Source of the DNA: Phallusia mammillata | Lineage: Eukaryota | Reading direction: 5' to 3' | DNA length: 64,000 bases | Assembly: GCA_965637545.1 (NCBI GenBank) | Contig: OZ281498.1 | Span: forward strand, 18,228,001-18,292,000 | Part shown: positions 1 to 64,000 of the stretch, in pieces | Position numbering within the stretch: the first letter of the stretch is position 1 | Layout of the letters: each line of letters starts with the position of its first letter | Position numbers and translations under genes: made by a program | The notes under the pieces: generated by a model | Database searches by the model: none | What the model was told of the DNA's origin: nothing | Seen by the model: only the letters and a program-made list of their open reading frames with translations

Positions 1-69
1 TATTGTACAAGTTTTGTACTTTATTGTATTTTTTTGCAGAAAAACAAATATAAGTGGAAAAGCGGTTAC

Positions 70-3000
70 CAATCGAACACATTCTTCCGATAAATCCACT
101 CAAACATTCGCAGTGGAAGTCACGCTTTCCAACATTCGAACAACTGCCACCATTGAGACATGGGTTGGGTTGACAACGATCCACTGAAATTTAACATTTT
201 TAGATACGAGTGATTAGGATTGTGCCTATTTAAATATAGGATACATAAACTTAACGTTCTCTTTTGACCAGATATTTATGTTATAATTTTACTTGTGTCA
301 AATTAAGTTATGTAATACAGTTAAGTTGACAAAAATGATAAAGATTTGGTACAATATGTTTTTACCTCTATTGCACTTGGATCCAACATATCCAGGAAGA
401 CAAAAACATTTTAATCCGCGCAAAGTGTTCAGGCAAGTTGCACCGTTGCCACAAAAATTGTTTTTGAATGCAGTTTCATCTGTTACATCAAAACAAAGTT
501 TAAACGTAAACGGCTATTGGGTGACCAATAAACTACCTGGTATATAGTAACATATTTGTTGGACATCAGACACTAATTGTATTGATAACTGTTCAAAAAT
601 GTGGTGCACGGATTGAACGTATAATAATTGTGTAATTATTATGCATTATGTTTTTTGGACACAGGCCAAAACAGAGACCTAATATTCAAATTATGTTTGA
701 AACATAATTCCAAATTTGATTTAGCTCATAAAACGACAACCTGGTTCATGAATGACTGATTGTTATTTGCAATTTTTAAATCAACTCTTACCAAAATATG
801 CTTTCCAATGCATCTTGACGGTAGGCTGACCCCAACCGAAATGCAAATCCGTCCTCCTGACCATAGCTTTAAATCCAAATCGTTTGACAACTATATCGGT
901 CACCTCAAAACGGTCGGGCAGTGTTTTGTTTCCAATAGCAATAGCAGTAATTTTTTCAGCCAACCCGCGGTGGCAACTTTCATAAGGTACTTTAATCGCC
1001 AACCTGTTGCTGTAGCCATAGTGACGAGTCACATTGTAACTGCCAGTCAGAATATCTGCAAAAATGCTAATATGGAAAAATGTACCAATCTTTTGCCATT
1101 ACTTTCTACATGTAGCACACATTTTTTGTTATCAAACTGAATGTGAATAAGACATACGCAAAGAACAGTCTTCGCCACCATATCCTTCGCTGCAAGAACA
1201 GTTGAATCCAGTGTCTGTATCAAGGCAAACACCGTTGTTTTTACATGGCATTGTGGAACAGTTGCGAATCTCTGAATACAGTAATGAAAAAAGCTTTTCG
1301 AGTTATCGAAGTTTTGCGAATTTTATCTTATTGAACCCACTTTCTTCACAGAACTCGCCCTTGTACTGCGAGGTACAGTTGCATACAAACTTGTTTTTGT
1401 GTATTATTGAACACTGAGCTCCATTTTTGCATGGATTGTTTGGAAAACCATCAGGAAGAAGAGAGTCTGTAAACAAAATAATCATTGTTTATCCACGGAT
1501 TATGTCCAAGCATTATGTAAGAAAAATATTAGAGAAACACCACTATGAGGATAAAAATATACCATTTTTGAAAATACCTGGATCAACAATACATCTTTCT
1601 CTACATTCTATTTTATTTCGTAAAAACATTTTATAAAATATCTAATACTTTAGAAGACTAAAAGAGTTTTAAATAGAACAGCAGTTAAATGTTGGATTAC
1701 AAAATATTCCATTTGATCACATTACTTACCAAAATAAGCGGTAAATTGAAGAGATAGACGATAAAACGCTCGGCGCACTACGTCGTTTGACGTACGACGT
1801 ACAGTAACGTCAAATCCGTTTCTGTGCACTTGCCTGAGATAAGGCGTGTAATTAAACGGCGAATTTCCCAGACTGATTAATTTCACAGCTACAGCTGTCG
1901 GCCTGCGGTTGTAGCATTCGTCAAAAATGAATGAGGCGTATTGATACCAAACTGATATGTCAACTTCAATGTGTCGTATACCGCTAATAAAACCTTTAAA
2001 TAATAACTAAATGTAATTGAATAACCTTGATTAAACTTAACCTATAAAGCAACAAGTGAAATATACATATACATATATAACAGCAATTGAAAATGCAACC
2101 TGCCTATTAACCCAATGTTTGTAACTATTTGAAGTAACAAAGCACTAAGTTTATAGACATGCTATACGTAAATCAATGTGAAAACAGCGCTAGTTATTTA
2201 GTTTATTGATAAAGTTATTATTCTATTTTGCGTTGTTTTGCATGCTTGTATTACTGTTGTGACTGGTAGCTTAATTGTTTAGCCCAGGGGCGTGCAACTG
2301 TTTATCGCGGTGGGCCACAACTTACAGTTAAAATAATGCTGAGGGCGAGACAACTAAGCAACATATACATTTTTTTAACAGCTTATTTAATAGCAAGGGG
2401 CACACAATCAAGTAACTCTTTGAGTACTCTTTGATCAATGGGATATGTGCTAACCGTTTCGTAGAATAAATCTCAATATATTTACTGCACCTATAAATCT
2501 TTTTACTGAATCATTAAAGGCTGTTCTTTCATAATGCACACGATGATGCAACAACGGGAATATGTCGTCACAGTAGATAAATCCTTATCACGGTGTGACG
2601 TTGTACAAATTTAAAATTGCCAGTGATGGTGTACAAATAGCAACATTACATGCTCTAACAGTAAAAAGTATTCATAATTGATAGAGTAATTTGAATGCGC
2701 GGGCCACGAAAATAGGTGCCGCGGGCCGTATATTGCACGCCTCTGGTTTAGCCTTTTTTACACTAAATTTTTTTGTGCTAATTTGCGCAACGGCGGTAGT
2801 ATATTTATTCATTATGCCACTGTTCAGCGTTTCATTTTATCAATGCTGACGATGCCAGAAGCTGTTGTTGAATAGCTAGACCAGCGGTTCCCAACCTTTG
2901 TGGTGCCGTGACCCCTTAAAACAGTTCCCAAGTTGCAGTGACCCCAACGATAAAATTAGCAGGCTTTATTGAATTTGCTTCTAAATATCGCGAACTTTAT

Positions 3001-6000
3001 TTCTCACTATACTTTCTTTTCCTAATACTTGCTTTCGATGCATCATTGACAGCCTGAAATTTTACTCATTAAATTTCAGTTTAGTTGACTATTAAGTTAT
3101 AATTAGAGGATAGTGATATTATCGCGAGAATACAAAACAAGTTGGCAGGTGACTTGGTGATTATGATATGTAAATGCAGTATTATTACGTAATAGAAGGC
3201 AATAATCAGCATTTTGTGAAAACAATTAAGTCTTCAAAAAAGAAAGATCCACCCCAACTGTAGTTATTAGTTTTCATACGAGTTAACAAACCATGGCGAA
3301 AGGCATGTTGATAACTGTTCTTTCGGTTTTTATTTGCTAAATTAGTCCACGGCTTAAAATGAGTTGGAAGCCATGGCCTTAGGGAGGCGACCCCAGGCAA
3401 ATTGTCAGGCGACCCCACTTGGGGTCGCGACCCACAGGTTGGGAACCGCTGAGCTAGACATTAAACATGTCTTCTTTTTATGGTAGGATATATGAATAAA
3501 TCAATGATATAAATAAATCTCATTTACACTTGTGCAAAGTGTGCTAACAAACTTATTTGTTTTCAATATGGGAAAGTAATTTGCTACCTTTTATCGTCAT
3601 CTGTAAAAAAATGTTAAAATAAGATATAATGTTAAAATGTGCTACTGGACAAAATCAGCGTTGGTTTGATAACTCCAACTCACTGATTTCACAGTTGCTT
3701 CCACCAAACCTTTCGGCACAATCACAACGATGGCCATATTTTGTATTCACACAAGTTCCCCCATTTTTACATGAATGACTTTGGCAATATAACATCTCTG
3801 CAAGGGACAAAATATCATCAAATTACAGTTTTTGTGTTTCATTTTAAACTAAAAGGCACAAACCTGTTTCGCACAATTTTCCTGTATATCGACCAGTACA
3901 GTTGCAAGTTACATTGTCTAAAGAGTTTGTACATTGGCCGCCGTTAGCGCAGGGATTTGCATCAACAGTGGTTACAGCATCTACAACAGAATTAAACAAT
4001 GGCGAATGAAAAGTACTCCAGAAGCCCCTACAACCACTGTTTCAGACCCATCATCTATTTTCTCCACTTGTAACAAAATTTATTTTACTTTGCACAACAT
4101 TTTCTTCTACTTAGTATAAATATAATTTCAATAAGACTGTTTGCACTAAACTAAAAAATACATTTGCAAAACTTACCAAAATATGCTTTCCAATCAACAA
4201 CAATATCAATAAGGTGCCATTCGATTCCTTCGCGTCTGGTTAGAGACGCAGTGAAACCACCTCTACGTATTTCTTGTACTTGGACATCCACAAAATTCGC
4301 AATTTGACCACGTATCGATAAATCAATCCTTGAAGCGTTGATTCGTTTACACGAGTTATAAACGATGACCAAATTCCTGGCGTTGGAAATCCATTCACTG
4401 TTATTTTCGAGTACTTCTTGACCATTTACGTATCCTTAAAACAAGTTCTTTTTTGTATTATTGACCTGCGTTTGATGTTTTTGCAAGATTGTTTAAAACT
4501 CTTAAACGACAAAACTTACAAACTTTGCAGCATAATTCTACTATGTACACAGTACAGAGTATTAGGAGCTGGTGTATTTGTGTTAATTCATTAAACTTAC
4601 CAACTGTGCAGTTTTGACCTGCCCAACCTTTAGGGCACTCACATGCGTAATTTGTTTCTGTTTCAATGCATTTCCCACGAGAACATGGAGAAGGGTAGCA
4701 ATACTTAAGTTCTGTAAAGAAAAAGTGATAAATCTGCCCTTAAATCTGATAAATCTGTCGAATAAACAGATAGATTTTGTACTTCAGAATAACCCACGCA
4801 AGTTTTCAAAACTGAAGTTTCGGTGTTTAACCCCGAACTTTCACTAATTCTATTAACCTAATTTGAAAACTTATTATCAATCCTTTTACAGTTTACTTTG
4901 GTTTCCTATTTTTCACTTTACGTTTTTTTGATATATTGTTTATTTTATGTTTTTTAGCCATTTCTTTTTTGCGCGTGCTTTTTATCTAATAACACCTAAA
5001 ACTGTTCATGTTTATGCTGCTTATGCTACGCGTTTTCTTCGTTTTTTAACCACTTCGCACGTTTAACATGAGAATATTTTTCTTCAGACACCCTACTACG
5101 AGGACAAAAGAAAATTAGAAACAAAAGTGCTCACGTTTGTCACAGAATTCTCCGGTATAGCCCGGCTCGCAGCGACATTTTCTTCCAGCCGGGCTATTTT
5201 TGCAGCCGTAGTAGTTTACACATGGCATCTGCAGAAAATCGTAAGAATCTGTGGGAGTAAAAGACATGTGGTTGCGTCACTTTTTAAGTGCTTTGTGTTA
5301 CCGGTGGCTTCATACGTTGACAAAAAGATTTATTGACACAAACTTTTTAATGAACTTTAGGATCACGGTTATTATTGTAAGTTTTGCTTGAACAAAAAGT
5401 GCCGACATTTTTTGCACGAAAAAAGTTTATGTTGTCAATTTAAAAAACGCGGTAGTAAAAGCAAGAAAAAAAAGTAATGTTGCAAACAATGTTCCTTACC
5501 AAATATTGCCCTATAATGGAGATCTACTCCAAATTGACCCCATCCGAAGTTAACGCGATCAGATCTCCAAACATTAACCTGAAATCCCCATGGATATATG
5601 CCGAGGACTGACGAGTTAAAAGTGTCAGGCAAAGAGCTAGACCCTGTAACAGTGGTATCCACTCGTATAGCTGTTCCCGTGTAACATCGATCGTAGGAAA
5701 TGTTCTTCACCAAATTAAAGGGCGGCTCAAACACATAGTGTGGTGGGAGTCTATAACTTACGTGAATTTCAGGTCCTAATTAGAAAAAAAATAGTTAGCA
5801 ATGGTAAGTATATATGTTTTGTTTGGATTTTTTTCGTTTTTTAGAACTAAATTTATGCTAAAACATTTTTGAAATGTAACTAAAAAAGGAACTTTGATGG
5901 TTGTTTTGCATTTTAGAATACTACAAGTTTGTCAGCATTGTGTTGGTAATTGCTTTATGAATTTTACTTCTTTAGTGAACAAAAAGAAAGTTATTTTGAG

Positions 6001-8449
6001 ACAAAGTGAGTGATGCAGGTAATTATAAGGAGAAATCTAAGTTTTGAACAAGTGTTTTATGAGACTTGTAATACTGACCACGTTCGCAAAATGTGCCTGT
6101 GAACCGCCCAGTGCATTGGCAATAAAAGTTTTTCTGAGTGTCGAAACACGTGCCGTTGTTTTGGCACGGGTTGGACGCACAAGCAGGAACGTCTGTAAAA
6201 AATAGAACGTCAGCAAAAGATAACAACTTTAAAAGGAATTCGCTAATTCTAAATCGCAAGAATACATGTAAAACGTGTACGTGATTTTTTGGCAATACGC
6301 ATGTAATTACTGAGTTACTGAAATAGACTTCAAAAGAAAACAAATATATAAAGCACTAAACTGCTAAACCGTACTTGTGTTTTGTTAAGTGTATTTAAAT
6401 TTTGTAATAACTTCTTTGTACGGCAATATTATAGAAGCTTATATTACACCCTTCCTTAGCTTTACACAAGTATTACACTTTCGTAAAAACTCTTTACGGA
6501 CAAAAACTTTTTGTTAAAACTTTTTTTAATTTTTGTGGTTTAAGTCAAGTATCTTACAATACTATTTCAGGAAGGTCTTATCTTACAAACTTCACAAAGT
6601 CTTCCAGTATATCTTTCTGAACAGGCACAAACAAATCCATCCACTGTATTCGTGCACGTTCCATCGTTCCAGCATGGATTGATATAAAAATAACGGGGTT
6701 CTGAGATAAGAAATCAGTTAAAATGAGATCTAATAAGGTGCAATTAGTCAATTTGAACCTACCAAAATACGCTTTCCATTTCAGAGATATACTGGATACA
6801 TTCTTGTTGTCATTTTGTTTACGAGGCAACTGCAGTTTGGCAACAAATCCCCACAAAAATATCTGAGTTACTTGAATATCCTCAAGACCGGATATATTGT
6901 TGCTTACTGAAACATCAACCTTACCAGCTTTTATTGCTTTGCAGTTGCTATATAATATTGTAACATTTTCATTTGTAGATGTGATCCTGTGAACATGTGT
7001 TTCCGTAATATATTCTGAAAGTAGATTCTAGTTTTGTTATATGTAATATATTGTTGGTGATCAACTTTCAAGAAAAGCGTGTTTTTTGTGTCCAAAGAGA
7101 ATTTTTGTAATCCATGAAGCTACTTACTAAACGTGCAGACGTTTCCAGCAAACCCGATAGGACACAAACATTTGTAGCCATTGGTCAGTTCAACACACGT
7201 ACCACCATTGTCGCAGGGATTTACCAGGCAATGTACAAGCCCTAAAAATATATGAACGGTGAACAAACCTACTGATTGTGGTTCGAAAACTTGCAAAGTT
7301 GCAAAATATGGGCTTGTGAGGAAATGTTTCCCTTTCAATTGCTTCCTGTCAACAAAGTGCACCAGTTGATTGAATTACTTGCTTCACAAACCAAAGTCCA
7401 AAAGCCAATGTGTGCAGCAACAATCTGTCTTAATAGTTGTTTGCTATGAACATCTTACGCGTTTCACAAAGTTTTCCTCCATATTGTGATGGACAGTTAC
7501 ATCTAATTCCACTTTTTTGATTAGTACATGACGCTTCTTGATAGCAGGGATTGGACTTGAAGTTTGATGAGTCTATACAAAAAAACAGCAACATGACATT
7601 AGAATGTCAACAACAATTAATGCGCGGAACACTATACACGGACTTGAAAAGTAATTTGATCATAAACATTACTGCCAGAGTATAAATGCGCTGCAGTAGG
7701 TTATTTAATTTGTGTTGTACATATTAACCACTTACATTTTAACTTGAAACCTGCAAGCATCAAACAAACTGTGTAATTCGTAGATAATTGTTCTAATCTA
7801 AACATTTGTATTGTTTCCTAATATTTATTCCATACCAAAGAATGCTTTCCATGAAAGAATGACCCCGTTTTGCCACCAGTCGCGTCTGGTTTGATCCGTT
7901 CTCTGCACAAGAACTTGGAACCCCCATTCGTAAATGTTAAGAATTGTGGCATTAAACGTATCAGGCCACCGCTTATCTCCTTGGATCTCAGCCTTAATTT
8001 GATTTGCGGTTCCATTAAAGCATTGTTCGTACACAACATCGACAATTTTCCTCTCAGAGTATCTGTTTGATCCCACCTGCTTTTCATCTCCCACCCAAGT
8101 TTCACCTAAAACAACAACATAACACTCTTATTATTTGTAGAATAAAGAAATAGTCAATCAGACAATGCAAAGGTATATTCAAAAACCCTAGTTTTTACGG
8201 CGTACACATTTGTGCAGATTGGCCTATAACGGCCTCTAATATTATGCCAGATAGCAAAATGGGGATTAAATGCTTAAAAGTTATGTAAAACGCACAGTAC
8301 GTACTATAGCCCTTCTAGTTTATTACTGTCCGCAACACACTTTACATAATTGATAAAGATTAGAAACAAGATTTTAACTTACCTATCTCGCCCTTGGAAG
8401 AAACAACTGCAGCAAACACAACAAACAATAACAAACTAACTTTAAACAT
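70..8449 (-). CDS. Gene A: secreted protein, signal peptide + 6x[D (H-type-lectin-like) domain + 5-Cys EGF + 6-Cys EGF]; 3' end runs off the window
   Basis: Exons read by hand with AG/GT sites, internal exons phase 1-1, in transcription order: SP 8383-8449 ([22 protein letters not shown]); D 7836-8105; EGF 7459-7572, 7128-7241; D 6763-7014; EGF 6587-6700, 6079-6192; D 5500-5775; EGF 5135-5248, 4601-4711; D 4177-4434; EGF 3864-3980, 3684-3797; D 1730-1993 (absent from the ORF track); EGF 1341-1466, 1158-1271; D 792-1055; EGF 366-479, 70-183. The short stop-codon exon seen in paralogs B-D is expected left of position 1. Confidence 0.88.
2285..2745. mobile_element. hAT-type MITE
   Basis: TIR CAGGGGCGTGCAA...TTGCACGCCTCTG; perfect 8-bp TSD GTTTAGCC at 2277-2284 and 2746-2753. 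Confidence 0.85.
2882..3451. mobile_element. hAT-type MITE
   Basis: TIR CAGCGGTTCCCAACCT...AGGTTGGGAACCGCTG; perfect 8-bp TSD AGCTAGAC at 2874-2881 and 3452-3459. Confidence 0.88.
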
Positions 8450-9409
8450 GTTGATTCCTCTGGCTTCTCTCAACACTGCTACAACAGCGATTTGAATTCA
8501 AGCCAGCAGCCTTTTTTCGTCATGCCCGAGAGCTCGCAAAGGTATGTTATCAAACTCAACCCCTGTTGGTAGTCTTATGGATGTGTTGCGTTCAGCATTG
8601 GATATTTTTGGATATTTGTGTTAATGACAAATCCATAGCAGAAGATATCATTTTCATGTCCAAACTATGTGCTTTCAAATCATGCGCAAAACACACACAT
8701 ACGTTTTTGAAAGCAAATTGATCAAAAAACATAACTTGCATCAGACAAGGTAATATAGTCCAAGCATTGGGTTTAACAGACTTGCTCACAGACAAACCCC
8801 CCCAAAAAAGTCAAATTACACACAGAAAAAAAAGTCAAATTACACACAGAACTGGACAGGCCGCTTGAATAGGATTTACTATAAATCAGGTGTTTACCTA
8901 CTACCACATTTTTTATGCCACCTATAAAAAAACGAAATCTTTAATCCTGTTGAATTAAGGGAGGTCTGCATCAGTAACAATACAGAAAAAAAATCTTGTT
9001 TTGAAATTGTTGGTTCTCTCATAAATATTTGCATAATATTTAAGATTTTTATTAACAAAATCGGAAATAGCATAACTGCAAGTCTCTCGATTTGTCAACG
9101 TCGGTTCTGTGATAAAAGTAATAATCTAACCGTGCATGTTAAAACCTTTGTTTCACCAAGAATATATTTTACCAACAACTCAATCGTCAATCTAACTGCT
9201 TTACCATTTGGACCTGTCTTTTTAACTAATTTGCAATGGATTAAAAAAATGTTACAATACAAGTCAGTAGGTATAAACAAGATACAATAATTTTCACATT
9301 ATTTAAGCGTAACAAAACAACTTCGTAGTAAAACAAATGTTACACGAAGAGTCAATTACGAAATTGGAAAGAAATACTTTCAATTGTTCTCTGATATAAG
9401 AATCGCTGA

Positions 9410-12400
9410 TTAAGCCAATGTGGAATTGCTGTTGGCTATTTTGACGATGTCTGAAAGTAAAAACAAAGTAATTATTGAAACAAATTTATTTTAATTTCAC
9501 GTTCAACTCAGGAAATATTAAGCCATAATACTAACAAAAGATAAAAAAAGTGTTACAGGATTATCAAAAACAAAAATAATGAGTATTTAAGTGGCTACCT
9601 ATTGAGCACTTCCGTCCGACAAAACCGCTCAAACATTTGCACTGAAAACGACGCTTGGTCAAATTCGTACAGTTTCCACCATTAAGACATGGATTGGGTT
9701 GACATAGGTCCACTAAAAATAAGAATGATTGTTAGCAACCATAAACCTGGCTTCGTAGACTTGCTAGATAACATAAACCTTTTCAAATCACGACTTGTTG
9801 CTGGAAAAACTAGCGAGCTTATTTACCATTTCTGCACTTAGATCCGATGTATCCAATATGACATAAACATTTTAATCCAGTCTCAGTGTTTTGACAAGTT
9901 CCACCATTGAAACAGAACTGCTCGTTTAAACCACTTTTATCTGTTAAAACCAATGACAAAAAGAATCAGAATATTTAATTGTAAGTTTAGCAGAAAATAC
10001 TTGAGTTTCATGAAAATTGTAATGGTTTAAAAGACTGTCTAAATTCGCATGTATGATTGAAATGTCTTTGTATAGACAACACATCCTTACCGAAATATGC
10101 TTTCCAATACACCTTTACTGTTGGTTGCTCCCAACCGAAGCGTCTATCTGTTCTTCTCACAGCAGCTTTGAATCCATATCTTTTGATTGTTATGTCAGTA
10201 ACCTCAAAACGATCACGTAGTGCTTTGTCGCCCAAGGCAAAAGCGGTAACTTTTTTCGCTGGTTTCATGTGGCACTTTTTATAAACTACTTTAATCGACT
10301 TTCTGTTGTTGCGACCATAATGTCGACCAACAGCATGTGTTCCGGTGACAATTCCTGCCGAAATAAAAATCAAATTTAAGATGGTGTAATATTTTCTACA
10401 TAAAGCTTCAAAGATTCCACGTAGTCAATAAAACTCGTAACACATTGCCTGAAATATAACCCGTTTTTTTGATGCAAATGTTTTTAACTAGACAAAATCA
10501 CTGTTTTGTGCTTATAGTGTTTGTGCGTTTGGTAATTTTGCCACGTTAATCTTAATAATGCAGCGATAAAATACAGTCAAATTGATAAAAGCTTTGAATT
10601 TTGCCACTAGTTAAAGACGGTCAATTTGTTTCCCCACTACATCTGTATCTATTCATTCAAGACAAAGAAAAATGTACTTGCAAACAAAACATACTTAAAG
10701 AACAGTCTTTGCCTCCGTAGCTTGCGGTGCAAAAACAATTGAATCCAGCGTTTGTTGCCATACACAAACCGCCATTCTTACATGGTTGTGTAGAGCAGTT
10801 GCGTATCTCTGAAACATGTTACAATGGACCCATGTAATTCGTTAGTTTCTAAATGCAGATTTTGTTTTACCTTCTTGACATAATTTGCCTTTGTATTTTG
10901 CAGTACAATTGCATGTAAAATCATGCATACTAATTATCGAACATTGAGCTCCATTCTGGCATGGGTTTGTTGCAAAGTCGCTTGAATCTAAGATGAACAA
11001 TTCTTAGCTTGAAATCTCTGCGATTAAAGCGTTTCTGTAGTGGTTAAAAAACTACGCAATGTTTCGATTAATGTATCTTGAGTATACTATAGTTGTATCA
11101 ATCTTTATCGATGATATCATTGTCTACATTTGGTGATCTGCCATATCTAGGTAGGGTACACAAGTTAATTTTTTTTCGATATAACATTTATATTTTGTCC
11201 AGCGTTTCCTTCTTTTCAAGTTTGTAGAGCTTTTCTGGCAAATGTAATGTTATTCCGACGTTTCGACGTCCTATACAGGTTGTCGTCATCAGGGTAAAGC
11301 TCTACAAATTTAATATTATGCCTGGCAGCAATAGCTTATATGTTTCCTTCTTTTATCTCCAAAACAATATTTTACCAAATCGAAGGGTCAGAGGGTTAGA
11401 TACTGTTCAATCGATTGATTCTAAGTTTGCCAAATAGAAATTGAAAATATGTTAGATTACTACCAAGGGCTAAATGAAAAAAAAAAGGTTTTTATAGGCC
11501 CCTCGAGATGAGTTTACACAAGATACCAATGAGGCTATAAATCAATTGAAATGGACACTTATGCGCAAATATTCTGATTTCTGATTTAAAGATGAAAACT
11601 ATCGATACCGATTAAACATTAATTCTGTAACATACAAATTAGAGCCCATCTATACATGACAACAGTGTTCGAAAGCGGCTCACAAACTGTCGCAAACCAG
11701 CTCTTGTTGACTTTACGGCCATTGCTTACAGATATGAATAATTGTTACAAAGTTATCTCATTACCGAAATGGGCCTTAAATCGAAGCGACAGACGTTCAT
11801 AATATCTGTCTGCTGCGCCATACGAACGATGGATAGCGACTTGAAATCCGTTCCTTTTCACCCAGTAAATTCGAGGTGTGTAGTCAAAAGGGTGATTTTC
11901 CAGATTGAACAATTCCAAAGCCACACTCCTTGGAACTTGGTTATAGCATTCGTCGAACACAAATGTCACATATTGAGTCCAGCTTTTTCTTTCAATCTCA
12001 AAATGGCGGATTCCGCTGACCACACCTCAGAGTGGAAATAATTACATTTTGCACATAAAATCTGTGTCTGCTGATACGTAGATCTTTGCATTAGAAAAAC
12101 TGGCCCCAGGAGTAAATATAGACGATGTATTTTACTTTAGACACATTAGTATTATTACCCTATATGTATGTTATTTTCGTCACATGTTAATTCTGTACAC
12201 TTTCTTCAGAAAATTGGTCAAAAACATTCAAATTAGCAAAATTATCAAACCAAATTTGTGACCAAAAAATAACTTGAATACAAAAAACACACAAAAAAGC
12301 AGCTTATATGCATATTTTTTGTAAACGAGTGCACGTATTGCATTTTGTGCAGTAAATTTTACTTCATATACTTCTTATTTTTAAAGTGATTACTTACTTA

Positions 12401-15400
12401 CAGCGAAAAAGACATCGACTTACTCATTTCACAGTTTCGTCCACCGAATCCATCAACACAATAACACTTGTAGTAATGTTCAGTATTCACGCACGTTCCC
12501 CCGTTTTGACAAGGCTCAGCAAAGCAATACGACAATACTACAGCAGCAATAAGCAGAATGTTTGCTTACATGTTAAACCGGGGTTACAGGTCGGCCAGGC
12601 CTTAAATTTGTCGAAATCAAACGAATATAAGGCCCAAAGGTGAAAATTAAAGCACAATCGGAACCCTAGTGTAAATACGTGCCCGAGTAAAGCGCCGCTA
12701 AAGTATAATTATAGCCTGAACCCCAACACCATGAAAATTGAGTTGGCCGAGGACGGACTTACAACTCTTAGTTGGACTATGCATTTTTTCTCAAACAAAA
12801 CGGAACCAACCGGTTTCGCAAAATCTTCCTGTAAATCGCTTCATACACGTGCAAGAAATTTTGTTCAAGTTGTTTGTGCACTGACCGTGGTCTCCACAAG
12901 AAGTAAAATCAACGGACGGAGTATCTACATAAAAAGACAATGCAAAACTACTTATTTTAAAACGCTTCAGCTTCTCAAACTAAACTTTATCTATGTCAAC
13001 CTGCCAGCTAGATTGTATTGATAGACATAAATCTTTTTTATGTATGTAAAGGCAATATCGTTTATGTAACGTTTGAAAGTTTTGCTTAAATGTTTAACAG
13101 TTTTCCAGTAAAATAGAAATTAATGAGTCGATTTATGACGTACGGTAAATTTAATGCTTACCGAAATATGCTTTCCATTCCACAACAACATCAATCAGAT
13201 GCCACTGAATAGCATCGCCACTGTGTCTGGTTAGAGACGCAATGAAACCACCAGTACGAATGTCTTGCAGCTGGACATCAACCAATTTTGCAACTTGACC
13301 ACGTATGGACAAATCGACTCTAGAAGCATTTTGACTTTTGCATGAGTCGTATTTGATTGTCAAATTCCTTGTGTTGAAAATCCATTTATTGTTACTGACA
13401 ATTTTTTGACCTGTTACGTAACCTATAAGCATAGGAATTGGTAAAAAAGTATATATCATGTTGAGTAGAGTTTGCCAAACATGTTAAATTAAAACGCGAA
13501 TCTTAAAAACTGTTTGGCGAATTTACTACAATAAAAGACAGTGTAAGAAACAGGTTACAAATTTTTGCCCGTTAAAGCAGTGCTACAGTTCAAATAAATG
13601 TTTGTGTTTATTGCTAAACTTACTAATAGTGCAGTTTTGACCTGTTAAACCTTCTGGACATTGACACTGGTAATTGGTTTCATTCTCGGTACAGTTACCA
13701 CGATAGCAGGGCGAAGGATAACAAAATTGAAGTCCTACAAAAAAGTTAAAAAACGACTGAAAATATACTTTTTTTAATTTCACGTTAGCAGATTGAGCAT
13801 AAAAAAGCAGAGTTAATTAAAAACTATTTCTGTTGTTTGAAGTTTTCTGATTTTTTAATTCTCAATTATAAGGCTATGTTTTAGTTTTATTTACATGTTC
13901 GCCGCTCCCGTTAACTGAATGTATTGTGTTTTACTGCTTTTCTTTTCTGATGTTTTAATTGAAAGACGAATTAAAAATCAGTCCCAAACCAAATCAGAAA
14001 GTAAATGCAACTACATACTTTTAGGACTTACGCTTGTCACAAAATTCTCCGCTATACCCAGGTATGCAGTTACATATTCTTCCAGCTGGACTATTTTTGC
14101 AGCTATAATCATGAAAACATGGAGAATGCCGAAAGTCGTAAGAATCTACAGGTAAAAAATATGTAAACTACAGTGGTATACACAACCAAAATATTCTTTT
14201 AAAAGTTTATGAATATATATTTGCGATTAATGCTAAAACATTTTTAAGGCAATTCGGACTTTTAAGCGAGCCTGAAATTAGGGCTTTAAACCGGCTCGAA
14301 ACCAAAAATACAAGTTTGAAACCCGGCCCGAACCCTTTTTGTGTGTTTTTTTGTTTGAAAAACAGACCTCGAATCCAGCCAGAAATGTCAGTCTAAATCA
14401 AGCCTATTTGTATCTCAAACCCTAAAGCGACCAATTTCTTCACCAGAAACGTCCTTACAACTCGAATGCAAACCTGTCTGTGGTAGAGGCTAATTTCAAA
14501 TTTCAAAAAGTTTTAATTTTAAATACATTTTTGCTAAAACACGTTTTCGACTTTACCGAATATTGCTTGATAACGAAGATTTACGCTGAACTGACTCCAT
14601 CCAAAGTCATCACGATCAGTTCTCCATATTTTGACCTGAAACCCCCATTCGTATATACCGAGCACCGATGAGTTGAACGCGTCTGGAAAAGTGCTTGACC
14701 CCCTAACGCTCGTTTCCACTCGTATTGCCGTTCCAGTGTGGCATTTATCATAGGAAACGTTTCGCACTACACTAAACGGGGGCTCAAACACGTAGTGCGG
14801 TGGAATCACAACAGAACCACGAAGTTCAGGCTCTGTAGAAAACAAAACTGTGAAAATAAGTTTTGTTTGTTTCCATTTATCCACACGAAGTCAAGTAACA
14901 AAATAGTTCATAAGCTGCAGACAGTGCACAAGGTCGAAACAGTGTGCACTGTCTGCAGCTTATCATTTATTGGCTCTATATGCTTTTACTTTTTAAAATA
15001 GTTCATGTTTCTGATGCATCGCTATAAAATATGTTTGTTTAGGTCAGGGGTAACCAACAAGCGGCTCGCGAGCCGCGTGCGGCTCTGTGCCTGGTTTTAT
15101 GCGGCTCTTACGTCGTTGTCGAAGTTTTGGGGCACCATGTATACTTTGGTTAGTTTGTGGCTATGACAATTTTGCTTTTGAACAAACTTACTATTGGTAT
15201 GGCCACAAACCTTGAAACTGCAACCTCATCAGACATGAATCTTACCGCAAGGTACTGATAGAAAGAGAAACAAAAGATAGTTTAATTTACATGTTTTTGT
15301 TTGTGGGATTCGTTAAAATGAGATGTTACAGATATAGTGAAACTGTAAATGTTAAAAGCTATAGCTAAAATGCTGAATTGTCAGTTGTGGAACCTCTAGC

Positions 15401-18400
15401 CGCGTGCTAGTAAACCCTGGTTACTCAACAGTTGGTATGTTTTATGTTCTTATTTGATTTGTGTTTAACTTGTGTCAAAGTGTATTAAATCCGTAACTGG
15501 ACTTATTACAAGTAATTTGGGAGTAATCTAATGTAGAATATGACCGATCTATGTAGATTTAATTTGAAACCTGTGTGTACTGTTAAAACTGCTTATTGTG
15601 TGATGGTCGCTATGACGTCATAATGTGTGCGTTTGGCTTATGTATGTTATTTGTGGTTACAGAAAAACCGTTGCCGTTGCTATTGACGTTGTCTTGGTTT
15701 ATTCTTCAGCGTTGCCTATTATTGTCAAAAAAGAACATTCGTTGCAAATGCAAGAGTGGGTCGTCTTGGTTTATTCTTCAGCGTTGCCTATTATTGTCAG
15801 AAAAGAACATTCGTTGCAAATGCAAGAGTGGGTTGTCTTGGAGGACAGGCTGTAGGACGGGCGCGTTTTACAAAAAGGGTTACCTAGTGTGACGAACGGC
15901 GCAGGGCCAGGCTGCGCACCTAGCGGTCGTTACAATGAGAGTTTTTGTGTGTTAGGCAGTGCAAACCACTCATTGTTGAAAATGACTAGCCTGTGGTCTG
16001 TACAAGTCAAATTGTGTCATTATTATGTTTGGGTGCGACATTTAGAATAAATCCGATTAAGAACAAGTGTGTGAGAAAGGGCCGATCCCAAGCAATGAAC
16101 ACGTGTGCACATGTGTAATGTGGCTCTTTGTGGTAATACAGTAACAAATGTGGCTCTTAGGCTTTGCCTGGCTGGCCACCCCTGTTTACGTAGTTTCCAT
16201 ATTGTTTTCATTTTTTAAGTACATTAAAGATGCATATTGTTAAAGTTGTAATACACTAAATTATATTTTTTCAAATCATATTTAAGACCCATCAACAAAA
16301 CCACGGGGGTATGTTTGAAAACAAAGCATTGTTTAAATAACAAATACTTTTTCTGCAAGAACTTTCATTTGAAGTTTTTGTAACGTGAAATATGAACGTA
16401 TTTTTGACCTGCTTTTGCTCAAAGTTTCCGGAGACATTAAATGTAATAATTATACTGACCAATTTCACAACGGTATCCACTAAAGTGTCCGGGACACTTG
16501 CAATAAAACGATAATTGGGTGTCGACGCACGTGCCGTTGTTTTTACACGGATCGGATGCACAGAAACGAACATCTACAAAGAAAAAAATACTTTTTAGCA
16601 TGTTTATTTCTTAGTAGTCATGACAAGCGCAAAATACCAATAACAGAAAACCTTTTCAGTTAAAACAGTTTGTTTGATATCACAGATTTTAATTTAAAAA
16701 CATGACCATTGTACTAATCGAATAAGTGCGAATTGTCTGCAGGCTACTTATCATACATTTTTGTTGTGTTCGTTTTTTAAACTGGTAGTATAACCTACAA
16801 ACCGAAATTGTTCCCAGTCTGTATGTAACGGACAGTAACGCTCCCCTACAACAAAAACCTTTCCCGGTTAGTGTCGCAGTGGTATCTGAGTTAGTTGTGA
16901 GTGTATTAGGAACTTGGCCAAACGGTCTGGCGCGCCTGACCCATATGCAGACATAAAAAAACCTTGATCGGGATTCGTCCCCGGGAGAGTCCTGGGTTCG
17001 AACCCCGTGGAAAAAAAAATTTAAAAAAAAAAAAAAAAGTTGTGTTATACTTTTATGTAAAGTGCAAGTAAGATTGTTTGGACTATTTTGTAGTTATGAC
17101 GTTCTTTTTTCTATTTGGTTTAGGTGTTAAAAATCGTTTTCAATAACTCTTCATTTCTATAAAGTGCATGTGAAACTGACAGCTCTTATTCTGCCAGTCA
17201 AGAGACTGAAAGGTAGAATTGGCACAATGCTTGAGTTCTACGCTGCACATTAGGTTAAAAACTACGTTTCAGTCGTAACTTACGAAAGTCACAAAGCCTT
17301 CCAGTATATCTTTCTGAACAAGTGCAAACAAATCCATCCATCGTATTCGTGCACACGCCATGGTTCCAGCATGGATTGGTGTCAAAATAAATGGGTTCTT
17401 ATGAGAAAACATTATCAGGTCAAATGTCTCAGGCATATTACCTCAGTTTGAACGTACCGAAGTATGCTTTCCACTCAATCATTGCATTAGATACATTTAT
17501 TTTGGTTTTCAATTCGCTTGATATTTTGGCAACAAATCCCCACAGATGAATTTGACTCACTTGAACTTCCTCAAAGTCTGATGTGTTGTGACGCATGAAA
17601 ACCTTCACTTTTGTAGCTTTTGTTGCTTTGCAGATGCCATATACTATTGTGATATTTTCCCTATCAGGTTCAAACTTTAAATCGGTTTCTCCAGTAATGT
17701 ATCCTGAACGTAAAAAAAGCGTTTTTGGGATACAAGGTGTGCATAGAAATCATGGAACTTTTGCACTTAAAAACAAGCATTAGTACTTTAAGGTCAGTGA
17801 ATTTTCACATTTTTCTTGTTAAAAAAAGTAGTTGCTTTTATGTCAAATCAAAGTTAACAAATAGTGCTTTACCTTTGTATTTGATAAGTTGTTTTTAAAT
17901 TGTACAGAACACAGTTTACTTACTAAACAAACAGTGGTCCCCGCCATACGAAGTTGGGCACAGGCATTTGTAGCCATTTAACAAATCAACACACGTTCCA
18001 TTATTGTTGCATGGGTTTACAAGGCAATGAACAGGCTCTGCAATCAATCAATGCAATTTCAACACTTAAATGAAGAATGATCAATTTCAAAAGTATTTTG
18101 AAATCAGTGTGCTTGTAATGGTCAACAGGGTCAACAGTCCCAGTGGTTAGGAGGAAATCACAAACGGCTTACAAAGTTTTGTATTGTTTCCTGTTACCAC
18201 ATTCTTAAACATGTTGCCCAGTACTAAAGATTTTGTACGATTTCACTTGCATGTTGTTGCAAACATAATACATATTGAATGAAGTGTACTTGTTGTGGAA
18301 CTGTTAAAAAATATATGGTAACTAACAAAACGATATATAGCGATAAAATGGTTAAGTTTGTTACATTACCCAAAAAATGTTCCATTTAATATACATACAC

Positions 18401-18598
18401 TTACAATTCTCTAGGTTCACCACAAATACAGAAAATACTCAAACAATATTTTTGAGGAAAACAGGAAAACGCATGATACCATGCGGTATTTACATGCATC
18501 CATGTTTAAAAACAGCACTTTAAAAAAAACTCACCATTTATGCAAATTCCCAGTTCAGCAAAGGCAAGAAATAATAACAATTTGTAGATAAACGACAT
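9410..18598 (-). CDS. Gene B: secreted protein, signal peptide + one 6-Cys EGF + 5x[D + EGF + EGF] + short tail (~888 aa predicted)
   Basis: Exons: SP 18535-18598 (MSFIYKLLLFLAFAELGICING); EGF 17924-18037; D 17458-17703; EGF 17284-17397, 16460-16573; D 14557-14832; EGF 14032-14145, 13624-13734; D 13162-13422; EGF 12811-12924, 12424-12537; D 11765-12025; EGF 10871-10987, 10695-10808; D 10091-10354; EGF 9827-9940, 9599-9712; terminal 9410-9450 (DIVKIANSNSTLA*). Exon lengths sum to 2667 nt, in frame. Confidence 0.88.
11217..11341 (-). mobile_element. Short hammerhead-motif retroelement (family 1)
   Basis: 13-bp direct repeat GTTTCCTTCTTTT at 11204-11216 and 11342-11354. Minus-strand core CTGATGA-C-GAC-AA-CCT-GTAT-AGG-AC-GTC-GAAA-CGTC at 11257-11292. 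Terminal inverted segments TTTGTAGAGCTT...AAGCTCTACAAA. Confidence 0.7.
14912..14994. mobile_element. Collapsed palindromic copy of hammerhead-motif element (family 2)
   Basis: AAGCTGCAGACAGTGCACA-AGGTC-GAAACAGTGTGCACTGTCTGCAGCTT; 12-bp TSD AAAATAGTTCAT at 14900-14911 and 14995-15006. The paralogous intron of gene C (~27450-27465) has the site once, with no insert. Confidence 0.72.
15045..16184. mobile_element. hAT-type non-autonomous element with an internal 72-bp tandem duplication
   Basis: Ends CAGGGGTAACCAAC...GCTGGCCACCCCTG; imperfect TSD (GTTTAGGT versus GTTTACGT, overlapping the terminal G); 72-bp unit at 15691-15762 and 15763-15834. Confidence 0.7.
16908..17038 (+). mobile_element. 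tRNA-derived SINE-like element or tRNA pseudogene with an A-rich tail
   Basis: A-box-like TGGCCAAACGG, stem CCTGA/TCGGG around an intron-sized loop, B-box GGTTCGAACCC, then poly-A. No acceptor stem. A diverged second copy lies on the minus strand at ~34185-34275. Confidence 0.55.
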
Positions 18599-18957
18599 GT
18601 TTTACCTTTCCTGCAAACTAGTCGCACTGCATGCAGTCGAAAAACGCGTTGAAATCTTTCTCTCGATCAAACGTTTTTCTTTGATGCATATCTGCCTTGA
18701 TCACTTCACTTAACATTATGTTTCAGTGCTTTCCGAAAGTTTCCGAATTATGATATGACCGCTTTCGAAGTGGCTGTTAAAGTTTCGTACAATACAGTTT
18801 CAATAACAAAAACATAAATGGTATACACTCACGGAAGTTGTGATGGTGTCGTAAATGCAAATTTAAGCGATGTTATGGGAATGCATTGTTGTTTCTTTAC
18901 AGTTTATCGCTCAAACTGAAAAATATATTGTGTTGTGTACTTGCGTTTATTGTTCAG

Positions 18958-19208
18958 ACACAGATGGCAAGGATTGCAGAAATCCATTGACAACTACCAG
19001 TACAAATTTACAAACATCGGCTGAAGCCCAGCGTACAGCGAAAACCACCGAGATTTTATCTGCAACGACTATGAGTAGTAATTTTACAATCACAAATACA
19101 AACTTAACGACCAGTCGAAATCATCAGACATCGACTGAAACGCCATATCCAACAGAATCACCTTCAACATCAACAACTGCAACACACGGCAACGCGACTT
19201 TGAACACA
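18958..19208 (+). CDS. Isolated Ser/Thr-rich (mucin-like) candidate exon between genes B and C
   Basis: The acceptor tttattgttcAG at 18957 and donor GTAAGT at 19209 bracket an open frame DTDGKDCRNPLTTTSTNLQTS...PTESPSTSTTATHGNATLNT. I could not identify flanking exons with confidence. Confidence 0.45.
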
Positions 19209-19889
19209 GTAAGTCAAAAAAGACAGCTCTATTGAACAAAGCTTCTGTAAGCAAAAACGATGCTTTACTTGCAACATCTTAATTATTGGTTAAAAATTAC
19301 CGTTTTTTTTATTTGCTCTGACGTCTCGTGAACACGCCCCGGTTGCAGCTTGGAACCTCACACGAGGGGGGATTGAAACACGATTCCTAAAGGTTTCCAA
19401 CAAGCATTCCACACAGATAGAGTGTTTTGTAGATCTTATATTCAAACACTTTCAATGAAGAGGACGGTGGAAGGCGTTAGAAACGACAGAAGACGGTTTC
19501 TACAAAGACATGGCATTAGCACTGCGCTTTAAATGTAGAAATGTAACTTTTAGCTCACCAACTGTTATGGGAACCGGAAGGAAACATATAACATGGGCAA
19601 TCTCAGAAATCACTGGCGCACACCTAAATAAACAATAAAACATGAGACCACCATATGCCAGTACGACGTCATACACAATGCTTACCAAGCTATGTAGAGC
19701 AACAGTGTTGAAAAGTCACGCTTCAGGTGAGTATCGTACAAGAACGCTGCGTAAACAATTACAACTTTACCAACTTGAATGAACCCTACTACACGTATAG
19801 TACAACCATTAAAAAGCGAAATGACATTTTAATTCATTGCAGTTAAGTTCGCATTCGTTATAGTAATTCACATTTTGGAGTCATTAAAC

Positions 19890-19912
19890 ATATATATATA
19901 TATATATATATA
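19890..19912. repeat. (TA)n microsatellite
   Basis: Direct reading of an AT dinucleotide run. Confidence 0.85.
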
Positions 19913-20598
19913 CAAAGTGACTCACCAATAATCGTCAACACGACAATAAACGGCTTTCTAGTACAACCGACGCAGCACCACGCTCCACGGAAGTCAGCAA
20001 CGAAAAGAACTAAACCACGTTGCGTTATCACACAAAACTAGCAGTCGATTATTGCGTCACGCAACGCAATAGATTACAACACAAGTTTTACTGATGAAAT
20101 GCGGGAATCAATAGAATTTGGCGATTACTGGCAAACAGGATGTAACATTTGTACTGTTATCTGGAAGTATCCACACCTATAATAGTGCATTTAACGCCTT
20201 TGTTTTACTACATTTGATTCGTGGAAATAAGTCATCACAGAAATTTATGATTTTGACTTACTTTCTTTAAGGTCATATTTTTCTTCCGCAACTACATCAA
20301 ACACAAGTTTACAAATTGACCAGATTCGAGAAGCAAAATTGTTGATACATGCTAGAAGCATTGAATGACACTCGCTCGTTTACGACACATTATGAGGTAA
20401 GCGAATGTCATCGATTTTCAAGGAAGGCTCGCAATCAAACATTGATACAAAAAAAAGGAAAACCTGAACTTACTAACAAATCATAGCGACAGGAATAAAA
20501 AAAGAGATTGTGTTGAATCCAATTAATAATGTGGGTACAACTATTGGAAGAAATAACAAACAACAAGTTGATAATGTAATCTATGCTTTGGACTTACT

Positions 20599-20827
20599 TG
20601 TAATAGCGGACGCATGACAAGAAGGAAGTATTGCAGACTATTTACAAAATATACACATGGAGCGGCTTCTCTCACTACCGTTATCGTTTGGTTTCATACT
20701 ACAGCGAATCGGACAGATTGCCTTCTTTCTTTGACTCTCGTCTTATGCGGCGTATTTGCACATTGTGTTGTTCTATTACAATGTACCTCGAATAAACACC
20801 TCGCAACATTGGTGACCCCGACGTGAT
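20599..20827 (+). mobile_element. LTR-retrotransposon remnant: LTR 3' end plus tRNA-Trp primer-binding site
   Basis: AATAAA at 20791-20796, LTR-like end ...GCAACA at 20808, then TGGTGACCCCGACGTGAT at 20810-20827. From recall, these 18 nt are complementary to the 3' end of eukaryotic tRNA-Trp(CCA). The left boundary is a guess (TGTAAT at 20599). No gag/pol follows. Confidence 0.65.
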
Positions 20828-23132
20828 AAGAAATAGGGAACAACTTGAATCTAAGATACGTTATCGCGTCCATGACAACTTGTTTGATTAAATTTGCGTG
20901 ATAATCGATTTATGTCGCTATCAATTGTCAACTTTCGCAACTCATCACAAATTACTATAGCCACAACACAAGTAAAGGAAAACATTTTCATCCTGTGATA
21001 TTAGTTTTAATCTAATCTAGTGCGTTGTGGTCCAAAACCATCATGAAGGCCAATGTTTTAATTTAATTTTAAAATTATTTTACCAATAATTTAAAAATTA
21101 CTAATAATTTAAAAACTCAGTCGTCAATTAATCTGTTTTTTATTTTGTATGTGGTGTCTTTAGTCAATTTAAAAGAAAAACGTCTGCAATATATTCATAA
21201 GTGTAACAAAAAGAAACGACAGGGAGTCAATATACAAGGTCTAATATTTGACAGCATTTAAGTGTCAGCAGTCAGTTTTGGGATGAACACAAATATTACA
21301 TGACAAGATAACGATACAATGCGAAAGAAAAACTTCGAATTTTTCTCGGATAAGAACCACTGATTAAACCTATGTGGAATTGTTGTTTTCTATCTGGGTA
21401 ATGTCTGAAAGTAAAAACAAACTAATTATACAAACATATATGTTTTAATTTCAGGTTTAATACAGGAATATCAGTTCCTGCTAACGTATACATTTACCTT
21501 ATAAGGTATAGGAAAAATCACAGCAACACTTTTTAGTTAAAGTTTTGTACAGAACAAATATAAGTAAAAAAACGGCTACCTATCGAGCACTTCCTTCCGA
21601 CAAATCCGCTCAAACATTTACACTGAAAACGACGCTTGGTCAAATTCATACAATTGCCACCATTAAGACATGGATTGGGTTGACATAGGTCCACTAAAAT
21701 TTAGAATGATTGTTAGCAAACATAAACCTGGCTTCGTAGACTTGCTTGATGTGGTTTAAAATAAACCTTTTCAATCAGAGTTTTGCAAACAAATGTTTTG
21801 TAGATAACTCTTTTTTTTAAACTGAAAAAAGGATGTAAGCCCCCCAAGCAACCTCAGTATATGTGAACCTTGTTTCACAACATGGGACTAACATAGTTAA
21901 ACTGATGCGTGAAAACAATTTACATTTTTCAACTGAACACGAGTTTTTGCTGGCAATATCGCAAGCTTGTTTACCTTTTCTGCACTTAGGTCCGATGTAT
22001 CCCAAAGGACAAGTGCATTTAAAACCATCTGGTGTGTTTTGACAAGTTCCACCATTGAAACAGAACTGGTCGTTAAATAAACTTTCATCTGTTAAAACGA
22101 AACAAAAAAATAAAGAATGTGTAAATTAAAGTTCATTAATAATTATTGAAATGCAAGGTCTTATCAAAATGTACTAGATGAAAGATGTGATTGTAAAGTT
22201 ATTGTGTAGGTAACATATCTTTACCGAAAAATGCTTTCCAGTACACCATTACTGTTGGCTGTTCCCAACCGAAGCGTCTATCTGTTCTTCTGACATAAGC
22301 TTTAAATCCAAATCGCTTGATTTCTATATCAGTCACCTCAAAACGACCGCGCAGATTTTTGTCGCCCAAGGCAAAAGCAGTTACGGTTTTTGCTGGTTTC
22401 ATGTGGCACTTTTCATAATATACTTTAACTGATTTTGTGTGTATTCGGCCATAATTACGACCAACAGCATATGTTCCGGTGCCAATTTCTGAAAAATATT
22501 AGTATGATTAAATAATTGCTTCATAAAACTTTTAAGTTTGCATGTAGTGGCAACAGAACTGGTAACACATTGCCGAAGTTTCTTGTGGTGTTTAGGATGC
22601 AAAACTTTTTAACAAAGGAAATCAATTTTATAGGTAGTATTTGTGTGCTAGGTAAAGTTGCGTTTTCATACAACGAAAAAATAAGTTACCAAAGCTTTAA
22701 ATTTTGTCACTGGCTAAAAATGGTAAACTCTGTATTCACACAATACAGCTGTGCCTAGTTTTATGACAAGTCAGTTTCACACAAAACGTACGTAATGAAC
22801 AGTCTTTGCCGGCGTAGCCTTCAGAGCAAGAACAGTTAAATCCAGTGTTTGTTGTAACACACAAACCGCCGTTTTTACATGGTAATGTAGAGCAGTTGCG
22901 GATCTCTTCATTTAAAAGATTGTTATTTTGGACCTATTAAATCTCTTAGTTTCTGAAGAGAATTTTGTTTTACCTTCTTGGCACAATTTGCCTTTGTATT
23001 GTGCTGTACAGTTGCATGTAAACTCACGCAAATTAATTATCGAACATTCAGCTCCGTTCTGACATAGGTTCGTTGCAAAGTCGCTTGAATCTAAGATACA
23101 CAATTTGTAGCTTTAATTATCTGTTATGAAAG

Positions 23133-23301
23133 ATAGCTGCAGACAGTGCACACTGTTTCGACCCATAAGGTCTCATCAATGCAGCTGGTGACGAGAGATC
23201 ATGCATATTGGCTAGTGTAGCCATCCTACGGCACTCCAGTTTGTTGGGAGTAACAAGTGCACTGACCGCAGCTTATTATTCACTTACTGGATGCTTTACA
23301 T
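23133..23301 (-). mobile_element. Short hammerhead-motif retroelement (family 2)
   Basis: 11-bp TSD TGTTATGAAAG at 23122-23132 and 23302-23312; contains a three-stem hammerhead fold at 23135-23186 and an inverted partial tail. Confidence 0.72.
23135..23186 (-). ncRNA. Type I hammerhead ribozyme motif (U3 variant)
   Basis: Minus strand: AGCUGCA-UUGAUGA-GACC-UUAUG-GGUC-GAA-ACAGU-GUGC-ACU-GUC-UGCAGCU. Stem I 7 bp, stem II 4 bp, stem III 5 bp, GUC cleavage triplet. The only core deviation is C3->U. Confidence 0.65.
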
Positions 23302-24198
23302 TGTTATGAAAGGGTTACTGCAGAGTTTTAAATCTACACGATGATTGTTTTAATAATAATATGCAGATATGAAGCTAAGCAGCATCCTCATATATTGCTC
23401 TAAGCATGCGTACCGATCTTGCGAATATTGATCGATTTGTATACATTTTAAATCAAGATACTTGTAAACAAAGAAAACAAAACTTTGCCGAATAGGACGG
23501 AAAATATAAAATTATATATGTGCAAACACGTTTTTACAGCAGACACAGCCGAGGAGACAAGGTAGCACCCAATACGCCACACCAGTAAGAGCCTTTGAAT
23601 ATCAAACTTGAAAAATAAATTGCTGATTTTTTATTGTATAAATTTGATGTAATTTAGGGCCCATCTAGATGTAGTGTTGGAAAAGAGCCCCTAAATTATT
23701 TCACAATTTTCCCGCTCAAAGAGTCGGTTTGCATATATGACTTGGTACAAATGTCTTTTACCGAAAAGAGCCGTAAAACGGAGTGACAGGCGATCATAGT
23801 ATCTGTCGGCTGCGACATACGAACGATGGACAGTGACTTGAAAACCGTTCTTTTGCACCCAGAAAGTTCGAGCCGTGTAGTCATCAGGGAAATTTCCAAG
23901 ACTGACCAATTCCACTGCAATTGTTCTTGGAACTTTGTTATAGCATTCGTCGAATAGCAATGTAATATCTTGGTGCCATCTCTTTCTGTCAATCTCAACG
24001 TGGCGGATTCCGGTCACCGCACCTCAAAACGAAAAGTAAACTATGCACAAAATGTTTGCTATTGCGTTAGTCTTTTGAGAAAAAAACTGTCTTTAAGAGT
24101 AAGTAGTTACGGCGTGTTTTACTATAAACGCATTTATTTTATTACCATATACTTCTGCTATTTCGGTCACGTGGTAATTTTGTACATTTCCTCTAGGG

Positions 24199-24415
24199 CA
24201 GTTGTTCTTAACCTTTTTTCCTTGCTGCACCCCTTTCAGATCACCAACCAATTTTCGCACCCCCTTTCAAATCACCAACCAATTTTCACTCCCCCTTTTG
24301 TAATTGCCTAAATAGAATAGAACTAACCAACCTTAATGATTCAGCATCCCCGCACCCCCTAGGAACAGTTCTCGCACCCCTTGGGGGTACGTGCACCCCA
24401 GGTTAAGAACCCCTG
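24199..24415. mobile_element. hAT-type MITE
   Basis: TIR CAGTTGTTCTTAACC...GGTTAAGAACCCCTG; perfect TSD CTCTAGGG at 24191-24198 and 24416-24423. Confidence 0.85.
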
Positions 24416-27400
24416 CTCTAGGGAAATCAGACATAACAGGTTAAAATTAGTTAAATTATCAAACGAGGTGGTTTCACATAGAAATTTAACGTGAATATAT
24501 GCATAAAGATGAGATACCTGCTGGTTAACAAAACCGCGCAAGAGCAACAATCTTTACCTGCTACAGAGCGTAAATATTACAACTTCTGCTGTAGAGTTTA
24601 CTTTTGTCATTAACTTTGTAATTTTACTCCAATAAAGATTGCATGCTGGTAGCAAGATTATCGTCAACTTACTCATTTCACAGTTTTGTCCACCAAATCC
24701 TTTAAGACAATAACACTTATAGTAATGTTCTGTGTTCACGCACGTTCCCCCGTTTTGGCACGGCTGAGTAGAGCAATACGGCAACACTATCAAAGGGAAT
24801 TAACAAATAGTTTAAGAATGTGGCCATGTTGGACCAGAGTTGTATGTGGGCCTAAAATTGTGAAGTTGTTATTTTGCAAAAACGTGTCTAAAAGTGCCTA
24901 ACGTTGTAAGTCGGACTGGGCTTTACGGACCGGGTTTGGGCTTAGGTCTCCTTAAAACGAGCCTGATGTGGGCCTGGATATTTAAGTAGCCAGTTGCTGG
25001 ACCTGACATAATATCAAAAAGCCTTAAATCGCATTTTAAATGACTAGACGTCTATTGTGTTGTTTTGGTTTTTCCTGAAGGCTACCATATATAGGTCTGT
25101 CAATCAAACTTTCGAGCATTAACGCGCATTTCTCAAAAACGATTTGGGTTTGGGTCGGGTTTCGTGCTTGTACTTTCGGCTTCGGACCTCGTTCGGGTTC
25201 CAATTTCATGCCCATTTACAACTCTGGGGCCTGTGTGAAGGGCTGGTCGAATCAAGCCCATTTGTTAAAATTAAAGTTGGAACCCGAAAACGTTTCGATT
25301 TGCCTGGCCCGACCCTGGACTTTTTTTACAGACATGCTTTCACAGCATTTTTTACAGACAAAACGGCACCAACCGGTTTCGCAAAATCTTCCTGTATATC
25401 GCTTCATACACGTGCAAGAAATCTCGTTCAAACTGTTCGTGCATTGACCGTGATCTCCACAAGAAGTAAAATCAACGCTTGGAGAATCTACATAAAAATA
25501 CAGTGCAAACATTTTTAGTTTAAAATACTTAACCTGCCTTACCTATGTCAACGTGTGAGATGCCAGAACTATTGACAAACTTGAATCCTTATTATACACG
25601 TAAGTATTTTTTTAAGGCACGTATCGTTTGCGTTGAACTATTTGCTTGATATGTCTGGCTCTTATTTAGTAAAATAGAATTATAGTTTTTCAGAGAACTG
25701 CTTCTCATATAAGTGTAATACTTTAATCACAAAAATGCGTCCGTCTCGGGCTTACTCTGATTTCAAAGCTTACCAAAATATGCTTTCCACTCCACAACAA
25801 CGTCTGATGCCACAGAATAGCATCGTCACCGTGTCTGGTTAGAGACGCAATGAAACCACCAGAACGAATTTCTTGCAGTTGTACGTTCACAAGATTTGAA
25901 ACTTGGCCACGTATTGACAAATCAACACCGAAAGCGATTTGACTTTTGCACGAGTCATACACAACCGTCAAATTCCTTGTGTTGGAAATCCATTTATTGT
26001 TATTTACAACTTTTTGCCCGGTTACGTAACCTAATTTGTTTGTAAAAGTACAATATGGGGATTAAAAACTAGCAACGATTTTGTTACATTTCATGGAGAT
26101 TGCCAAGCATGTTAAATAGAGACGGCAATTTGTAATTGGCCGTTAGGTATTTTGCCAAAAAAAATTAAATTTAGCCGTTTAAACAATTTGAATTAATGTT
26201 TGTGTTTATTAAACTTACTATTAGTGCAGTTTTGTCCTGTCAAACCTTCAGGGCACTGACATTGATAACTAGCTTCGTTCTCGGTACAGTTTCCACGATA
26301 ACATGGGGAGGGATAACAAAATTGAAGTCCTACAAAAAATAGTAGAAAACGACCGAGATATTTTTTTTAAAAACCAAACAGATTAAGAATCAAAAAAGCC
26401 TAACGTGGAATTAAAAAACGATTTAGCTCAATCAATTTTCTGTTCTTTCATTCTTAATTATATAGTTTAGTTATATACATCAGTGGATGTATATGTTGCT
26501 AAATATTTGTAGATTTTTAAAGACCGGTCCGCGATGTAATGTTAGTTTCAAAAACGGTCGGCTGTGCAAAAAAAGGTTGCCGACCCTGATATGTTTGTCG
26601 TTTCCTTTAAAGTATTAAACAGCGATTAACTTCTTTTCCTGAGGCTGCTTCTCCGATAGTTTATTTAAAAAGCAAAACAATCAACAGCCCTAAAACGATG
26701 AATAACTAAGTCCTTTTACTTAAAACATAATTTAAAACTTACGCTTTTCACAAAATTCTCCCGTATACCCAGGTATGCAATTACAAATTCTTCCAGCTGG
26801 ACTATTTTTGCAGCTGTAATCATGAACACATGGCGAATGTCGAAAATAATAAGAATCTACAAAACAATAGGTAAAAATGTTTCACCAGAGTTACTTTAGT
26901 GAGATAAAAGAAAGTGTGCTCTAACAGCGGTGAGATTTTGCGTACAAAGGTATACAATTGTTTAAAATAAAGTACACTACAAGAAAACTTTTCGTGATCT
27001 TTTTTCAATCGTTTGAAAGTTGATACATATGAATTTGAACCTATTGCTAAAACAGGTAAAAGTAAACACTTATATGATAATGTGGTAAAGTTAAATTACA
27101 TATGTGAGTTTCATGATGAATCTCTTAATCGTCTATACCAAACATTGCTTGATAACGAAGATTCACGTTGAATTGACTCCTTTCAAAATCATCACGATCA
27201 GTTCTCCATATTTTGACCTTAAAACCCCATGGATATATACCAAGCACTGATGAGTTAAACGCGTCGGGCAAAGTGCTTGACCCCCTGACGCTCGTTTCCA
27301 CTCGTATTGCAGTTCCGGTGAGACATTCATCATATGAAATGTTTCGTATTAAAATGAACGGAGGTTCAAACACATAGTGAGGTGGAATCACAACAACATC

Positions 27401-27819
27401 ACGAAGTTCTGGCTCTGCAAAAAAATGCAGGTTATTTGTTTGTTTCTATTCATATAGTTCATGCGTATGATGCAACTCTATTCAACCCGAAATAAGTTTT
27501 TTTTCCAGTTTTGACTTTTGAAACCAAAAACTTTTATCATTTATGAGTTTCAGCATCAAAAAAATTGATTTGTGTTCAAAAATCAATAATAGCAATGTTT
27601 GCAAATGCAGCATGCAGAGTACATAGGAAATAGGGAGGACACCAGTTCCAATAGGTAGGAGGAAATTACAAATGGTTTTCAAAGTATTGTATTGTTTCCT
27701 GTTACTAAACATTTTGGCCGGTACTAAAGATTTGGTATGGTTTTGTTTGCATGTCATTGGAAACATGAAACATCCTGAATTGTGCTACATGTGGAACTGT
27801 TTAAATAGTTGGTATAAAA

Positions 27820-28701
27820 CATTTTTTTATCAGGCCGAAACCCTATTCTACTTTTCTCGCTTTCGTTGACCCTCAATTAATAGATATTTTATTTACTGAT
27901 GCAAAACCAGCATTCTTAACATATTTTGCAAACAAAGTCACGATTATAAACCAAACAAGGCAGTTACTTCAGTTATTAATTGCACAAAAAGACTGTAAAT
28001 TAAACAAAGTAGGCCTAAGCACCGAATCAAATTAATCACTATATACTCGACAACAGTGCAGAATCACGAAAGATCCGGTGTCGAAATCGTTTGCTGCACA
28101 TTTGTACTCTAAAGGACATCCGTCGAACCACTGTTTTGGCGTAGGCCAGCGGTTCTTAACCTTTCTGTAGTCACGGACCCCTTTTATAAATTTTGTAAGT
28201 CTGCGGACACCCAACGCAATTTACCACAAGTCTTTTTATGTTTCACGATTCTTGCATTATACCCTGTCATGCTTTTGAAGCATTTAAATCCGCCTTCACA
28301 CAGTCCTTTAAAATCAATATCAATGACGTTTCTGTATTGTAGTGGCCAACGCATCGAATTGATAATATTTCTGGTATATATAACTTGACAAATCACTTGT
28401 CCTATAAAGTCTATTCTCCATATGTGTTATGATAACGCAATAGGAAAGACAATCACAAAAAGTAATTGTTCTTGGCATAATTATAGTGTATTAAACAGTG
28501 TGCATTCGTATGTAGGATTGTAAAAACGGTAGAGAAACTTATAAATATTCTTCTGTTGTTTAATGATACTTAACATATTTCCCTCTGTGAATCCCCTGAA
28601 ACCGTCTGACGGACCCCTCGGGGGTCCGCGAACCCCAGGTTAAGAACCACTGGCGTAGGCGAACCCCTGGGGTTCGCTCGAACATAGTTTAAGAAACACT
28701 G
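27820..28701. mobile_element. Outer hAT-type MITE of a nested pair, in intron 1 of gene C
   Basis: TSD GTATAAAA at 27812-27819 and 28702-28709; right TIR GTTTAAGAAACACTG; left TIR degenerate; absent from the paralogous intron 1 of gene B. Confidence 0.7.
28147..28652. mobile_element. Inner hAT-type MITE (nested)
   Basis: TIR CAGCGGTTCTTAACC...GGTTAAGAACCACTG; perfect TSD GCGTAGGC at 28139-28146 and 28653-28660. Confidence 0.88.
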
Positions 28702-29173
28702 GTATAAAAACGATGTAACATGATAAAATGGTTTAGCTTTGTTACATTAACCCAAACGTGTTTTATTTAATATTGATGCTTGCCTCGTGGTTTCCTCGTG
28801 GTTTTATCACAAATCAGTCATAAAATGGTTTGAAAAGTTCCAAAAATATTATTTTACACGAAAATGCATTTATAGCATGTAATTTACATGTACACTTTAC
28901 AAATAAACTCACCTTTTATGCAAATTCCCAGTTCAGCAAAGGCAAGTAACGATAACAACTTGTAGATAAACGACATGTTTTACCTTTCCTGCAAACTAGT
29001 CACAATAAATGCGATCGAAAAACGCGCTCAAATCTTTCTCTCGATCAAACTTTTTTCTTTGATATTTATATCTGCTCTGATCACTTACCGTAACGTTATG
29101 TTTCTGTGCTTCAGATATATCCGAATTATGACATGAATTTTCAAGGATTTTGTACTGTTTGACAAACATTTTT

Positions 29174-29682
29174 CAAGTTTATGGAGCTCTTCTGGCACTT
29201 CTATTTTTTTCCGACGTTTCGCCGTCCTATACAGGTCGCTTTCATCAGGGTAAATAACACAGAATGCGTCCAGTGCAGTGCACAGATAAACAAAGGAAAA
29301 ACGAATTAAAGCCAAGCACGTCACAACGCAACGAGAACACCGCGCGATAGCAAATGATTGGGCCTATAATCTTTAAGCACGTGCCTAGTAGCACGCTGAA
29401 AGCATCACGCCTGTTTTGGCGTTCATTGAGTTGTCCCGTTGGTGAATATTCCATGAATCAAGAAATAGTCTTTTCCTGTAGTCAGGCTCCCGGGCCACAA
29501 CAAACGCCGCATTGAAATCAATACGGTGGCCACACGGTGGTGATACCGCATGATTGAAAAAAGCCGACTTCTTAGCGTCGCTGAAGACGACCTGTATAGG
29601 ACGTCGAAACGTCGGAATAAAAATACAATTGCCAGAAGATCTCTATAAATTTGATATTATGCCTGGCAGCAACAGCTTATAT
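29174..29682. mobile_element. Family-1 element with two hammerhead motifs in opposite orientation
   Basis: Minus-strand core at 29213-29248 (CTGATGA...GAAACGTC) and plus-strand core at 29581-29613 (CTGAAGA...GAAACGTC), each followed by the same conserved tail; degenerate TSD AAACATTTTT / AAACCTCTTT. Confidence 0.65.
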
Positions 29683-30030
29683 AAACCTCTTTCACACCTC
29701 TTTTACTCCAAGCACGTTTATTGCCCAATGAAACAAAACGTTAGGGCACAAAAAATCACCAGTAATTTGTTATAATTTGGATATGCAGTGTTAAAGAATG
29801 AATATTGCCGGCAAATGCGTGAAATGATAAATAGCAGTAAAAAATACATCGTGACAAGAATGAAAGGACAAAATAAAAATGCTAAACGTGGGTTTAATTT
29901 GCGCACAAATTTATTTGTTTCATATAGCAAAATGTGATAAAATCAAAAACACCTGTTTCCAGCAAAGTCGCATAATATATGTTTGTAAAATACATATAAA
30001 GGATTCCATCTATGCAAAGCGTATCCACTA

Positions 30031-33000
30031 TTAAACCACTGCAAGGTTGCTGGTATCTACCAGGGAAAGGTCTAAAAATATAAAAAAATAAATCAGTTTA
30101 CATTTTCGGCTTATACTGGAATTAATTTTTAACCAAATTTAGAATATTCTTCCCCAGTATTCACTTTTTGACGCAATTAATTGTCAAACACACCCATTAA
30201 CAGACATCTAATAAACCGATACGTTGCTATATTTACCAATCGAGCATTTCCTCCCAATAAACCCATTCAAACATTCGCAGTAAAATCCTCGATTCGGGAC
30301 ATTTGAACATATCCCACCATTAAGACATGGATTAGGTTGACAAAGATCCACTGAAAATCAAGGTAAATTGGAGTACTTATTTAGCCGTAAATTTTAATGT
30401 ATGTGGTTCTACTTGTGGCGTCTGATTAAATTAAGCGTCTGATTAAATCAGCTCTAAATAAGACTTTTAAGCCCCATGTTGGTTTGGCACGTAAGTTCTG
30501 TTTGTCGTATGTAAACAACACGTTGAGAGCAGAATCAGCAGTTTCACACGTTGAGAGCAGAATCAGCAATTTTCTCCAAAAAATAAAATGTAATCTGATT
30601 GAAAATTTTCTGTGACTTGGTTTGTACTAACAATGTAATAAAATACGTTTTATAAAAGGTTTATTTACCTGTTTCACATCTAGATCCTATGAACCCAAGG
30701 GGACAAGAACACTTCAATCCATCCAAAGTGTTTTGACAAGTTCCATTGTTTTCACAAACATCGTTTTTGAATGCACTTTCACCTGATTCAGTAAAATAAG
30801 TAAAACTGTTATTTTATAAAGAAAATTCAGTGTGAAAAACCACTAAATCTGTCGCTATGTTTTATTTGTTTTATCAAAACAAATGCATTTCGCTATAAAA
30901 AGCATCATCAGTGTCTAAAAACAAAATAAAAAGCGGGATAAGAGCAAAAAATGCAAAAAACACACACCACCAGAGGAACCGCGGACAGAAAAATTGGATA
31001 TTTGTGAAAACAAATGGCTAATTTTAACCGGCGCCACAATAAATGTTCAAGCGATGGTCCTTCCGGCAGTTCGTTAACTGCAATCGCTTTGTTGTTGCAA
31101 TCGTGTTTGTTTTTTCGTTTTGCGCCCTTATCTTTTCCTCGCCTTTTTTCGTGTGTTTTATCAACGCCATACCTGCCGGTCTGCATTTGCAGTCCTGTAA
31201 GACAGAGGAAAGGCTTTTTGCGGTTGGTCTGGTGGTGTGTGTTTTTTGCATTTTTTGCTCTTATCCCGCTTTTTATTTTGTTTTTAGACACTGATGATGC
31301 TTTTTATAGCGAAATGCATTTGTTTTGATAAAACAAATAAAACATAGCGACAGATTTAGTGGTTTTTCACACTGAATTTTCTTCATCTGATTTTAATGAC
31401 CCTGAATCGTCGCGGTCGTTTTACTTGAAAGGAGATTTCAATAATAAGAAAAGAATTACTCTGTTATTTTATAGTTTCATTCTTTAGTTTTGGACTCTAA
31501 TTGTATGGACATTATCTGTCAAAGTGATTTTACCAAAATATGCTTTCCAATGTACGATTGGTGTTGCTCGGCCCAAATTGGAAAATTCATCTGTTCTCAT
31601 GACCACAGCATCAAATCCATATGGTTTGATTTTTATTCTAACGGCCTCAAACCAATAGAGCGGACTCGAAACCATGGCGGTAACTTTTTTGGCTAGTCCC
31701 CGATGGCAACTATCAAAAATCACTTTGATCGATTTTCTGTTTCGGTCAACTAAATTTAGGCCAACAGCGTAACTTCCGTTGAAAATTTCTGCAACACATA
31801 ACGTCAATGAGATGTTTTTAAATAAACTCCTGGACAATCAACCGTTCTTGGTTTTTACGTGGATGATATTTGGTAAATTACATTTAAGTCCCTAATAATG
31901 TACTCAAATTGATCGACTACAACTTTAATATTAGGAGAAGTCATTTTTCACGTCACAATATTGCCTGTTTAGCACCTTTACGAAAAAATATGATTAAAAA
32001 CTAGGAGAGGCTCATACAAAACATACTTAATGAGCAATCGTTCCACGCGTACCCCTCTTTGCAAGAACACCTGTATCCATTTTTTCTATCCCGGCACAGG
32101 CCACCATTCTTGCATGGTTGTCTAGAACAGTTGCGAATTTCTGAAGTTAAGAATCTGTTAACTAAACCAAACTCTCAACGAAATACCTGACGTTTGGTTT
32201 TACCTTCTTGGCAGAATGTTCCTTTATACCGTGAAGTACAATTGCAGGTATACCCATTTTTGTTCGATATTATACACTGAGCACCGTTTTGACAAGGGTT
32301 GGTGGTAAAATTGCTTGATTCTGTCAATAAAATAATTACTAACATTTTGGAACAGATCTATACAGCCAGACAGTAAATTGAAAAACATGACAAATCGTTG
32401 TGGACAGCAAACAATAATACTGTTGTTTTCTCTTTAGTGTATTTAGTCACGGTTTATTGCTAAAAGAACACAGTAAACTGTTTCGTAAAACTGTCTACGA
32501 TAACCACATACCATTAAAAACAGCAATATAACGGATTACTAACCAAAGTGGGCTGTAAACTGCATCGAAAGTTGATCATAATATCTGCCCCTTGCGTAAT
32601 ATGTCCGACGCACAGCAATTTTAAATCCATTTCTGTACACATTCATAAGTTCTACGTCGTAGTCTCTTGGAAAGTTTCCCAGGTTGGTTAGTTCTGTTGT
32701 AACTCTAGTTGGTTGTTGGTTGTAGCATTCGTCGAAAAGAAACAAATGATGTACCCATGAAACATGCGATCGTTCGGCTTCGAAATGACGGACGCCCTGC
32801 ACATAACCTTAACACAAAAATCGGCGATGTTTTATGTTTTAACCTGAAGTCAAGTATTATGAGCAACTGAGTGACATAATATTGTAAAGAAAATGATATT
32901 TCTGCTTCTAAATGCATTTCTAAATGAAAATGACATTTCTGCTTCTAAATGGTTGGTAATATATTCTGCGATGTAGTGAAACAATACATTGTTACAGTTT

Positions 33001-36000
33001 TCATCATTTGGTGCAGCAATTAGGTACAGAACTTATTTGGTTCAATTTTGATTACTTAAAGATCAAATTAAGTTTTTTAAACGAGCTAATTTACATCACA
33101 AAGGTTTTGTAATTGCACTTACAGCATTACAAGAATAGTTTTAAGAATCATGATTTTCACACACAATTTTTCTACTGGAATTTCTCTGCAGGAATCTTTT
33201 TGTGGCATATGTCATTGTAGAAATAAAGCAAAAAAGATTTAAACTGAGTCGGTTCGTAAATTTTATCTATGTTACCAACCTTTTTCACAGTTAAGACCCT
33301 CAAGTCCTTCTACACACTGGCACCTGTAGTAATTCTCTGTATCCACACACGTTCCCCCATTTTTGCATGGTTGTGTATTGCAATAAGGCAGCTCTGTCAT
33401 TACAACAAAAATACCTAATATTTGCATTACAGAAAAATATCAGATTGTTTGCAAAAGTGACCAACCAGTCTCACAAGAACTTCCTGTAAAACGTCCATTG
33501 CAATTGCAAATATTTCTCTCCAAGGTGTTTGTACATTGACCATTGTATGAACATACATTTGAATTGACAGTTGGAGTATCTACAGGAGATAAAAAGTATT
33601 GTGATTATTGTGGTACACCAGAATAACTGAAAAAAAGTGAAGACTTTTTATTTCAGCAGGTAAAGGTACGTTTTTTTAAAAAATAACAATAAAATTAACA
33701 GAAAAATGGATTTAAATTCAACGAACGGCAGATCTTTTATTAGCCTGCAGGACGTTGTTTTAGTAAATGGTAATATCATATTTTTGGAAAAAAAATCCTG
33801 TAAATCTTTACCAAAATATGCTTTCCAATCAACAACAACTTCAATCAGATCCCACTTGATTGTAGGATTACTGCGTCTGGTAAGGGACGCAATGAAACCA
33901 CCGGTACGAATTTCCTGTAGTTCAAAATCAACAAAATTCGTTACTTGACCACGTATGGACAAGTCGACCATGGAAGCATTTTTTGGTTTGCATGACTGGT
34001 ACACCACAGTCAAACTGTTCAAGTTTGAAATCCAGTCGTTGTTATTGGCAACTTTTTCTCCAGTCACATAAACTTGAAGATAAAAAATTATCACATTAAT
34101 ATTGTGTTTGTGTAGATACAAATACTTACGAAAGCTTTAGAATGATTCAAGAAATATTGTTTATTTTCTTCACTAAAAAACCTAAGCCGCTCCCAGAGAC
34201 GAATCCCAAACAAGTTTTGTGTATAGGTCTGCATATATAAGCAAGACGCGCCGAACCATTCGGCCTAGTTTTTACTGAATTATCTCTGCTGCCATCTAAC
34301 GAACCAAATTCCAAAAGGTGTAACAAATTTCTTGACCAGTACAGCGACGGTTTAGCTTTTATAATGTTTCGAAACAAGTTGTTAAGTTTCATTACGAATT
34401 CTCTATGGGCCGAAACGAAATAGAAAACAAACTATAATCCTTCAAATGCAAAATTGCATTCGGACATATTACAGTATTTTTACTATCATAAAAGTAGATT
34501 ATGCTTGGTCTAAGTAACAGATATGTTAATGAACTTACTAATGGTGCAGTTTTGTCCTGTCAAACCTTCAGGACACTGACATCGGTAGCTGGTTTCGTTC
34601 TCGATGCATTTTCCACGATAACAGGGCGAAGGAAAGCAAAATTGAAGTCCTACAAAAATAAAGCAAACACTGACCCCCATAAATTATTGCAATCAAGTTT
34701 AAAAACAAGTGTAAGTTCTTCAAGGGTGAAGCCTGTAATAGTTTAAATAGCAAATCGCGCTGTGACGAGCTTGCGTTTAATTCTTTCTCCTTTGTTTATC
34801 GTGCACTGTACTAGTCGCATTCAGTGTTATTTACCCTGATGAAGGCGACCTGCATAGGAGGTCGAAACGTCGGTATAAAAATACAATTGCCGAAAGAGTT
34901 CTACAAATTTGATATTATGCCTGGCAGCAACAGCTTAACAGCTTATATACGGTACAGTTAAAATAACTTTTTCAGCGTACCTCGACGGGCATTTTTTTAC
35001 TTTTAATGTTGTTGTGCAGCGGTTTTAATATTTCCAGACTACTGTAGGACTAAAACGATTTTTCGTTTCGTTTCCAACCACTAAAAGTTTCGAAAAGATG
35101 GGCACAGTACTTGTCTACGAAAACCAAAAAGATTATTGTTTCGTACGCCTATCGCATAAGTCTCCGCCAAAACCATCCATACAATAACACTTTCTTCCAG
35201 CTGATGGACTGTTCGCACATTTGTGGCTGTTAACACACGGCGGGTTTCGAAAGTTGAAAGTATCTGTGAGAAAATAATATTATTTTTACCAATAATTTTT
35301 AAATGCCAAAAGACTAGTCTTCAATAATAAACAAAAATGAAATGTTGCAACTTATTTAAAAATCATTTTTCAAGTATTAATCAGAAATTACCTACCAAAT
35401 AATGCATCATAATAAAGAAATATTCCATTCTTTTTCCACGCGAATTCGCTACCATAATTTCTCCACACCTTGACCCGAAACCCCCATGGGTATGTTCCTA
35501 TCACGGATGAGTTAAAAACGGCTGGCAAATACCTAGACCCGCACACCCGAGTCACTACTCGTAACACATTTCCCGAAAAACATCGACGAAATGTGATGTT
35601 GCTCACCAAACTGAATGGAGGCTTATACGCATTGATTGCTGGGAGCCTCACTCTTTTATGAAGAGATGGTTCTGTAAAAAAAAAATTAAAGGGCAACTTT
35701 GCTACTTTAGAACAGTATATACGGATCTATTCATAAGTTTAATAGTGAAAATAACGGCATGTCGTTTTTTTACGTCTATTTGGGCCGTTATTTTCACCAT
35801 TAAACTTTGCTACAAACTGGTAAAAAGTAAAGAGCACAACAAAGTTTGTTTGTTTAAGTAAAGTTTTGGTTACAGAAACTAAAATTTGTGTTGTAATGCT
35901 AAAGCTAGTGTTTATTGTCTCAAGCAATTAGATACATTGGAGCAAATACTGTACAAAAACACTGACCGACTTCGCAATGAAGCCCCCTGAATCTTTCGCT

Positions 36001-39000
36001 GCAGAGGCATTTGTATGACCACTGGGTGTCGACACACGTTCCGTTGTTTTTACAGGGATTGGATGCACAGTCAGGAACAACTTCAATATAGAAAATCGAA
36101 TGACATAAATGTTAAATCCTAATTATAAACATATTTGGACATATACTTGCCAAAACAGCTAATAAATATGACACAAACTCCTTATATAGTAAATCCTATA
36201 ATATGCTATGCTGCAGGCTTTTTTGAAGAAATAACCACTTACAAACTTCACAAAGTTGTCCGGTGTATCTTCTGGGACAATGGCAAACAAATCCACCTTG
36301 TGTATTTCTACACTGTGCATTATTCCAGCACGGACTGTCATCAAAGTACCTAGGATCTTTAAAAACAAATACCAAAATATGTAAAAACTAGTGTACACTT
36401 TGTAAGTGTCGACCTACCAAAATATGCTTTCCATCTAACTGTTGTACTGAATACAATATCATTGTTGCTGTTAGACTTGTTTGGCAAATTTACTTCAAAT
36501 CCCCACAAATATATCTGAGTAGTTTCAGCATCCACAAAATCGGAAAAGTTTTCACTTAACAAAACGTCGACCTTAGTAGCTTTCACTGCTTTGCAACTCT
36601 TGTATGCTATAGTGATATTGTTACGTGCAGATGAGTATCTGTAATCATTTTCCCCAGAGACAGTCCCTAAAAGCAAAATTCAAATGTAACAGATTCAGTT
36701 TTCAATAAAAGTTAAACAAAAGTGATGTACTCTAAATGTAAATAACTAATGTTTTACTATTTGTTTTACACTAAAAAATTAAAACATTAATATAATTTGT
36801 AAAAACCATTCTTAGGTCACACTATGAAAACGTAAGATGATTTTTCAGCCTATCTCTCACTGAGTGTGCAGTTTTCTCCACCGAACCCGTTTAAACACAA
36901 ACATTTGTAGCCATTTGGCAAATCAACACAAGTTCCATCATGTTGACATGGATTCACGAGGCATAATCCTGCAATTGATAAAAACAATGAAAAACACTAG
37001 AGCAACAATTATACCAACCACCAAATGTAGTTCACAGTTGCATTGCAATGTTGCAAAACTTGCACTTTGGACGCAATTACTCTACTTTAATAAACCCTAC
37101 GTGCTTCCTATTACTGGAAAGTTTGATATTAAAGCTAGTAATCGACTTACGTTTGTCGCACAAATTTCCCCCATAACCAGGCATACATTGGCAACGAGGA
37201 CCATCGATGCTATTGATGCATCTAGTAGCATTTACACATGGTTTTTCCAACTTATTGATTGAATCTGCAATCGCAAACATATTTTTTATCCAGGATACAT
37301 GTTGATTGCTATCACTTTAAACCGAGTTTTGAGCCCGGCAACGTAACTTTTTGTGAAGTTTTGCATCAAAAACTTCAAGTGTAAAAGAATTTTTGCTTCA
37401 GAATCTATTGCTTTGTACACCAATAACCTACTTACCAAAATACGCAGTCCAATGTAACCTCGCGTAACTTTGATCCCACCCAGCTTTTAAGTCATCAGTT
37501 CTATGGACAGCAACTCTAAAACCTCCTTCTAAAATTGCCAACACAGAGGCATTAAACGTGTCAGAATATTGCGATTCTCCTACAACGTGTGCAGAGATTT
37601 CCGTTGCTCTTCCACTTAAGCACCGACTGTACGTGACTTCTATGGTTTTATCGTATGGTGGAAAATATCTGTTGGACCCAACTTGATGACGGCCGCTTAT
37701 CTTTTTTACTGCAAACAACAGCAGGATGCAATGATCAAAAAAATCCTTTTTGATCACATGAGAATTAGGTTGTAACATAAAAATTATATTACAGTACGCT
37801 GGACCCATTAAAGGCACCATACCGAATCAGTCGGTCACCAACTATTCACTATATGGCAAGACGTAGGCTAGAAAAATCTAGCCTGAAAGTCACGACGTTC
37901 GTGCGGGACTCGCCCTCTACCAACTTATCTACGCAGGGTCAATGGAGAACCCGGTGAAAGTCGAACACTACCACTGTTGCCTGCCTCGTATGCTGTACAT
38001 GTCAGCTTCGTAGTAGGGGATCGCCAGATTATCCAGCATCAGTTAAGATGAACATAAATTCATAACTGGGATCAGCCCTGAAGCGTCTATGCAGACCAGC
38101 GATCACGTTACACTCATATGTTAATCACAGTACGTCAGGCCCTTTAAAATTATATGTATCTAATGTCCGTTGCCAGATGTGTTACATATAGTCATGTTAT
38201 TATTAGTTCACCTCAAAACATCTTTTAGTAGCAGTGGTGGGATACAATTTTTTTGTCAGCTGGTTCTATCACAAAAGTTATATTTTTCAGCCGGTTCTGT
38301 TACAAAAAGTCCGTCGACAGTAATGCTAACCGGTTCGCTGATCTCATAAAATGTCGTAAGACGGTTCTATAGAACCGGTTCGATCCGGCTTATTCCCACC
38401 AATGGTTAGTAGGATATGTGCATACAAAAAAGGAAACTCACCTATTTCGCAATTAGACCCTTCTGTGCCTTTTGGGCAAGTACAGTTGTAAGTGTTGGGA
38501 ATCTCGGTGCATTGGCCCGTGTTGCAAGGGTGGGGATAACAATGAACCAGAGCTGAAAGTACAAGAATGGTTTAACTTTAGACTAACAATTGTCAAAATG
38601 TCTCTCAACGCACGAAGGTGACCCACCTATATTACATAATTCCCCAGAGTAGCCAGGATTGCAGATACACACTCTTCCAAAATTTACTTTGTTCTCACAC
38701 CGGCCTTGCACACATGGCGAGTCCTCAAACTCTCGAGTACCTAAGTACAAATTTGTTTTTGCATGAAAAAAATGATAACCAAAATGCATACTGTTGTTGA
38801 ACATACCGAAAGCCGCTGTATAAGCAAATTCCGCATGAGTTTGTCCCCAGAGTCCATAGTGGCGTCCCGTCCTCACGACAAGTGCTTTAAATCCCCAAAG
38901 ATGAACCTCAAGAATCGTGATGGTAAACCTATTTGTGTATAAAATAATATCTGCAATGCTGGCATTGACGGATTTAGGAACCTCTTTAAGACAACGATCG

Positions 39001-41974
39001 TAGACAACGTCGACGGTGATTTCATATGGAGGGCCTTTAAGTCCACGAACGTGAAAGCTAGATTGAAATGCTGGCCCTGAATTTAATTCAAAAAAAGTAA
39101 TCAAATCAACTGCCATGTGGACAAAAGTCTTGTGGATAAATGCTTAGCTCTATTGTCAAGTCATAAGAGATTCCGTACCACTTTGACATGTTTCTCCGCT
39201 GTAGGGCTCTGGACAATCGCACGTAAAGCCTGATTCACTTGGAATACATGTTCCACCGTTAAAGCAAGGAAACAGGGTGCAAAGTGACAAGCCTACAATT
39301 GAAAGCAAATTTATGTTTTCTGGGATAATTTGTAATCCATTACGCAGATGAAAAGGTCAATGAGACACAATATTCAGATTCTACTTTTGACAATGCAACA
39401 ACAGTATATAGAACAAAATTTTGAGTAAACAACAGCAAATTTTTGAAGAATCTTTTTTTTAATATTTAACACTAATATATGGTAAATCTCGGCTTACGTG
39501 TCTCACAAAACTGCCCAGTGGTCAAGTCCGGACACAAGCATCTTGTTCCGTTTTCAATGTTTTGGCAAGTTCCTCCATTTTGACAGGGATTATTTGTGTG
39601 GTTTAGCGTATCTGGGTATAGGTAAACATGTTAGATGTCTAAACTCACAGGGCAGGAAACAACGAACAGCACATAACGCGTGAGAGATCTTAAGTTCTTA
39701 ATCCGCTTGAGCAAAATTGCCATCAAGTTTAACATCACGCAATGAATGTGTTTTTTGAAGAAATTTGCTTCACAGCAATAGGTTTAAACATGCCAAATTA
39801 CGCAAGATCCCCATAATGCAACGAAAGCAATTCCCGAAAATTCTGAACAAAAACATTAATAACAATATTAAATGAATTGTCCAGAGTTACCGAAAAGCGC
39901 CTTCCAATCAATCTGAAAATATTCTAACTCAGGATTTTCTCTTCTGTTGTTTCTCCAGGCTTTTACGAGAAATCCCCAAAGATATATTTCCGCTACTTCA
40001 GCACCAACAACCTCCGATAAATGATAGCTGATTGCTGGTATTTTTATTTTTGTTGGTTTCTTCGCCATACACGAAGGGTAAAGAAAAATAGCAGTCGTGG
40101 AGTTGATAGATGAATTGTACATCCCGACATCAATGTAACCTCTCACATAACCTGATGGAAAAAACAAGAACTAACAAGTGTGGTACAACAGACAATATGT
40201 AAAAGGAAAATACGTTATAAACCAAATGTTGTTTTTTATATATTCTCAGCTATATTTTATCTCTCAGCTTATATCTGACTATAGCGCTCTGCTATACTCA
40301 GATATAAACCAAGTTCAGGTCATCTTTTCAGCACATACCCGGTTGACATTTATTAGTATTCAAAACATACATCTGCAATTATTCACAAAATGAGTCCCTA
40401 TTTTACACCTGCTGACAATTACTTAACCAATATTAAATTTACTTGGTTATAACTTATTATAAGTTAAGTGGTAGTTATTTGTTAATTCCATGTTGAGTTA
40501 AGTACCACCGAAAGTCTTTATTGACTTCTTATAACATATCAAGCAGCCCGACAAATGTGAAAAGGCCCTGCAACGTTACGTACTTTTGTCGCAAGTTTTT
40601 CCCCATGTTCCCCATACACAAGAACAATTATAGCCTTTGGAATGTTCATTGCATTTTCCATCGTTACATGGATGCGGGTAGCAGTATATCAAACCTAAAA
40701 AAAATATTTATTTGATGAAAATGCGGTTGCTTTCTCCTAAAGTATGTGTGTAATGTTTTGTTACAGATTGGTAAAAGTCTCACGTCGTTCGCAAAACTGT
40801 CCATCATATCCTGTTGAACAACTGCAAGTAATTCCACTTTTTCGGTTTGTGCAATTTCCATGACTGTTACAAGGATTTGTTTTGAATTGTGGCGAGGCTA
40901 CACAACAAGAAACAAGAAAAGGTGATCAAAACGTTTCTCTGAAATACGATTCCAAGATGTTTATATAAAAGTTTTTTAACAAACAAATACAATTTTAAAT
41001 TTGGTCTTGATTATACTCACATTTTCATAAACAGTTTGTGCAACTAACTACTTAACCAAAATATATATAAACTCCACAGTTTGTTAAACTACGGAACGTT
41101 TCATTGTTATAATTTTCTTCACGTACCAAATATTGCTCGCCACGACATAACAACTCCTCTTTGGCCCCAGTCGTGCGTTGGAGGGTAGTCTGTTCTGTAG
41201 ACATGAGCTTTAAACCCCCATTTATAAATGTTAGGGATTGTGGCGTTAAACGTATCAGGCCATCGCTCTTCTCCACGAACTTCAGTTTCAATACGGTTTG
41301 CAAATCCAGTAAAACATTGTTCGTATACAACATCGATTATTTTCCTTTTAGAATTGATGTTGGATCCGACCAGCGCTTCACCACATGCCCAAGTTTCTCC
41401 TACACAGTTTTTGTGTCAACGTAAATCAAGTTTCTAAACACCCGAGATATAAGGCTGTATTTATCGCAACCGGTTAAAGAGTCAATTTAATTTGGTGGCG
41501 TAGTAAATGCCAGCTACTTCTGCTTTGAATTATTTGATAATGACCTTTAAAAAAACGGATCTGGGTGTCTTTGTTCTCAATGCAGAGGTATCAGTTTACG
41601 ACAAAATACCAATCATTAACGACAACAAAGCATTGCATTAAATTAAAGGACCATTTATGATAAATCTTATAAGACAAATCTGAGTTGTAAGTAATTTTTT
41701 TGTTTTATTTTAATCAAATAGTTTGCAGAAAATTTGGTTGTCTGACACTTCTGATTGTTTAATTCGCAAATTTTGCCAAACTAAATGTCTCATTTGCTAA
41801 CCGCATGGCCCACAAGTGCTTACAATCCAGCTGCAATAATATCCAACACAAAAAAAACAAGAAGAAAACTTTTAACAAAAGTTAAGCAACCCCACGATAT
41901 TTTGACTTACCAATCTCACATTTAGATAAGTCAACCAGAGCCAAAGTACCCACTAACAACACAACTTTCAACAT
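30031..41974 (-). CDS. Gene D: secreted protein, signal peptide + 9x[D + EGF + EGF] + short tail (~1509 aa predicted)
   Basis: Exons: SP 41911-41974 ([22 protein letters not shown]); D 41127-41399; EGF 40784-40897, 40584-40694; D 39891-40151; EGF 39498-39611, 39179-39292; D 38807-39076; EGF 38627-38740, 38442-38552; D 37436-37708; EGF 37151-37264, 36861-36968; D 36418-36666; EGF 36243-36356, 35967-36080; D 35396-35671; EGF 35147-35263, 34539-34649; D 33812-34072; EGF 33466-33579, 33280-33393; D 32544-32807; EGF 32204-32320, 32027-32140; D 31534-31788; EGF 30669-30782, 30237-30350; terminal 30031-30071 ([13 protein letters not shown]). Sum 4530 nt, in frame. Confidence 0.88.
30819..31383. repeat. 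Foldback element: 156-bp perfect inverted arms around a 253-bp spacer
   Basis: 30819-30974 is the reverse complement of 31228-31383; lies in an intron of gene D; no clear TSD. Confidence 0.85.
34825..34885 (+). ncRNA. Minimal type I hammerhead motif with palindromic stem III (family 1), inside a ~200-bp repeat (~34748-34950)
   Basis: GUGUUAUUUACC-CUGAUGA-A-GGC-GA-CCU-GCAU-AGG-AG-GUC-GAA-AC-GUC-GGUAUAAAAAUAC. Core intact apart from one extra nt after A9; stem III is only the palindrome ACGU. Confidence 0.55.
38232..38404. mobile_element. hAT-type MITE
   Basis: TIR CAGTGGTGGGAT...TTCCCACCAATG; TSD TTTAGTAG / GTTAGTAG (7/8 match). Confidence 0.75.
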
Positions 41975-42951
41975 GTCGGCTTTCTGCTTTGAACGCAACT
42001 AATGCAATCTGCTGCAGCAGATGTAGGTCTAGTTCAGCTTTTCTCTTCGATTCTTAACTTTGACCCTACTTTAACGAACCAGACAACATATCACCTCTAA
42101 ATAGCATAGCATATTGTATAACATTTTAATAGCTTCACATAACGATATGTATTGTTGTTAAAAATTAAACATTTTAGGGCGTTGCTACTTTACAACACAA
42201 AGATTTGTTTGTGTGCTTTAATAACTTTCACAAATGTTGCCCAGTTGATGTTATAAGTACAATAGTTACCAATTATCACTAGTCTACATAACTGCATTGG
42301 GCGTGAAACTGGTACATGTAATTGCAATTGCACGTTCATTGTGGTGAAATGTTCTATACAATATTGTGTACACTTTCCACGTTAAGTTGTTTCGTGAATT
42401 TGAATCAGCTTGGTTTGAGGAGCTGGAAAAGTAACAGTTTTTACCACAAGCCCCGCATAAACATTTGTCGTAGGTTCGAAATTAGCCGCAGGCTAAATTT
42501 GTAAATGCCTGGATCTGTTTCGGTTGTATACCATGAACAATGGTTGGCCACAGTACTTTGGACAGATGGCAAAAAATTACCTGTCATCAATAATGGTAAA
42601 ATTACTTTATACTTCTGAGAGAATAAAACTAATAAAAATGCGACAATGCTCTGTATAGTTGCTAATACTAAATAGTTGCTAATACTAAAATAATAGTTCA
42701 TTATTGTTTTTTACGACTGCGTAAATTTACAAGACTAGTGGAGGTGGGCAATCATAATTTTACTACCCCGGATGATGGAGATTAAACCAAACTTTCCTAC
42801 ATAAACAGTCACTTTCTATCACAGTGATTGATAGACATTAGCAGGGTGCCGCCAAAAGAGAAAGGCTAACGTGCCTTTCTTGGCGGTTTACCGCAATAAT
42901 TATATGATCACAGTTGTCGTGATATATTTGCAGGGAAGCAGAACGTTGAAA
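41975..42951. promoter_or_regulatory. Candidate bidirectional promoter region between head-to-head genes D and E
   Basis: 977 bp between the two divergent ATGs; block ~42290-42600 is strongly conserved in the duplicate at ~54350-54640. Confidence 0.5.
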
Positions 42952-45722
42952 ATGGTAAAGTTTGTAAAATTTGTATTGCTGCTGCTGTTTGCACTGGTCG
43001 GAATTCAAGGTAAGTAGATTCTTCGAGTTATACTTGTATTTATACACAGTAACCTTTTTAGACACTGATGCAGAGTAACATTTTCGTCGTCAAACTATAT
43101 GAACATTCCATAAGAGTTTCCGTATACAAAAAAACTGTTTCAATACCAAACAACCAGAAACAGGACTTTCTGAAGAATACGACTAAATTGTTTTAGGTAG
43201 AACTTGGTACACAGGGCATGATGGCGTCGGAGCCAACAAATACGGACAGCCAAAAATAATAAATGTGGTGTACCTCCGTTGTTTTTCTGGAATAGCAAAA
43301 CGATTCGAAATAACAGTTCATGGCGAAGAAAGATACTCAGATACATTTGCAGCCACTGTCCTTAACATTTACGAATGGGGGTTTCGAGTACGCGTGGACA
43401 GAACCAACCATCCGACGAATGATTGGGGTCAGCACGGAGTTTTTCTGTCGTGGAAGGCATTTTTTGGTACGTTAGCATGCGTTTGTTAAGCATTCTGCTT
43501 TTGGCCAAAGTAAAAGTGTTTTATTAGTATTTTCCGGCCGAGTGTTGTGACAGACCATCGCAAATCTGTTTTCCAATGTGTCAACAAATAACGCTGCTAA
43601 AATCTGTTTGTAGTCTTATAACCTTGACTTAACTTTGTGTCAACAGAAACCACAAGGTTTTGGGACAATCCCTGTTTGCATGAAGGCAGGTGTATCAACG
43701 AGGCCAACGGTAGGGTCTGCAAATGCACCGAACAATACGGCGGCAACCTTTGTGAAAAGCGTAAGTGGGCACAAATATTTTTAACCGGTCATTGAGGAAG
43801 CAATGCCACCAATTATTTCCTATGAAATGCAACATGTGCAAATATTTTAGGGAACGTAATATGTTGGAAACGTACACTAAAAATAAGTCGTTTCACGCCT
43901 TTCGAAAAGTGAAAAGTTCAAATTGATTTGACACAAGGCCCGAGCGCATCACGTTTTTCTTTCCGAATTTCTGTTCTGGCCACGAAAGAACCGGTTTAGT
44001 ACCGCATAACACGAAATGAAATCAGAAATCAACGCACGTTTTGACATATTGCATCTGCGACTAAGTAGCATTTGTTCATGAGTTTTACCCTGTACTATAT
44101 AAGGTGTACAATGAAATATAAATGGTGTAAGAGTCGGACCAGGGAACAAAAATGTAATCCCCATTCAACTAACCATGTATAACATACAGCTCACATTCAA
44201 GTCAGATGGAGTTGGCACGATGCAAACATGATACATCTAAATTTAATTCACAAAATGTTCGGCTGAATTACTGAATTTAGTTCTTACAGGCAACGCTGAT
44301 CTCTTTTAGTGCCTTAAAGGCCTGGGGGGTTTACGCTGCAAATCAAAGACTTATTTTTCAAGCAAATGGTTACAGCGTCTGACATAAGCCTATTTCGTAA
44401 CCTTTATCCTCAGCGACAAGCGTTTTATTTTGAACTGAGTGTTGCGACATAACTAGGTCAATTGGGTTTATGGTTCGACATTGTTTCAACTTTAAATATC
44501 ATTCTACTTAATATATATACCTAAAAATCCACAATTTAGAAGGTTCATGTATCTGTCTGCGTATCATGTTCGAACTTTATTTAAGCTTAAATGTGCGTTT
44601 AACTGTTTGGTAAGATATTGTAATCGATTTTTTTTCTCAACAAAATATCCCTATCTTTTTTAGTCTTGGTATACTGTTACCCAAACCCGTGCAGTGGGGG
44701 AGGAAATTGCACTGAATTACATGACGGTTACAAATGTTCGTGTACAACAGGAAGAACGGGAATAAACTGCACAAAGGGTAATGTATACGATTTGTTTGCG
44801 GTTTACGACAACTGCACGATAGTACTACGACATTAGATTTTATAATAACGAAGAACTTGTAGTTTTTTTTTTTTTTGTTCGAATATTTTGTGCAAAATAA
44901 ACTTATTTCGCGCATATTTTAAATCCATCTCTTCTGTTCAGGTAGCGAACAAAACGCAACAAATCTTGTTTTTGATAACCCTTCAACAAATAGCATGACG
45001 TCCACGATACTTTACTCATCGTGTAAGGCTGAGGATGCCATAGAAGTTAACCTTTCTGTTCGCAACAACATGTCGGCTACGGTTGGGGCTAAAGTCATTG
45101 AAATTTTCCGCTGGGGTTTTCAAGTCAAAGTTTGGAGGCAAAACGAAGGAGCAAACCCTGCCTACGAACCTATTGAACTAAGCTGGAATGCTGTGTTTGG
45201 TGAGGAGCTGTCTTATTCAATTATTACGTGTTGTGATAAGGATGGGTTTCGTATCGCTTTTTTTGGACGGACAAAAAGGGAAAAAATCCTCTTTAAAATA
45301 AAAAAGAATCAATACAGTATCGATAAACTTTAAACCAGAGTCTCCCAGCTGATTGTTTGGATGGAGACTATAATGAACCTTTATACTTATTGATTCATAT
45401 TTATTAAATCATTAAGTCATTCATCCTACCTTCATCAAGGAAAATTTGAATCAAGAAAGAATCAAAATAAAAAAAACGGTGTCAGGTCCAAAACGAAGAC
45501 CGCCTGCTCTTTACAACTGTTGCGGTACAAAAAAATGCGCATGTCAAACACATTTACTACTTGTCACAGATTCAGCTGATCCTACGACAAATCCTTGCCA
45601 GAACGACGGGAGCTGCAGAAACGTTGAACAAGGAACAGAATGTGATTGCCCACGTCTGGCAACCGGAACACGATGTGAAACTCGTAAGTTTCGATTCTAA
45701 TCACGATAGTTTGGGGGTAATC

Positions 45723-45765
<43 letters not shown>

Positions 45766-48700
45766 CTTTATCGGATTTTCTCACAATGCGTCAAATGTTA
45801 AGGTTCGTAGTTGGATAAGTCCTTTGTGTTTAAACACGGCTTATTTTTAGGTTTGACGCACTGCGTATCTTCCCCGTGCATGAACGGGGGTACCTGCATT
45901 CCAACACCTTCATACTACAGATGTGAATGTCCAATAACTTTCAGTGGTAACAGGTGTGACACTGGTGAGTATTAACTTGAAATTCAACTTCAAGATCGGA
46001 AAAAACACAAGTTTTTTGACTGGATAAATAAATCTAATAGGCTTAGGTTGGCTGTTGTAGACAGTGTATACAAGTATGATGTACAATTTTGTACGTTGAA
46101 AAAATGTCGTTATTAGCCACAGGTATTAGGTAAAATCGACGATGACAAAAGTGGAAAAATGTTTGCTTGTTAGTCAACACTTTTATCTGGGTCAAATTTG
46201 TAGTTGTGTCACGTTTTGCAGAACCTGCTATCAGTTCGGTTGTGCCTTTGTCAAGATTTCATGCCAGCGGTCCACCATACGGGCCAATCATCGAAGTCAC
46301 TTATGACCGTTGTTACAGTGAAATCGCCAGAGTTATCAATGCAAGCGTTACTGGGTCGAGCTACCATGCAGATACATTCAACCACACCATCTTGGGAATT
46401 TATCCGTGGGGATTTCGTGCATTGGTGCTCAGAACCGATTTTCCATACTCTGGCTGGAGACAATCTACAGTTAAGCTTCGATACAGGGCAGTTTTCGGTA
46501 AATATCTTACTAAATTTTTGGGCTGGATGTTGAAAGGCTACAATATTTAGTTTTACTTTGTATTTTAAAGATATTGAAGACTCTTGTTACTTAGGTGAAA
46601 TACGCAGTATACCTCCGTTAATCCGGACCCGTTTGGACCCTAAAATTTGTCTTTAATGGGCAAAGATCCGGATTAAACGATGTTGATAAATTTAAGTTTA
46701 CCACATTACAAATCATTCGTACTTATTTGTTTCTGCAGAAACACGTAGATTTTTGGAATCACCGTGCTTAAATGCGCGAAGCTGCACAAACAATGCTGAC
46801 GTTGGACAAAGGTGCAACTGCAATGAAGGCTTCTCTGGAGGATTTTGTGAAACATGTTTGTAAAATCGAGTTTTGTTATACTCGCAATTGCCCAAAATCT
46901 CTTGCGATTTCTGGTACTTAATTTCAACAGTCTTCACGGTTTTTTAATACAATCGCTGGCAACAACTAGCCGTAACCCTTATGATCAGATTAGCGTTTTC
47001 AGTAAAGGTCAAATATATGTAGCTAATTTGTTGTTTGATTCAGCATTGTCTTCCTGTATTCCAAATCCCTGCAACACCGGAACTTGCACAGAACTCGAAG
47101 ACGACTACAATTGCACTTGCCCGGAAGAAAAAGGAGGACCAAATTGCGAGATAAGTAAGAATCACAAGTTGCTGCATTATTTTAATGGCAAATTAAACTT
47201 ATTCTTTAAATAACCACATTAACCAAACAAAAAATATAATGGATGAAAATCGCTTTGATAAATCAGCGTTTGTTTGTTGACAGCAACGCAAGAGTCAGGA
47301 AGATATTTGGTTGATTGGAAGCCAGATATTGCGCCCTACACAAAAACTGTAAAAGTAACTTACAAAGAATGTCATAGCGGAATTGCCCACAAGATCAATG
47401 CAACTGTGACTGGCGATCGCAGGTGGAGAGACACGTTCAACGCCACAATATTAGAGATAGTGTCCGGAGGATTCACGACATTGGTTCGGCGAATAGACCA
47501 ATCAGGCATCGGATGGCGCCAACACGGCGTATACCTTCGCTGGACAGCATACTTTGGTAATGTTTTGGCTTACCTAAACAATGTGACCACATTACTATTT
47601 ACACTAAAGAATGCTGTGAACGTTGTTAAAATGCTCGATTGCAAAAACAGTGCAATTTTACATTTAATATTATGTGTTGCAAGTACAGTTTATGGTAAAA
47701 TCATGCCTTTATTGCAAGTAATTTTGGTTTCCAGATGTTGAGCAATCGCGAGGCGTACCGTGTTTAAACGGTGCCGAATGCATCAACAGCTTTGAAAGTC
47801 AAGTATGTGATTGTCCCGACAGGTTTGGAGGAGATTCTTGTGAAACACGTAAGTCAAGAAAAGGAAACTTCGGTTTTCATGTCTCTACAGCAGAATGCCA
47901 TAAGCAAATTTTCTTCTACTACCAACAGAAAATGCTTTCCTTGAGTAGATTAACAGCACAGTCAGAACCTTACGATGTGTTGTACTAAGTCATTTGTTTC
48001 TTACATTTACACCATTTTTGTAAAGTCATCAAGCTAATAAGTGACAAGCAGCAGAGAGTTGACACTGTTTTGACTTATAAGATCTCATCAGGTCGAGAGA
48101 GTGTACACTGTCTGCAGCTTATCATTTATGGGCTTGATGCTTTTACATTGATACTGTGACACTGAGCCGGCATCACTTTGGTTCCCAAGCAGTTGCTTTG
48201 CCATTGTAAATAAGTTGGGGAGGCATGACTTTTTAGCCTTTAACTTTTAACAAACTAGAGTGCCGTTGGATGGCAACACTAGCCAATACAGCCTATATCT
48301 GGTCACCAGCTGCATTGATGGGACCATATAGGTCAAAACACTGTGCATTATATGCAACTTAAACTATTTTTTCTTGGCAGGATTTGTTCACTGCATTTCT
48401 AATCCATGTAACAGCGGTACGTGTATCGAGTTACCGACAGGTTATGAGTGTTCTTGTCCTCGGGGTTGGAGCGGACCGGATTGCTCTTTAAGTAGGTTGA
48501 ATTTTTGGTTCAAACATACATGCTTTTCCACAAAGTGAATTACCTATAGACTTATATCTGTGTGCTAGGCACATTAAAGCATTTCAGCAAGTGTTTTGGA
48601 AGGATTCGTTAAGAACTAGGATTTTCAACTTTAAAGTGTTGGAAAAAGTTTGGTTGCTTTAACACAACACCATTTTTATTACAAGAAACAGTATCATCAG

Positions 48701-51700
48701 TTTTTATTTTATTTGAGATATAAGCGAAAAAAAACACTCACATATTGTGTAAACCTTATCATCATTAAAATTCCAGGAGGTGCCTGGGTTGGAGGCAGTG
48801 CAAGAGTTGGATCTTGGTGGAGAACCAAACCACCCTATTCAAAGCAAATAAACGTTGTGTATGATCGATGTTACAACGGGACAGCAATTGAAGTTATAAC
48901 GACTGTCACTGGAGATAAAAGACGTCCGGAAAGATTTAGAGCCACTATTATCAACATTTATGATTGGGGATTTCAATCACAGGTAGAAAGAACGGACCAA
49001 AACTTCACTTGGACGGAGGAAAATGTCGAGATGCAGTGGAAGTCGTTTTACGGTAACAAGTTTTTGTTAAGTATAGCGGGTGAATGGTACCTGCAGAAGA
49101 ATATAGATAAAAACAGTATTTTATTAGAATGCAATTTTCGTGACATAAAATATATTTTCTCATGTCTCAAATATTTTGTTTCAAGACACTTTTGTCGTTG
49201 TTGTAAATTGTAGTGGTTTGATATCAAAGTATGAAAAGTGAGACAATTGAAATAAAATATGTGCATTATCCGACATTAAAATTAATACAGTTTTGTTAAG
49301 GAATTTTGCAATGTGTAGTTTGCTGTAAAACTGAGTTTGGTTTGCAGGTTCGCAAGATTATTTAACAAATCCATGTCTAAACGCGGGAACATGTACCAAC
49401 AGTGCAGCCGGACAAGCCTGCCAGTGTCCTCCGCAGTACGGAGGAGATCGCTGTCAAACACGTAAGTTTTGGCTTACGGCATGCTTGAAGCTAACAAAAT
49501 TTTCACCATTTTTAAAATAGATTAAAATTAAGTTTACTGTTTGTTACAAAGGAGATAAAAAAACAAGTTTCAAAGAAATACAAATTGTGATCAATTTTTT
49601 GTCCAATCACAAAATGTCCTGAAAAAAGCTTTTAATCTGAGCATTTGTTGACAATATTAACCATACGATTGAATTGCTTCTGACACATCGAGTTGTAAGA
49701 GCCCAAAATTAAATCTTGAGCGCAATACACCGGCCCGAAATCTGGCGTTCGGGTGGCCTCACCTTCCCCAGTTGTCCCTATGATGTTGTGGAACAACTTT
49801 AATAAAAAGTTGATAAAAACGGAAGTATTTTGCTTCTAAGGGCTTGTGCATTGCTATCCCAATCCTTGCGATGGAGGAACTTGCACAGAATCGGATAATG
49901 GTTACAACTGCACATGTCCAACAGGAACAACAGGAAGAAATTGCACTCAGGGTAAATTTACCAAAGAAAGTACATTGTTTATTCTTGACAGCAGTATGAG
50001 TATATAAAAATGGTTTGACTTTGCGGATTGCGGCTTAGAACGATATTCTAAAGATTAACTGCATAGCTACTGTTGCTAGTTCCAACTTTGCTTATCTTTT
50101 ATGGTGTACCTGTGTCCAGCACAAAATCTGATAGACAAACCATCCGTTTTTGTAAAGCCTCACATTAAAGTTAAAGATATTTTCAGGTTACGAAGAAGGC
50201 GCCATTACCCTATCACTCGGAGATGGAAAAAACAGCATGACATCTATATTACTTTACACGACGTGCAAGAGCGAACCTGCCATTGAAATTATACCTTTGT
50301 TTGACAATCAGTTCTCTGCTGATGTAGGAGTCAGAGTGCTCAGTGTTTATCAATGGGGTTTTCAAATCAAGATCTGGCGAAAGAAAAATGAAATCAACTC
50401 CGCAAACATTTTAGCATTGATCCAATGGAGAGCAATTTTCCGTAAGAGGTCCAAAAAATATTTAAGAATCCTGTATATGGTCACATTTTCATAAAAAGAT
50501 TACAATTGAAAAAAAAACTGATAATGTAGTATACAGGTAGAGCTATCGTGAATATTAGCAAAAACTATGATATTACCAGCCATTACCTAGTGTTTCATCG
50601 CTTTAGGATCAATAAACCACGAAACAAACCCATGTGGAAACGGAGGCACGTGCAGAAACATAGAAACAGGAACAACGTGTGATTGTGCAAAACTTACAAC
50701 TGGACCATTGTGTGAGACTCGTAAGTTAATAAAATCCAACTTTTACCGCAAGACTCTAGCTTCCTGAAAACTAAATTATTTTATAAGGTTTAACACACTG
50801 TGCATCTTCTCCATGCATGAACGGGGGAACTTGCATACCAACTACGGATTATTTTAGATGTGTATGCCCTGCAACACACACCGGAGATCGTTGCAATGTT
50901 GGTAAGATTGTGTGAATATTGGATTCAGAAAAACATTCTCTGACTTCAAGAAACACTGTCTCTGGCCGGGTGTTAATTAAAACTTATATTACAAAATGAC
51001 TTACTCAAGTCCTGTCCGTGCAAAAACTTAAATTGCAACACCAAGTACCTGTCTGAATCATTGTTTAAATCAGTTATACAGGCACAGTTAAATTATTGTT
51101 TATACATTGTAAGCTTATATGTAAATTTGGACTGTTTTGGACATACTTTGGCACATACACTGCTAAAATTTATAAACGAGCATTGCTTTTCCAGCAATTT
51201 TATCATAAACGAACGACGTTTCGACGTCCCATACGAGACACCTTTATCATGATAATGGCATATCTCCAAACACAAATGTCTCACAAAGTTAGTACATTTT
51301 GCCTGGCAGCAACAGCTTATTTACTGCTTAAAACTTTTTAGGTTTAGACAATATTGGTAAAAAAAAACGCCCTGCTTTACATATATATTAAAAATACTCA
51401 AAGCCTTATGACAATTTGTGCCAAATGATTTTTAATTATTGTAGAACCAGGGATCACTTCGCAAGAGGTCTTGTCCAGTTTTAGCGTAAGTGGTCCGCCG
51501 TATGGAAAGATTGTAGAAGTCGTCTACGATCGATGTTACAGCGAAATTGCAAAAGATGTTAAGGGAAGTGTAAGGGGATCGATATTGTATCCGGATACAT
51601 TCAAATACACAATTTTAGGAATTTATCCGTGGGGATTTCGAGCACTGGTGCAAAGAACCGATCGTCAACGCGTTGGCTGGAGTCAAAGATCGGTTGTTTT

Positions 51701-53254
51701 TCGTTACAAAGCTATCTTTAGTAAGTCAGGTTTTTCCTAATTGTTGTAGTTACTATTACGAATGTGAGCGTAGTGTTCACTCACTCGTTGTATCTACCTT
51801 TTCTGCAAGTTTGCCCTGTATTACTTGTGTAATTATCGCCTTTATAAGTTCTTTTAGTTTTGATTATCGGCTTTATATATTGTCAGACTGTTTTAATTCT
51901 ATTGTTTAGCCACTTTGAAACGATAGAATATGAAGAAGTTTAACAGTAACAGTTAAATATTATTACGAAAGCTAAATTGTTGCCATCCCAACTAAACGAT
52001 TTTTGTAAAGTGAATTAAAGGTTGAATCTACATTACACCTGTCACTTAAAGGGTAACAGATGAAAGTAATTAACGATAAAAATTTAAGATATTTAAAATA
52101 TATATTTTTTGTTTAAGAAACTCGGGATTTCTCTGCATCACCATGTGTAAGCGCGGAAAGCTGTACAAACAATGCTGAAGATGGAAGAGTGTGTAACTGC
52201 TCACCAGGATACTCTGGAGAATTTTGTGAAAAAGGTAAAAAATTCTCAACACAGCTTAGCATCTAAATCACCACATTACAGTTCACAACTTGAGACCAAA
52301 AGTCAAGTAACCTTACATTTTAATTCAAAACATAAACTTGGTGCTCAAAACAACTCATAAAATTGTTGTTTAGTCCTTTAACAAAAGTTTTTTTACAAAA
52401 CCAAAAAATCGAGACAGTCCTGTAAAGTCAATAGGGCGATCCAAGTTAAATGTATCATACGAAAGTAAACACATAGTTTAATATTTTTTAAATGATAAAA
52501 AAACAAAAAATAAACTGTATAGTAAGTGGTTTCAACCTGCTCGTAAGACATTCAAAGATGTAGAAGAGATACAGATAAAATGACTTGACATTTCAACTGA
52601 AAGTCAATTCATTGGGTGTTTGATTCTATTTTTTTATGTTACAGTCACAAGAGTAAGTGGAACAAAAATTATTGGGTCTCTCGAAGACAGGCCGCCTAGC
52701 ACCAAAACAGTCAACGTCGTCTATGAAAAATGCCACGGTGGAAGGGCCACTGAAATTAATGCAACTGTAAGGGGCTCCACCCGTTACAGTGATACCTTTG
52801 AGGCAACAATCACGGACATCTTTACCTGGGGCTTTCGGGCGGTGGTGAGGAGAACTGACCGCCTGAACAGTGGATGGGGTCAGAGAAGAGTTAGACTTCT
52901 TTGGACCGCAAATTTTAGTAAGTTTTATAGGTTTGAATTTCTGAGGAAATCGTATTTTATGATTCTCAATGTGTTTACCGAATAGTTTGGGTCTAATCAT
53001 AAGAGTTGAAATTAAATGATAAAGTCTTGCATAAGTCGTTTGCTTTTGGTGTAAAGTACTTTGGTCATAAGATTGCAAGTAAGGTTCTTCAAAAAACTCA
53101 AAATGATTCGAAACTATTGTTTAAATTCGCAGATACACAACAGGATTTTAAGAGTCCTTGTGCAAATGGGGCAAGTTGCACCAATACTAAAGGAAAAAGG
53201 ATCTGTAATTGTCCACCAGGCTTCAGGGGAGAAACATGCAAAATATCAAACTAA
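42952..53254 (+). CDS. Gene E: secreted protein, signal peptide + 6x[D + EGF + EGF] + 2x[D + 5-Cys EGF] (~1271 aa predicted)
   Basis: Exons: SP 42952-43009 ([20 protein letters not shown]); D 43197-43466; EGF 43647-43760, 44664-44777; D 44942-45199; EGF 45570-45683, 45851-45964; D 46222-46497; EGF 46739-46855, 47044-47154; D 47284-47556; EGF 47735-47848, 48381-48491; D 48777-49052; EGF 49348-49461, 49841-49951; D 50187-50441; EGF 50607-50720, 50788-50901; D 51445-51720; EGF 52118-52234; D 52645-52917; EGF plus stop 53133-53254. Sum 3816 nt, in frame. Confidence 0.88.
45721..45762. repeat. (CT)n microsatellite
   Basis: Near-perfect TC dinucleotide run in an intron of gene E. Confidence 0.9.
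48055..48359. repeat. Two degenerate family-2 hammerhead-element copies
   Basis: 48055-48125: minus-strand CTGATGA-GATCTTATAAGTC-AAAA plus a plus-strand GTGTACACTGTCTGCAGCTT tail. 48308-48359: AGCTGCA-TTGATGG-GACC-ATATA-GGTC-AAAA. Both have core mutations. Confidence 0.6.
51214..51320 (-). repeat. Degenerate family-1 hammerhead-element copy
   Basis: Contains GACGTTTCGACGTCCCATACG and the GCCTGGCAGCAACAGCTTAT tail shared with the 11217, 29174 and 34748 copies; CTGATGA is mutated. Confidence 0.6.
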
Positions 53255-53854
53255 ACAAATTTTATTTTTAAAAAATAAGTTGGGCTAGTCATAGTGCTTC
53301 CACTATTTCGAGCCAATCGTCAATCAATTTATATCTTTTAAAAAAGAAATATGAATCCTGTTGAGCAATAACGATGTTTAAAATATAGCAGAATTGTAAC
53401 ATGAAAATGGTGTCCTCGATTTCAGGTAGCTTTTTGCACACCGTATAAGTGATTCTCTTGAGATATACGTTTAATGTTCCACTGCATAATGTCTGGAAGG
53501 CAAACGGCAGATAATACTTTGTACTTCATGAACTTCATGAGGCTGTATAAAAGTGTGTTTTTCCATAATCAAATTAGTTTACAATTTTAAAAATAAAACA
53601 TTACCAAATGAACATCGGTTTCGGCCAAATTCTTTCTAACGTTTGCACAGAAAATCGCCTAGAATTGGCATCGTTATTATCCTAGTTCAAATACCAAGTT
53701 TTTATTAATTTGACCAAACAATCAAAAACACATTTAAAATTGGTTTTGATTATATTTCTAGAAACTTTGATCAACAATTTGAGAAACCAAATACTTAACC
53801 ACAAAGAATAAAAACCCTACAGGAAATAAGTTTTTATTGCTATGATTTACTTCA

Positions 53855-54022
53855 CATACTAAATATTGCTCGCCCCGACATAACAACATAACAACCCGAC
53901 ATAACAAAAGGATTGTGGCGTTAAACGTATCAGGCCATCGCTCTTCTCCACGTACCTCGGCTTTAACACGGTTTTTAAAATTTTCATCCAACTCCGTACT
54001 ACAACAGCAGAACTTTCAACAT
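53855..54022 (-). pseudogene. Decayed 5' fragment of a gene-D copy (start of the signal-peptide exon fused to a deleted first D exon)
   Basis: ATG at 54020-54022 reads MLKVLLL* (gene D: MLKVVLLVG). It is joined directly to [20 protein letters not shown]...VMSGRAIF, which matches gene D exon 41127-41399 with internal deletions. Upstream 54030-54650 matches 41985-42600. Confidence 0.8.
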
Positions 54023-54730
54023 GCCCCCTTACTGTTCTCGCTTCGAATGCTACGAATGCAATGTGCTGCAACAGATACACGTTTAATCCAGCTTTTCTCT
54101 TCGATTCTTAACTTCAAGCCAACGTCAACAAACTAGACAAGGTCATAAACAAGTAGCCCAGCATATTGCAAAACATTCTAATAATTTTACACAACGATAT
54201 ATACCGTTGTTAAAATTTGGACATAGTTATTTAGAGTGTTGTTTTTCTAATCAAATTACAACACAAACATTTGTTAATGTGCTTTAATAACTTTAAAAAA
54301 AATGCCAGTTCGTATGTTATAAGTACTATAGCTACCAATTATCATTAGTCTACACAACTGCATTGAGACCAGCACATGTAATTGTTATTGCAATTAAACG
54401 TTCAATGTGTCCAAACTTTCTACAGTTTTAAAGTTAAATCGTTTCGTGAATTTAAATCAGTTCACATTAAGGAGCTGCAAACGTAAAAGTTTCACCACGA
54501 ACCCCGCATAAATATTTGTCGTAGGTTCGAAATTTGCCGCAGGCTAAATTTGTAAATGCCTGGACCTGTTTCGGTTGCATATCATAAAGAATGGTATGCC
54601 ACAGTACTTTTCCGCAGGTGGCAAAAAAATAACTAGCATCAAAATTGTTAAAGTTGCTTTTTAAAAAAAAAACTACGACAGTGTTCCGTGTTGGAGGATA
54701 TTGATAATACTAACATAATTAGCCTATTAC

Positions 54731-55432
54731 TTTAATCATAAACATTACTGCCAAGGTAGTGGTGTATATAGAATACATCGTGTAGACGTTTCATCAGATT
54801 GTCGAAACGTCTACACCAGGGGTGGGCAAACTTTTCAGTGAAAGGGCCGCATTCAAAAGTTTTTAATCTTATGGGACCGCATAGTATTTCACCAACGGCC
54901 GCCAATGGCTTGCTTGTTTTTTGTTTCAAAATAACTGGAAGAATTAGGTTTATATCATATAAATATACCATTCAAGGTCTTCTAAACGCTCAGATTAATA
55001 ATTTCCAACTTGATGAATTAGTTTAGCTGAAAGGAGCTAACTGTTTATGACGTCATAAACTGTATTGTGACGATTCCGGTGCCTGTTTTTTCGCATTGTT
55101 TGCACACAAGCGGATAAAAAGTCTGGCGCATATGATTCCTGGGCTGGTAATCTTTTTCAAATCCTCACGAAATCCGTTTTAGCAGTTTGAAAATCAAAAT
55201 ATTTGGCAAAATAGTTTTAGTTACGATACGGTCGCCAGTACATGTATTTTAAAATACATGGCCACGGCCGCCCTAACTCGTCTCCGCGGCCGCATGTGGC
55301 TTTACGGCCGGCGGGCCGCATAAACTCCTTTGCCGGGCCGCATGCGGCCCGCGGGCCGTAGTTTGCCCACCCCTGGTCTACACGATGTATTCTATACACA
55401 CCACTACCTTGGCAGTAATGTTTATGATTAAA
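54731..55432. repeat. Long palindrome (~70-bp arms) centred on a collapsed hammerhead-like core and interrupted by a MITE
   Basis: Left arm TTTAATCATAAACATTACTGCC...GTGTAGACGTTTC, centre ATCAGATTGTC, right arm GAAACGTCTACAC[MITE]GATG...TATGATTAAA; 13-bp direct repeat TTAGCCTATTACT at 54719-54731 and 55437-55449. Confidence 0.75.
54817..55375. mobile_element. hAT-type MITE
   Basis: TIR CAGGGGTGGGCAAAC...GTTTGCCCACCCCTG; perfect TSD GTCTACAC at 54809-54816 and 55376-55383. Confidence 0.9.
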
Positions 55433-55680
55433 CTACTTAGCCTATTACTGTTATCTAGGTAGCCAGTCGAGGTGAAAAGTCATTATTTTACTATCCCAGT
55501 AGATGAAAAATATGAAACTAGTTTTTATGTAAACTTAGCTTTCCTACATACACAGTCACTTGTTATCACAAAACTTAATGAAAATAGACAGCGTGCTGCC
55601 AAAAGAGAAAGGCACCCTCTGCGGTTTACCGCAATAATTACTTGATCACAGTTGTCGTGACAGAAAGCAGAACGTTGAAA

Positions 55681-58600
55681 ATGGTAAAGTTTGTAAAATT
55701 TGTATTGCTGCTGCTGTTTGCACTGGTCGGACTAGGCCATTGTTTTCTGGGTAAGTATATTCTCTGAGTCCTAATTGTATTCATACACAGTCAGTACTGA
55801 AAAATCTTTGGGTATTTTTAAAATCAAAATGTAATCCTAGTTAGATCGTCTCAAATCTTGGTAGACTTTTTAGTCACTCATGCAGAGTAATATGTTTGAA
55901 CATGCAGTTCTCGGTCAAACTCTATGAACATTCCATAACAGTTTCCGAATGCAAAAATCCATTTACTAACTGTTTCAATAGCAGACAATCCATACGACTT
56001 TCTTAAGAAATTCGACTCGAATGTTTCAGGTAGCACTTGGGTCACAGGAATAGAAGATGTCGGATCCAACATATACGGGAATCCAAAAATAATAGATGTG
56101 GTGTACCACCGATGTTTCTATGGAATAGCAAAGCGAGTCGGAACAACCGTTCGTGGCGAAAGAAGATACTCGGATACTTTTGCAGCCACCATTCTTAACA
56201 TTTACGAATGGGGGTTTCGACTACGCGTGGACAGAACCAACCATCCTACAAATGATTGGGCTCAGAAAGGAGCTGTTTTGTCGTGGAAGGCATTTTTTGG
56301 TACGTTGGCATGCGTTTGCTTTTTGCTTATGTAAAAAGTTGTTTTTCGGTCGTGTTCTGACACACCACAGCAAGAGTTGCATTAGTTTTTTGTCAACAAA
56401 TAACGATGCTAAAATCCTCTTATTACTAAACTTGAATTTGTGTCAACAGAGACGACAACATATCAGGACAATCCCTGTTTACATGAAGGTAATTGCACCA
56501 ACGAGGCCAACGGTAGGGTCTGCCAATGCACTGAACAATACTCCGGCAACCTTTGCGAGAAGCGTAAGTTTGCACAAATGCATTTAACATGTCATTGAGG
56601 AAGCAATGCTCCCAAATATTTCCTTGGCAACCCAACGTGTGCAATTTTGGGGGGAAGGTGTTGGAATTGCACATTAGCAGTAAGTCGTTCCACATTTCAC
56701 AGCATACGATAAGTGAAAAGTTCACATTGATTTGACACATGTCATGGACTCATCGCGTTTTTTCTTCGAATTTCTGTTCTGGTCACGAATAAACCGGTTT
56801 AGTAGAAACATAACACGAATCGAAAGCGAAATTCTGAGATCAAAGCACGTTTTGATATCTTGAAGCAGATTAAATTAGTTTATTAAACGGTGTACACAAT
56901 TTAGTAGTGTACGTTTATTAAAATGTAAACGGTCTATAAAAAGGGTCTTTCAGGCCACGGCTTTGTACAAAATTCCAATGGCCCTAATCGCCCAAGTCTT
57001 TTTGCTGCGTTGCAGTAAATTTCACGTTTAATGTCAAAAGCATTTGCAAAAAAACGGACATGGCAAGTCAAAAAATTTTCAAAATGTTCAACTGAATGAC
57101 TGGTTTTACATTTTCCAGCATGCCGATCTGTTTAAGGCCCAAAAGGCCTGAGGGGTTTACACTGCAATGCGTTCTATTGGATACCATGTGAAAGCAATGG
57201 TCAAACTGCAACACAGTGTGTGACATGAACTATTTCGCGACCTTTAACCTATACGATAAGCGGTTTTGCCTTAAACTCCGTGTTGCGACGTCATTAGGTT
57301 TAATAGGATTTTAGTTTGATTTAAACTGAACGTCTTGAACTGCTTTGCACTGCTATTGCAGGGTTTGCTTTTTACAAATTACCAAACTTTGATACTTTTA
57401 GATTAGAGGTTCATGTAACTTGTTCGATTTTGATACAATATTAAGCGCCTATAGCAATGTGAAAAAAGTTATTTTTGCAATCTCTTTTTCACAAAAAAAT
57501 ATGACTGGGACGCTTTTTTAGCTTTGGTGTATTGTTACCCAAATCCATGCCATGGAGGAACTTGCACCGAGTTTGATGACGGCTACAACTGTTCGTGTAC
57601 AACAGGAAGGGAAGGAATAAACTGCGAAAAGGGTAATACATAGGACATGTTTAAAATTTTAAGCAAACCGAATGGCAGTACTATGAAATCAGATATGCAC
57701 TACGTGTACTATTATAACAACTAAGAACTTGCAGTGTAGTGAAAATCCTAGAATGTACAATTTTAGACGTTATATCGGACCATGCTGTCCTGTAGTGATA
57801 AACATTATGATAAACATTTAGTCATCGGTACTAAAGATTTTTGACATATATAATATACAAATATACATAAGTGCGCCTTACAGCGTCATCAGTATCTGTA
57901 AGAAAGCATGTAACATATCGTGTCGGATTTAAATTAATGTTTAGCTTTCTTTTTAAGATCATCGTGTACATTTGAAATTCAACTCTTTTTTTCAGGGAGC
58001 GAACAGAATGAAGCGAATCTTTTATTTGATAACACTTCAACCACCAGCATAACGTCCAAGATACTTTACTCATCATGTAAGGCTGAGGACGCCATAGAAG
58101 TTAACCTATCTGTTCACAACCACGTGTCATCTACGGTTGGGGCCAAAGTCATTGAAATTTACCGCTGGGGTTTTCTGGTCAAAGTCTGGAGGCAAAACGA
58201 AGAAGCAAACCCTGCCTACGAACCTATTGAAATTAGTTGGAATGCTGTGTTTGGTGAGAAGTTGTCTTATTGAACTATTCAATGTGTTGATTAGAGTGAG
58301 TTTTAAATCGCTTTTTGTTGCAACCAGCAAAATAACTGGAAATGATTTTAAGAATAAAATTGAAATTTTGGAATACTACATACAGATCTCTTCATTTTAA
58401 TGGTGAAAATCACGGCCCAAAAAGACGTAAAAAGCGACATGCTTTATATTTCAAACGTTTCGATATCACTGATGATAAGCATTTGCCGAAACATTTGAAA
58501 TACAAAGCATGTCGCTTTTTACGTCTATTTTGGCAGTTATTTACACCATTAAAATGGAAATAATATAAGACCGTCCGCTCATTACGATCGTTGTGATGCA

Positions 58601-61600
58601 AAAAATGCGCATGTTACATACTACTCAATCATTAACTACTTGTCACAGATTCAGCTGATGCTTCGACAAATCCTTGCCGGAACGGCGGGAGTTGCAGAAA
58701 CGTTGATCAAGGAACAGAATGTGATTGTCCGAGTCTAACCACCGGAACACGATGTGAAACTCGTGAGTTTCGATTCTAATCATGATGGTTGGTGGAAAAA
58801 ATGCACTACACCCCAAACATTCACCTAAATTAGATTTTCTCGCACTGCTCCAAATTTCCTCCAGGAAAAACCCTATCACATAACGCCTTATTGATGTAGA
58901 TTTAGCCAATTAACCTATCTAGGTGATAGCCCAGTTTTGGGCGGAAATTAATATGTTAGGATCTGGAACTACTTCAGTTTTTATCGTTTTAGTGCCACTG
59001 ACCCATATATGTTTGTTTACACAATCTTTAAGAATTTAAATAAGATATGTTAAGCGTGAAGTCGTTTTCGCGAATTCAATCAAGACATCACTAGCGTTAT
59101 TAGTTGGGTAATACTTTCTATTTACACACGACTTATTGTTAGGTTTGACGCATTGCGTTTCTTCCCCGTGCATGAACGGAGGTACTTGCATTCCAACACC
59201 TTCACACTACAGATGTGAATGTCCATTAGCTTTCAGCGGTGATCGATGTGACACTGGTAAATATTACCTTTATACAAATTACCTTTAGGAGGGGGAAATT
59301 ACAACGTTTGTGGCCGTACAAATATGTCTAATATGAATAAGATAGCTGCAAATAGTGCAGGCAGATACGGTTTGACATTTTTTTAGAAATGTGCCTGTAT
59401 TCGTCACAGTTTTGGGAATTCTAGAATAACAAACAGTTGAAAAATGTTTTTGTTAGTTAAATACTTTTAAAGAATTTACAATTTTAAAAATGTTAAGGAA
59501 TTTGATCAAGAGTCTAAACTGTACCTATACACGTTTTGCAGAACCAGCTATCGATTCGTTTGTGCAAATATCAAAATTTCGAGCCCGCGGTCCACCATAC
59601 GGTCCAATCATCGAAGTCGCTTATGACCGTTGTTACAGTGGAATCGCTAGAGCCATCAACGCAACAGTTACTGGGTCGAGCTACTATTCAGATAAATTCA
59701 ACCACACCATCTTGGGAATTTATCCGTGGGGGTTTCGGGCCTTGGTGCAAAGAACCGATCGCCCATACGCAGGTTGGGGACAATCTTCAGTCAAGCTTCG
59801 ATACAAGGCAATTTTTGGTAAATACGAAATTTTTGGTTAGGTGTGGAATGGCTACCATTTTTCAGAGATTTTGTATTACTTTGTCTTTCAAAAATATTGA
59901 AAATGCCTGTTTCTTAGGTGAAATATATTTACAAAGCGTAGTTTAGCTAGAAAATCTAGGATGGATTTAGACTGCACAGTTTGTAACGTTTGTGTTTTAT
60001 TGTTTTGTATCAAAATCCGCTTTAGATTATCTTTTTCGTTATTTGTTTTTAAAGAAACACGTAGATTTACGGAAACACCATGCTTAAATGCGCGAAGCTG
60101 CAGGAACAATGCTGAGGTTGGGCGAAGGTGCTACTGTGAAGAAGACTACACTGGAGAATTTTGTGACACAAGTTCGTAGTTTTGGTTTTCTCGATATTTC
60201 CAAAATACCATTAGATTTGTGGTACTTAATTTCAAAATTCTTCCATGTTCTTTACCTGATCCTACCAATAGCTAGTCGTAACCTTATTGATCAAATTAAG
60301 GGTTAACAAATGTTTAATTTTTTGCATTATGTGTAACATTATTTTTTAGGGGTGTGAGTTCTGTGGTGAGGTTTTCAAACTTACATTTGTACATATATAT
60401 AGCTAATTAGTTGTTTGATTCAGCATTGTCTTTCTGTCGTCCAAATCCCTGCAACACTGGAACCTGCACAGAACTCGAAAACGACTTCAATTGCGCTTGT
60501 CCGGAAGGAAAAGGAGGACCAAATTGCGAGATAGGTAAGAATTAGGAATTGCCGCATCAGTTTACTGGCAAATTAAACATACTTTGTGATATACCCACAT
60601 AAACCGACAAGAAAGTAGAATCAGTGGCGTTTGTTGTTGGCAGCAACAAGAGAGTCCGGAAGATACTTGGTTGGTTGGAACCCGGATATTGCGCCGTACA
60701 CAAAAACTGTGAAAGTAACGTACAAAGAATGTCATGGAGTAATTTCCCATAACATCAGTGCAACTGTGACTGGTAGAGGCATGTGGAGAGACACGTTTAG
60801 CGCCACAATTTTAGAGATAGTATCCGGAGGATTCACGGCATTGGTTCGGCGAACTGACCGGTCAAACATAGGATGGGGCCAACGCGATGTCAACTTACGC
60901 TGGACGGCATATTTTGGTAATGTTTTTGACTTACATAAACATTATGACGACGTTACTATGTATACTAACTTAGACATTGTTGTAAACATTGTTAAAATGC
61001 TCAGGATTGCAAAAACATTGTAATTTTGCATTCAATGTCCACTACAGTTTACAATAAAATAATGTCTAGGTAATTTGTTTTCCAGATGTTGACCAATCGC
61101 GAGGCGTCCCGTGTTTAAACGGTGGCGAATGCATCAACAGCTATACAAGCCAAGTATGTGATTGTCCCGACGAGTATGGAGGAGAATCATGTGAAACACG
61201 TAAGCCAAGAAAAGGAACCTACTGGCCATACCCTGCCTATTTCTATAAAGTTCCAACGTCTCCTCAGGACAATGCCATAAGCAAATTTTCTTCTACTACC
61301 AACAAACAAAAAGCATGCTTTGCTTGAGGGGACTTTGCTTGAGTTTTGTACTAAGTTATTTGTTTCCTAAATTTAAACCACTTTTTATGCAGGTCTTTTC
61401 CACTGCATACCTAATCCATGTAACAGCGGTACGTGTATCGAGTTACCGACAGGTTATGAGTGTTCTTGTCCTAAGGGTTGGAACGGGCCAGATTGCTCTT
61501 TAAGTAGGTATATTTTTTATTTACACAGAGAAACTAAATTACCTGAACTTGTATCTGTGCGCAAAGTGTAACATTTTTACAAACAAATAAGTAAAAAACC

Positions 61601-64000
61601 TTGATCCGAACATTTCCATAACTATATGCGCATTTTAGAAAGTGTTTTTAAAGCATTGTTGGGTATTGAGTTTCCCAAAACAAGTTTTCAACAATTGCAG
61701 TCTTTAGGTGTTTGCATTTTCAGTCGCTATAACGAAACATCTGTTGTATTGCAAAAAAGAGTATTATCACTTTTAGGGGGTCCATGAACGGAAAAATTCA
61801 CAAACTGTGCAAATCTTACTGTGTTTAAATTCTAGGAGGTTTCTGGGTCGGAAGCACCGCAAGAGTTGGAGCTTGGGCGAGAACCGAACCTCCCTATTCA
61901 AAGCAAATAAACGTTGTGTATGATCGATGTTACAACGGAATAGCAAGTGAAGTTATAACGACTGTCATCGGAGACAAAAGATGGTCTGAAACGTTTAGAG
62001 CCACTATTATCAACATTTATGATTGGGGATTTCAAGCTGAGGTAGAAAGAACGGACCAAAACTTCGCTTGGACACAAAGAGGTGTCGATATGCATTGGAA
62101 GTTGTTTTATGGTAAGCAGTTTTAATTGTAAAAACAGCCGCTCAAGCCTACCTTATAAAGAATATAAAAAAATGTACTTGTAATTGTCGCTGTTGAGCAT
62201 TTGACAACAAAGTCTAAAGAGCGAGGCACCACAGAACACCTGCATGACCTGACATTAAAACTAGTTAAGGTTTTTCAAAATAACAACTTTAGTAATACAT
62301 CAAATCCATCAACAGCATGTCTTAAACTGACGATCACTGTTTGCCTTTTTAACTATAATACAGTAAAACCAATGGACTATAAAATCCTTGGTATAACAGA
62401 ATCAGTCGGTTCATTTGAACGGTTCATTGATTTTATAGTCCATTAGTTAAGGTTTTTGTGTTGTAGAAAAATAACAGGTAACAGGTAAACAATTTTGCAA
62501 ATGCTGTAAAACCGACTTTGGTTTGCAGATACGGAAGATTATTTAACAAATCCATGTTTAAACGAGGGAACCTGTACCAACAGTGCAACTGGGCAAGTCT
62601 GTCAGTGTCCTCCACAGTATGGGGGAGATCGCTGTCAAACAAGTAAGTTTGGGCTTGAATCATGCCTGAAGCCAACAAACTTAAAACAGCACTTGCAAAG
62701 TAGCTTGCAATTAGGTTTGCGGCTTGTCACAAACAAATAGGTTTCTTAGAAGTACAAGTTTTAATCATTTTTTTATCTCATTACAAAGTTTACGGGTAAA
62801 GGCTAATGATCGACTTGTTTGCAGGCTATAATACGTATACAATAAAACACAAAATTGCCAGACGGAGACCCGTCCTAAACCCAAACATTTTAGGTCTCCA
62901 TTGCGCCAGAAATTGTATTTACTGAATAATCAAAGTAAAGTACGAAATCTGTTACCAGAATGTTTAAAACGACGTTGTAGCGGTTTGACTATACTTCACC
63001 AGCCATAAAAGTCACTGTTATGATGTATGCACAATAAGTTTCAAAGTTTGATACCAACGGACGTATTTTGCTTCCAAGGACTTGTGTATTGTTATCCCAA
63101 TCCTTGCAATGGAGGAACCTGTTCAGAATCGGATAATGGTTACAACTGCACATGCCCAACAGGAACAACAGGAAGAAATTGCACTCAGGGTAAATTTCCT
63201 GGAAGTGCATTGTTAGCAGTTTATGTAAGCTTAAAATAGCATGACTTTGTGGTTGCGGCTTGGGACGATATTCTAAAAAATGACTGAATAGCTATTGCCA
63301 CTAACTTCAACTTGGCTTCTCTTTTTTAGCCACCAGTGTAAAGCACAAAATCAATTCGATAAAACACCATTTTATAAACTGACTTATATAACTTACATTT
63401 TTAGGTTACGAAGAAGGCGCCGTTATCCTATCACTCGAAGAAAGTAAAAACAGCATGACATCTATATTACTTTACACGACGTGCAAGAGCGAACCTGCCA
63501 TTGAAATTCTGCCGTTAGTTGACCATCAGTTCTCTGCTGATGTCGGAGTTAGAGTGCTCAGCCTTTATCAATGGGGATTTCAAATAAAGATCTGGAGGAA
63601 GAAAAATAAAACAAGCTCCGCAAACATTTCAGCGCTGATCCAATGGAGAGCAGTTTTCCGTAAGAGCTCAAAAAATAGTTTTCCAATCTTTTAGTAGGTA
63701 ACAATTTTTTTATAAGGAGACTATAACCTAGTATTTCGTCGCTATAGGATCAATAAACAACGAAGCAAACCCGTGTGAAAACGGAGGCACGTGCAGAAAC
63801 ATAGAAACAGGAACAATGTGTGAGTGTGCAGAACTTACAACAGGACCATTGTGTGAAACTCGTAAGTTGACCAATACAATCCTATGGTTAACACAAGCAG
63901 TAAATGCAACTTCCTGAAAATGAATTATGTTTAAAGGTTTAACACACTGTGCATCTTCTCCATGCATGAACGGGGGAACTTGCGTACCAACTAGGAATTA
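55681..64000 (+). CDS. Gene F: tandem duplicate of gene E, signal peptide + at least 6x[D + EGF + EGF]; runs off the right end
   Basis: Exons: SP 55681-55750 ([24 protein letters not shown]); D 56030-56299; EGF 56450-56563, 57522-57632; D 57996-58253; EGF 58649-58762, 59143-59256; D 59542-59817; EGF 60055-60171, 60424-60534; D 60644-60916; EGF 61086-61199, 61393-61503; D 61836-62111; EGF 62529-62642, 63079-63189; D 63405-63659; EGF 63748-63861, 63937->64000. Colinear exon-for-exon with E, including similar introns. Confidence 0.87.
58393..58556. repeat. Palindromic repeat (~70-bp imperfect arms)
   Basis: CATTTTAATGGTG...CAAACGTTTCG versus CGAAACATTTG...CACCATTAAAATG; a related shorter copy at ~35740-35805. 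Confidence 0.7.

Follow-up and report, generated by a model that had tools for sequence, protein, structure and literature searches.

Six paralogous genes of Phallusia mammillata encode modular D-EGF-EGF proteins with a domain predicted to have a divergent H-type lectin fold

Six paralogous genes in a 64,000-nt window of Phallusia mammillata DNA (the window being the whole stretch that was analyzed) encode long modular proteins, predicted to be secreted, that are built from a repeated unit of one D domain and two EGF domains (D-EGFa-EGFb). Judged by structure prediction and profile comparison, D is a divergent domain of the H-type lectin fold, a homologue lying below the curated Pfam H_lectin threshold, and the family is a lineage-restricted branch of this known fold. 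Our preferred reading, to which we give a probability of about 0.55, is that these are multivalent carbohydrate-binding agglutinin or capture proteins of innate defense.

Organization of the locus

Genes A to D lie on the minus strand and genes E and F on the plus strand; D and E are arranged head-to-head. Searching the six-frame translation of the window with a profile built from D segments gave 38 D exons at E < 1e-15. An EGF profile detected 74 EGF exons and missed one more (38740-38627, minus strand), giving 75, the final one of which, at 63942, is interrupted by the window edge. Each of the six signal-peptide exons begins with ATG, is hydrophobic, ends in phase 1 and keeps the frame when joined to its gene's first domain exon. 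With these counts the tandem array of six paralogues described in the earlier note is borne out. The features are as follows.

Gene A, 1..8449, minus strand: signal exon (8449-8383) and six D-EGFa-EGFb units, C-terminal tail beyond the window start; D exons 8105-7836, 7014-6763, 5775-5500, 4434-4177, 1993-1730, 1055-792; last EGFb exon 183-70.
Representative unit, 7128..8105, minus strand: D 8105-7836 (1 Cys), EGFa 7572-7459 (5 Cys), EGFb 7241-7128 (6 Cys).
Gene B, 9564..18598, minus strand: signal exon (18598-18535), one EGFb exon (first EGF exon, 18037-17924) and five D-EGFa-EGFb units, stop ending at 9564; D exons 17703-17458, 14832-14557, 13422-13162, 12025-11765, 10354-10091.
Gene C, 21533..28976, minus strand: signal exon (28976-28913) and four D-EGFa-EGFb units, second D exon frameshifted; D exons 27414-27139, 26030-about 25770, 24022-23762, 22488-22225.
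Gene D, 30208..41974, minus strand: signal exon (41974-41911) and nine D-EGFa-EGFb units, stop ending at 30208; D exons 41399-41127, 40151-39891, 39076-38807, 37708-37436, 36666-36418, 35671-35396, 34072-33812, 32807-32544, 31788-31534.
75th EGF exon, 38627..38740, minus strand: EGFa type, 5 Cys, 114 nt, phase 1-1, missed by the profile.
Gene E, 42952..53254, plus strand: signal exon (42952-43009) and eight D domains in six full units, D-EGF, D-EGF and stop; D exons 43197-43466, 44942-45199, 46222-46497, 47284-47556, 48777-49052, 50187-50441, 51445-51720, 52645-52917; last EGF exon 53133-53254, stop included.
RNA-supported exons of gene E, 47735..49052, plus strand: three consecutive exons with junctions in RNA contigs.
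Gene F, 55681..64000, plus strand: signal exon (55681-55750) and at least six units, continuing past the window end, with the last EGF cut at 64000; D exons 56030-56299, 57996-58253, 59542-59817, 60644-60916, 61836-62111, 63405-63659.

The acceptors of D exons E6 and E7 were placed by homology with F6 and E3, and the exon missed by the profile shares the open frame of the preceding D exon and has an AG acceptor at 38740 and a GT donor after 38627. All complete domain exons, without exception, are flanked by an AG acceptor and a GT donor, measure a multiple of 3 nt and have phase 1-1 boundaries; D exons measure 246–276 nt and EGF exons 105–126 nt, and 112 of the 113 domain exons are open with intact, correctly phased splice sites. 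The exons share 20–75% identity and their subtypes follow one another in ordered succession, so that the array is far beyond what chance would produce. Genes A and F are incomplete and extend beyond the window; the number of D domains per gene is 4–9, and at least 6 for gene F. Since each domain occupies a single symmetric phase 1-1 exon, whole units could be gained or lost without damage to the frame, and such duplication and loss would account for the unequal length of the paralogues.

The three-exon unit, earlier described as strictly repeating, holds for most of the array and is broken at four places. In gene B the signal exon is followed directly by an EGFb exon with no D exon between them, D exon E7 is followed by a single EGF exon, and E8 by a single EGF exon and the stop. 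In gene C, comparison with the paralogous exon B3 shows that 4 nt are missing from the second D exon; this breaks the frame and may point to a pseudogene, a mistake in the assembly or an exon that is skipped.

In genes B, C and D the open frame continues for 9–15 codons beyond the last EGF to a stop, with AATAAA or ATTAAA 68–292 nt downstream (in gene B, an 11-residue tail and a polyadenylation signal 68 nt past the stop), and in gene E 2 codons separate the final EGF from the stop. These tails are short and hydrophilic. No transmembrane exon was seen at the ends of genes B to E, which agrees with the earlier claim that they end in a stop without a membrane helix; scanning of the regions that follow these genes for such exons returned only chance-type AT-rich hydrophobic open frames, none attributable to the genes. 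From the signal exons and these ends we infer secretion. Scanning the window for Rfam families and tRNAs gave no match at curated thresholds.

Transcript support and selection

In an RNA contig from run X1, position 47848 is followed by 48381, the 532 nt between them, bounded by GT..AG, being left out; the contig continues past 48491 into 17 letters that match the first letters of the D exon beginning at 48777. Two gene E junctions, 47848|48381 and 48491|48777, are thereby confirmed, as the splicing predicted in the earlier note would have it. Further X1 contigs fall within gene E D exons 44942-45199 and 48777-49052. Expression support is thin, consisting of a few low-depth contigs from one RNA run, and next to no sequence words of the gene B region are present in any RNA run.

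Between paralogues dN/dS is 0.18–0.35 and alike for D and EGF exons, a pattern that indicates purifying selection on the coding sequences. The overall ratios give no sign of the diversifying selection often found in immune receptors. It is highly improbable that the array consists mostly of decaying or non-functional duplicated exons, whether pseudogenes or an annotation mirage, since the frameshifted gene C exon and the sparse RNA, with gene B nearly devoid of it, stand against open exons with intact, correctly phased splice sites throughout the remainder, low dN/dS, spliced gene E RNA and a D6-D7-D8 subtype order that is kept in a second Phallusia protein, CAB3264411.1.

Cysteine pattern of the EGF modules

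The EGF exons follow the EGF-like pattern (PF00008; C1-C3, C2-C4 and C5-C6 pairing within about 35–40 residues). Each unit contains 1 (D) + 5 (EGFa) + 6 (EGFb) cysteines: D has a single cysteine in 36 of the 38 exons, EGFa has five and lacks the first EGF cysteine in all 37, and EGFb has six in all 36 complete exons. The same 1/5/6 pattern is present in CAB3264411.1. From this count a D-EGFa disulfide is predicted, in which the single D cysteine, at domain position 28, probably pairs with the one left unpaired in EGFa, predicted to be its third-position cysteine, and which would lock each D onto its own spacer. The idea of this disulfide already appears among the side remarks of the earlier note. 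The calcium-binding consensus is absent from all 72 EGF exons checked, and the EGF pair is most likely a stiff, non-calcium-binding spacer.

Fold and remote homology of the D domain

The AlphaFold2 model of D (pLDDT 91.6, pTM 0.80) has six strands, arranged in the antiparallel β-sandwich of the snail agglutinin type. Its best Foldseek matches in the PDB are the Helix pomatia and H. aspersa agglutinins, the R1 pyocin fiber, phage tailspike C-termini, SLL-2 and discoidins. A language-model search places D beside PF09458 clusters with a score of 0.94. When 1.84 billion proteins were searched with the D profile, it matched proteins carrying Pfam H_lectin on the same residues at E about 1e-13, and hhalign of D against such Pfam-positive H_lectin domains gave a probability of 98.7% and E 2e-16. 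The fold and its lectin-likeness had been proposed beforehand from the sequence, and these results agree with that proposal. Pfam hmmscan of 10 D exons, the kind of domain-library check suggested earlier, gave no match even at E ≤ 1, and H_lectin is reached via remote homology. Solved structures yielded no usable match when searched with the D profile, a wider profile or a metagenomic H_lectin protein; weak matches to discoidin I and to the snail agglutinins (E 0.075–0.7) came solely from the profile of the Pfam-positive domains. The model of the whole D-EGFa-EGFb unit has pLDDT 80.5 and pTM 0.66, and an ESM Atlas shape search with this unit found no cluster of the same three-domain arrangement, all TM values being below 0.5.

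D was compared with the H-type lectins of known structure, namely Helix pomatia agglutinin (2ce6, 2ccv), Helix aspersa agglutinin (4q56), coral SLL-2 (3wmp) together with the C-terminal domain from Dictyostelium discoidin I/II (2w94, 2vme; PF09458, IPR019019), to which it shows about 10–13% identity and no direct Pfam match. Known H-type lectins have one domain per chain, assemble as trimers and bind sugar at the interfaces between protomers, whereas the proteins of the window carry 4–9 domains on one chain, with each D followed by two EGFs and probably disulfide-bonded to the first. The fold is also shared with the tips of the R-type pyocin fiber and of phage tailspikes and fibers (6cl5/6cxb, 4ru4, 4ru5, 4mtm; Gp53-like_C, PF21882), but there it occurs once, as the C-terminal domain of homotrimeric bacterial and phage fibers, with no EGF domains, introns or tandem repetition.

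Candidate sugar-binding site

In a weak, gap-free alignment of related H_lectin domains with discoidin I and the snail agglutinins (E 0.075–0.7), anchored on the invariant G-F, residues R68-T69-D70 of D lie opposite T82-W83-H84 of Helix pomatia agglutinin and opposite the pocket Trp of discoidin I, so that Thr/Asp in D apparently stand in place of the snail lectin's pocket Trp/His. By this weak alignment D lacks the conserved pocket residues (discoidin Trp/Tyr; W83/H84 region of the snail lectin), and the canonical sugar pocket does not appear to be conserved. An invariant-to-frequent Trp 6–7 residues after R-T-D could replace the pocket Tyr. The full subgroup signature R-T-D...W-x-Q is kept in about 18 of the 38 D domains, and true valency is therefore possibly below the D count. 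These proteins probably bind sugar at many sites.

Relatives of the family

A single other protein with the same architecture was found among 1.84 billion representatives, the Phallusia mammillata protein CAB3264411.1 (P0001). It has four D and nine EGF domains, ends 13 residues after the last EGF with no membrane anchor, and its D domains are positional orthologues, with strong tree support, of window subtypes D6, D7 and D8. It differs in sequence, its best-matching D domain being about 45% identical, and its database model is 5′-truncated. It is named 'Notch precursor', a mislabel based solely on the EGF repeats: Pfam detects EGF-type models only (E 5e-46, nine stretches), the LNR, ankyrin and transmembrane parts of Notch and the DSL and MNNL parts of its ligands are missing, and the non-self matches of a word-indexed search (Jagged, Notch, Crumbs) are confined to the EGF repeats.

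Ciona intestinalis proteins annotated 'ficolin-like' (P0031), 'MFAP4-like' (P0054) and 'C-type lectin 4E-like' (P0034) contain one D-like domain each. These are secreted lectin-type proteins whose D-like domains share the conserved cysteine and the R-T-D...W motif; unlike in Phallusia, the domain is joined to Fibrinogen_C (P0031, P0054) or Lectin_C (P0034), with no EGF repeats. The Ciona domains form a separate clade in the domain tree. In the ficolin-like and C-type-lectin-like gene models they occupy unannotated parts. No paper on the D-EGF-EGF architecture, nor on any tunicate H-type lectin, was found in the literature searched. The earlier description of the family as undescribed thus stands for the architecture in that literature, but CAB3264411.1 and the Ciona models were already in the databases.

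Selectins resemble the D-EGF proteins in placing a lectin-type domain directly on an EGF domain. In selectins an EGF domain carries a C-type lectin domain and sets its orientation, at the tip of a stalk of small disulfide-rich modules; selectins are vertebrate, membrane-anchored proteins with one lectin domain per molecule, of a fold other than H-type.

Proposed function

As capture proteins, these chains would most likely bind the carbohydrates of microbes, mucus or matrix in a multivalent manner. Known H-type lectin sites lie within trimers, and in-register association of the chains may therefore be required; the presence of 4, 5 and 8 D domains in some of the genes weighs against obligatory trios within a chain.

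A role as structural or adhesive matrix proteins (tunic, mucus net, egg coat or adhesive), with D as an assembly or trimerization module and the EGF pairs as rod-like spacers, is possible but on the whole unlikely. The apparent loss of the canonical pocket residues and the lack of the subgroup signature in about half of the D domains would fit such a role, as would purifying selection that is even across D and EGF exons, the fact that phage and pyocin fibers employ the same fold as their trimeric tip or for assembly, and the location of the Ciona D-like domain N-terminal to Fibrinogen_C, where ficolins have their trimerizing stalk. The phage and pyocin tips, however, themselves bind receptor (sugar), an invariant Arg that shares one loop region with a frequent Asp and a frequent Trp is typical of a ligand site and not of the core, and no collagen, VWA or ZP domains accompany D here.

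A more elaborate arrangement, which we consider doubtful, is a three-stranded 'lectin ladder' with chains in register, serving as a tunicate-specific pattern-recognition scaffold. Each layer of three D domains would be a trimeric H-type node with three sites, and disulfide-stapled EGF struts would lie between the layers. The order of D subtypes, common to genes A to D and the second Phallusia protein, would act as a registration code, and mixed trimers are conceivable. In the Ciona ficolin-like and C-type-lectin-like proteins, D, as an ascidian-specific module, would replace the collagen stalk as a unit that both trimerizes and recognizes. The lineage may have acquired this domain from bacteria, although the tree of the domain is too poorly resolved to bear on such a transfer.

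We give slim odds to secreted EGF-type signaling or recognition ligands, for metamorphosis, gamete self/non-self recognition or allorecognition, in which the EGFs would be active and D accessory. The repeats resemble those of Notch or Delta-type proteins, as the Jagged, Notch and Crumbs matches indicate, O-fucose and O-glucose consensus sites occur in 33 and 7 of 72 EGF exons, and in ascidians EGF-repeat proteins serve egg-coat self-recognition and metamorphosis. Yet DSL, LNR, ZP and transmembrane parts are absent, and D, which accounts for over half of every unit, equals the EGFs in conservation. Contrary to what would be expected of polymorphic recognition genes, there is no excess of amino-acid change between paralogues. 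The RNA contigs showed no variant sites.

Significance

No living group is closer to vertebrates than the tunicates, whose means of recognition are innate alone. H-type lectins have so far been treated as a small single-domain family of snails, corals and slime molds. The present results indicate that this fold has a hidden lineage-specific branch, missed by standard domain libraries, which the shuffling of symmetric exons has built into long multivalent proteins, predicted to be secreted, and which in Ciona is combined with two classical immune lectin domains. They also correct the database label of CAB3264411.1. If sugar binding proves true, these proteins would represent a novel type of molecule for multivalent recognition or capture, and would offer a natural scaffold with binding sites at defined spacing.

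Organization of the gene array

The window is AT-rich (35–39% G+C), has an exon-intron structure of animal type, and carries six paralogous genes in which a signal exon precedes a repeated unit of one D domain and two EGF domains (EGFa and EGFb). A profile of the recurring segments of about 90 residues, compared with the six-frame translation, identified 38 D copies with E values of 1e-15 to 1e-35 and nothing else above noise. An EGF profile identified 74 EGF copies in the window, and a further EGF exon, not among these matches, has an open frame in common with the preceding D exon. Together with the exon check, these searches reproduced exactly the 38 D, 75 EGF and six signal exons counted in the earlier note. 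The features are as follows.

8449 to window start, minus strand: gene A, 6 D domains
18598-9564, minus strand: gene B, 5 D domains
28976-21533, minus strand: gene C, 4 D domains
41974-30208, minus strand: gene D, 9 D domains
42952-53254, plus strand: gene E, 8 D domains
55681 to window end, plus strand: gene F, at least 6 D domains
38740-38627, minus strand: 75th EGF exon

All complete domain exons are bounded by AG and GT, have a length divisible by 3, and start and end in phase 1; the median intron length is about 255 nt. Each of the six signal exons starts with ATG, encodes a hydrophobic N-terminus and ends in phase 1, in-frame with the first domain exon of its gene. The unit, described earlier as strictly repeating, does repeat so throughout most of the array, with four exceptions: the signal exon of gene B leads directly into an EGFb exon, the seventh D domain of gene E (E7) is followed by one EGF alone, the eighth (E8) is followed by one EGF and then the stop, and in gene C the second D exon (25770-26030, minus strand) lacks 4 nt that its gene B paralogue has, a deletion that breaks the frame just before the last strand. 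A pseudogene, skipping of this exon, which would keep the frame, or an assembly error may account for this.

Genes D and E lie head to head on opposite strands (41911-43009), and about 1 kb separates their start codons; this arrangement suggests a bidirectional control region in common. Opposite orientation is also seen for a pair of D exons on a genomic contig of another species (L002). The interval separating genes E and F contains an open frame (55277-55459, plus strand) whose high G+C content and abundance of Ala, Cys, Gly and Pro are atypical of the region; it may belong to a repeat or a mobile element.

A tree of the 38 D domains separates them by position into subtypes. Gene D comprises nine of these, and genes A, B and C correspond to D1 plus D5–D9, to D5–D9 and to D6–D9, respectively. 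Genes E and F, closely related paralogues, show units 2–4 a second time as units 6–8, a pattern seen in full in gene E. Because the exons are symmetric, whole units could be gained and lost in-frame. Between paralogues dN/dS is 0.18–0.35 in D and EGF exons alike, at dS of 0.28–1.35, which indicates purifying selection; there is no overall sign of diversifying selection in these exons.

Transcription and gene ends

Positions 42901-48900 were compared with RNA-type runs from the same organism, in which depth is low. In one contig of run X1, position 47848 is followed directly by 48381; the 532 nt left out have GT..AG ends, and the junction is exactly the one predicted between EGFa and EGFb of gene E. 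Beyond 48491 the contig has 17 further letters, matching the first bases of the following D exon, which begins at 48777. Further RNA contigs fall within D exons of this segment. These two gene E junctions are confirmed, so that the exon joining proposed earlier is borne out there and stands as a prediction for the remaining junctions of the array.

Genes B, C and D have a stop 9–15 codons past the last EGF, with polyadenylation signals 68–292 nt downstream, and gene E has its stop two codons past the last EGF. The tails are short and without hydrophobic character, so that genes B–E probably end without a transmembrane helix, in agreement with the earlier reading.

In three RNA-type runs, two short intronic stretches (46611-46639 and 48100-48290) have 95–99% matches to numerous short contigs of high depth, as is typical of a dispersed repeat that is transcribed, or abundant, at other places in the genome. 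At curated Rfam thresholds there was no hammerhead match at the intronic sites 23122-23312 and 34748-34950; a permissive scan returned a weak RAGATH-1 hammerhead at 23137-23202 on the minus strand (19.7 bits, E 0.79, versus a gathering score of 56.3) and nothing relevant at 34748-34950.

Fold of the D domain

The D exons matched no Pfam model, even at E ≤1, and D profiles matched no sequence of a solved structure. A confident AlphaFold2 model of D built from a 36-sequence alignment has six strands (pLDDT 91.6, pTM 0.80), and its top Foldseek ranks are the Helix pomatia and H. aspersa agglutinins, the R1 pyocin fibre foot, phage tailspike C-termini, coral SLL-2 and the discoidins. A language-model search placed D beside clusters bearing PF09458 (score 0.94, 190 features in common). 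An exhaustive profile search of 1.84 billion representatives returned only 67 proteins at E ≤0.001; in several distant matches Pfam H_lectin covers exactly the matched residues, and profile-profile comparison of D with those domains gave a probability of 98.7% (E 2e-16, 82 columns). By these three independent lines of modelling and comparison, D is identified as a divergent H-type lectin-fold domain, and the lectin-like nature proposed earlier holds at the level of the fold.

Cysteine pattern and putative sugar site

D contains a single cysteine at an invariant position in 36 of 38 exons. EGFa has five cysteines (37/37 exons) and lacks the first EGF cysteine, leaving the third unpaired, and the canonical six are present in each of the 36 complete EGFb exons. 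With 12 cysteines per unit, a disulfide from D to EGFa is predicted, which would fix D on its spacer. The same pattern recurs in all four units of CAB3264411.1, a Phallusia mammillata protein, one unit of which was modelled with reasonable confidence (pLDDT 80.5, pTM 0.66). The calcium-binding consensus is absent from all window EGFs checked; some have O-fucose or O-glucose consensus sites.

When the Pfam-positive H_lectin domains were made into a profile, its top structure matches were discoidin I and the H. pomatia and H. aspersa agglutinins, at weak E values (0.075–0.7). In a weak gap-free alignment anchored on the invariant G-F, the R-T-D of the D family aligns with T82-W83-H84 of the snail lectin and with the discoidin I Trp, which was mutated as a binding-pocket residue in a recent preprint; by this alignment the canonical H-type sugar pocket appears not to be conserved. 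D and its nearest relatives have another signature in common, R-T-D...W-x-Q, with the Arg in 35 of 38 D domains and the full signature in about 18; the beta- and epsilon-type subtypes have lost it. The Arg/Asp/Trp cluster is a plausible candidate sugar site.

Relatives and taxonomic range

The only other protein with the D-EGF-EGF architecture among the 1.84 billion representatives is CAB3264411.1 (717 aa, 4 D and 9 EGF), about 45% identical to the window in its best D domain. Three of its D domains group with strong support with subtypes D6, D7 and D8, and it ends in the same kind of short tail. If the window is from a different ascidian, as this identity was taken to mean, the ordered array would be older than the divergence of the two species. 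Its label, 'Notch precursor', is a misnomer. Similarity to Notch, Jagged and Crumbs is limited to the EGF repeats, and the defining Notch or ligand domains are absent. A full-text literature search returned no description of this architecture nor of any tunicate H-type lectin, and a whole-unit shape search no cluster with this arrangement, in line with the earlier impression that it resembles no named animal protein. One review reports no expansion of H-type lectins in molluscs or brachiopods. The D and EGF exons also recur in short genomic contigs of a further run, DRR090687.

D-like domains are also present in Clavelina lepadiformis and in Ciona intestinalis, with fusions to Fibrinogen_C (P0031, P0054) and to Lectin_C (P0034) in the latter. 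In Ciona proteins named 'ficolin-like' or 'MFAP4-like', the D-like domain, which is unannotated, precedes the fibrinogen domain, and one of them also has a trefoil insert; in a 'C-type lectin 4E-like' protein the D-like domain is C-terminal to the lectin domain. Several uncharacterised small Ciona proteins have D-like domains as well. The adhesion-receptor-like P. mammillata protein P0020 ('CD97 antigen-like', 1086 aa) has two near its N-terminus (100-177 and 293-371) and a weak, sub-threshold GPR128_N match, so the module probably also occurs on a membrane receptor.

Outside the ascidians, the nearest relatives come from bacteria or metagenomes; examples are the myxobacterium Minicystis rosea (P0021) and a gene-dense contig of 43.7 kb. 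M. rosea and gene-dense metagenomic contigs (L003) encode tandem H_lectin/Gp53-like_C domains with 29–35% identity to a window D; the domain tree is too poorly resolved to infer transfer or its direction.

Function

The main rival to a lectin role is that D is a structural or assembly module. A recognition role is favoured because the D-like domain is joined to two classical immune lectin domains in Ciona and because relatives of D are receptor-binding fibre tips. Given the apparent loss of the canonical pocket, the incomplete retention of the subgroup signature and the thin expression data, we put lectin function of the D proteins at roughly even odds. On the best reading, the window genes encode secreted, multivalent proteins that are H-type-lectin-like, have putative carbohydrate binding and form a lineage-restricted family.

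What the first reader, a model, noticed from the sequence alone, without database searches (positions are those of the whole stretch)
7836..8105. The ~90-aa D domain: single-exon module resembling the H-type lectin fold, but strung in tandem
Seen: a conserved pattern V.Y..C..G.A..I...V.G.....DTF.ATIL.IYEWGF.V.V.RTD....W.Q..V.L.W.A.FG, with a usually conserved N-x-S/T sequon (FNAT/FNSS/FNHT). Established: H-type lectin domains (discoidin C-terminal domain, snail HPA) have an F...F...P.V motif, a central GF strand and a terminal W.A strand, and bind GalNAc at trimer interfaces. Inference: the D variant FDECYNQVPRSVALEL...RNGFQV...LRFKAHFG matches that spacing by eye. Tandem D domains in one chain could build pseudo-oligomeric binding sites in cis.
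Basis: partly seen in the sequence, partly recalled or inferred. Interest (0 to 1): 0.85.

Follow-up and report, generated by a model that had tools for sequence, protein, structure and literature searches.

The report
Divergent H-type lectin domains between EGFs
The 270-base exon is one of 38 copies of a roughly 90-residue module that modelling and profile searches place in the H-type lectin fold family, strung between EGF domains in three secreted proteins of what is probably a sea squirt; this is a new arrangement of a known sugar-binding fold, and sugar binding itself is untested.

Summary
Window 7836-8105 (-) is an exact phase 1-1 exon of 270 nt. A profile finds 38 such D exons in the window and nothing else significant except one remnant.

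The H-type lectin reading is supported at two levels:
- Fold: the AlphaFold2 model (pLDDT 93) best matches phage tailspike C-termini, the R-pyocin fibre foot, discoidin I, Helix pomatia agglutinin (HPA) and the coral lectin SLL-2 (Z 7.8-10.4).
- Sequence: the D profile aligns to segments of Pfam H_lectin-positive proteins at hhalign E 4e-15.

No single D reaches Pfam's threshold (best 14.9 against 24 bits). The closest full-length relative, from the ascidian Phallusia, is annotated "Notch".

Three details are corrected:
- The repeat unit is D, then a 5-Cys EGF, then a 6-Cys EGF.
- The sequon is kept in only 10 of 38 copies.
- The final G of "FG" comes from reading through the splice donor; the real residue here is Asp.

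Three genes are involved. In two of them a mapped signal-peptide exon splices in frame onto a D; the third has the same signal peptide, but its donor was not mapped.

Sugar binding, oligomeric state and the proposed cis pseudo-oligomers remain untested.

Verdict: a new variant of a known kind.

The parts
7836..8105 (-). The D exon of the finding (type 'a'): 270 nt, phase 1-1, encoding a six-strand beta-sandwich.
   Evidence: Sequence and splice sites. HMM score 125 bits. AF2 model pLDDT 93.3, pTM 0.82.
7459..7572 (-). The following EGF' exon: 114 nt, phase 1-1, 5 Cys (lacks EGF Cys1). Its first two bases complete the junction codon GAC.
7135..7239 (-). Core of the following canonical 6-Cys EGF exon.
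   Evidence: Pfam EGF E 5e-10.
41911..41974 (-). Exon 1 of the minus-strand gene: ATG, signal-peptide-like [20 protein letters not shown] donor in phase 1.
41122..41400 (-). First D of the minus-strand gene (type a); the exon starts at 41399 after an AG acceptor.
784..40164 (-). The other 22 D exons of the minus-strand gene (24 in all, counting 7836-8105 and 41122-41400). HMM envelopes start at 39871, 38784, 37431, 36395, 35391, 33789, 32542, 31511, 27128, 25747 (frameshifted), 23739, 22202, 17441, 14537, 13154, 11748, 10068, 6740, 5477, 4157, 1725 and 784. Each is followed by EGF' and EGF exons. The gene runs off the window start.
42952..43009 (+). Exon 1 of plus-strand gene A: ATG, signal peptide [23 protein letters not shown] donor in phase 1.
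43196..53254 (+). Plus-strand gene A body: 8 D exons (43196, 44926, 46221, 47280, 48779, 50171, 51444, 52641) with their EGF' and EGF exons. The last EGF' reads ...ETCKISN and then a stop.
55681..55735 (+). Approximate exon 1 of plus-strand gene B, with the same signal peptide as gene A. The donor was not determined.
56029..63854 (+). Plus-strand gene B body: 6 D exons (56029, 57980, 59541, 60640, 61835, 63392) that are paralogous, in the same order, to those of gene A. The gene runs off the window end.
53761..54015 (-). Remnant of a type-a D exon ([16 protein letters not shown]...), copied along with the promoter region in the A/B duplication.

Best explanation
D is a divergent member of the H-type lectin fold family. 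It is a six-strand beta-sandwich of about 90 residues, encoded by one symmetric phase 1-1 exon.

Shown:
- D occurs 38 times in the window, in three genes. For two of the genes a mapped signal-peptide exon splices in frame directly onto a D; the third (gene B) has the same signal peptide, but its donor was not mapped.
- Every D is followed by an EGF that lacks its first cysteine, and then usually by a normal EGF.
- D has one invariant cysteine.

Inferred:
- The invariant cysteine bonds to the unpaired cysteine of the next EGF, locking D onto an EGF stalk.
- With six full-length alternating strands, both chain ends and that cysteine sit at one end of the sandwich. Loops L1, L3 and L5 sit at the other end. 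These are the loops that form the sugar pocket in snail agglutinin and discoidin.
- The proteins are secreted, multivalent binders. Their roughly ten D types differ mainly in L1 and L5, and they most likely bind glycans.

Not supported: GalNAc specificity, and cis pseudo-trimers.
For: Copies and selection:
- 38 copies, with E down to 3e-42.
- dN/dS mostly 0.13-0.5 between paralogous D exons.
- Exact AG and GT sites in phase 1.

Fold:
- AF2 model pLDDT 93.3 with six strands.
- VIA-align Z scores: LKA1 gp49 C-terminus 10.4, R1 pyocin foot 9.6, discoidin I 8.8, HPA 8.8, SLL-2 7.8, each covering 83-89 of 91 residues.
- Foldseek: HPA TM 0.66.
- PMC6363177 groups exactly these structures as one lectin fold.
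- ESM Atlas: the top match by shape is an H_lectin cluster (TM 0.79), and the top match by features is also an H_lectin cluster.

Sequence:
- The D profile finds 66 proteins among 1.84 billion.
- At least ten of the 20 hits scanned carry Pfam H_lectin above threshold, and for several the best stretches coincide: P0015 272-340 against 273-340, and P0025 158-222 against 160-223.
- hhalign of the D alignment against those segments gives E 4e-15.
- The profile of those segments finds only HPA and HAA in the PDB.

Architecture:
- 38 D, 38 five-Cys EGF and 36 six-Cys EGF exons.
- A D plus EGF' model of the Phallusia relative has pLDDT 90.8 and pTM 0.80.
- L1 and L5 are the most variable regions; C29, G62 and F63 are invariant.

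Context:
- The named eukaryotic relatives are all tunicate. Several join a D-like domain to fibrinogen-type or C-type lectin domains.
Against: - No D reaches Pfam's H_lectin gathering score; the best is 14.9 bits against 24.
- The D profile alone finds nothing in the PDB.
- All solved H-type lectin folds act as homotrimers with sites at subunit interfaces. No oligomer could be tested here.
- About 16 of 38 D domains, by eye, have lost the PDTF and W.Q loop motifs.
- In the indirect alignment chain (D to the H_lectin segments to HPA), the D-family loop motifs fall opposite different HPA residues.
- CofB shows that this fold can bind a peptide and no sugar.
- The disulfide and the domain orientation are inferred. 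Model coordinates could not be inspected.
Confidence: 0.7

Rival explanations
1. D keeps the H-type lectin fold but has been repurposed for protein-protein binding or oligomerisation. It might hold chains together as trimers or dock a partner peptide, within an EGF-rich matrix, tunic or recognition protein.
For: - CofB's H-type lectin domain binds a peptide in the expected sugar site and shows no GalNAc binding.
- Ciona ficolin-like proteins have a D-like domain at their N-terminus. From general knowledge, this is where other ficolins carry an oligomerising segment.
- Many D types lack the conserved loop motifs.
Against: - The distal loops carry motifs (PDTF, R-x-D, GWGQ) shared with bacterial H_lectin proteins across a great evolutionary distance. 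This suggests a conserved small-ligand site.
- The relatives are paired with other lectin domains.
Confidence: 0.2
2. One reading: three D domains of one chain fold back on each other into a pseudo-trimer that rebuilds interface GalNAc sites in cis.
For: - Known sites lie at trimer interfaces.
- The nearest non-tunicate relatives (metagenome-derived, composition suggests bacteria) often have exactly three directly adjacent H_lectin domains: P0008, P0013, P0015 and P0019. This architecture could form such a unit.
Against: - Two EGF domains separate neighbouring D domains here.
- The D plus EGF' model looks like one rigid unit, with pTM 0.80.
- The complete gene A has 8 D domains.
- D types follow 4- and 5-unit super-repeats, not 3-unit ones.
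Confidence: 0.07
3. D is an inert spacer, or the array is a decaying repeat with no function.
For: - One D exon is frameshifted.
- One remnant copy exists.
- There is no expression evidence.
Against: - dN/dS is well below 1 across paralogues.
- 37 of 38 frames are intact, with correct splice sites.
- Signal peptide exons are intact.
- Relatives exist in other tunicates.
Confidence: 0.03

Closest known systems
Helix pomatia / Helix aspersa agglutinin (PDB 2CCV, 4Q56), the founding H-type lectins
   Same: - Six-strand sandwich of about 100 residues: Z 8.8, 83 residues aligned, rmsd 3.0.
- Shared sequence landmarks V-x-F/Y, P/A-x-V, a central GF strand and a terminal W-x-A strand.
   Different: - About 12% identity.
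- HPA is a free single-domain protein that forms trimers and binds GalNAc between subunits.
- D is embedded between EGF domains, has an invariant cysteine, and has different loop motifs.
Discoidin I/II C-terminal domain (PDB 2W94, 2VME)
   Same: - Same fold: Z 8.8, 84 residues aligned.
- The pocket aromatic residues mutated in DscA (W235, Y241) fall within the L5 span that PMC6363177 defines for discoidin I (T234-S242). D keeps a Trp in L5 in 63% of copies.
   Different: Discoidins are cytosolic trimers that pair the domain with a discoidin domain. The equivalence of pocket residues with D is unproven.
Phage tailspike and pyocin fibre 'foot' domains (LKA1 gp49, phi297 gp61, AP22 gp53/gp54, R1/R2 pyocin)
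   Same: The best structural matches: Z 7.1-10.4. They belong to the same fold group as the lectins.
   Different: They are C-terminal tips of trimeric fibres, with no EGF context. Identity is at or below 13%.
Metagenome-derived, apparently bacterial proteins with tandem Pfam H_lectin domains (P0008, P0013, P0019, P0025)
   Same: - The closest sequence relatives outside tunicates.
- They share the PDTF, GF, R-x-D, GWGQ and W-x-A motifs.
- hhalign E 4e-15.
   Different: - Their domains are directly adjacent, often three in a row.
- They have Phe where D has its invariant Cys.
- They have no EGF domains.
Phallusia mammillata 'Notch precursor' CAB3264411.1 (P0001)
   Same: - The same D, EGF', EGF unit, four times.
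- Up to 47% identity to D exons of the window.
   Different: - It comes from another ascidian, and the record is shorter.
- Its name is automatic. Pfam sees only EGF families in it, and no Notch-specific or H_lectin domain.
Ciona ficolin-like, fibrinogen-related and C-type lectin proteins with a D-like domain (XP_078485032.1, XP_078489867.1, XP_002129718.2)
   Same: - A D-like domain with the same invariant Cys context: profile E 1e-6 to 1e-4.
- Foldseek TM 0.77 to Ciona entries such as H2XLE3.
   Different: A single D-like domain is joined to another lectin domain, not to an EGF array.

Membership tests
H-type lectin (Pfam PF09458; HPA/discoidin fold) | Six-strand antiparallel beta-sandwich with the HPA/discoidin topology | tested here: met
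   - AF2 pLDDT 93.3 with six strands.
- Z 8.8 to HPA and to discoidin I, and 7.8 to SLL-2, over 83-84 of 91 residues.
- Foldseek TM 0.62-0.66 to HPA and HAA.
- Top ESM Atlas match by shape is an H_lectin cluster, TM 0.79.
H-type lectin (Pfam PF09458; HPA/discoidin fold) | Single sequence scores above Pfam's gathering threshold (24 bits) | tested here: not met
   - None of the 37 D domains scanned passes.
- Two give weak hits; the best is 14.9 bits, E 0.029.
- The Phallusia relative also has no H_lectin hit.
H-type lectin (Pfam PF09458; HPA/discoidin fold) | Profile-level homology to accepted family members | tested here: met
   - The D profile hits proteins that Pfam calls H_lectin (E 1e-20 to 2e-5); where checked (P0015, P0025) the best stretches coincide.
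- hhalign probability 98.4%, E 4e-15, over 87 columns.
- The profile of those segments finds only HPA and HAA in the PDB, at E 0.012-0.034.
H-type lectin (Pfam PF09458; HPA/discoidin fold) | Homotrimer with ligand sites at subunit interfaces | not testable with these tools
   The literature describes the trimers. No multimer modelling was available, and coordinates could not be inspected.
H-type lectin (Pfam PF09458; HPA/discoidin fold) | Conserved Gal/GalNAc pocket residues | tested here: inconclusive
   - The residue-level link to HPA is indirect. The H_lectin segment profile aligns to HPA at E 0.012, and D aligns to those segments.
- Along that chain, PDTF and RTD lie in the loops that carry the pocket in HPA, but opposite different residues.
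- Trp in L5 is kept in 63% of D domains.
H-type lectin (Pfam PF09458; HPA/discoidin fold) | Carbohydrate binding | not testable with these tools
   This needs recombinant protein and glycan arrays.
Notch (the name given to the closest full-length relative) | Notch-specific modules (LNR, ankyrin repeats, transmembrane segment) besides EGF repeats | tested here: not met
   - Pfam finds only EGF families in P0001.
- Gene A, from its signal peptide to its stop, shows only D and EGF exons by motif and profile search; it was not checked for other exons.

The most novel reading that the evidence does not exclude
The (D, EGF', EGF)n proteins are a tunicate-specific class of secreted recognition molecules. 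In this reading an H-type lectin fold is covalently locked to an EGF rod and has diversified into about ten loop types, arranged in recently duplicated 4- and 5-unit cassettes. Each chain would then display a combinatorial set of binding sites for microbial or self/non-self glycans. This would be a modular diversification strategy not described for this lectin family.
Probability: 0.15. Interest if true: 0.7.

Novelty: new variant of a known kind. Interest (0 to 1): 0.5.

Why it matters
- H-type lectins are a small, poorly characterised family, known mainly from snails, corals, slime moulds and bacteria.
- The architecture has no described counterpart: one domain per symmetric exon, each paired with a cysteine-deficient EGF.
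- It gives a concrete set of units to express for glycan-binding and oligomer tests.
- It flags related Ciona ficolin-like and C-type lectin proteins that carry the same hidden domain.

Tried and rejected
Searches that gave nothing useful:
- Pfam on the exon alone: no hit.
- The D profile against PDB sequences: no hit even at E 10.
- Foldseek against the PDB: no match at or below E 0.001; the best was 1.2e-3. The fold claim therefore rests on VIA-align Z scores and on the consistent identity of the hits.
- A word-based search with the D region of the Phallusia protein returned only that protein.
- Literature searches joining H-type lectin with ascidian, Ciona or tunicate found only incidental mentions.
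- Epi-1 was checked as a candidate known tunicate protein. It has trefoil domains, not D domains.
- A search for a paper listing the HPA pocket residues found nothing usable, so those residues are not quoted.

Technical failure:
- A first alignment for the multi-domain model (A3) was misaligned by MAFFT and discarded. A4 was used instead.

Readings rejected or left open:
- Rejected: that the proteins are Notch, and that the array is a dead repeat.
- Not pursued: bacterial origin by gene transfer. The domain is too short, and no classical animal H_lectin sequences were in hand for a fair tree.

Full report
**Observation**

The minus strand of 7836-8105 is open and encodes the quoted pattern. 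The reverse strand reads ttag|GTGAAACTTGG at the 5' end, with the AG acceptor at 8107-8106. The 3' end reads TTC G|GTATGG, with the GT donor at 7835-7834.

The next exon begins AC after its acceptor, so the junction codon is GAC, Asp.

An HMM built from 12 seed copies and run on the six-frame translation gives 38 hits, with E from 3e-42 to 5e-6. After those come one remnant (E 2e-5) and then only noise at E of 1 or more. The count of 38 is confirmed.

The sequon at the FNAT position is kept in only 10 of 38 copies. Across 37 aligned copies C29, G62 and F63 are invariant, and R69, A88 and F90 are nearly so.

**Gene context**

D exons never abut. A 5-Cys EGF exon that lacks the first EGF cysteine follows every D (38 of 38). 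A 6-Cys EGF exon follows in most units (36). The EGF' exon after the finding is 114 nt and is also phase 1-1.

The window holds three genes.
- A minus-strand gene starts with an ATG and signal-peptide-like exon at 41911-41974, which has a GTAAGT donor in phase 1. It splices to a D exon starting at 41399. It carries 24 D exons and runs off the window start.
- Plus-strand gene A starts at 42952-43009 with the signal peptide [17 protein letters not shown] and a phase 1 donor. It splices to the D at 43196, carries 8 D exons, and ends ...ETCKISN followed by a stop near 53254.
- Plus-strand gene B repeats the same signal peptide near 55681 and the same order of D types. It runs off the window end. 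Its donor was not mapped.

The D copies fall into about ten types. On the minus strand these are arranged in a 5-type cassette repeated about four times.

Paralogous D exons give dN/dS mostly between 0.13 and 0.5, with dS from 0.26 to above 2. They are constrained coding sequence.

**Fold**

With the 37-copy alignment, AlphaFold2 gives pLDDT 93.3 and pTM 0.82, with six strands. VIA-align against 48,161 PDB representatives gives these top matches, each covering 83-89 of 91 residues:
- LKA1 gp49 C-terminus, Z 10.4
- R1 pyocin fibre foot, Z 9.6
- phi297 tailspike C-terminus, Z 8.9
- discoidin I C-terminal domain, Z 8.8
- HPA, Z 8.8
- AP22 gp54, Z 8.5
- SLL-2, Z 7.8

Foldseek gives the same set at borderline E-values; HPA has E 3e-3 and TM 0.66.

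[quoted passage not shown] The tool notes that Z of 7-8 can arise by chance. The case here rests on every solved H-type lectin appearing together at the top and on near-complete coverage.

ESM Atlas matches by shape (H_lectin cluster, TM 0.79) and by language-model features (H_lectin cluster, 0.93) agree.

**Sequence homology**

Single D sequences do not reach Pfam's H_lectin threshold. The best is 14.9 bits against 24. The D profile alone finds nothing among PDB sequences.

The D profile, searched against 1.84 billion representatives, finds only 66 proteins at E of 0.001 or below. Of 20 hits scanned with Pfam, at least ten carry H_lectin above threshold. For several of them the best stretches coincide:
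- P0015: 272-340 by the D profile, 273-340 by Pfam.
- P0025: 158-222 by the D profile, 160-223 by Pfam.

These proteins share the motifs PDTF, GF, R-x-D, GWGQ and W-x-A with D. hhalign of the D alignment against 29 segments taken from these and other hits gives probability 98.4% and E 4e-15 over 87 columns. The profile of those segments finds only HPA and HAA in the PDB, at E 0.012-0.034.

D is therefore a divergent branch of the H_lectin superfamily that current Pfam thresholds miss.

**Relatives**

The named eukaryotic hits are all from tunicates:
- A Phallusia mammillata protein annotated "Notch precursor" has four D, EGF', EGF units and only EGF families by Pfam.
- Ciona intestinalis ficolin-like and fibrinogen-related proteins have a D-like domain at the N-terminus.
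- A Ciona C-type lectin protein carries a D-like domain.
- Several Clavelina proteins also match.

AlphaFold DB clusters give entries such as H2XLE3, which one search identifies as a Ciona fibrinogen-domain protein, as best matches (E 4e-6, TM 0.77). The best identity of any database protein to the window is about 60%. The window is probably from an ascidian whose proteins are not in these collections.

**Mechanism**

Shown: the architecture, the signal peptides, the one-to-one pairing of D with a cysteine-deficient EGF, and the fold.

Inferred:
- D's single cysteine (1) plus EGF' (5) makes an even count, which points to an inter-domain disulfide.
- A model of D plus EGF' from the Phallusia protein has pLDDT 90.8 and pTM 0.80. 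That is high for two domains and is consistent with a fixed arrangement. Coordinates could not be inspected.
- Six full-length alternating strands put the N-terminus, the C-terminus and the cysteine-bearing L2 at one end of the sandwich, and L1, L3 and L5 at the other end.
- L1 and L5 are the most variable regions within and between types. L3 and L5 carry the PDTF and W.Q motifs in roughly 22 of 38 copies.
- In discoidin, the pocket aromatic residues W235 and Y241 are needed for glycan binding (bioRxiv 10.64898/2026.06.18.733164). They fall within the L5 span defined for discoidin I in PMC6363177.

The most likely reading is a secreted, multivalent binder whose D tips face away from an EGF stalk and recognise glycans.

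CofB shows that the same fold can bind a peptide and no GalNAc (PMC6048534), so protein binding remains a serious rival.

Two EGF domains separate neighbouring D domains, gene A has 8 D domains, and the cassettes have 4 or 5 units. The nearest non-tunicate relatives, which come from metagenomes and look bacterial, do often have three directly adjacent domains, so the idea is not absurd for that branch.

**Novelty**

The literature held here has no description of H-type lectin domains in tunicates or of this architecture. A word-based search found no other annotated protein of 394-1255 residues with this D. This is a new variant of a known fold family, not a new fold.

Noticed in passing
window 25747-26037 (-): This type-h D exon has a 4-bp deletion relative to its paralogue at 13154-13429. 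The deletion shifts the frame just before the W-x-A strand. The correct ending (VVVEWKAYFGK) is readable in another frame. Because the exon is phase 1-1, skipping it would keep the gene in frame. An assembly error is also possible.
   Followed up: partly
window 41400-43196: The minus-strand gene and plus-strand gene A are head to head. Their start codons are about 1 kb apart (41974 and 42952), which suggests a shared bidirectional promoter region.
   Followed up: partly
window 53761-54015 (-) and 55681 onward (+): Genes A and B arose by a segmental duplication that also copied part of the first D exon of the minus-strand gene, now a remnant, along with the signal-peptide exon. dS between A and B copies of the D exons is about 0.26-0.43.
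   Followed up: partly
window 18036-21586 (-) and 27416-30243 (-): The 5-type cassette is irregular. Between the EGF at 21587 and the EGF at 17931 the expected type-a D and its EGF' are absent. Between 30244 and 27128 the type-a and type-f units are absent.
   Followed up: no
P0032, P0048, P0055 (Ciona intestinalis XP_078485032.1, XP_078489867.1, XP_078488981.1); P0036 (XP_002129718.2): Ciona proteins annotated as ficolin-like or fibrinogen-related carry an unannotated D-like (H-type lectin fold) domain at the N-terminus, before the fibrinogen domain. A C-type lectin protein carries one at its C-terminus. The domain could serve as a second lectin site or as a trimerising module.
   Followed up: partly
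window 41911-41974 and 41122-41400 (-): The signal-peptide exon of the minus-strand gene ends ...SKCEI with an extra cysteine, and the first D of that gene also has an extra cysteine (GETWAC...). This may be an additional pair.
   Followed up: no
window 23122-23312 and 34748-34950: Other first-stage notes report hammerhead-like repeats in introns of the minus-strand gene. They were not examined here.
   Followed up: no

Follow-up and report, generated by a model that had tools for sequence, protein, structure and literature searches.

Six tandem genes of repeated three-exon modules

The window, by which we mean the whole 64-kb stretch of Phallusia mammillata DNA that was analyzed, has a G+C content of about 35% and an exon-intron organization. 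It contains no runs of N. Six tandem paralogous genes lie within it, four on the minus strand and two on the plus strand, and all are built from repeated three-exon modules. In genes A to D (70 to 41399, minus strand), the D-EGF5-EGF6 module recurs and each domain has its own exon, where EGF5 denotes the five-Cys EGF that directly follows each D domain and EGF6 the second, six-Cys EGF. Genes E and F (42952 to 64000, plus strand) share this module design, and genes D and E are transcribed divergently. The D exons were located with a profile made from the window's own copies, and the EGF exons were located by a pattern combined with a splice-site search. Every D, EGF5, and EGF6 exon of the window has phase 1-1 borders with AG/GT. 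No run recorded as RNA contained the window, and runs from the same species contained next to none of its words.

The module at the center of this analysis is the first of gene A and lies on the minus strand. Its D exon (7836 to 8105) encodes an H-type-lectin-like domain of about 90 amino acids with a single cysteine, located in the motif VVYEQC (codon 8020 to 8022). The EGF5 exon (7459 to 7572) encodes five cysteines, with C1 replaced by Phe, and the EGF6 exon (7128 to 7241) encodes a canonical six-Cys EGF. Within EGF5, the Phe codon at the canonical C1 position (7559 to 7561) is five residues before C2 (7544 to 7546), and C3 (7526 to 7528), the proposed partner of the D Cys, has no partner inside its own domain. 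The split codons of the module are GAC (Asp) and CGG (Arg). Two features of the raw open reading frames disappeared in the exon-level models: the "FG" that closes D was rejected as containing a Gly residue, being Phe plus the G of the donor G/GT, and extra cysteines (e.g., CEVC) were rejected as intron read-through.

Upstream of this module, gene A has a signal-peptide exon (8383 to 8449, minus strand), a hydrophobic Met-initiated open reading frame of 22 codons plus one base that ends at a phase 1 donor (GTAAGT) and joins the D exon at 8105 through the split codon GGT (Gly). The corresponding signal-peptide exon of gene D lies at 41912 to 41974 on the minus strand. Since signal-peptide exons stand ahead of the genes, the products are predicted to be secreted.

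Cysteine content of the D, EGF5, and EGF6 exons

The disulfides of an EGF domain are C1-C3, C2-C4, and C5-C6. A preliminary description of this DNA had claimed that the EGF directly after D always has five cysteines, with C1 replaced, that the second EGF has all six, and that D carries one invariant cysteine (Y..C). All of this was borne out in the exon-level gene models of the window. The EGF directly after D has five cysteines and a replaced C1 in 38/38 copies, of which 37 were returned by the exon finder and the last is the terminal one at 53117 to 53251. The residue at the C1 position is usually Phe or Tyr, and all five cysteines are invariant in 41 aligned copies whose mean column identity is 40%. 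The second EGF of the module has all six cysteines in 36/36 copies, and none of these directly follows a D; the order D, five-Cys EGF, six-Cys EGF is strict in the window's modules. The D cysteine is present in 37/37 intact D exons, the 38th being frameshifted (25731 to 26030). Besides this Cys, only the G and F of a GF motif are invariant in the window's D alignment, which has a mean column identity of 36%.

The same description had pointed to extra cysteines in two D copies of gene D, and both were recovered, at 35396 to 35671 (RVCGS) and 41127 to 41399 (WAC), the latter close to the beginning of the domain. The acceptor at 41399 is homologous to that at 8105. The gene D signal exon ends in KCEI and its first D has WAC; the same places in gene A read KGEI and WVG. 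Because the KCEI and WAC cysteines are either both present or both absent, the WAC Cys of the first D of gene D likely has a partner of its own. A second Cys occurs in five D exons preceding EGF5; for that of the D at 35396 to 35671, no partner was found.

Departures from the full module also fell where they had been described. In gene B, the signal exon leads into a lone six-Cys EGF (17924 to 18037), and gene E lacks a six-Cys EGF at two places, after 52234 and at its end. As had been claimed, neither an orphan D nor an orphan five-Cys EGF was found in the window.

Both EGF types were compared with known EGF domains. The EGF6 of the target module matches PF00008 above the cut-off (E = 5.5e-10), and its EGF5 falls short of the cut-offs for both PF00008 (E = 0.2) and EGF_3 (E = 0.0017). 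The six-Cys feature of PF00008 is absent from EGF5 in 38/38 copies of the window and 20/20 copies of a second cluster on contig C3, and it is present in EGF6 in 36/36 copies. The EGF5 and EGF6 regions of the structure models discussed below have the EGF fold of two small hairpins and align to Notch1 EGF12-13 and others with Z scores of 4.6 to 6.0 and 36 to 41% identity. Compared with canonical EGFs (Notch, Delta, and Del-1), C2 to C6 of EGF5 are in register, but C1 is missing: an aromatic residue stands at its position in the sequence, whereas its place in space is predicted to be taken by a cysteine of the preceding domain.

A spliced relative on a neighboring paralog

The best relative of the window's genes is P0001, a P. 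mammillata entry of 717 amino acids that consists of a spliced run of four D-EGF5-EGF6 modules. The entry is named "Notch precursor," which is a wrong name and the only database name that the family has. Its locus (G000:C5:18295663-18300281, minus strand) lies a few kilobases past the end of the window. The exons of this locus are 97 to 100% identical to P0001, and every split codon at the predicted phase 1 borders yields the P0001 residue. Assuming that P0001 derives from a transcript, the arrangement of one domain per phase 1 exon is confirmed on this neighboring paralog. A word-index protein search with P0001 returned, besides P0001 itself, only generic EGF proteins (Notch, Jagged, Crumbs, and SNED1), and no second spliced relative of 394 to 1255 amino acids was present in the collection searched.

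D is a divergent domain of the H-type lectin fold

Pfam had no match at threshold on single D copies of the window; H_lectin (PF09458) came up for 2/37, with a best E value of 0.022, and when the D alignment was used as a profile against PDB sequences, nothing was returned at E values up to 10. The D profile found only 64 relatives among 1.84 billion representative proteins. Bacterial tandem-repeat proteins P0010, P0012, and P0014 were found by this profile at E values of 5e-15 to 1e-13, and the same three proteins score as H_lectin in Pfam with E values of 1.8e-20 to 3.6e-12. The motifs DTF, GF, R-x-D, and W-x-A are common to D and the bacterial H_lectin relatives, and the position of the D Cys corresponds to the Pro of an F-x-x-P-F motif in the latter.

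Two modules of P0001, which represent the neighboring paralog and not window copies, were folded with AF2: residues 53 to 215 (model 1; pLDDT, 90.2; pTM, 0.75) and residues 543 to 704 (model 2; pLDDT, 88.1; pTM, 0.70). The two modules are 31% identical. The folding alignments consisted of the four P0001 modules and the window D exons, with paired D and EGF information coming from the four modules only. The read-through open reading frame at 38628 to 39107 was left out, as were EGF-only rows, because MAFFT had aligned those of EGF5 and EGF6 to a single EGF.

In VIA-align comparisons, the D of model 1 matched discoidin II (2vme; Z = 8.7, rmsd of 2.7, 86 residues aligned), Helix aspersa agglutinin (4q56; Z = 8.1), Helix pomatia agglutinin (2cgy; Z = 7.9), and the coral lectin SLL-2 (3wmp; Z = 6.5). 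Model 2 gave comparable scores. Both AF2 models show a six-stranded beta-sandwich like HPA and discoidin II, with Z scores of 7.5 to 8.7 over 81 to 87 residues; since values below 8 may mean a common arrangement only, the fold assignment leans on the profile result as well. On the basis of the P0001 models and the profile matches together, D is a divergent domain of the H-type lectin fold. SEA domains and other 90-amino-acid modules had been considered as the identity of D and were dropped in light of the H_lectin profile hits and the matching fold. D shares the six-stranded sandwich with the H-type lectins (PF09458, which covers the H. pomatia and H. aspersa agglutinins, the C-terminal domain of discoidin I/II, and SLL-2). 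Those proteins are free trimeric lectins, whereas D is strung in six to nine copies per chain between EGFs. A feature of H-type lectins is that they bind GalNAc or similar sugars where the subunits of the trimer meet.

Five-Cys EGFs elsewhere in the genome

At least 111 D exons are present in the genome, about 75 of them within a cluster of roughly 210 kb. In a divergent cluster on contig C3 (21.50 to 21.69 Mb), 20/20 five-Cys EGFs directly follow a Cys-bearing D. The architectures of this cluster differ from one another, comprising D-EGF5 plus one to three six-Cys EGFs and D-EGF5 plus eight six-Cys EGFs, most of which begin in the calcium-binding manner (I/T-D/N-E-C). Five-Cys EGFs on contig C3 that seemed to be orphans (L039 6001, L040 5240, and L041 4784) were rejected as such, as divergent D exons lie upstream; these D exons score only 8 to 11 bits, and each keeps the Cys.

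All of the five-Cys EGFs examined in the genome, 38 in the window and 20 on contig C3, directly follow a Cys-bearing D (58/58). C1 is present in all 69 six-Cys EGFs located in other positions. A single D (L056) lacks the canonical Cys and still has an EGF after it, and that EGF has six cysteines. A Fisher test on these counts (58,1;0,69) gives a P value of 4e-36, which is not an independent-sample probability, as the copies are related. Shared descent of the genome copies means that the counts are not independent, but the copies span great divergence: among 60 D copies preceding EGF5, the Cys is the sole invariant column, and pairwise identity has a median of 21% and a minimum of 5%. Contigs of other samples (L004 to L006) carry modules in this D-EGF5-EGF6 order as well, again with the D Cys.

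Placement of the D cysteine in structure models

For a chain of three small domains, the pLDDT and pTM values of the two AF2 models are high, which points to a fixed domain arrangement in the models; in both, D is packed on EGF5. The placement of the D Cys was read from the first aligned residue of the VIA-align structural alignments. When the EGF5-EGF6 part of model 1 is superimposed on experimental structures of Notch EGF pairs, many rows start at residue 30 (7alj, 9b3g, 5mwb, 4xl1_D, 4d90, 4cuf, 5fm9, and 5fma), and those of model 2 start at residue 28 (7alj, 4cud, and 5fm9). These residues are the D Cys of the respective model, and in those rows the Cys is the sole D residue aligned. It pairs with Notch1 residue 456 (4xl1_D, 4cuf, and 4cud), the residue at which the Notch1 chain begins in the rows for EGF11-13. 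The remaining rows start at model residue 94 on Notch1 458 or 459, which puts the C2 of the model on 461.

Notch1 residue 456 is a Cys, as given by the NOTCH1 variant p.Cys456Tyr (PMC6175364). It lies five residues ahead of C2 and ten ahead of the O-fucose site T466 named in PDB titles, and T466 is just before C3. From the identity of Cys456 and its spacing to C2 and T466, it follows that residue 456 is C1 of Notch1 EGF12. The D Cys in the models stands where an EGF has its C1 in space, an arrangement that a bond to C3 would require, with the proviso that AlphaFold tends to draw cysteines together. DSSP assigns isolated bridge residues in model 1 at 31, one residue after the D Cys, and at 94, three residues ahead of C2, and the EGF6 of this model has no isolated bridge residue at the equivalent position. 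Such bridges would fit contact between the D loop and the N-terminal arm of EGF5.

The D and EGF5 of the target module itself were also submitted to an ESMFold2 two-chain test. The pair scored 0.47, against 0.02 for the best control, with runs agreeing in at least 97% of contacts and a partner pLDDT of at least 85. The mark of this test was reached by 51/78 solved complexes and 2/108 mismatched pairs; scores of 0.60 or less comprise only 5/78 solved complexes and all 4 mismatches that passed, and the result was rated as weak support.

A probable disulfide between D and EGF5

The central proposal of the preliminary description was that the D Cys pairs with C3 of EGF5. The covalent bond itself is what we infer from the observed pattern, conservation, exon structure, D fold, and model-level placement of the cysteine. 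The Notch superpositions of the AF2 models, the 58/58 adjacency, the exception at L056, and the weak ESMFold2 score all support the proposal, and every computational test that could have gone against the bond came out in its favor. We estimate the probability of an intrachain disulfide from the D Cys to EGF5 C3, standing in for C1-C3, at about three in four.

Under this model, the window's genes would encode secreted P. mammillata proteins made of repeated D-EGF5-EGF6 modules, with each domain on its own phase 1 exon. The single D Cys would sit in the loop after the second D strand, at the pole of the sandwich that also carries the D C terminus, where it would fill the space of a normal EGF C1 and bond EGF5 C3 in its stead. 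EGF5 would thereby be completed in trans by D, the two would fold as one rigid unit, and EGF6 would serve as a dispensable spacer. We infer further that the bond stiffens the chain into a rod that shows lectin-like domains at regular spacing.

The strongest alternative is that the D Cys and EGF5 C3 both take part in interchain disulfides, yielding covalent dimers or networks. H-type lectins are typically oligomers, and the D Cys is kept in proteins without EGF5, some of which have an odd total number of cysteines (P0058, P0060, and P0035), both of which speak for this alternative. With six to nine modules per chain, however, it would call for 12 to 18 bonds between chains; it does not require the strict adjacency of EGF5 to D (58/58), and in both AF2 models the D Cys lies at the C1 site of EGF5 within its own chain. 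We therefore regard interchain bonding as improbable. Slightly less probable still is that the D Cys bonds some EGF5 cysteine besides C3 and that the disulfides of EGF5 are rearranged. Noncanonical EGF pairings do exist, as in the I-EGF of integrins and laminin-type EGFs, and the models were read through aligned residues. Against such a rearrangement, EGF5 is in register with C2 to C6 of Notch EGF12 at 36 to 41% identity, and the D Cys coincides with C1, the canonical partner of which is C3. Least probable is the absence of any bond, with free or buried thiols in a pattern inherited from one ancestral module by repeated duplication: all modules do descend from one D-EGF5-EGF6 ancestor, so that the counts are not independent, but the Cys is the only D column to remain invariant at 21% median identity and survives in almost unrecognizable D copies, all five EGF5 cysteines are invariant, and free thiols are unusual in secreted multi-EGF proteins.

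Comparison with known systems

The intrachain bond from D to EGF5 C3 would have partial precedents. In teneurins, EGF repeats 2 and 5 have an odd Cys, as EGF5 does, and that Cys links two chains; the partner lies in the other chain in teneurins, whereas in EGF5 it is predicted to lie in the same chain. Integrin beta subunits have a long-range disulfide from the PSI domain to I-EGF1. The likeness is that an EGF-type module with incomplete internal disulfides is bonded to the Cys of another domain; the differences are that the partner has another fold, that the bond is long range in sequence and single per chain, and that it does not replace C1-C3. In selectins, a C-type lectin domain is packed rigidly on the EGF after it. 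Rigid lectin-EGF packing is a shared feature, but the selectin lectin domain has another fold, no disulfide joins the two domains, and the EGF has six cysteines.

The papers searched, a set that covers subscription journals only in part, contain no description of the D-EGF5-EGF6 architecture or of the bond. The module is a variation on known things, namely, the H-type lectin fold, the EGF, and a proposed interdomain disulfide with partial precedents in integrin beta and teneurin, and is not a new kind of structure. Should the bond exist, it would provide a clear-cut natural example of an EGF that receives its first disulfide from a neighboring domain of another fold. It would also explain why two separate phase 1 exons always travel together in an exon-shuffled family. 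The folding unit would then be D plus EGF5, not D alone, which matters for expression in glycan-binding or structural work. The D family is large, secreted, lineage restricted, and unstudied, and may serve ascidians as a diversified system of lectin-like recognition.

The D cysteine where no EGF5 follows

The preliminary description had gone on to call D plus EGF5 an obligate supra-domain, and this held in one direction. EGF5 was never found without D, but Cys-bearing D copies are also present in D-D arrays and beside fibrinogen-type or C-type-lectin domains. The dependence is thus one-way: EGF5 depends on D, and D does not depend on EGF5.

In EGF-less D arrays on contig C3 (24.87 to 24.98 Mb), the number of cysteines is even in 9/11 D exons that bear the canonical Cys, compared with 5/60 D exons preceding EGF5 (P = 1.3e-6). 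The even numbers suggest that the D Cys requires a partner, which in the absence of EGF5 is supplied from elsewhere. This cysteine is likewise retained in the D-fibrinogen proteins P0029, P0058, and P0060, the total Cys count being odd in the last two, and in the C-type lectin-D protein P0035. In P0044, a D with the Cys is joined to a C-type-lectin-like domain, and that second domain has one odd Cys. The conservation of the D Cys without EGF5 indicates that it can have other partners or roles.

A broader and more doubtful idea, which we advance tentatively, is that the Cys of the animal H-type-lectin-like branch is a general docking cysteine that staples D to whichever module follows. The Cys would be located at the pole where the chain exits D, and candidate partners would include the C1-less EGF, the odd-Cys C-type-lectin-like domain of P0044, and perhaps the next D in the EGF-less arrays. 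If this were so, exon shuffling could make new rigid two-domain units whenever an incoming module has lost one Cys. D domains without the Cys also occur: on contigs from other samples (L001 to L003), Cys-less D copies form D-D tandems without EGFs.

Additional cysteines in genes A to D

The signal exon of gene D (window positions 41912 to 41974, minus strand) ends in KCEI, and the first D exon of this gene (41127 to 41399, minus strand), encoding an H-type-lectin-like domain, includes WAC; at these positions gene A has KGEI (8383 to 8449, minus strand) and WVG (7836 to 8105, minus strand). The extra cysteines of the signal exon and of the first D domain are both present in gene D and both missing from gene A, and their paired occurrence in the sequences suggests a second, N-terminal disulfide. 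Another D exon of gene D (35396 to 35671, minus strand) has a second cysteine in RVCGS. A search of the gene revealed no cysteine that would compensate for it, so it may be an odd residue that either stays free or bonds to another chain. The donors following the last six-cysteine EGF (EGF6) of genes A to C are weak, and if they are unused, the reading frames continue into short tails (window 9599 to 9731, 21536 to 21700, and 2 to 190, minus strand) with one additional cysteine each (YFCF, YICS, YICF).

Gene structure in the window

The introns between D and the five-cysteine EGF (EGF5) can be very short, as at window positions 6701 to 6762 (62 nt) and 38732 to 38806 (75 nt), both on the minus strand. 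The latter is in frame and without stops, so that D and EGF5 constitute a single 186-aa open reading frame (38586 to 39143). Genes D and E are divergently transcribed from signal exons approximately 1 kb apart (window 41974 to 42952). The D exon of module 2 in gene C (window 25731 to 26030, minus strand) is split by a frameshift, the domain being shared by two reading frames that match profile positions 5 to 72 (25801 to 26007, minus strand) and 71 to 84 (25769 to 25810, minus strand). Gene C is thus a pseudogene, unless the assembly is in error at that spot.

D exons across the genome and beyond

In total, the Phallusia mammillata genome (G000) has at least 111 D exons, located on contigs C5 (18.09 to 18.31 Mb), C3 (21.50 to 21.69 and 24.87 to 24.98 Mb), C8 (0.59, 1.99, 8.63, and 16.35 Mb), and C2 (21.70 Mb). 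The main cluster spans ∼210 kb. The next paralog in this cluster lies just past the window (G000:C5:18295663-18300281, minus strand), and its product is P0001, a P. mammillata protein that is not a Notch; its entry name, "Notch precursor," is wrong. In a divergent D-EGF5 cluster the EGF tails vary in make-up, and one gene encodes D-EGF5 followed by eight six-cysteine EGFs, the majority of which begin in the calcium-binding style. Where D arrays contain no EGF, they have two cysteines per D in most cases, and lone D exons resemble D-fibrinogen or D-C-type-lectin genes. Tandem D-like repeats at one locus (L049, G000:C3:24975000-24983000) match the protein P0023, whose repeats have a cysteine positioned elsewhere than in D, ahead of the GF motif. 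P0023 apparently has several membrane-spanning helices; its GPR128 N-terminal match is weak and below threshold (E = 0.0065).

Bacterial tandem H_lectin repeats (P0010, P0012, P0021, P0022, and P0048) share DTF, GF, R-x-D, GWGQ, and W-x-A with the ascidian D. Judged by these common motifs, the ascidian D appears closer in sequence to the bacterial repeats than to snail agglutinins, which the D profile did not recover at all among PDB sequences. Contigs filed as metagenomic (L001 to L003 and L006; JGI samples 3300027611, 3300001913, and 3300001463) bear animal-type D exons separated by introns, and in a single sample a D(Cys)-EGF5-EGF6 module (L006) occurs alongside D-D tandems that lack the cysteine (L003).
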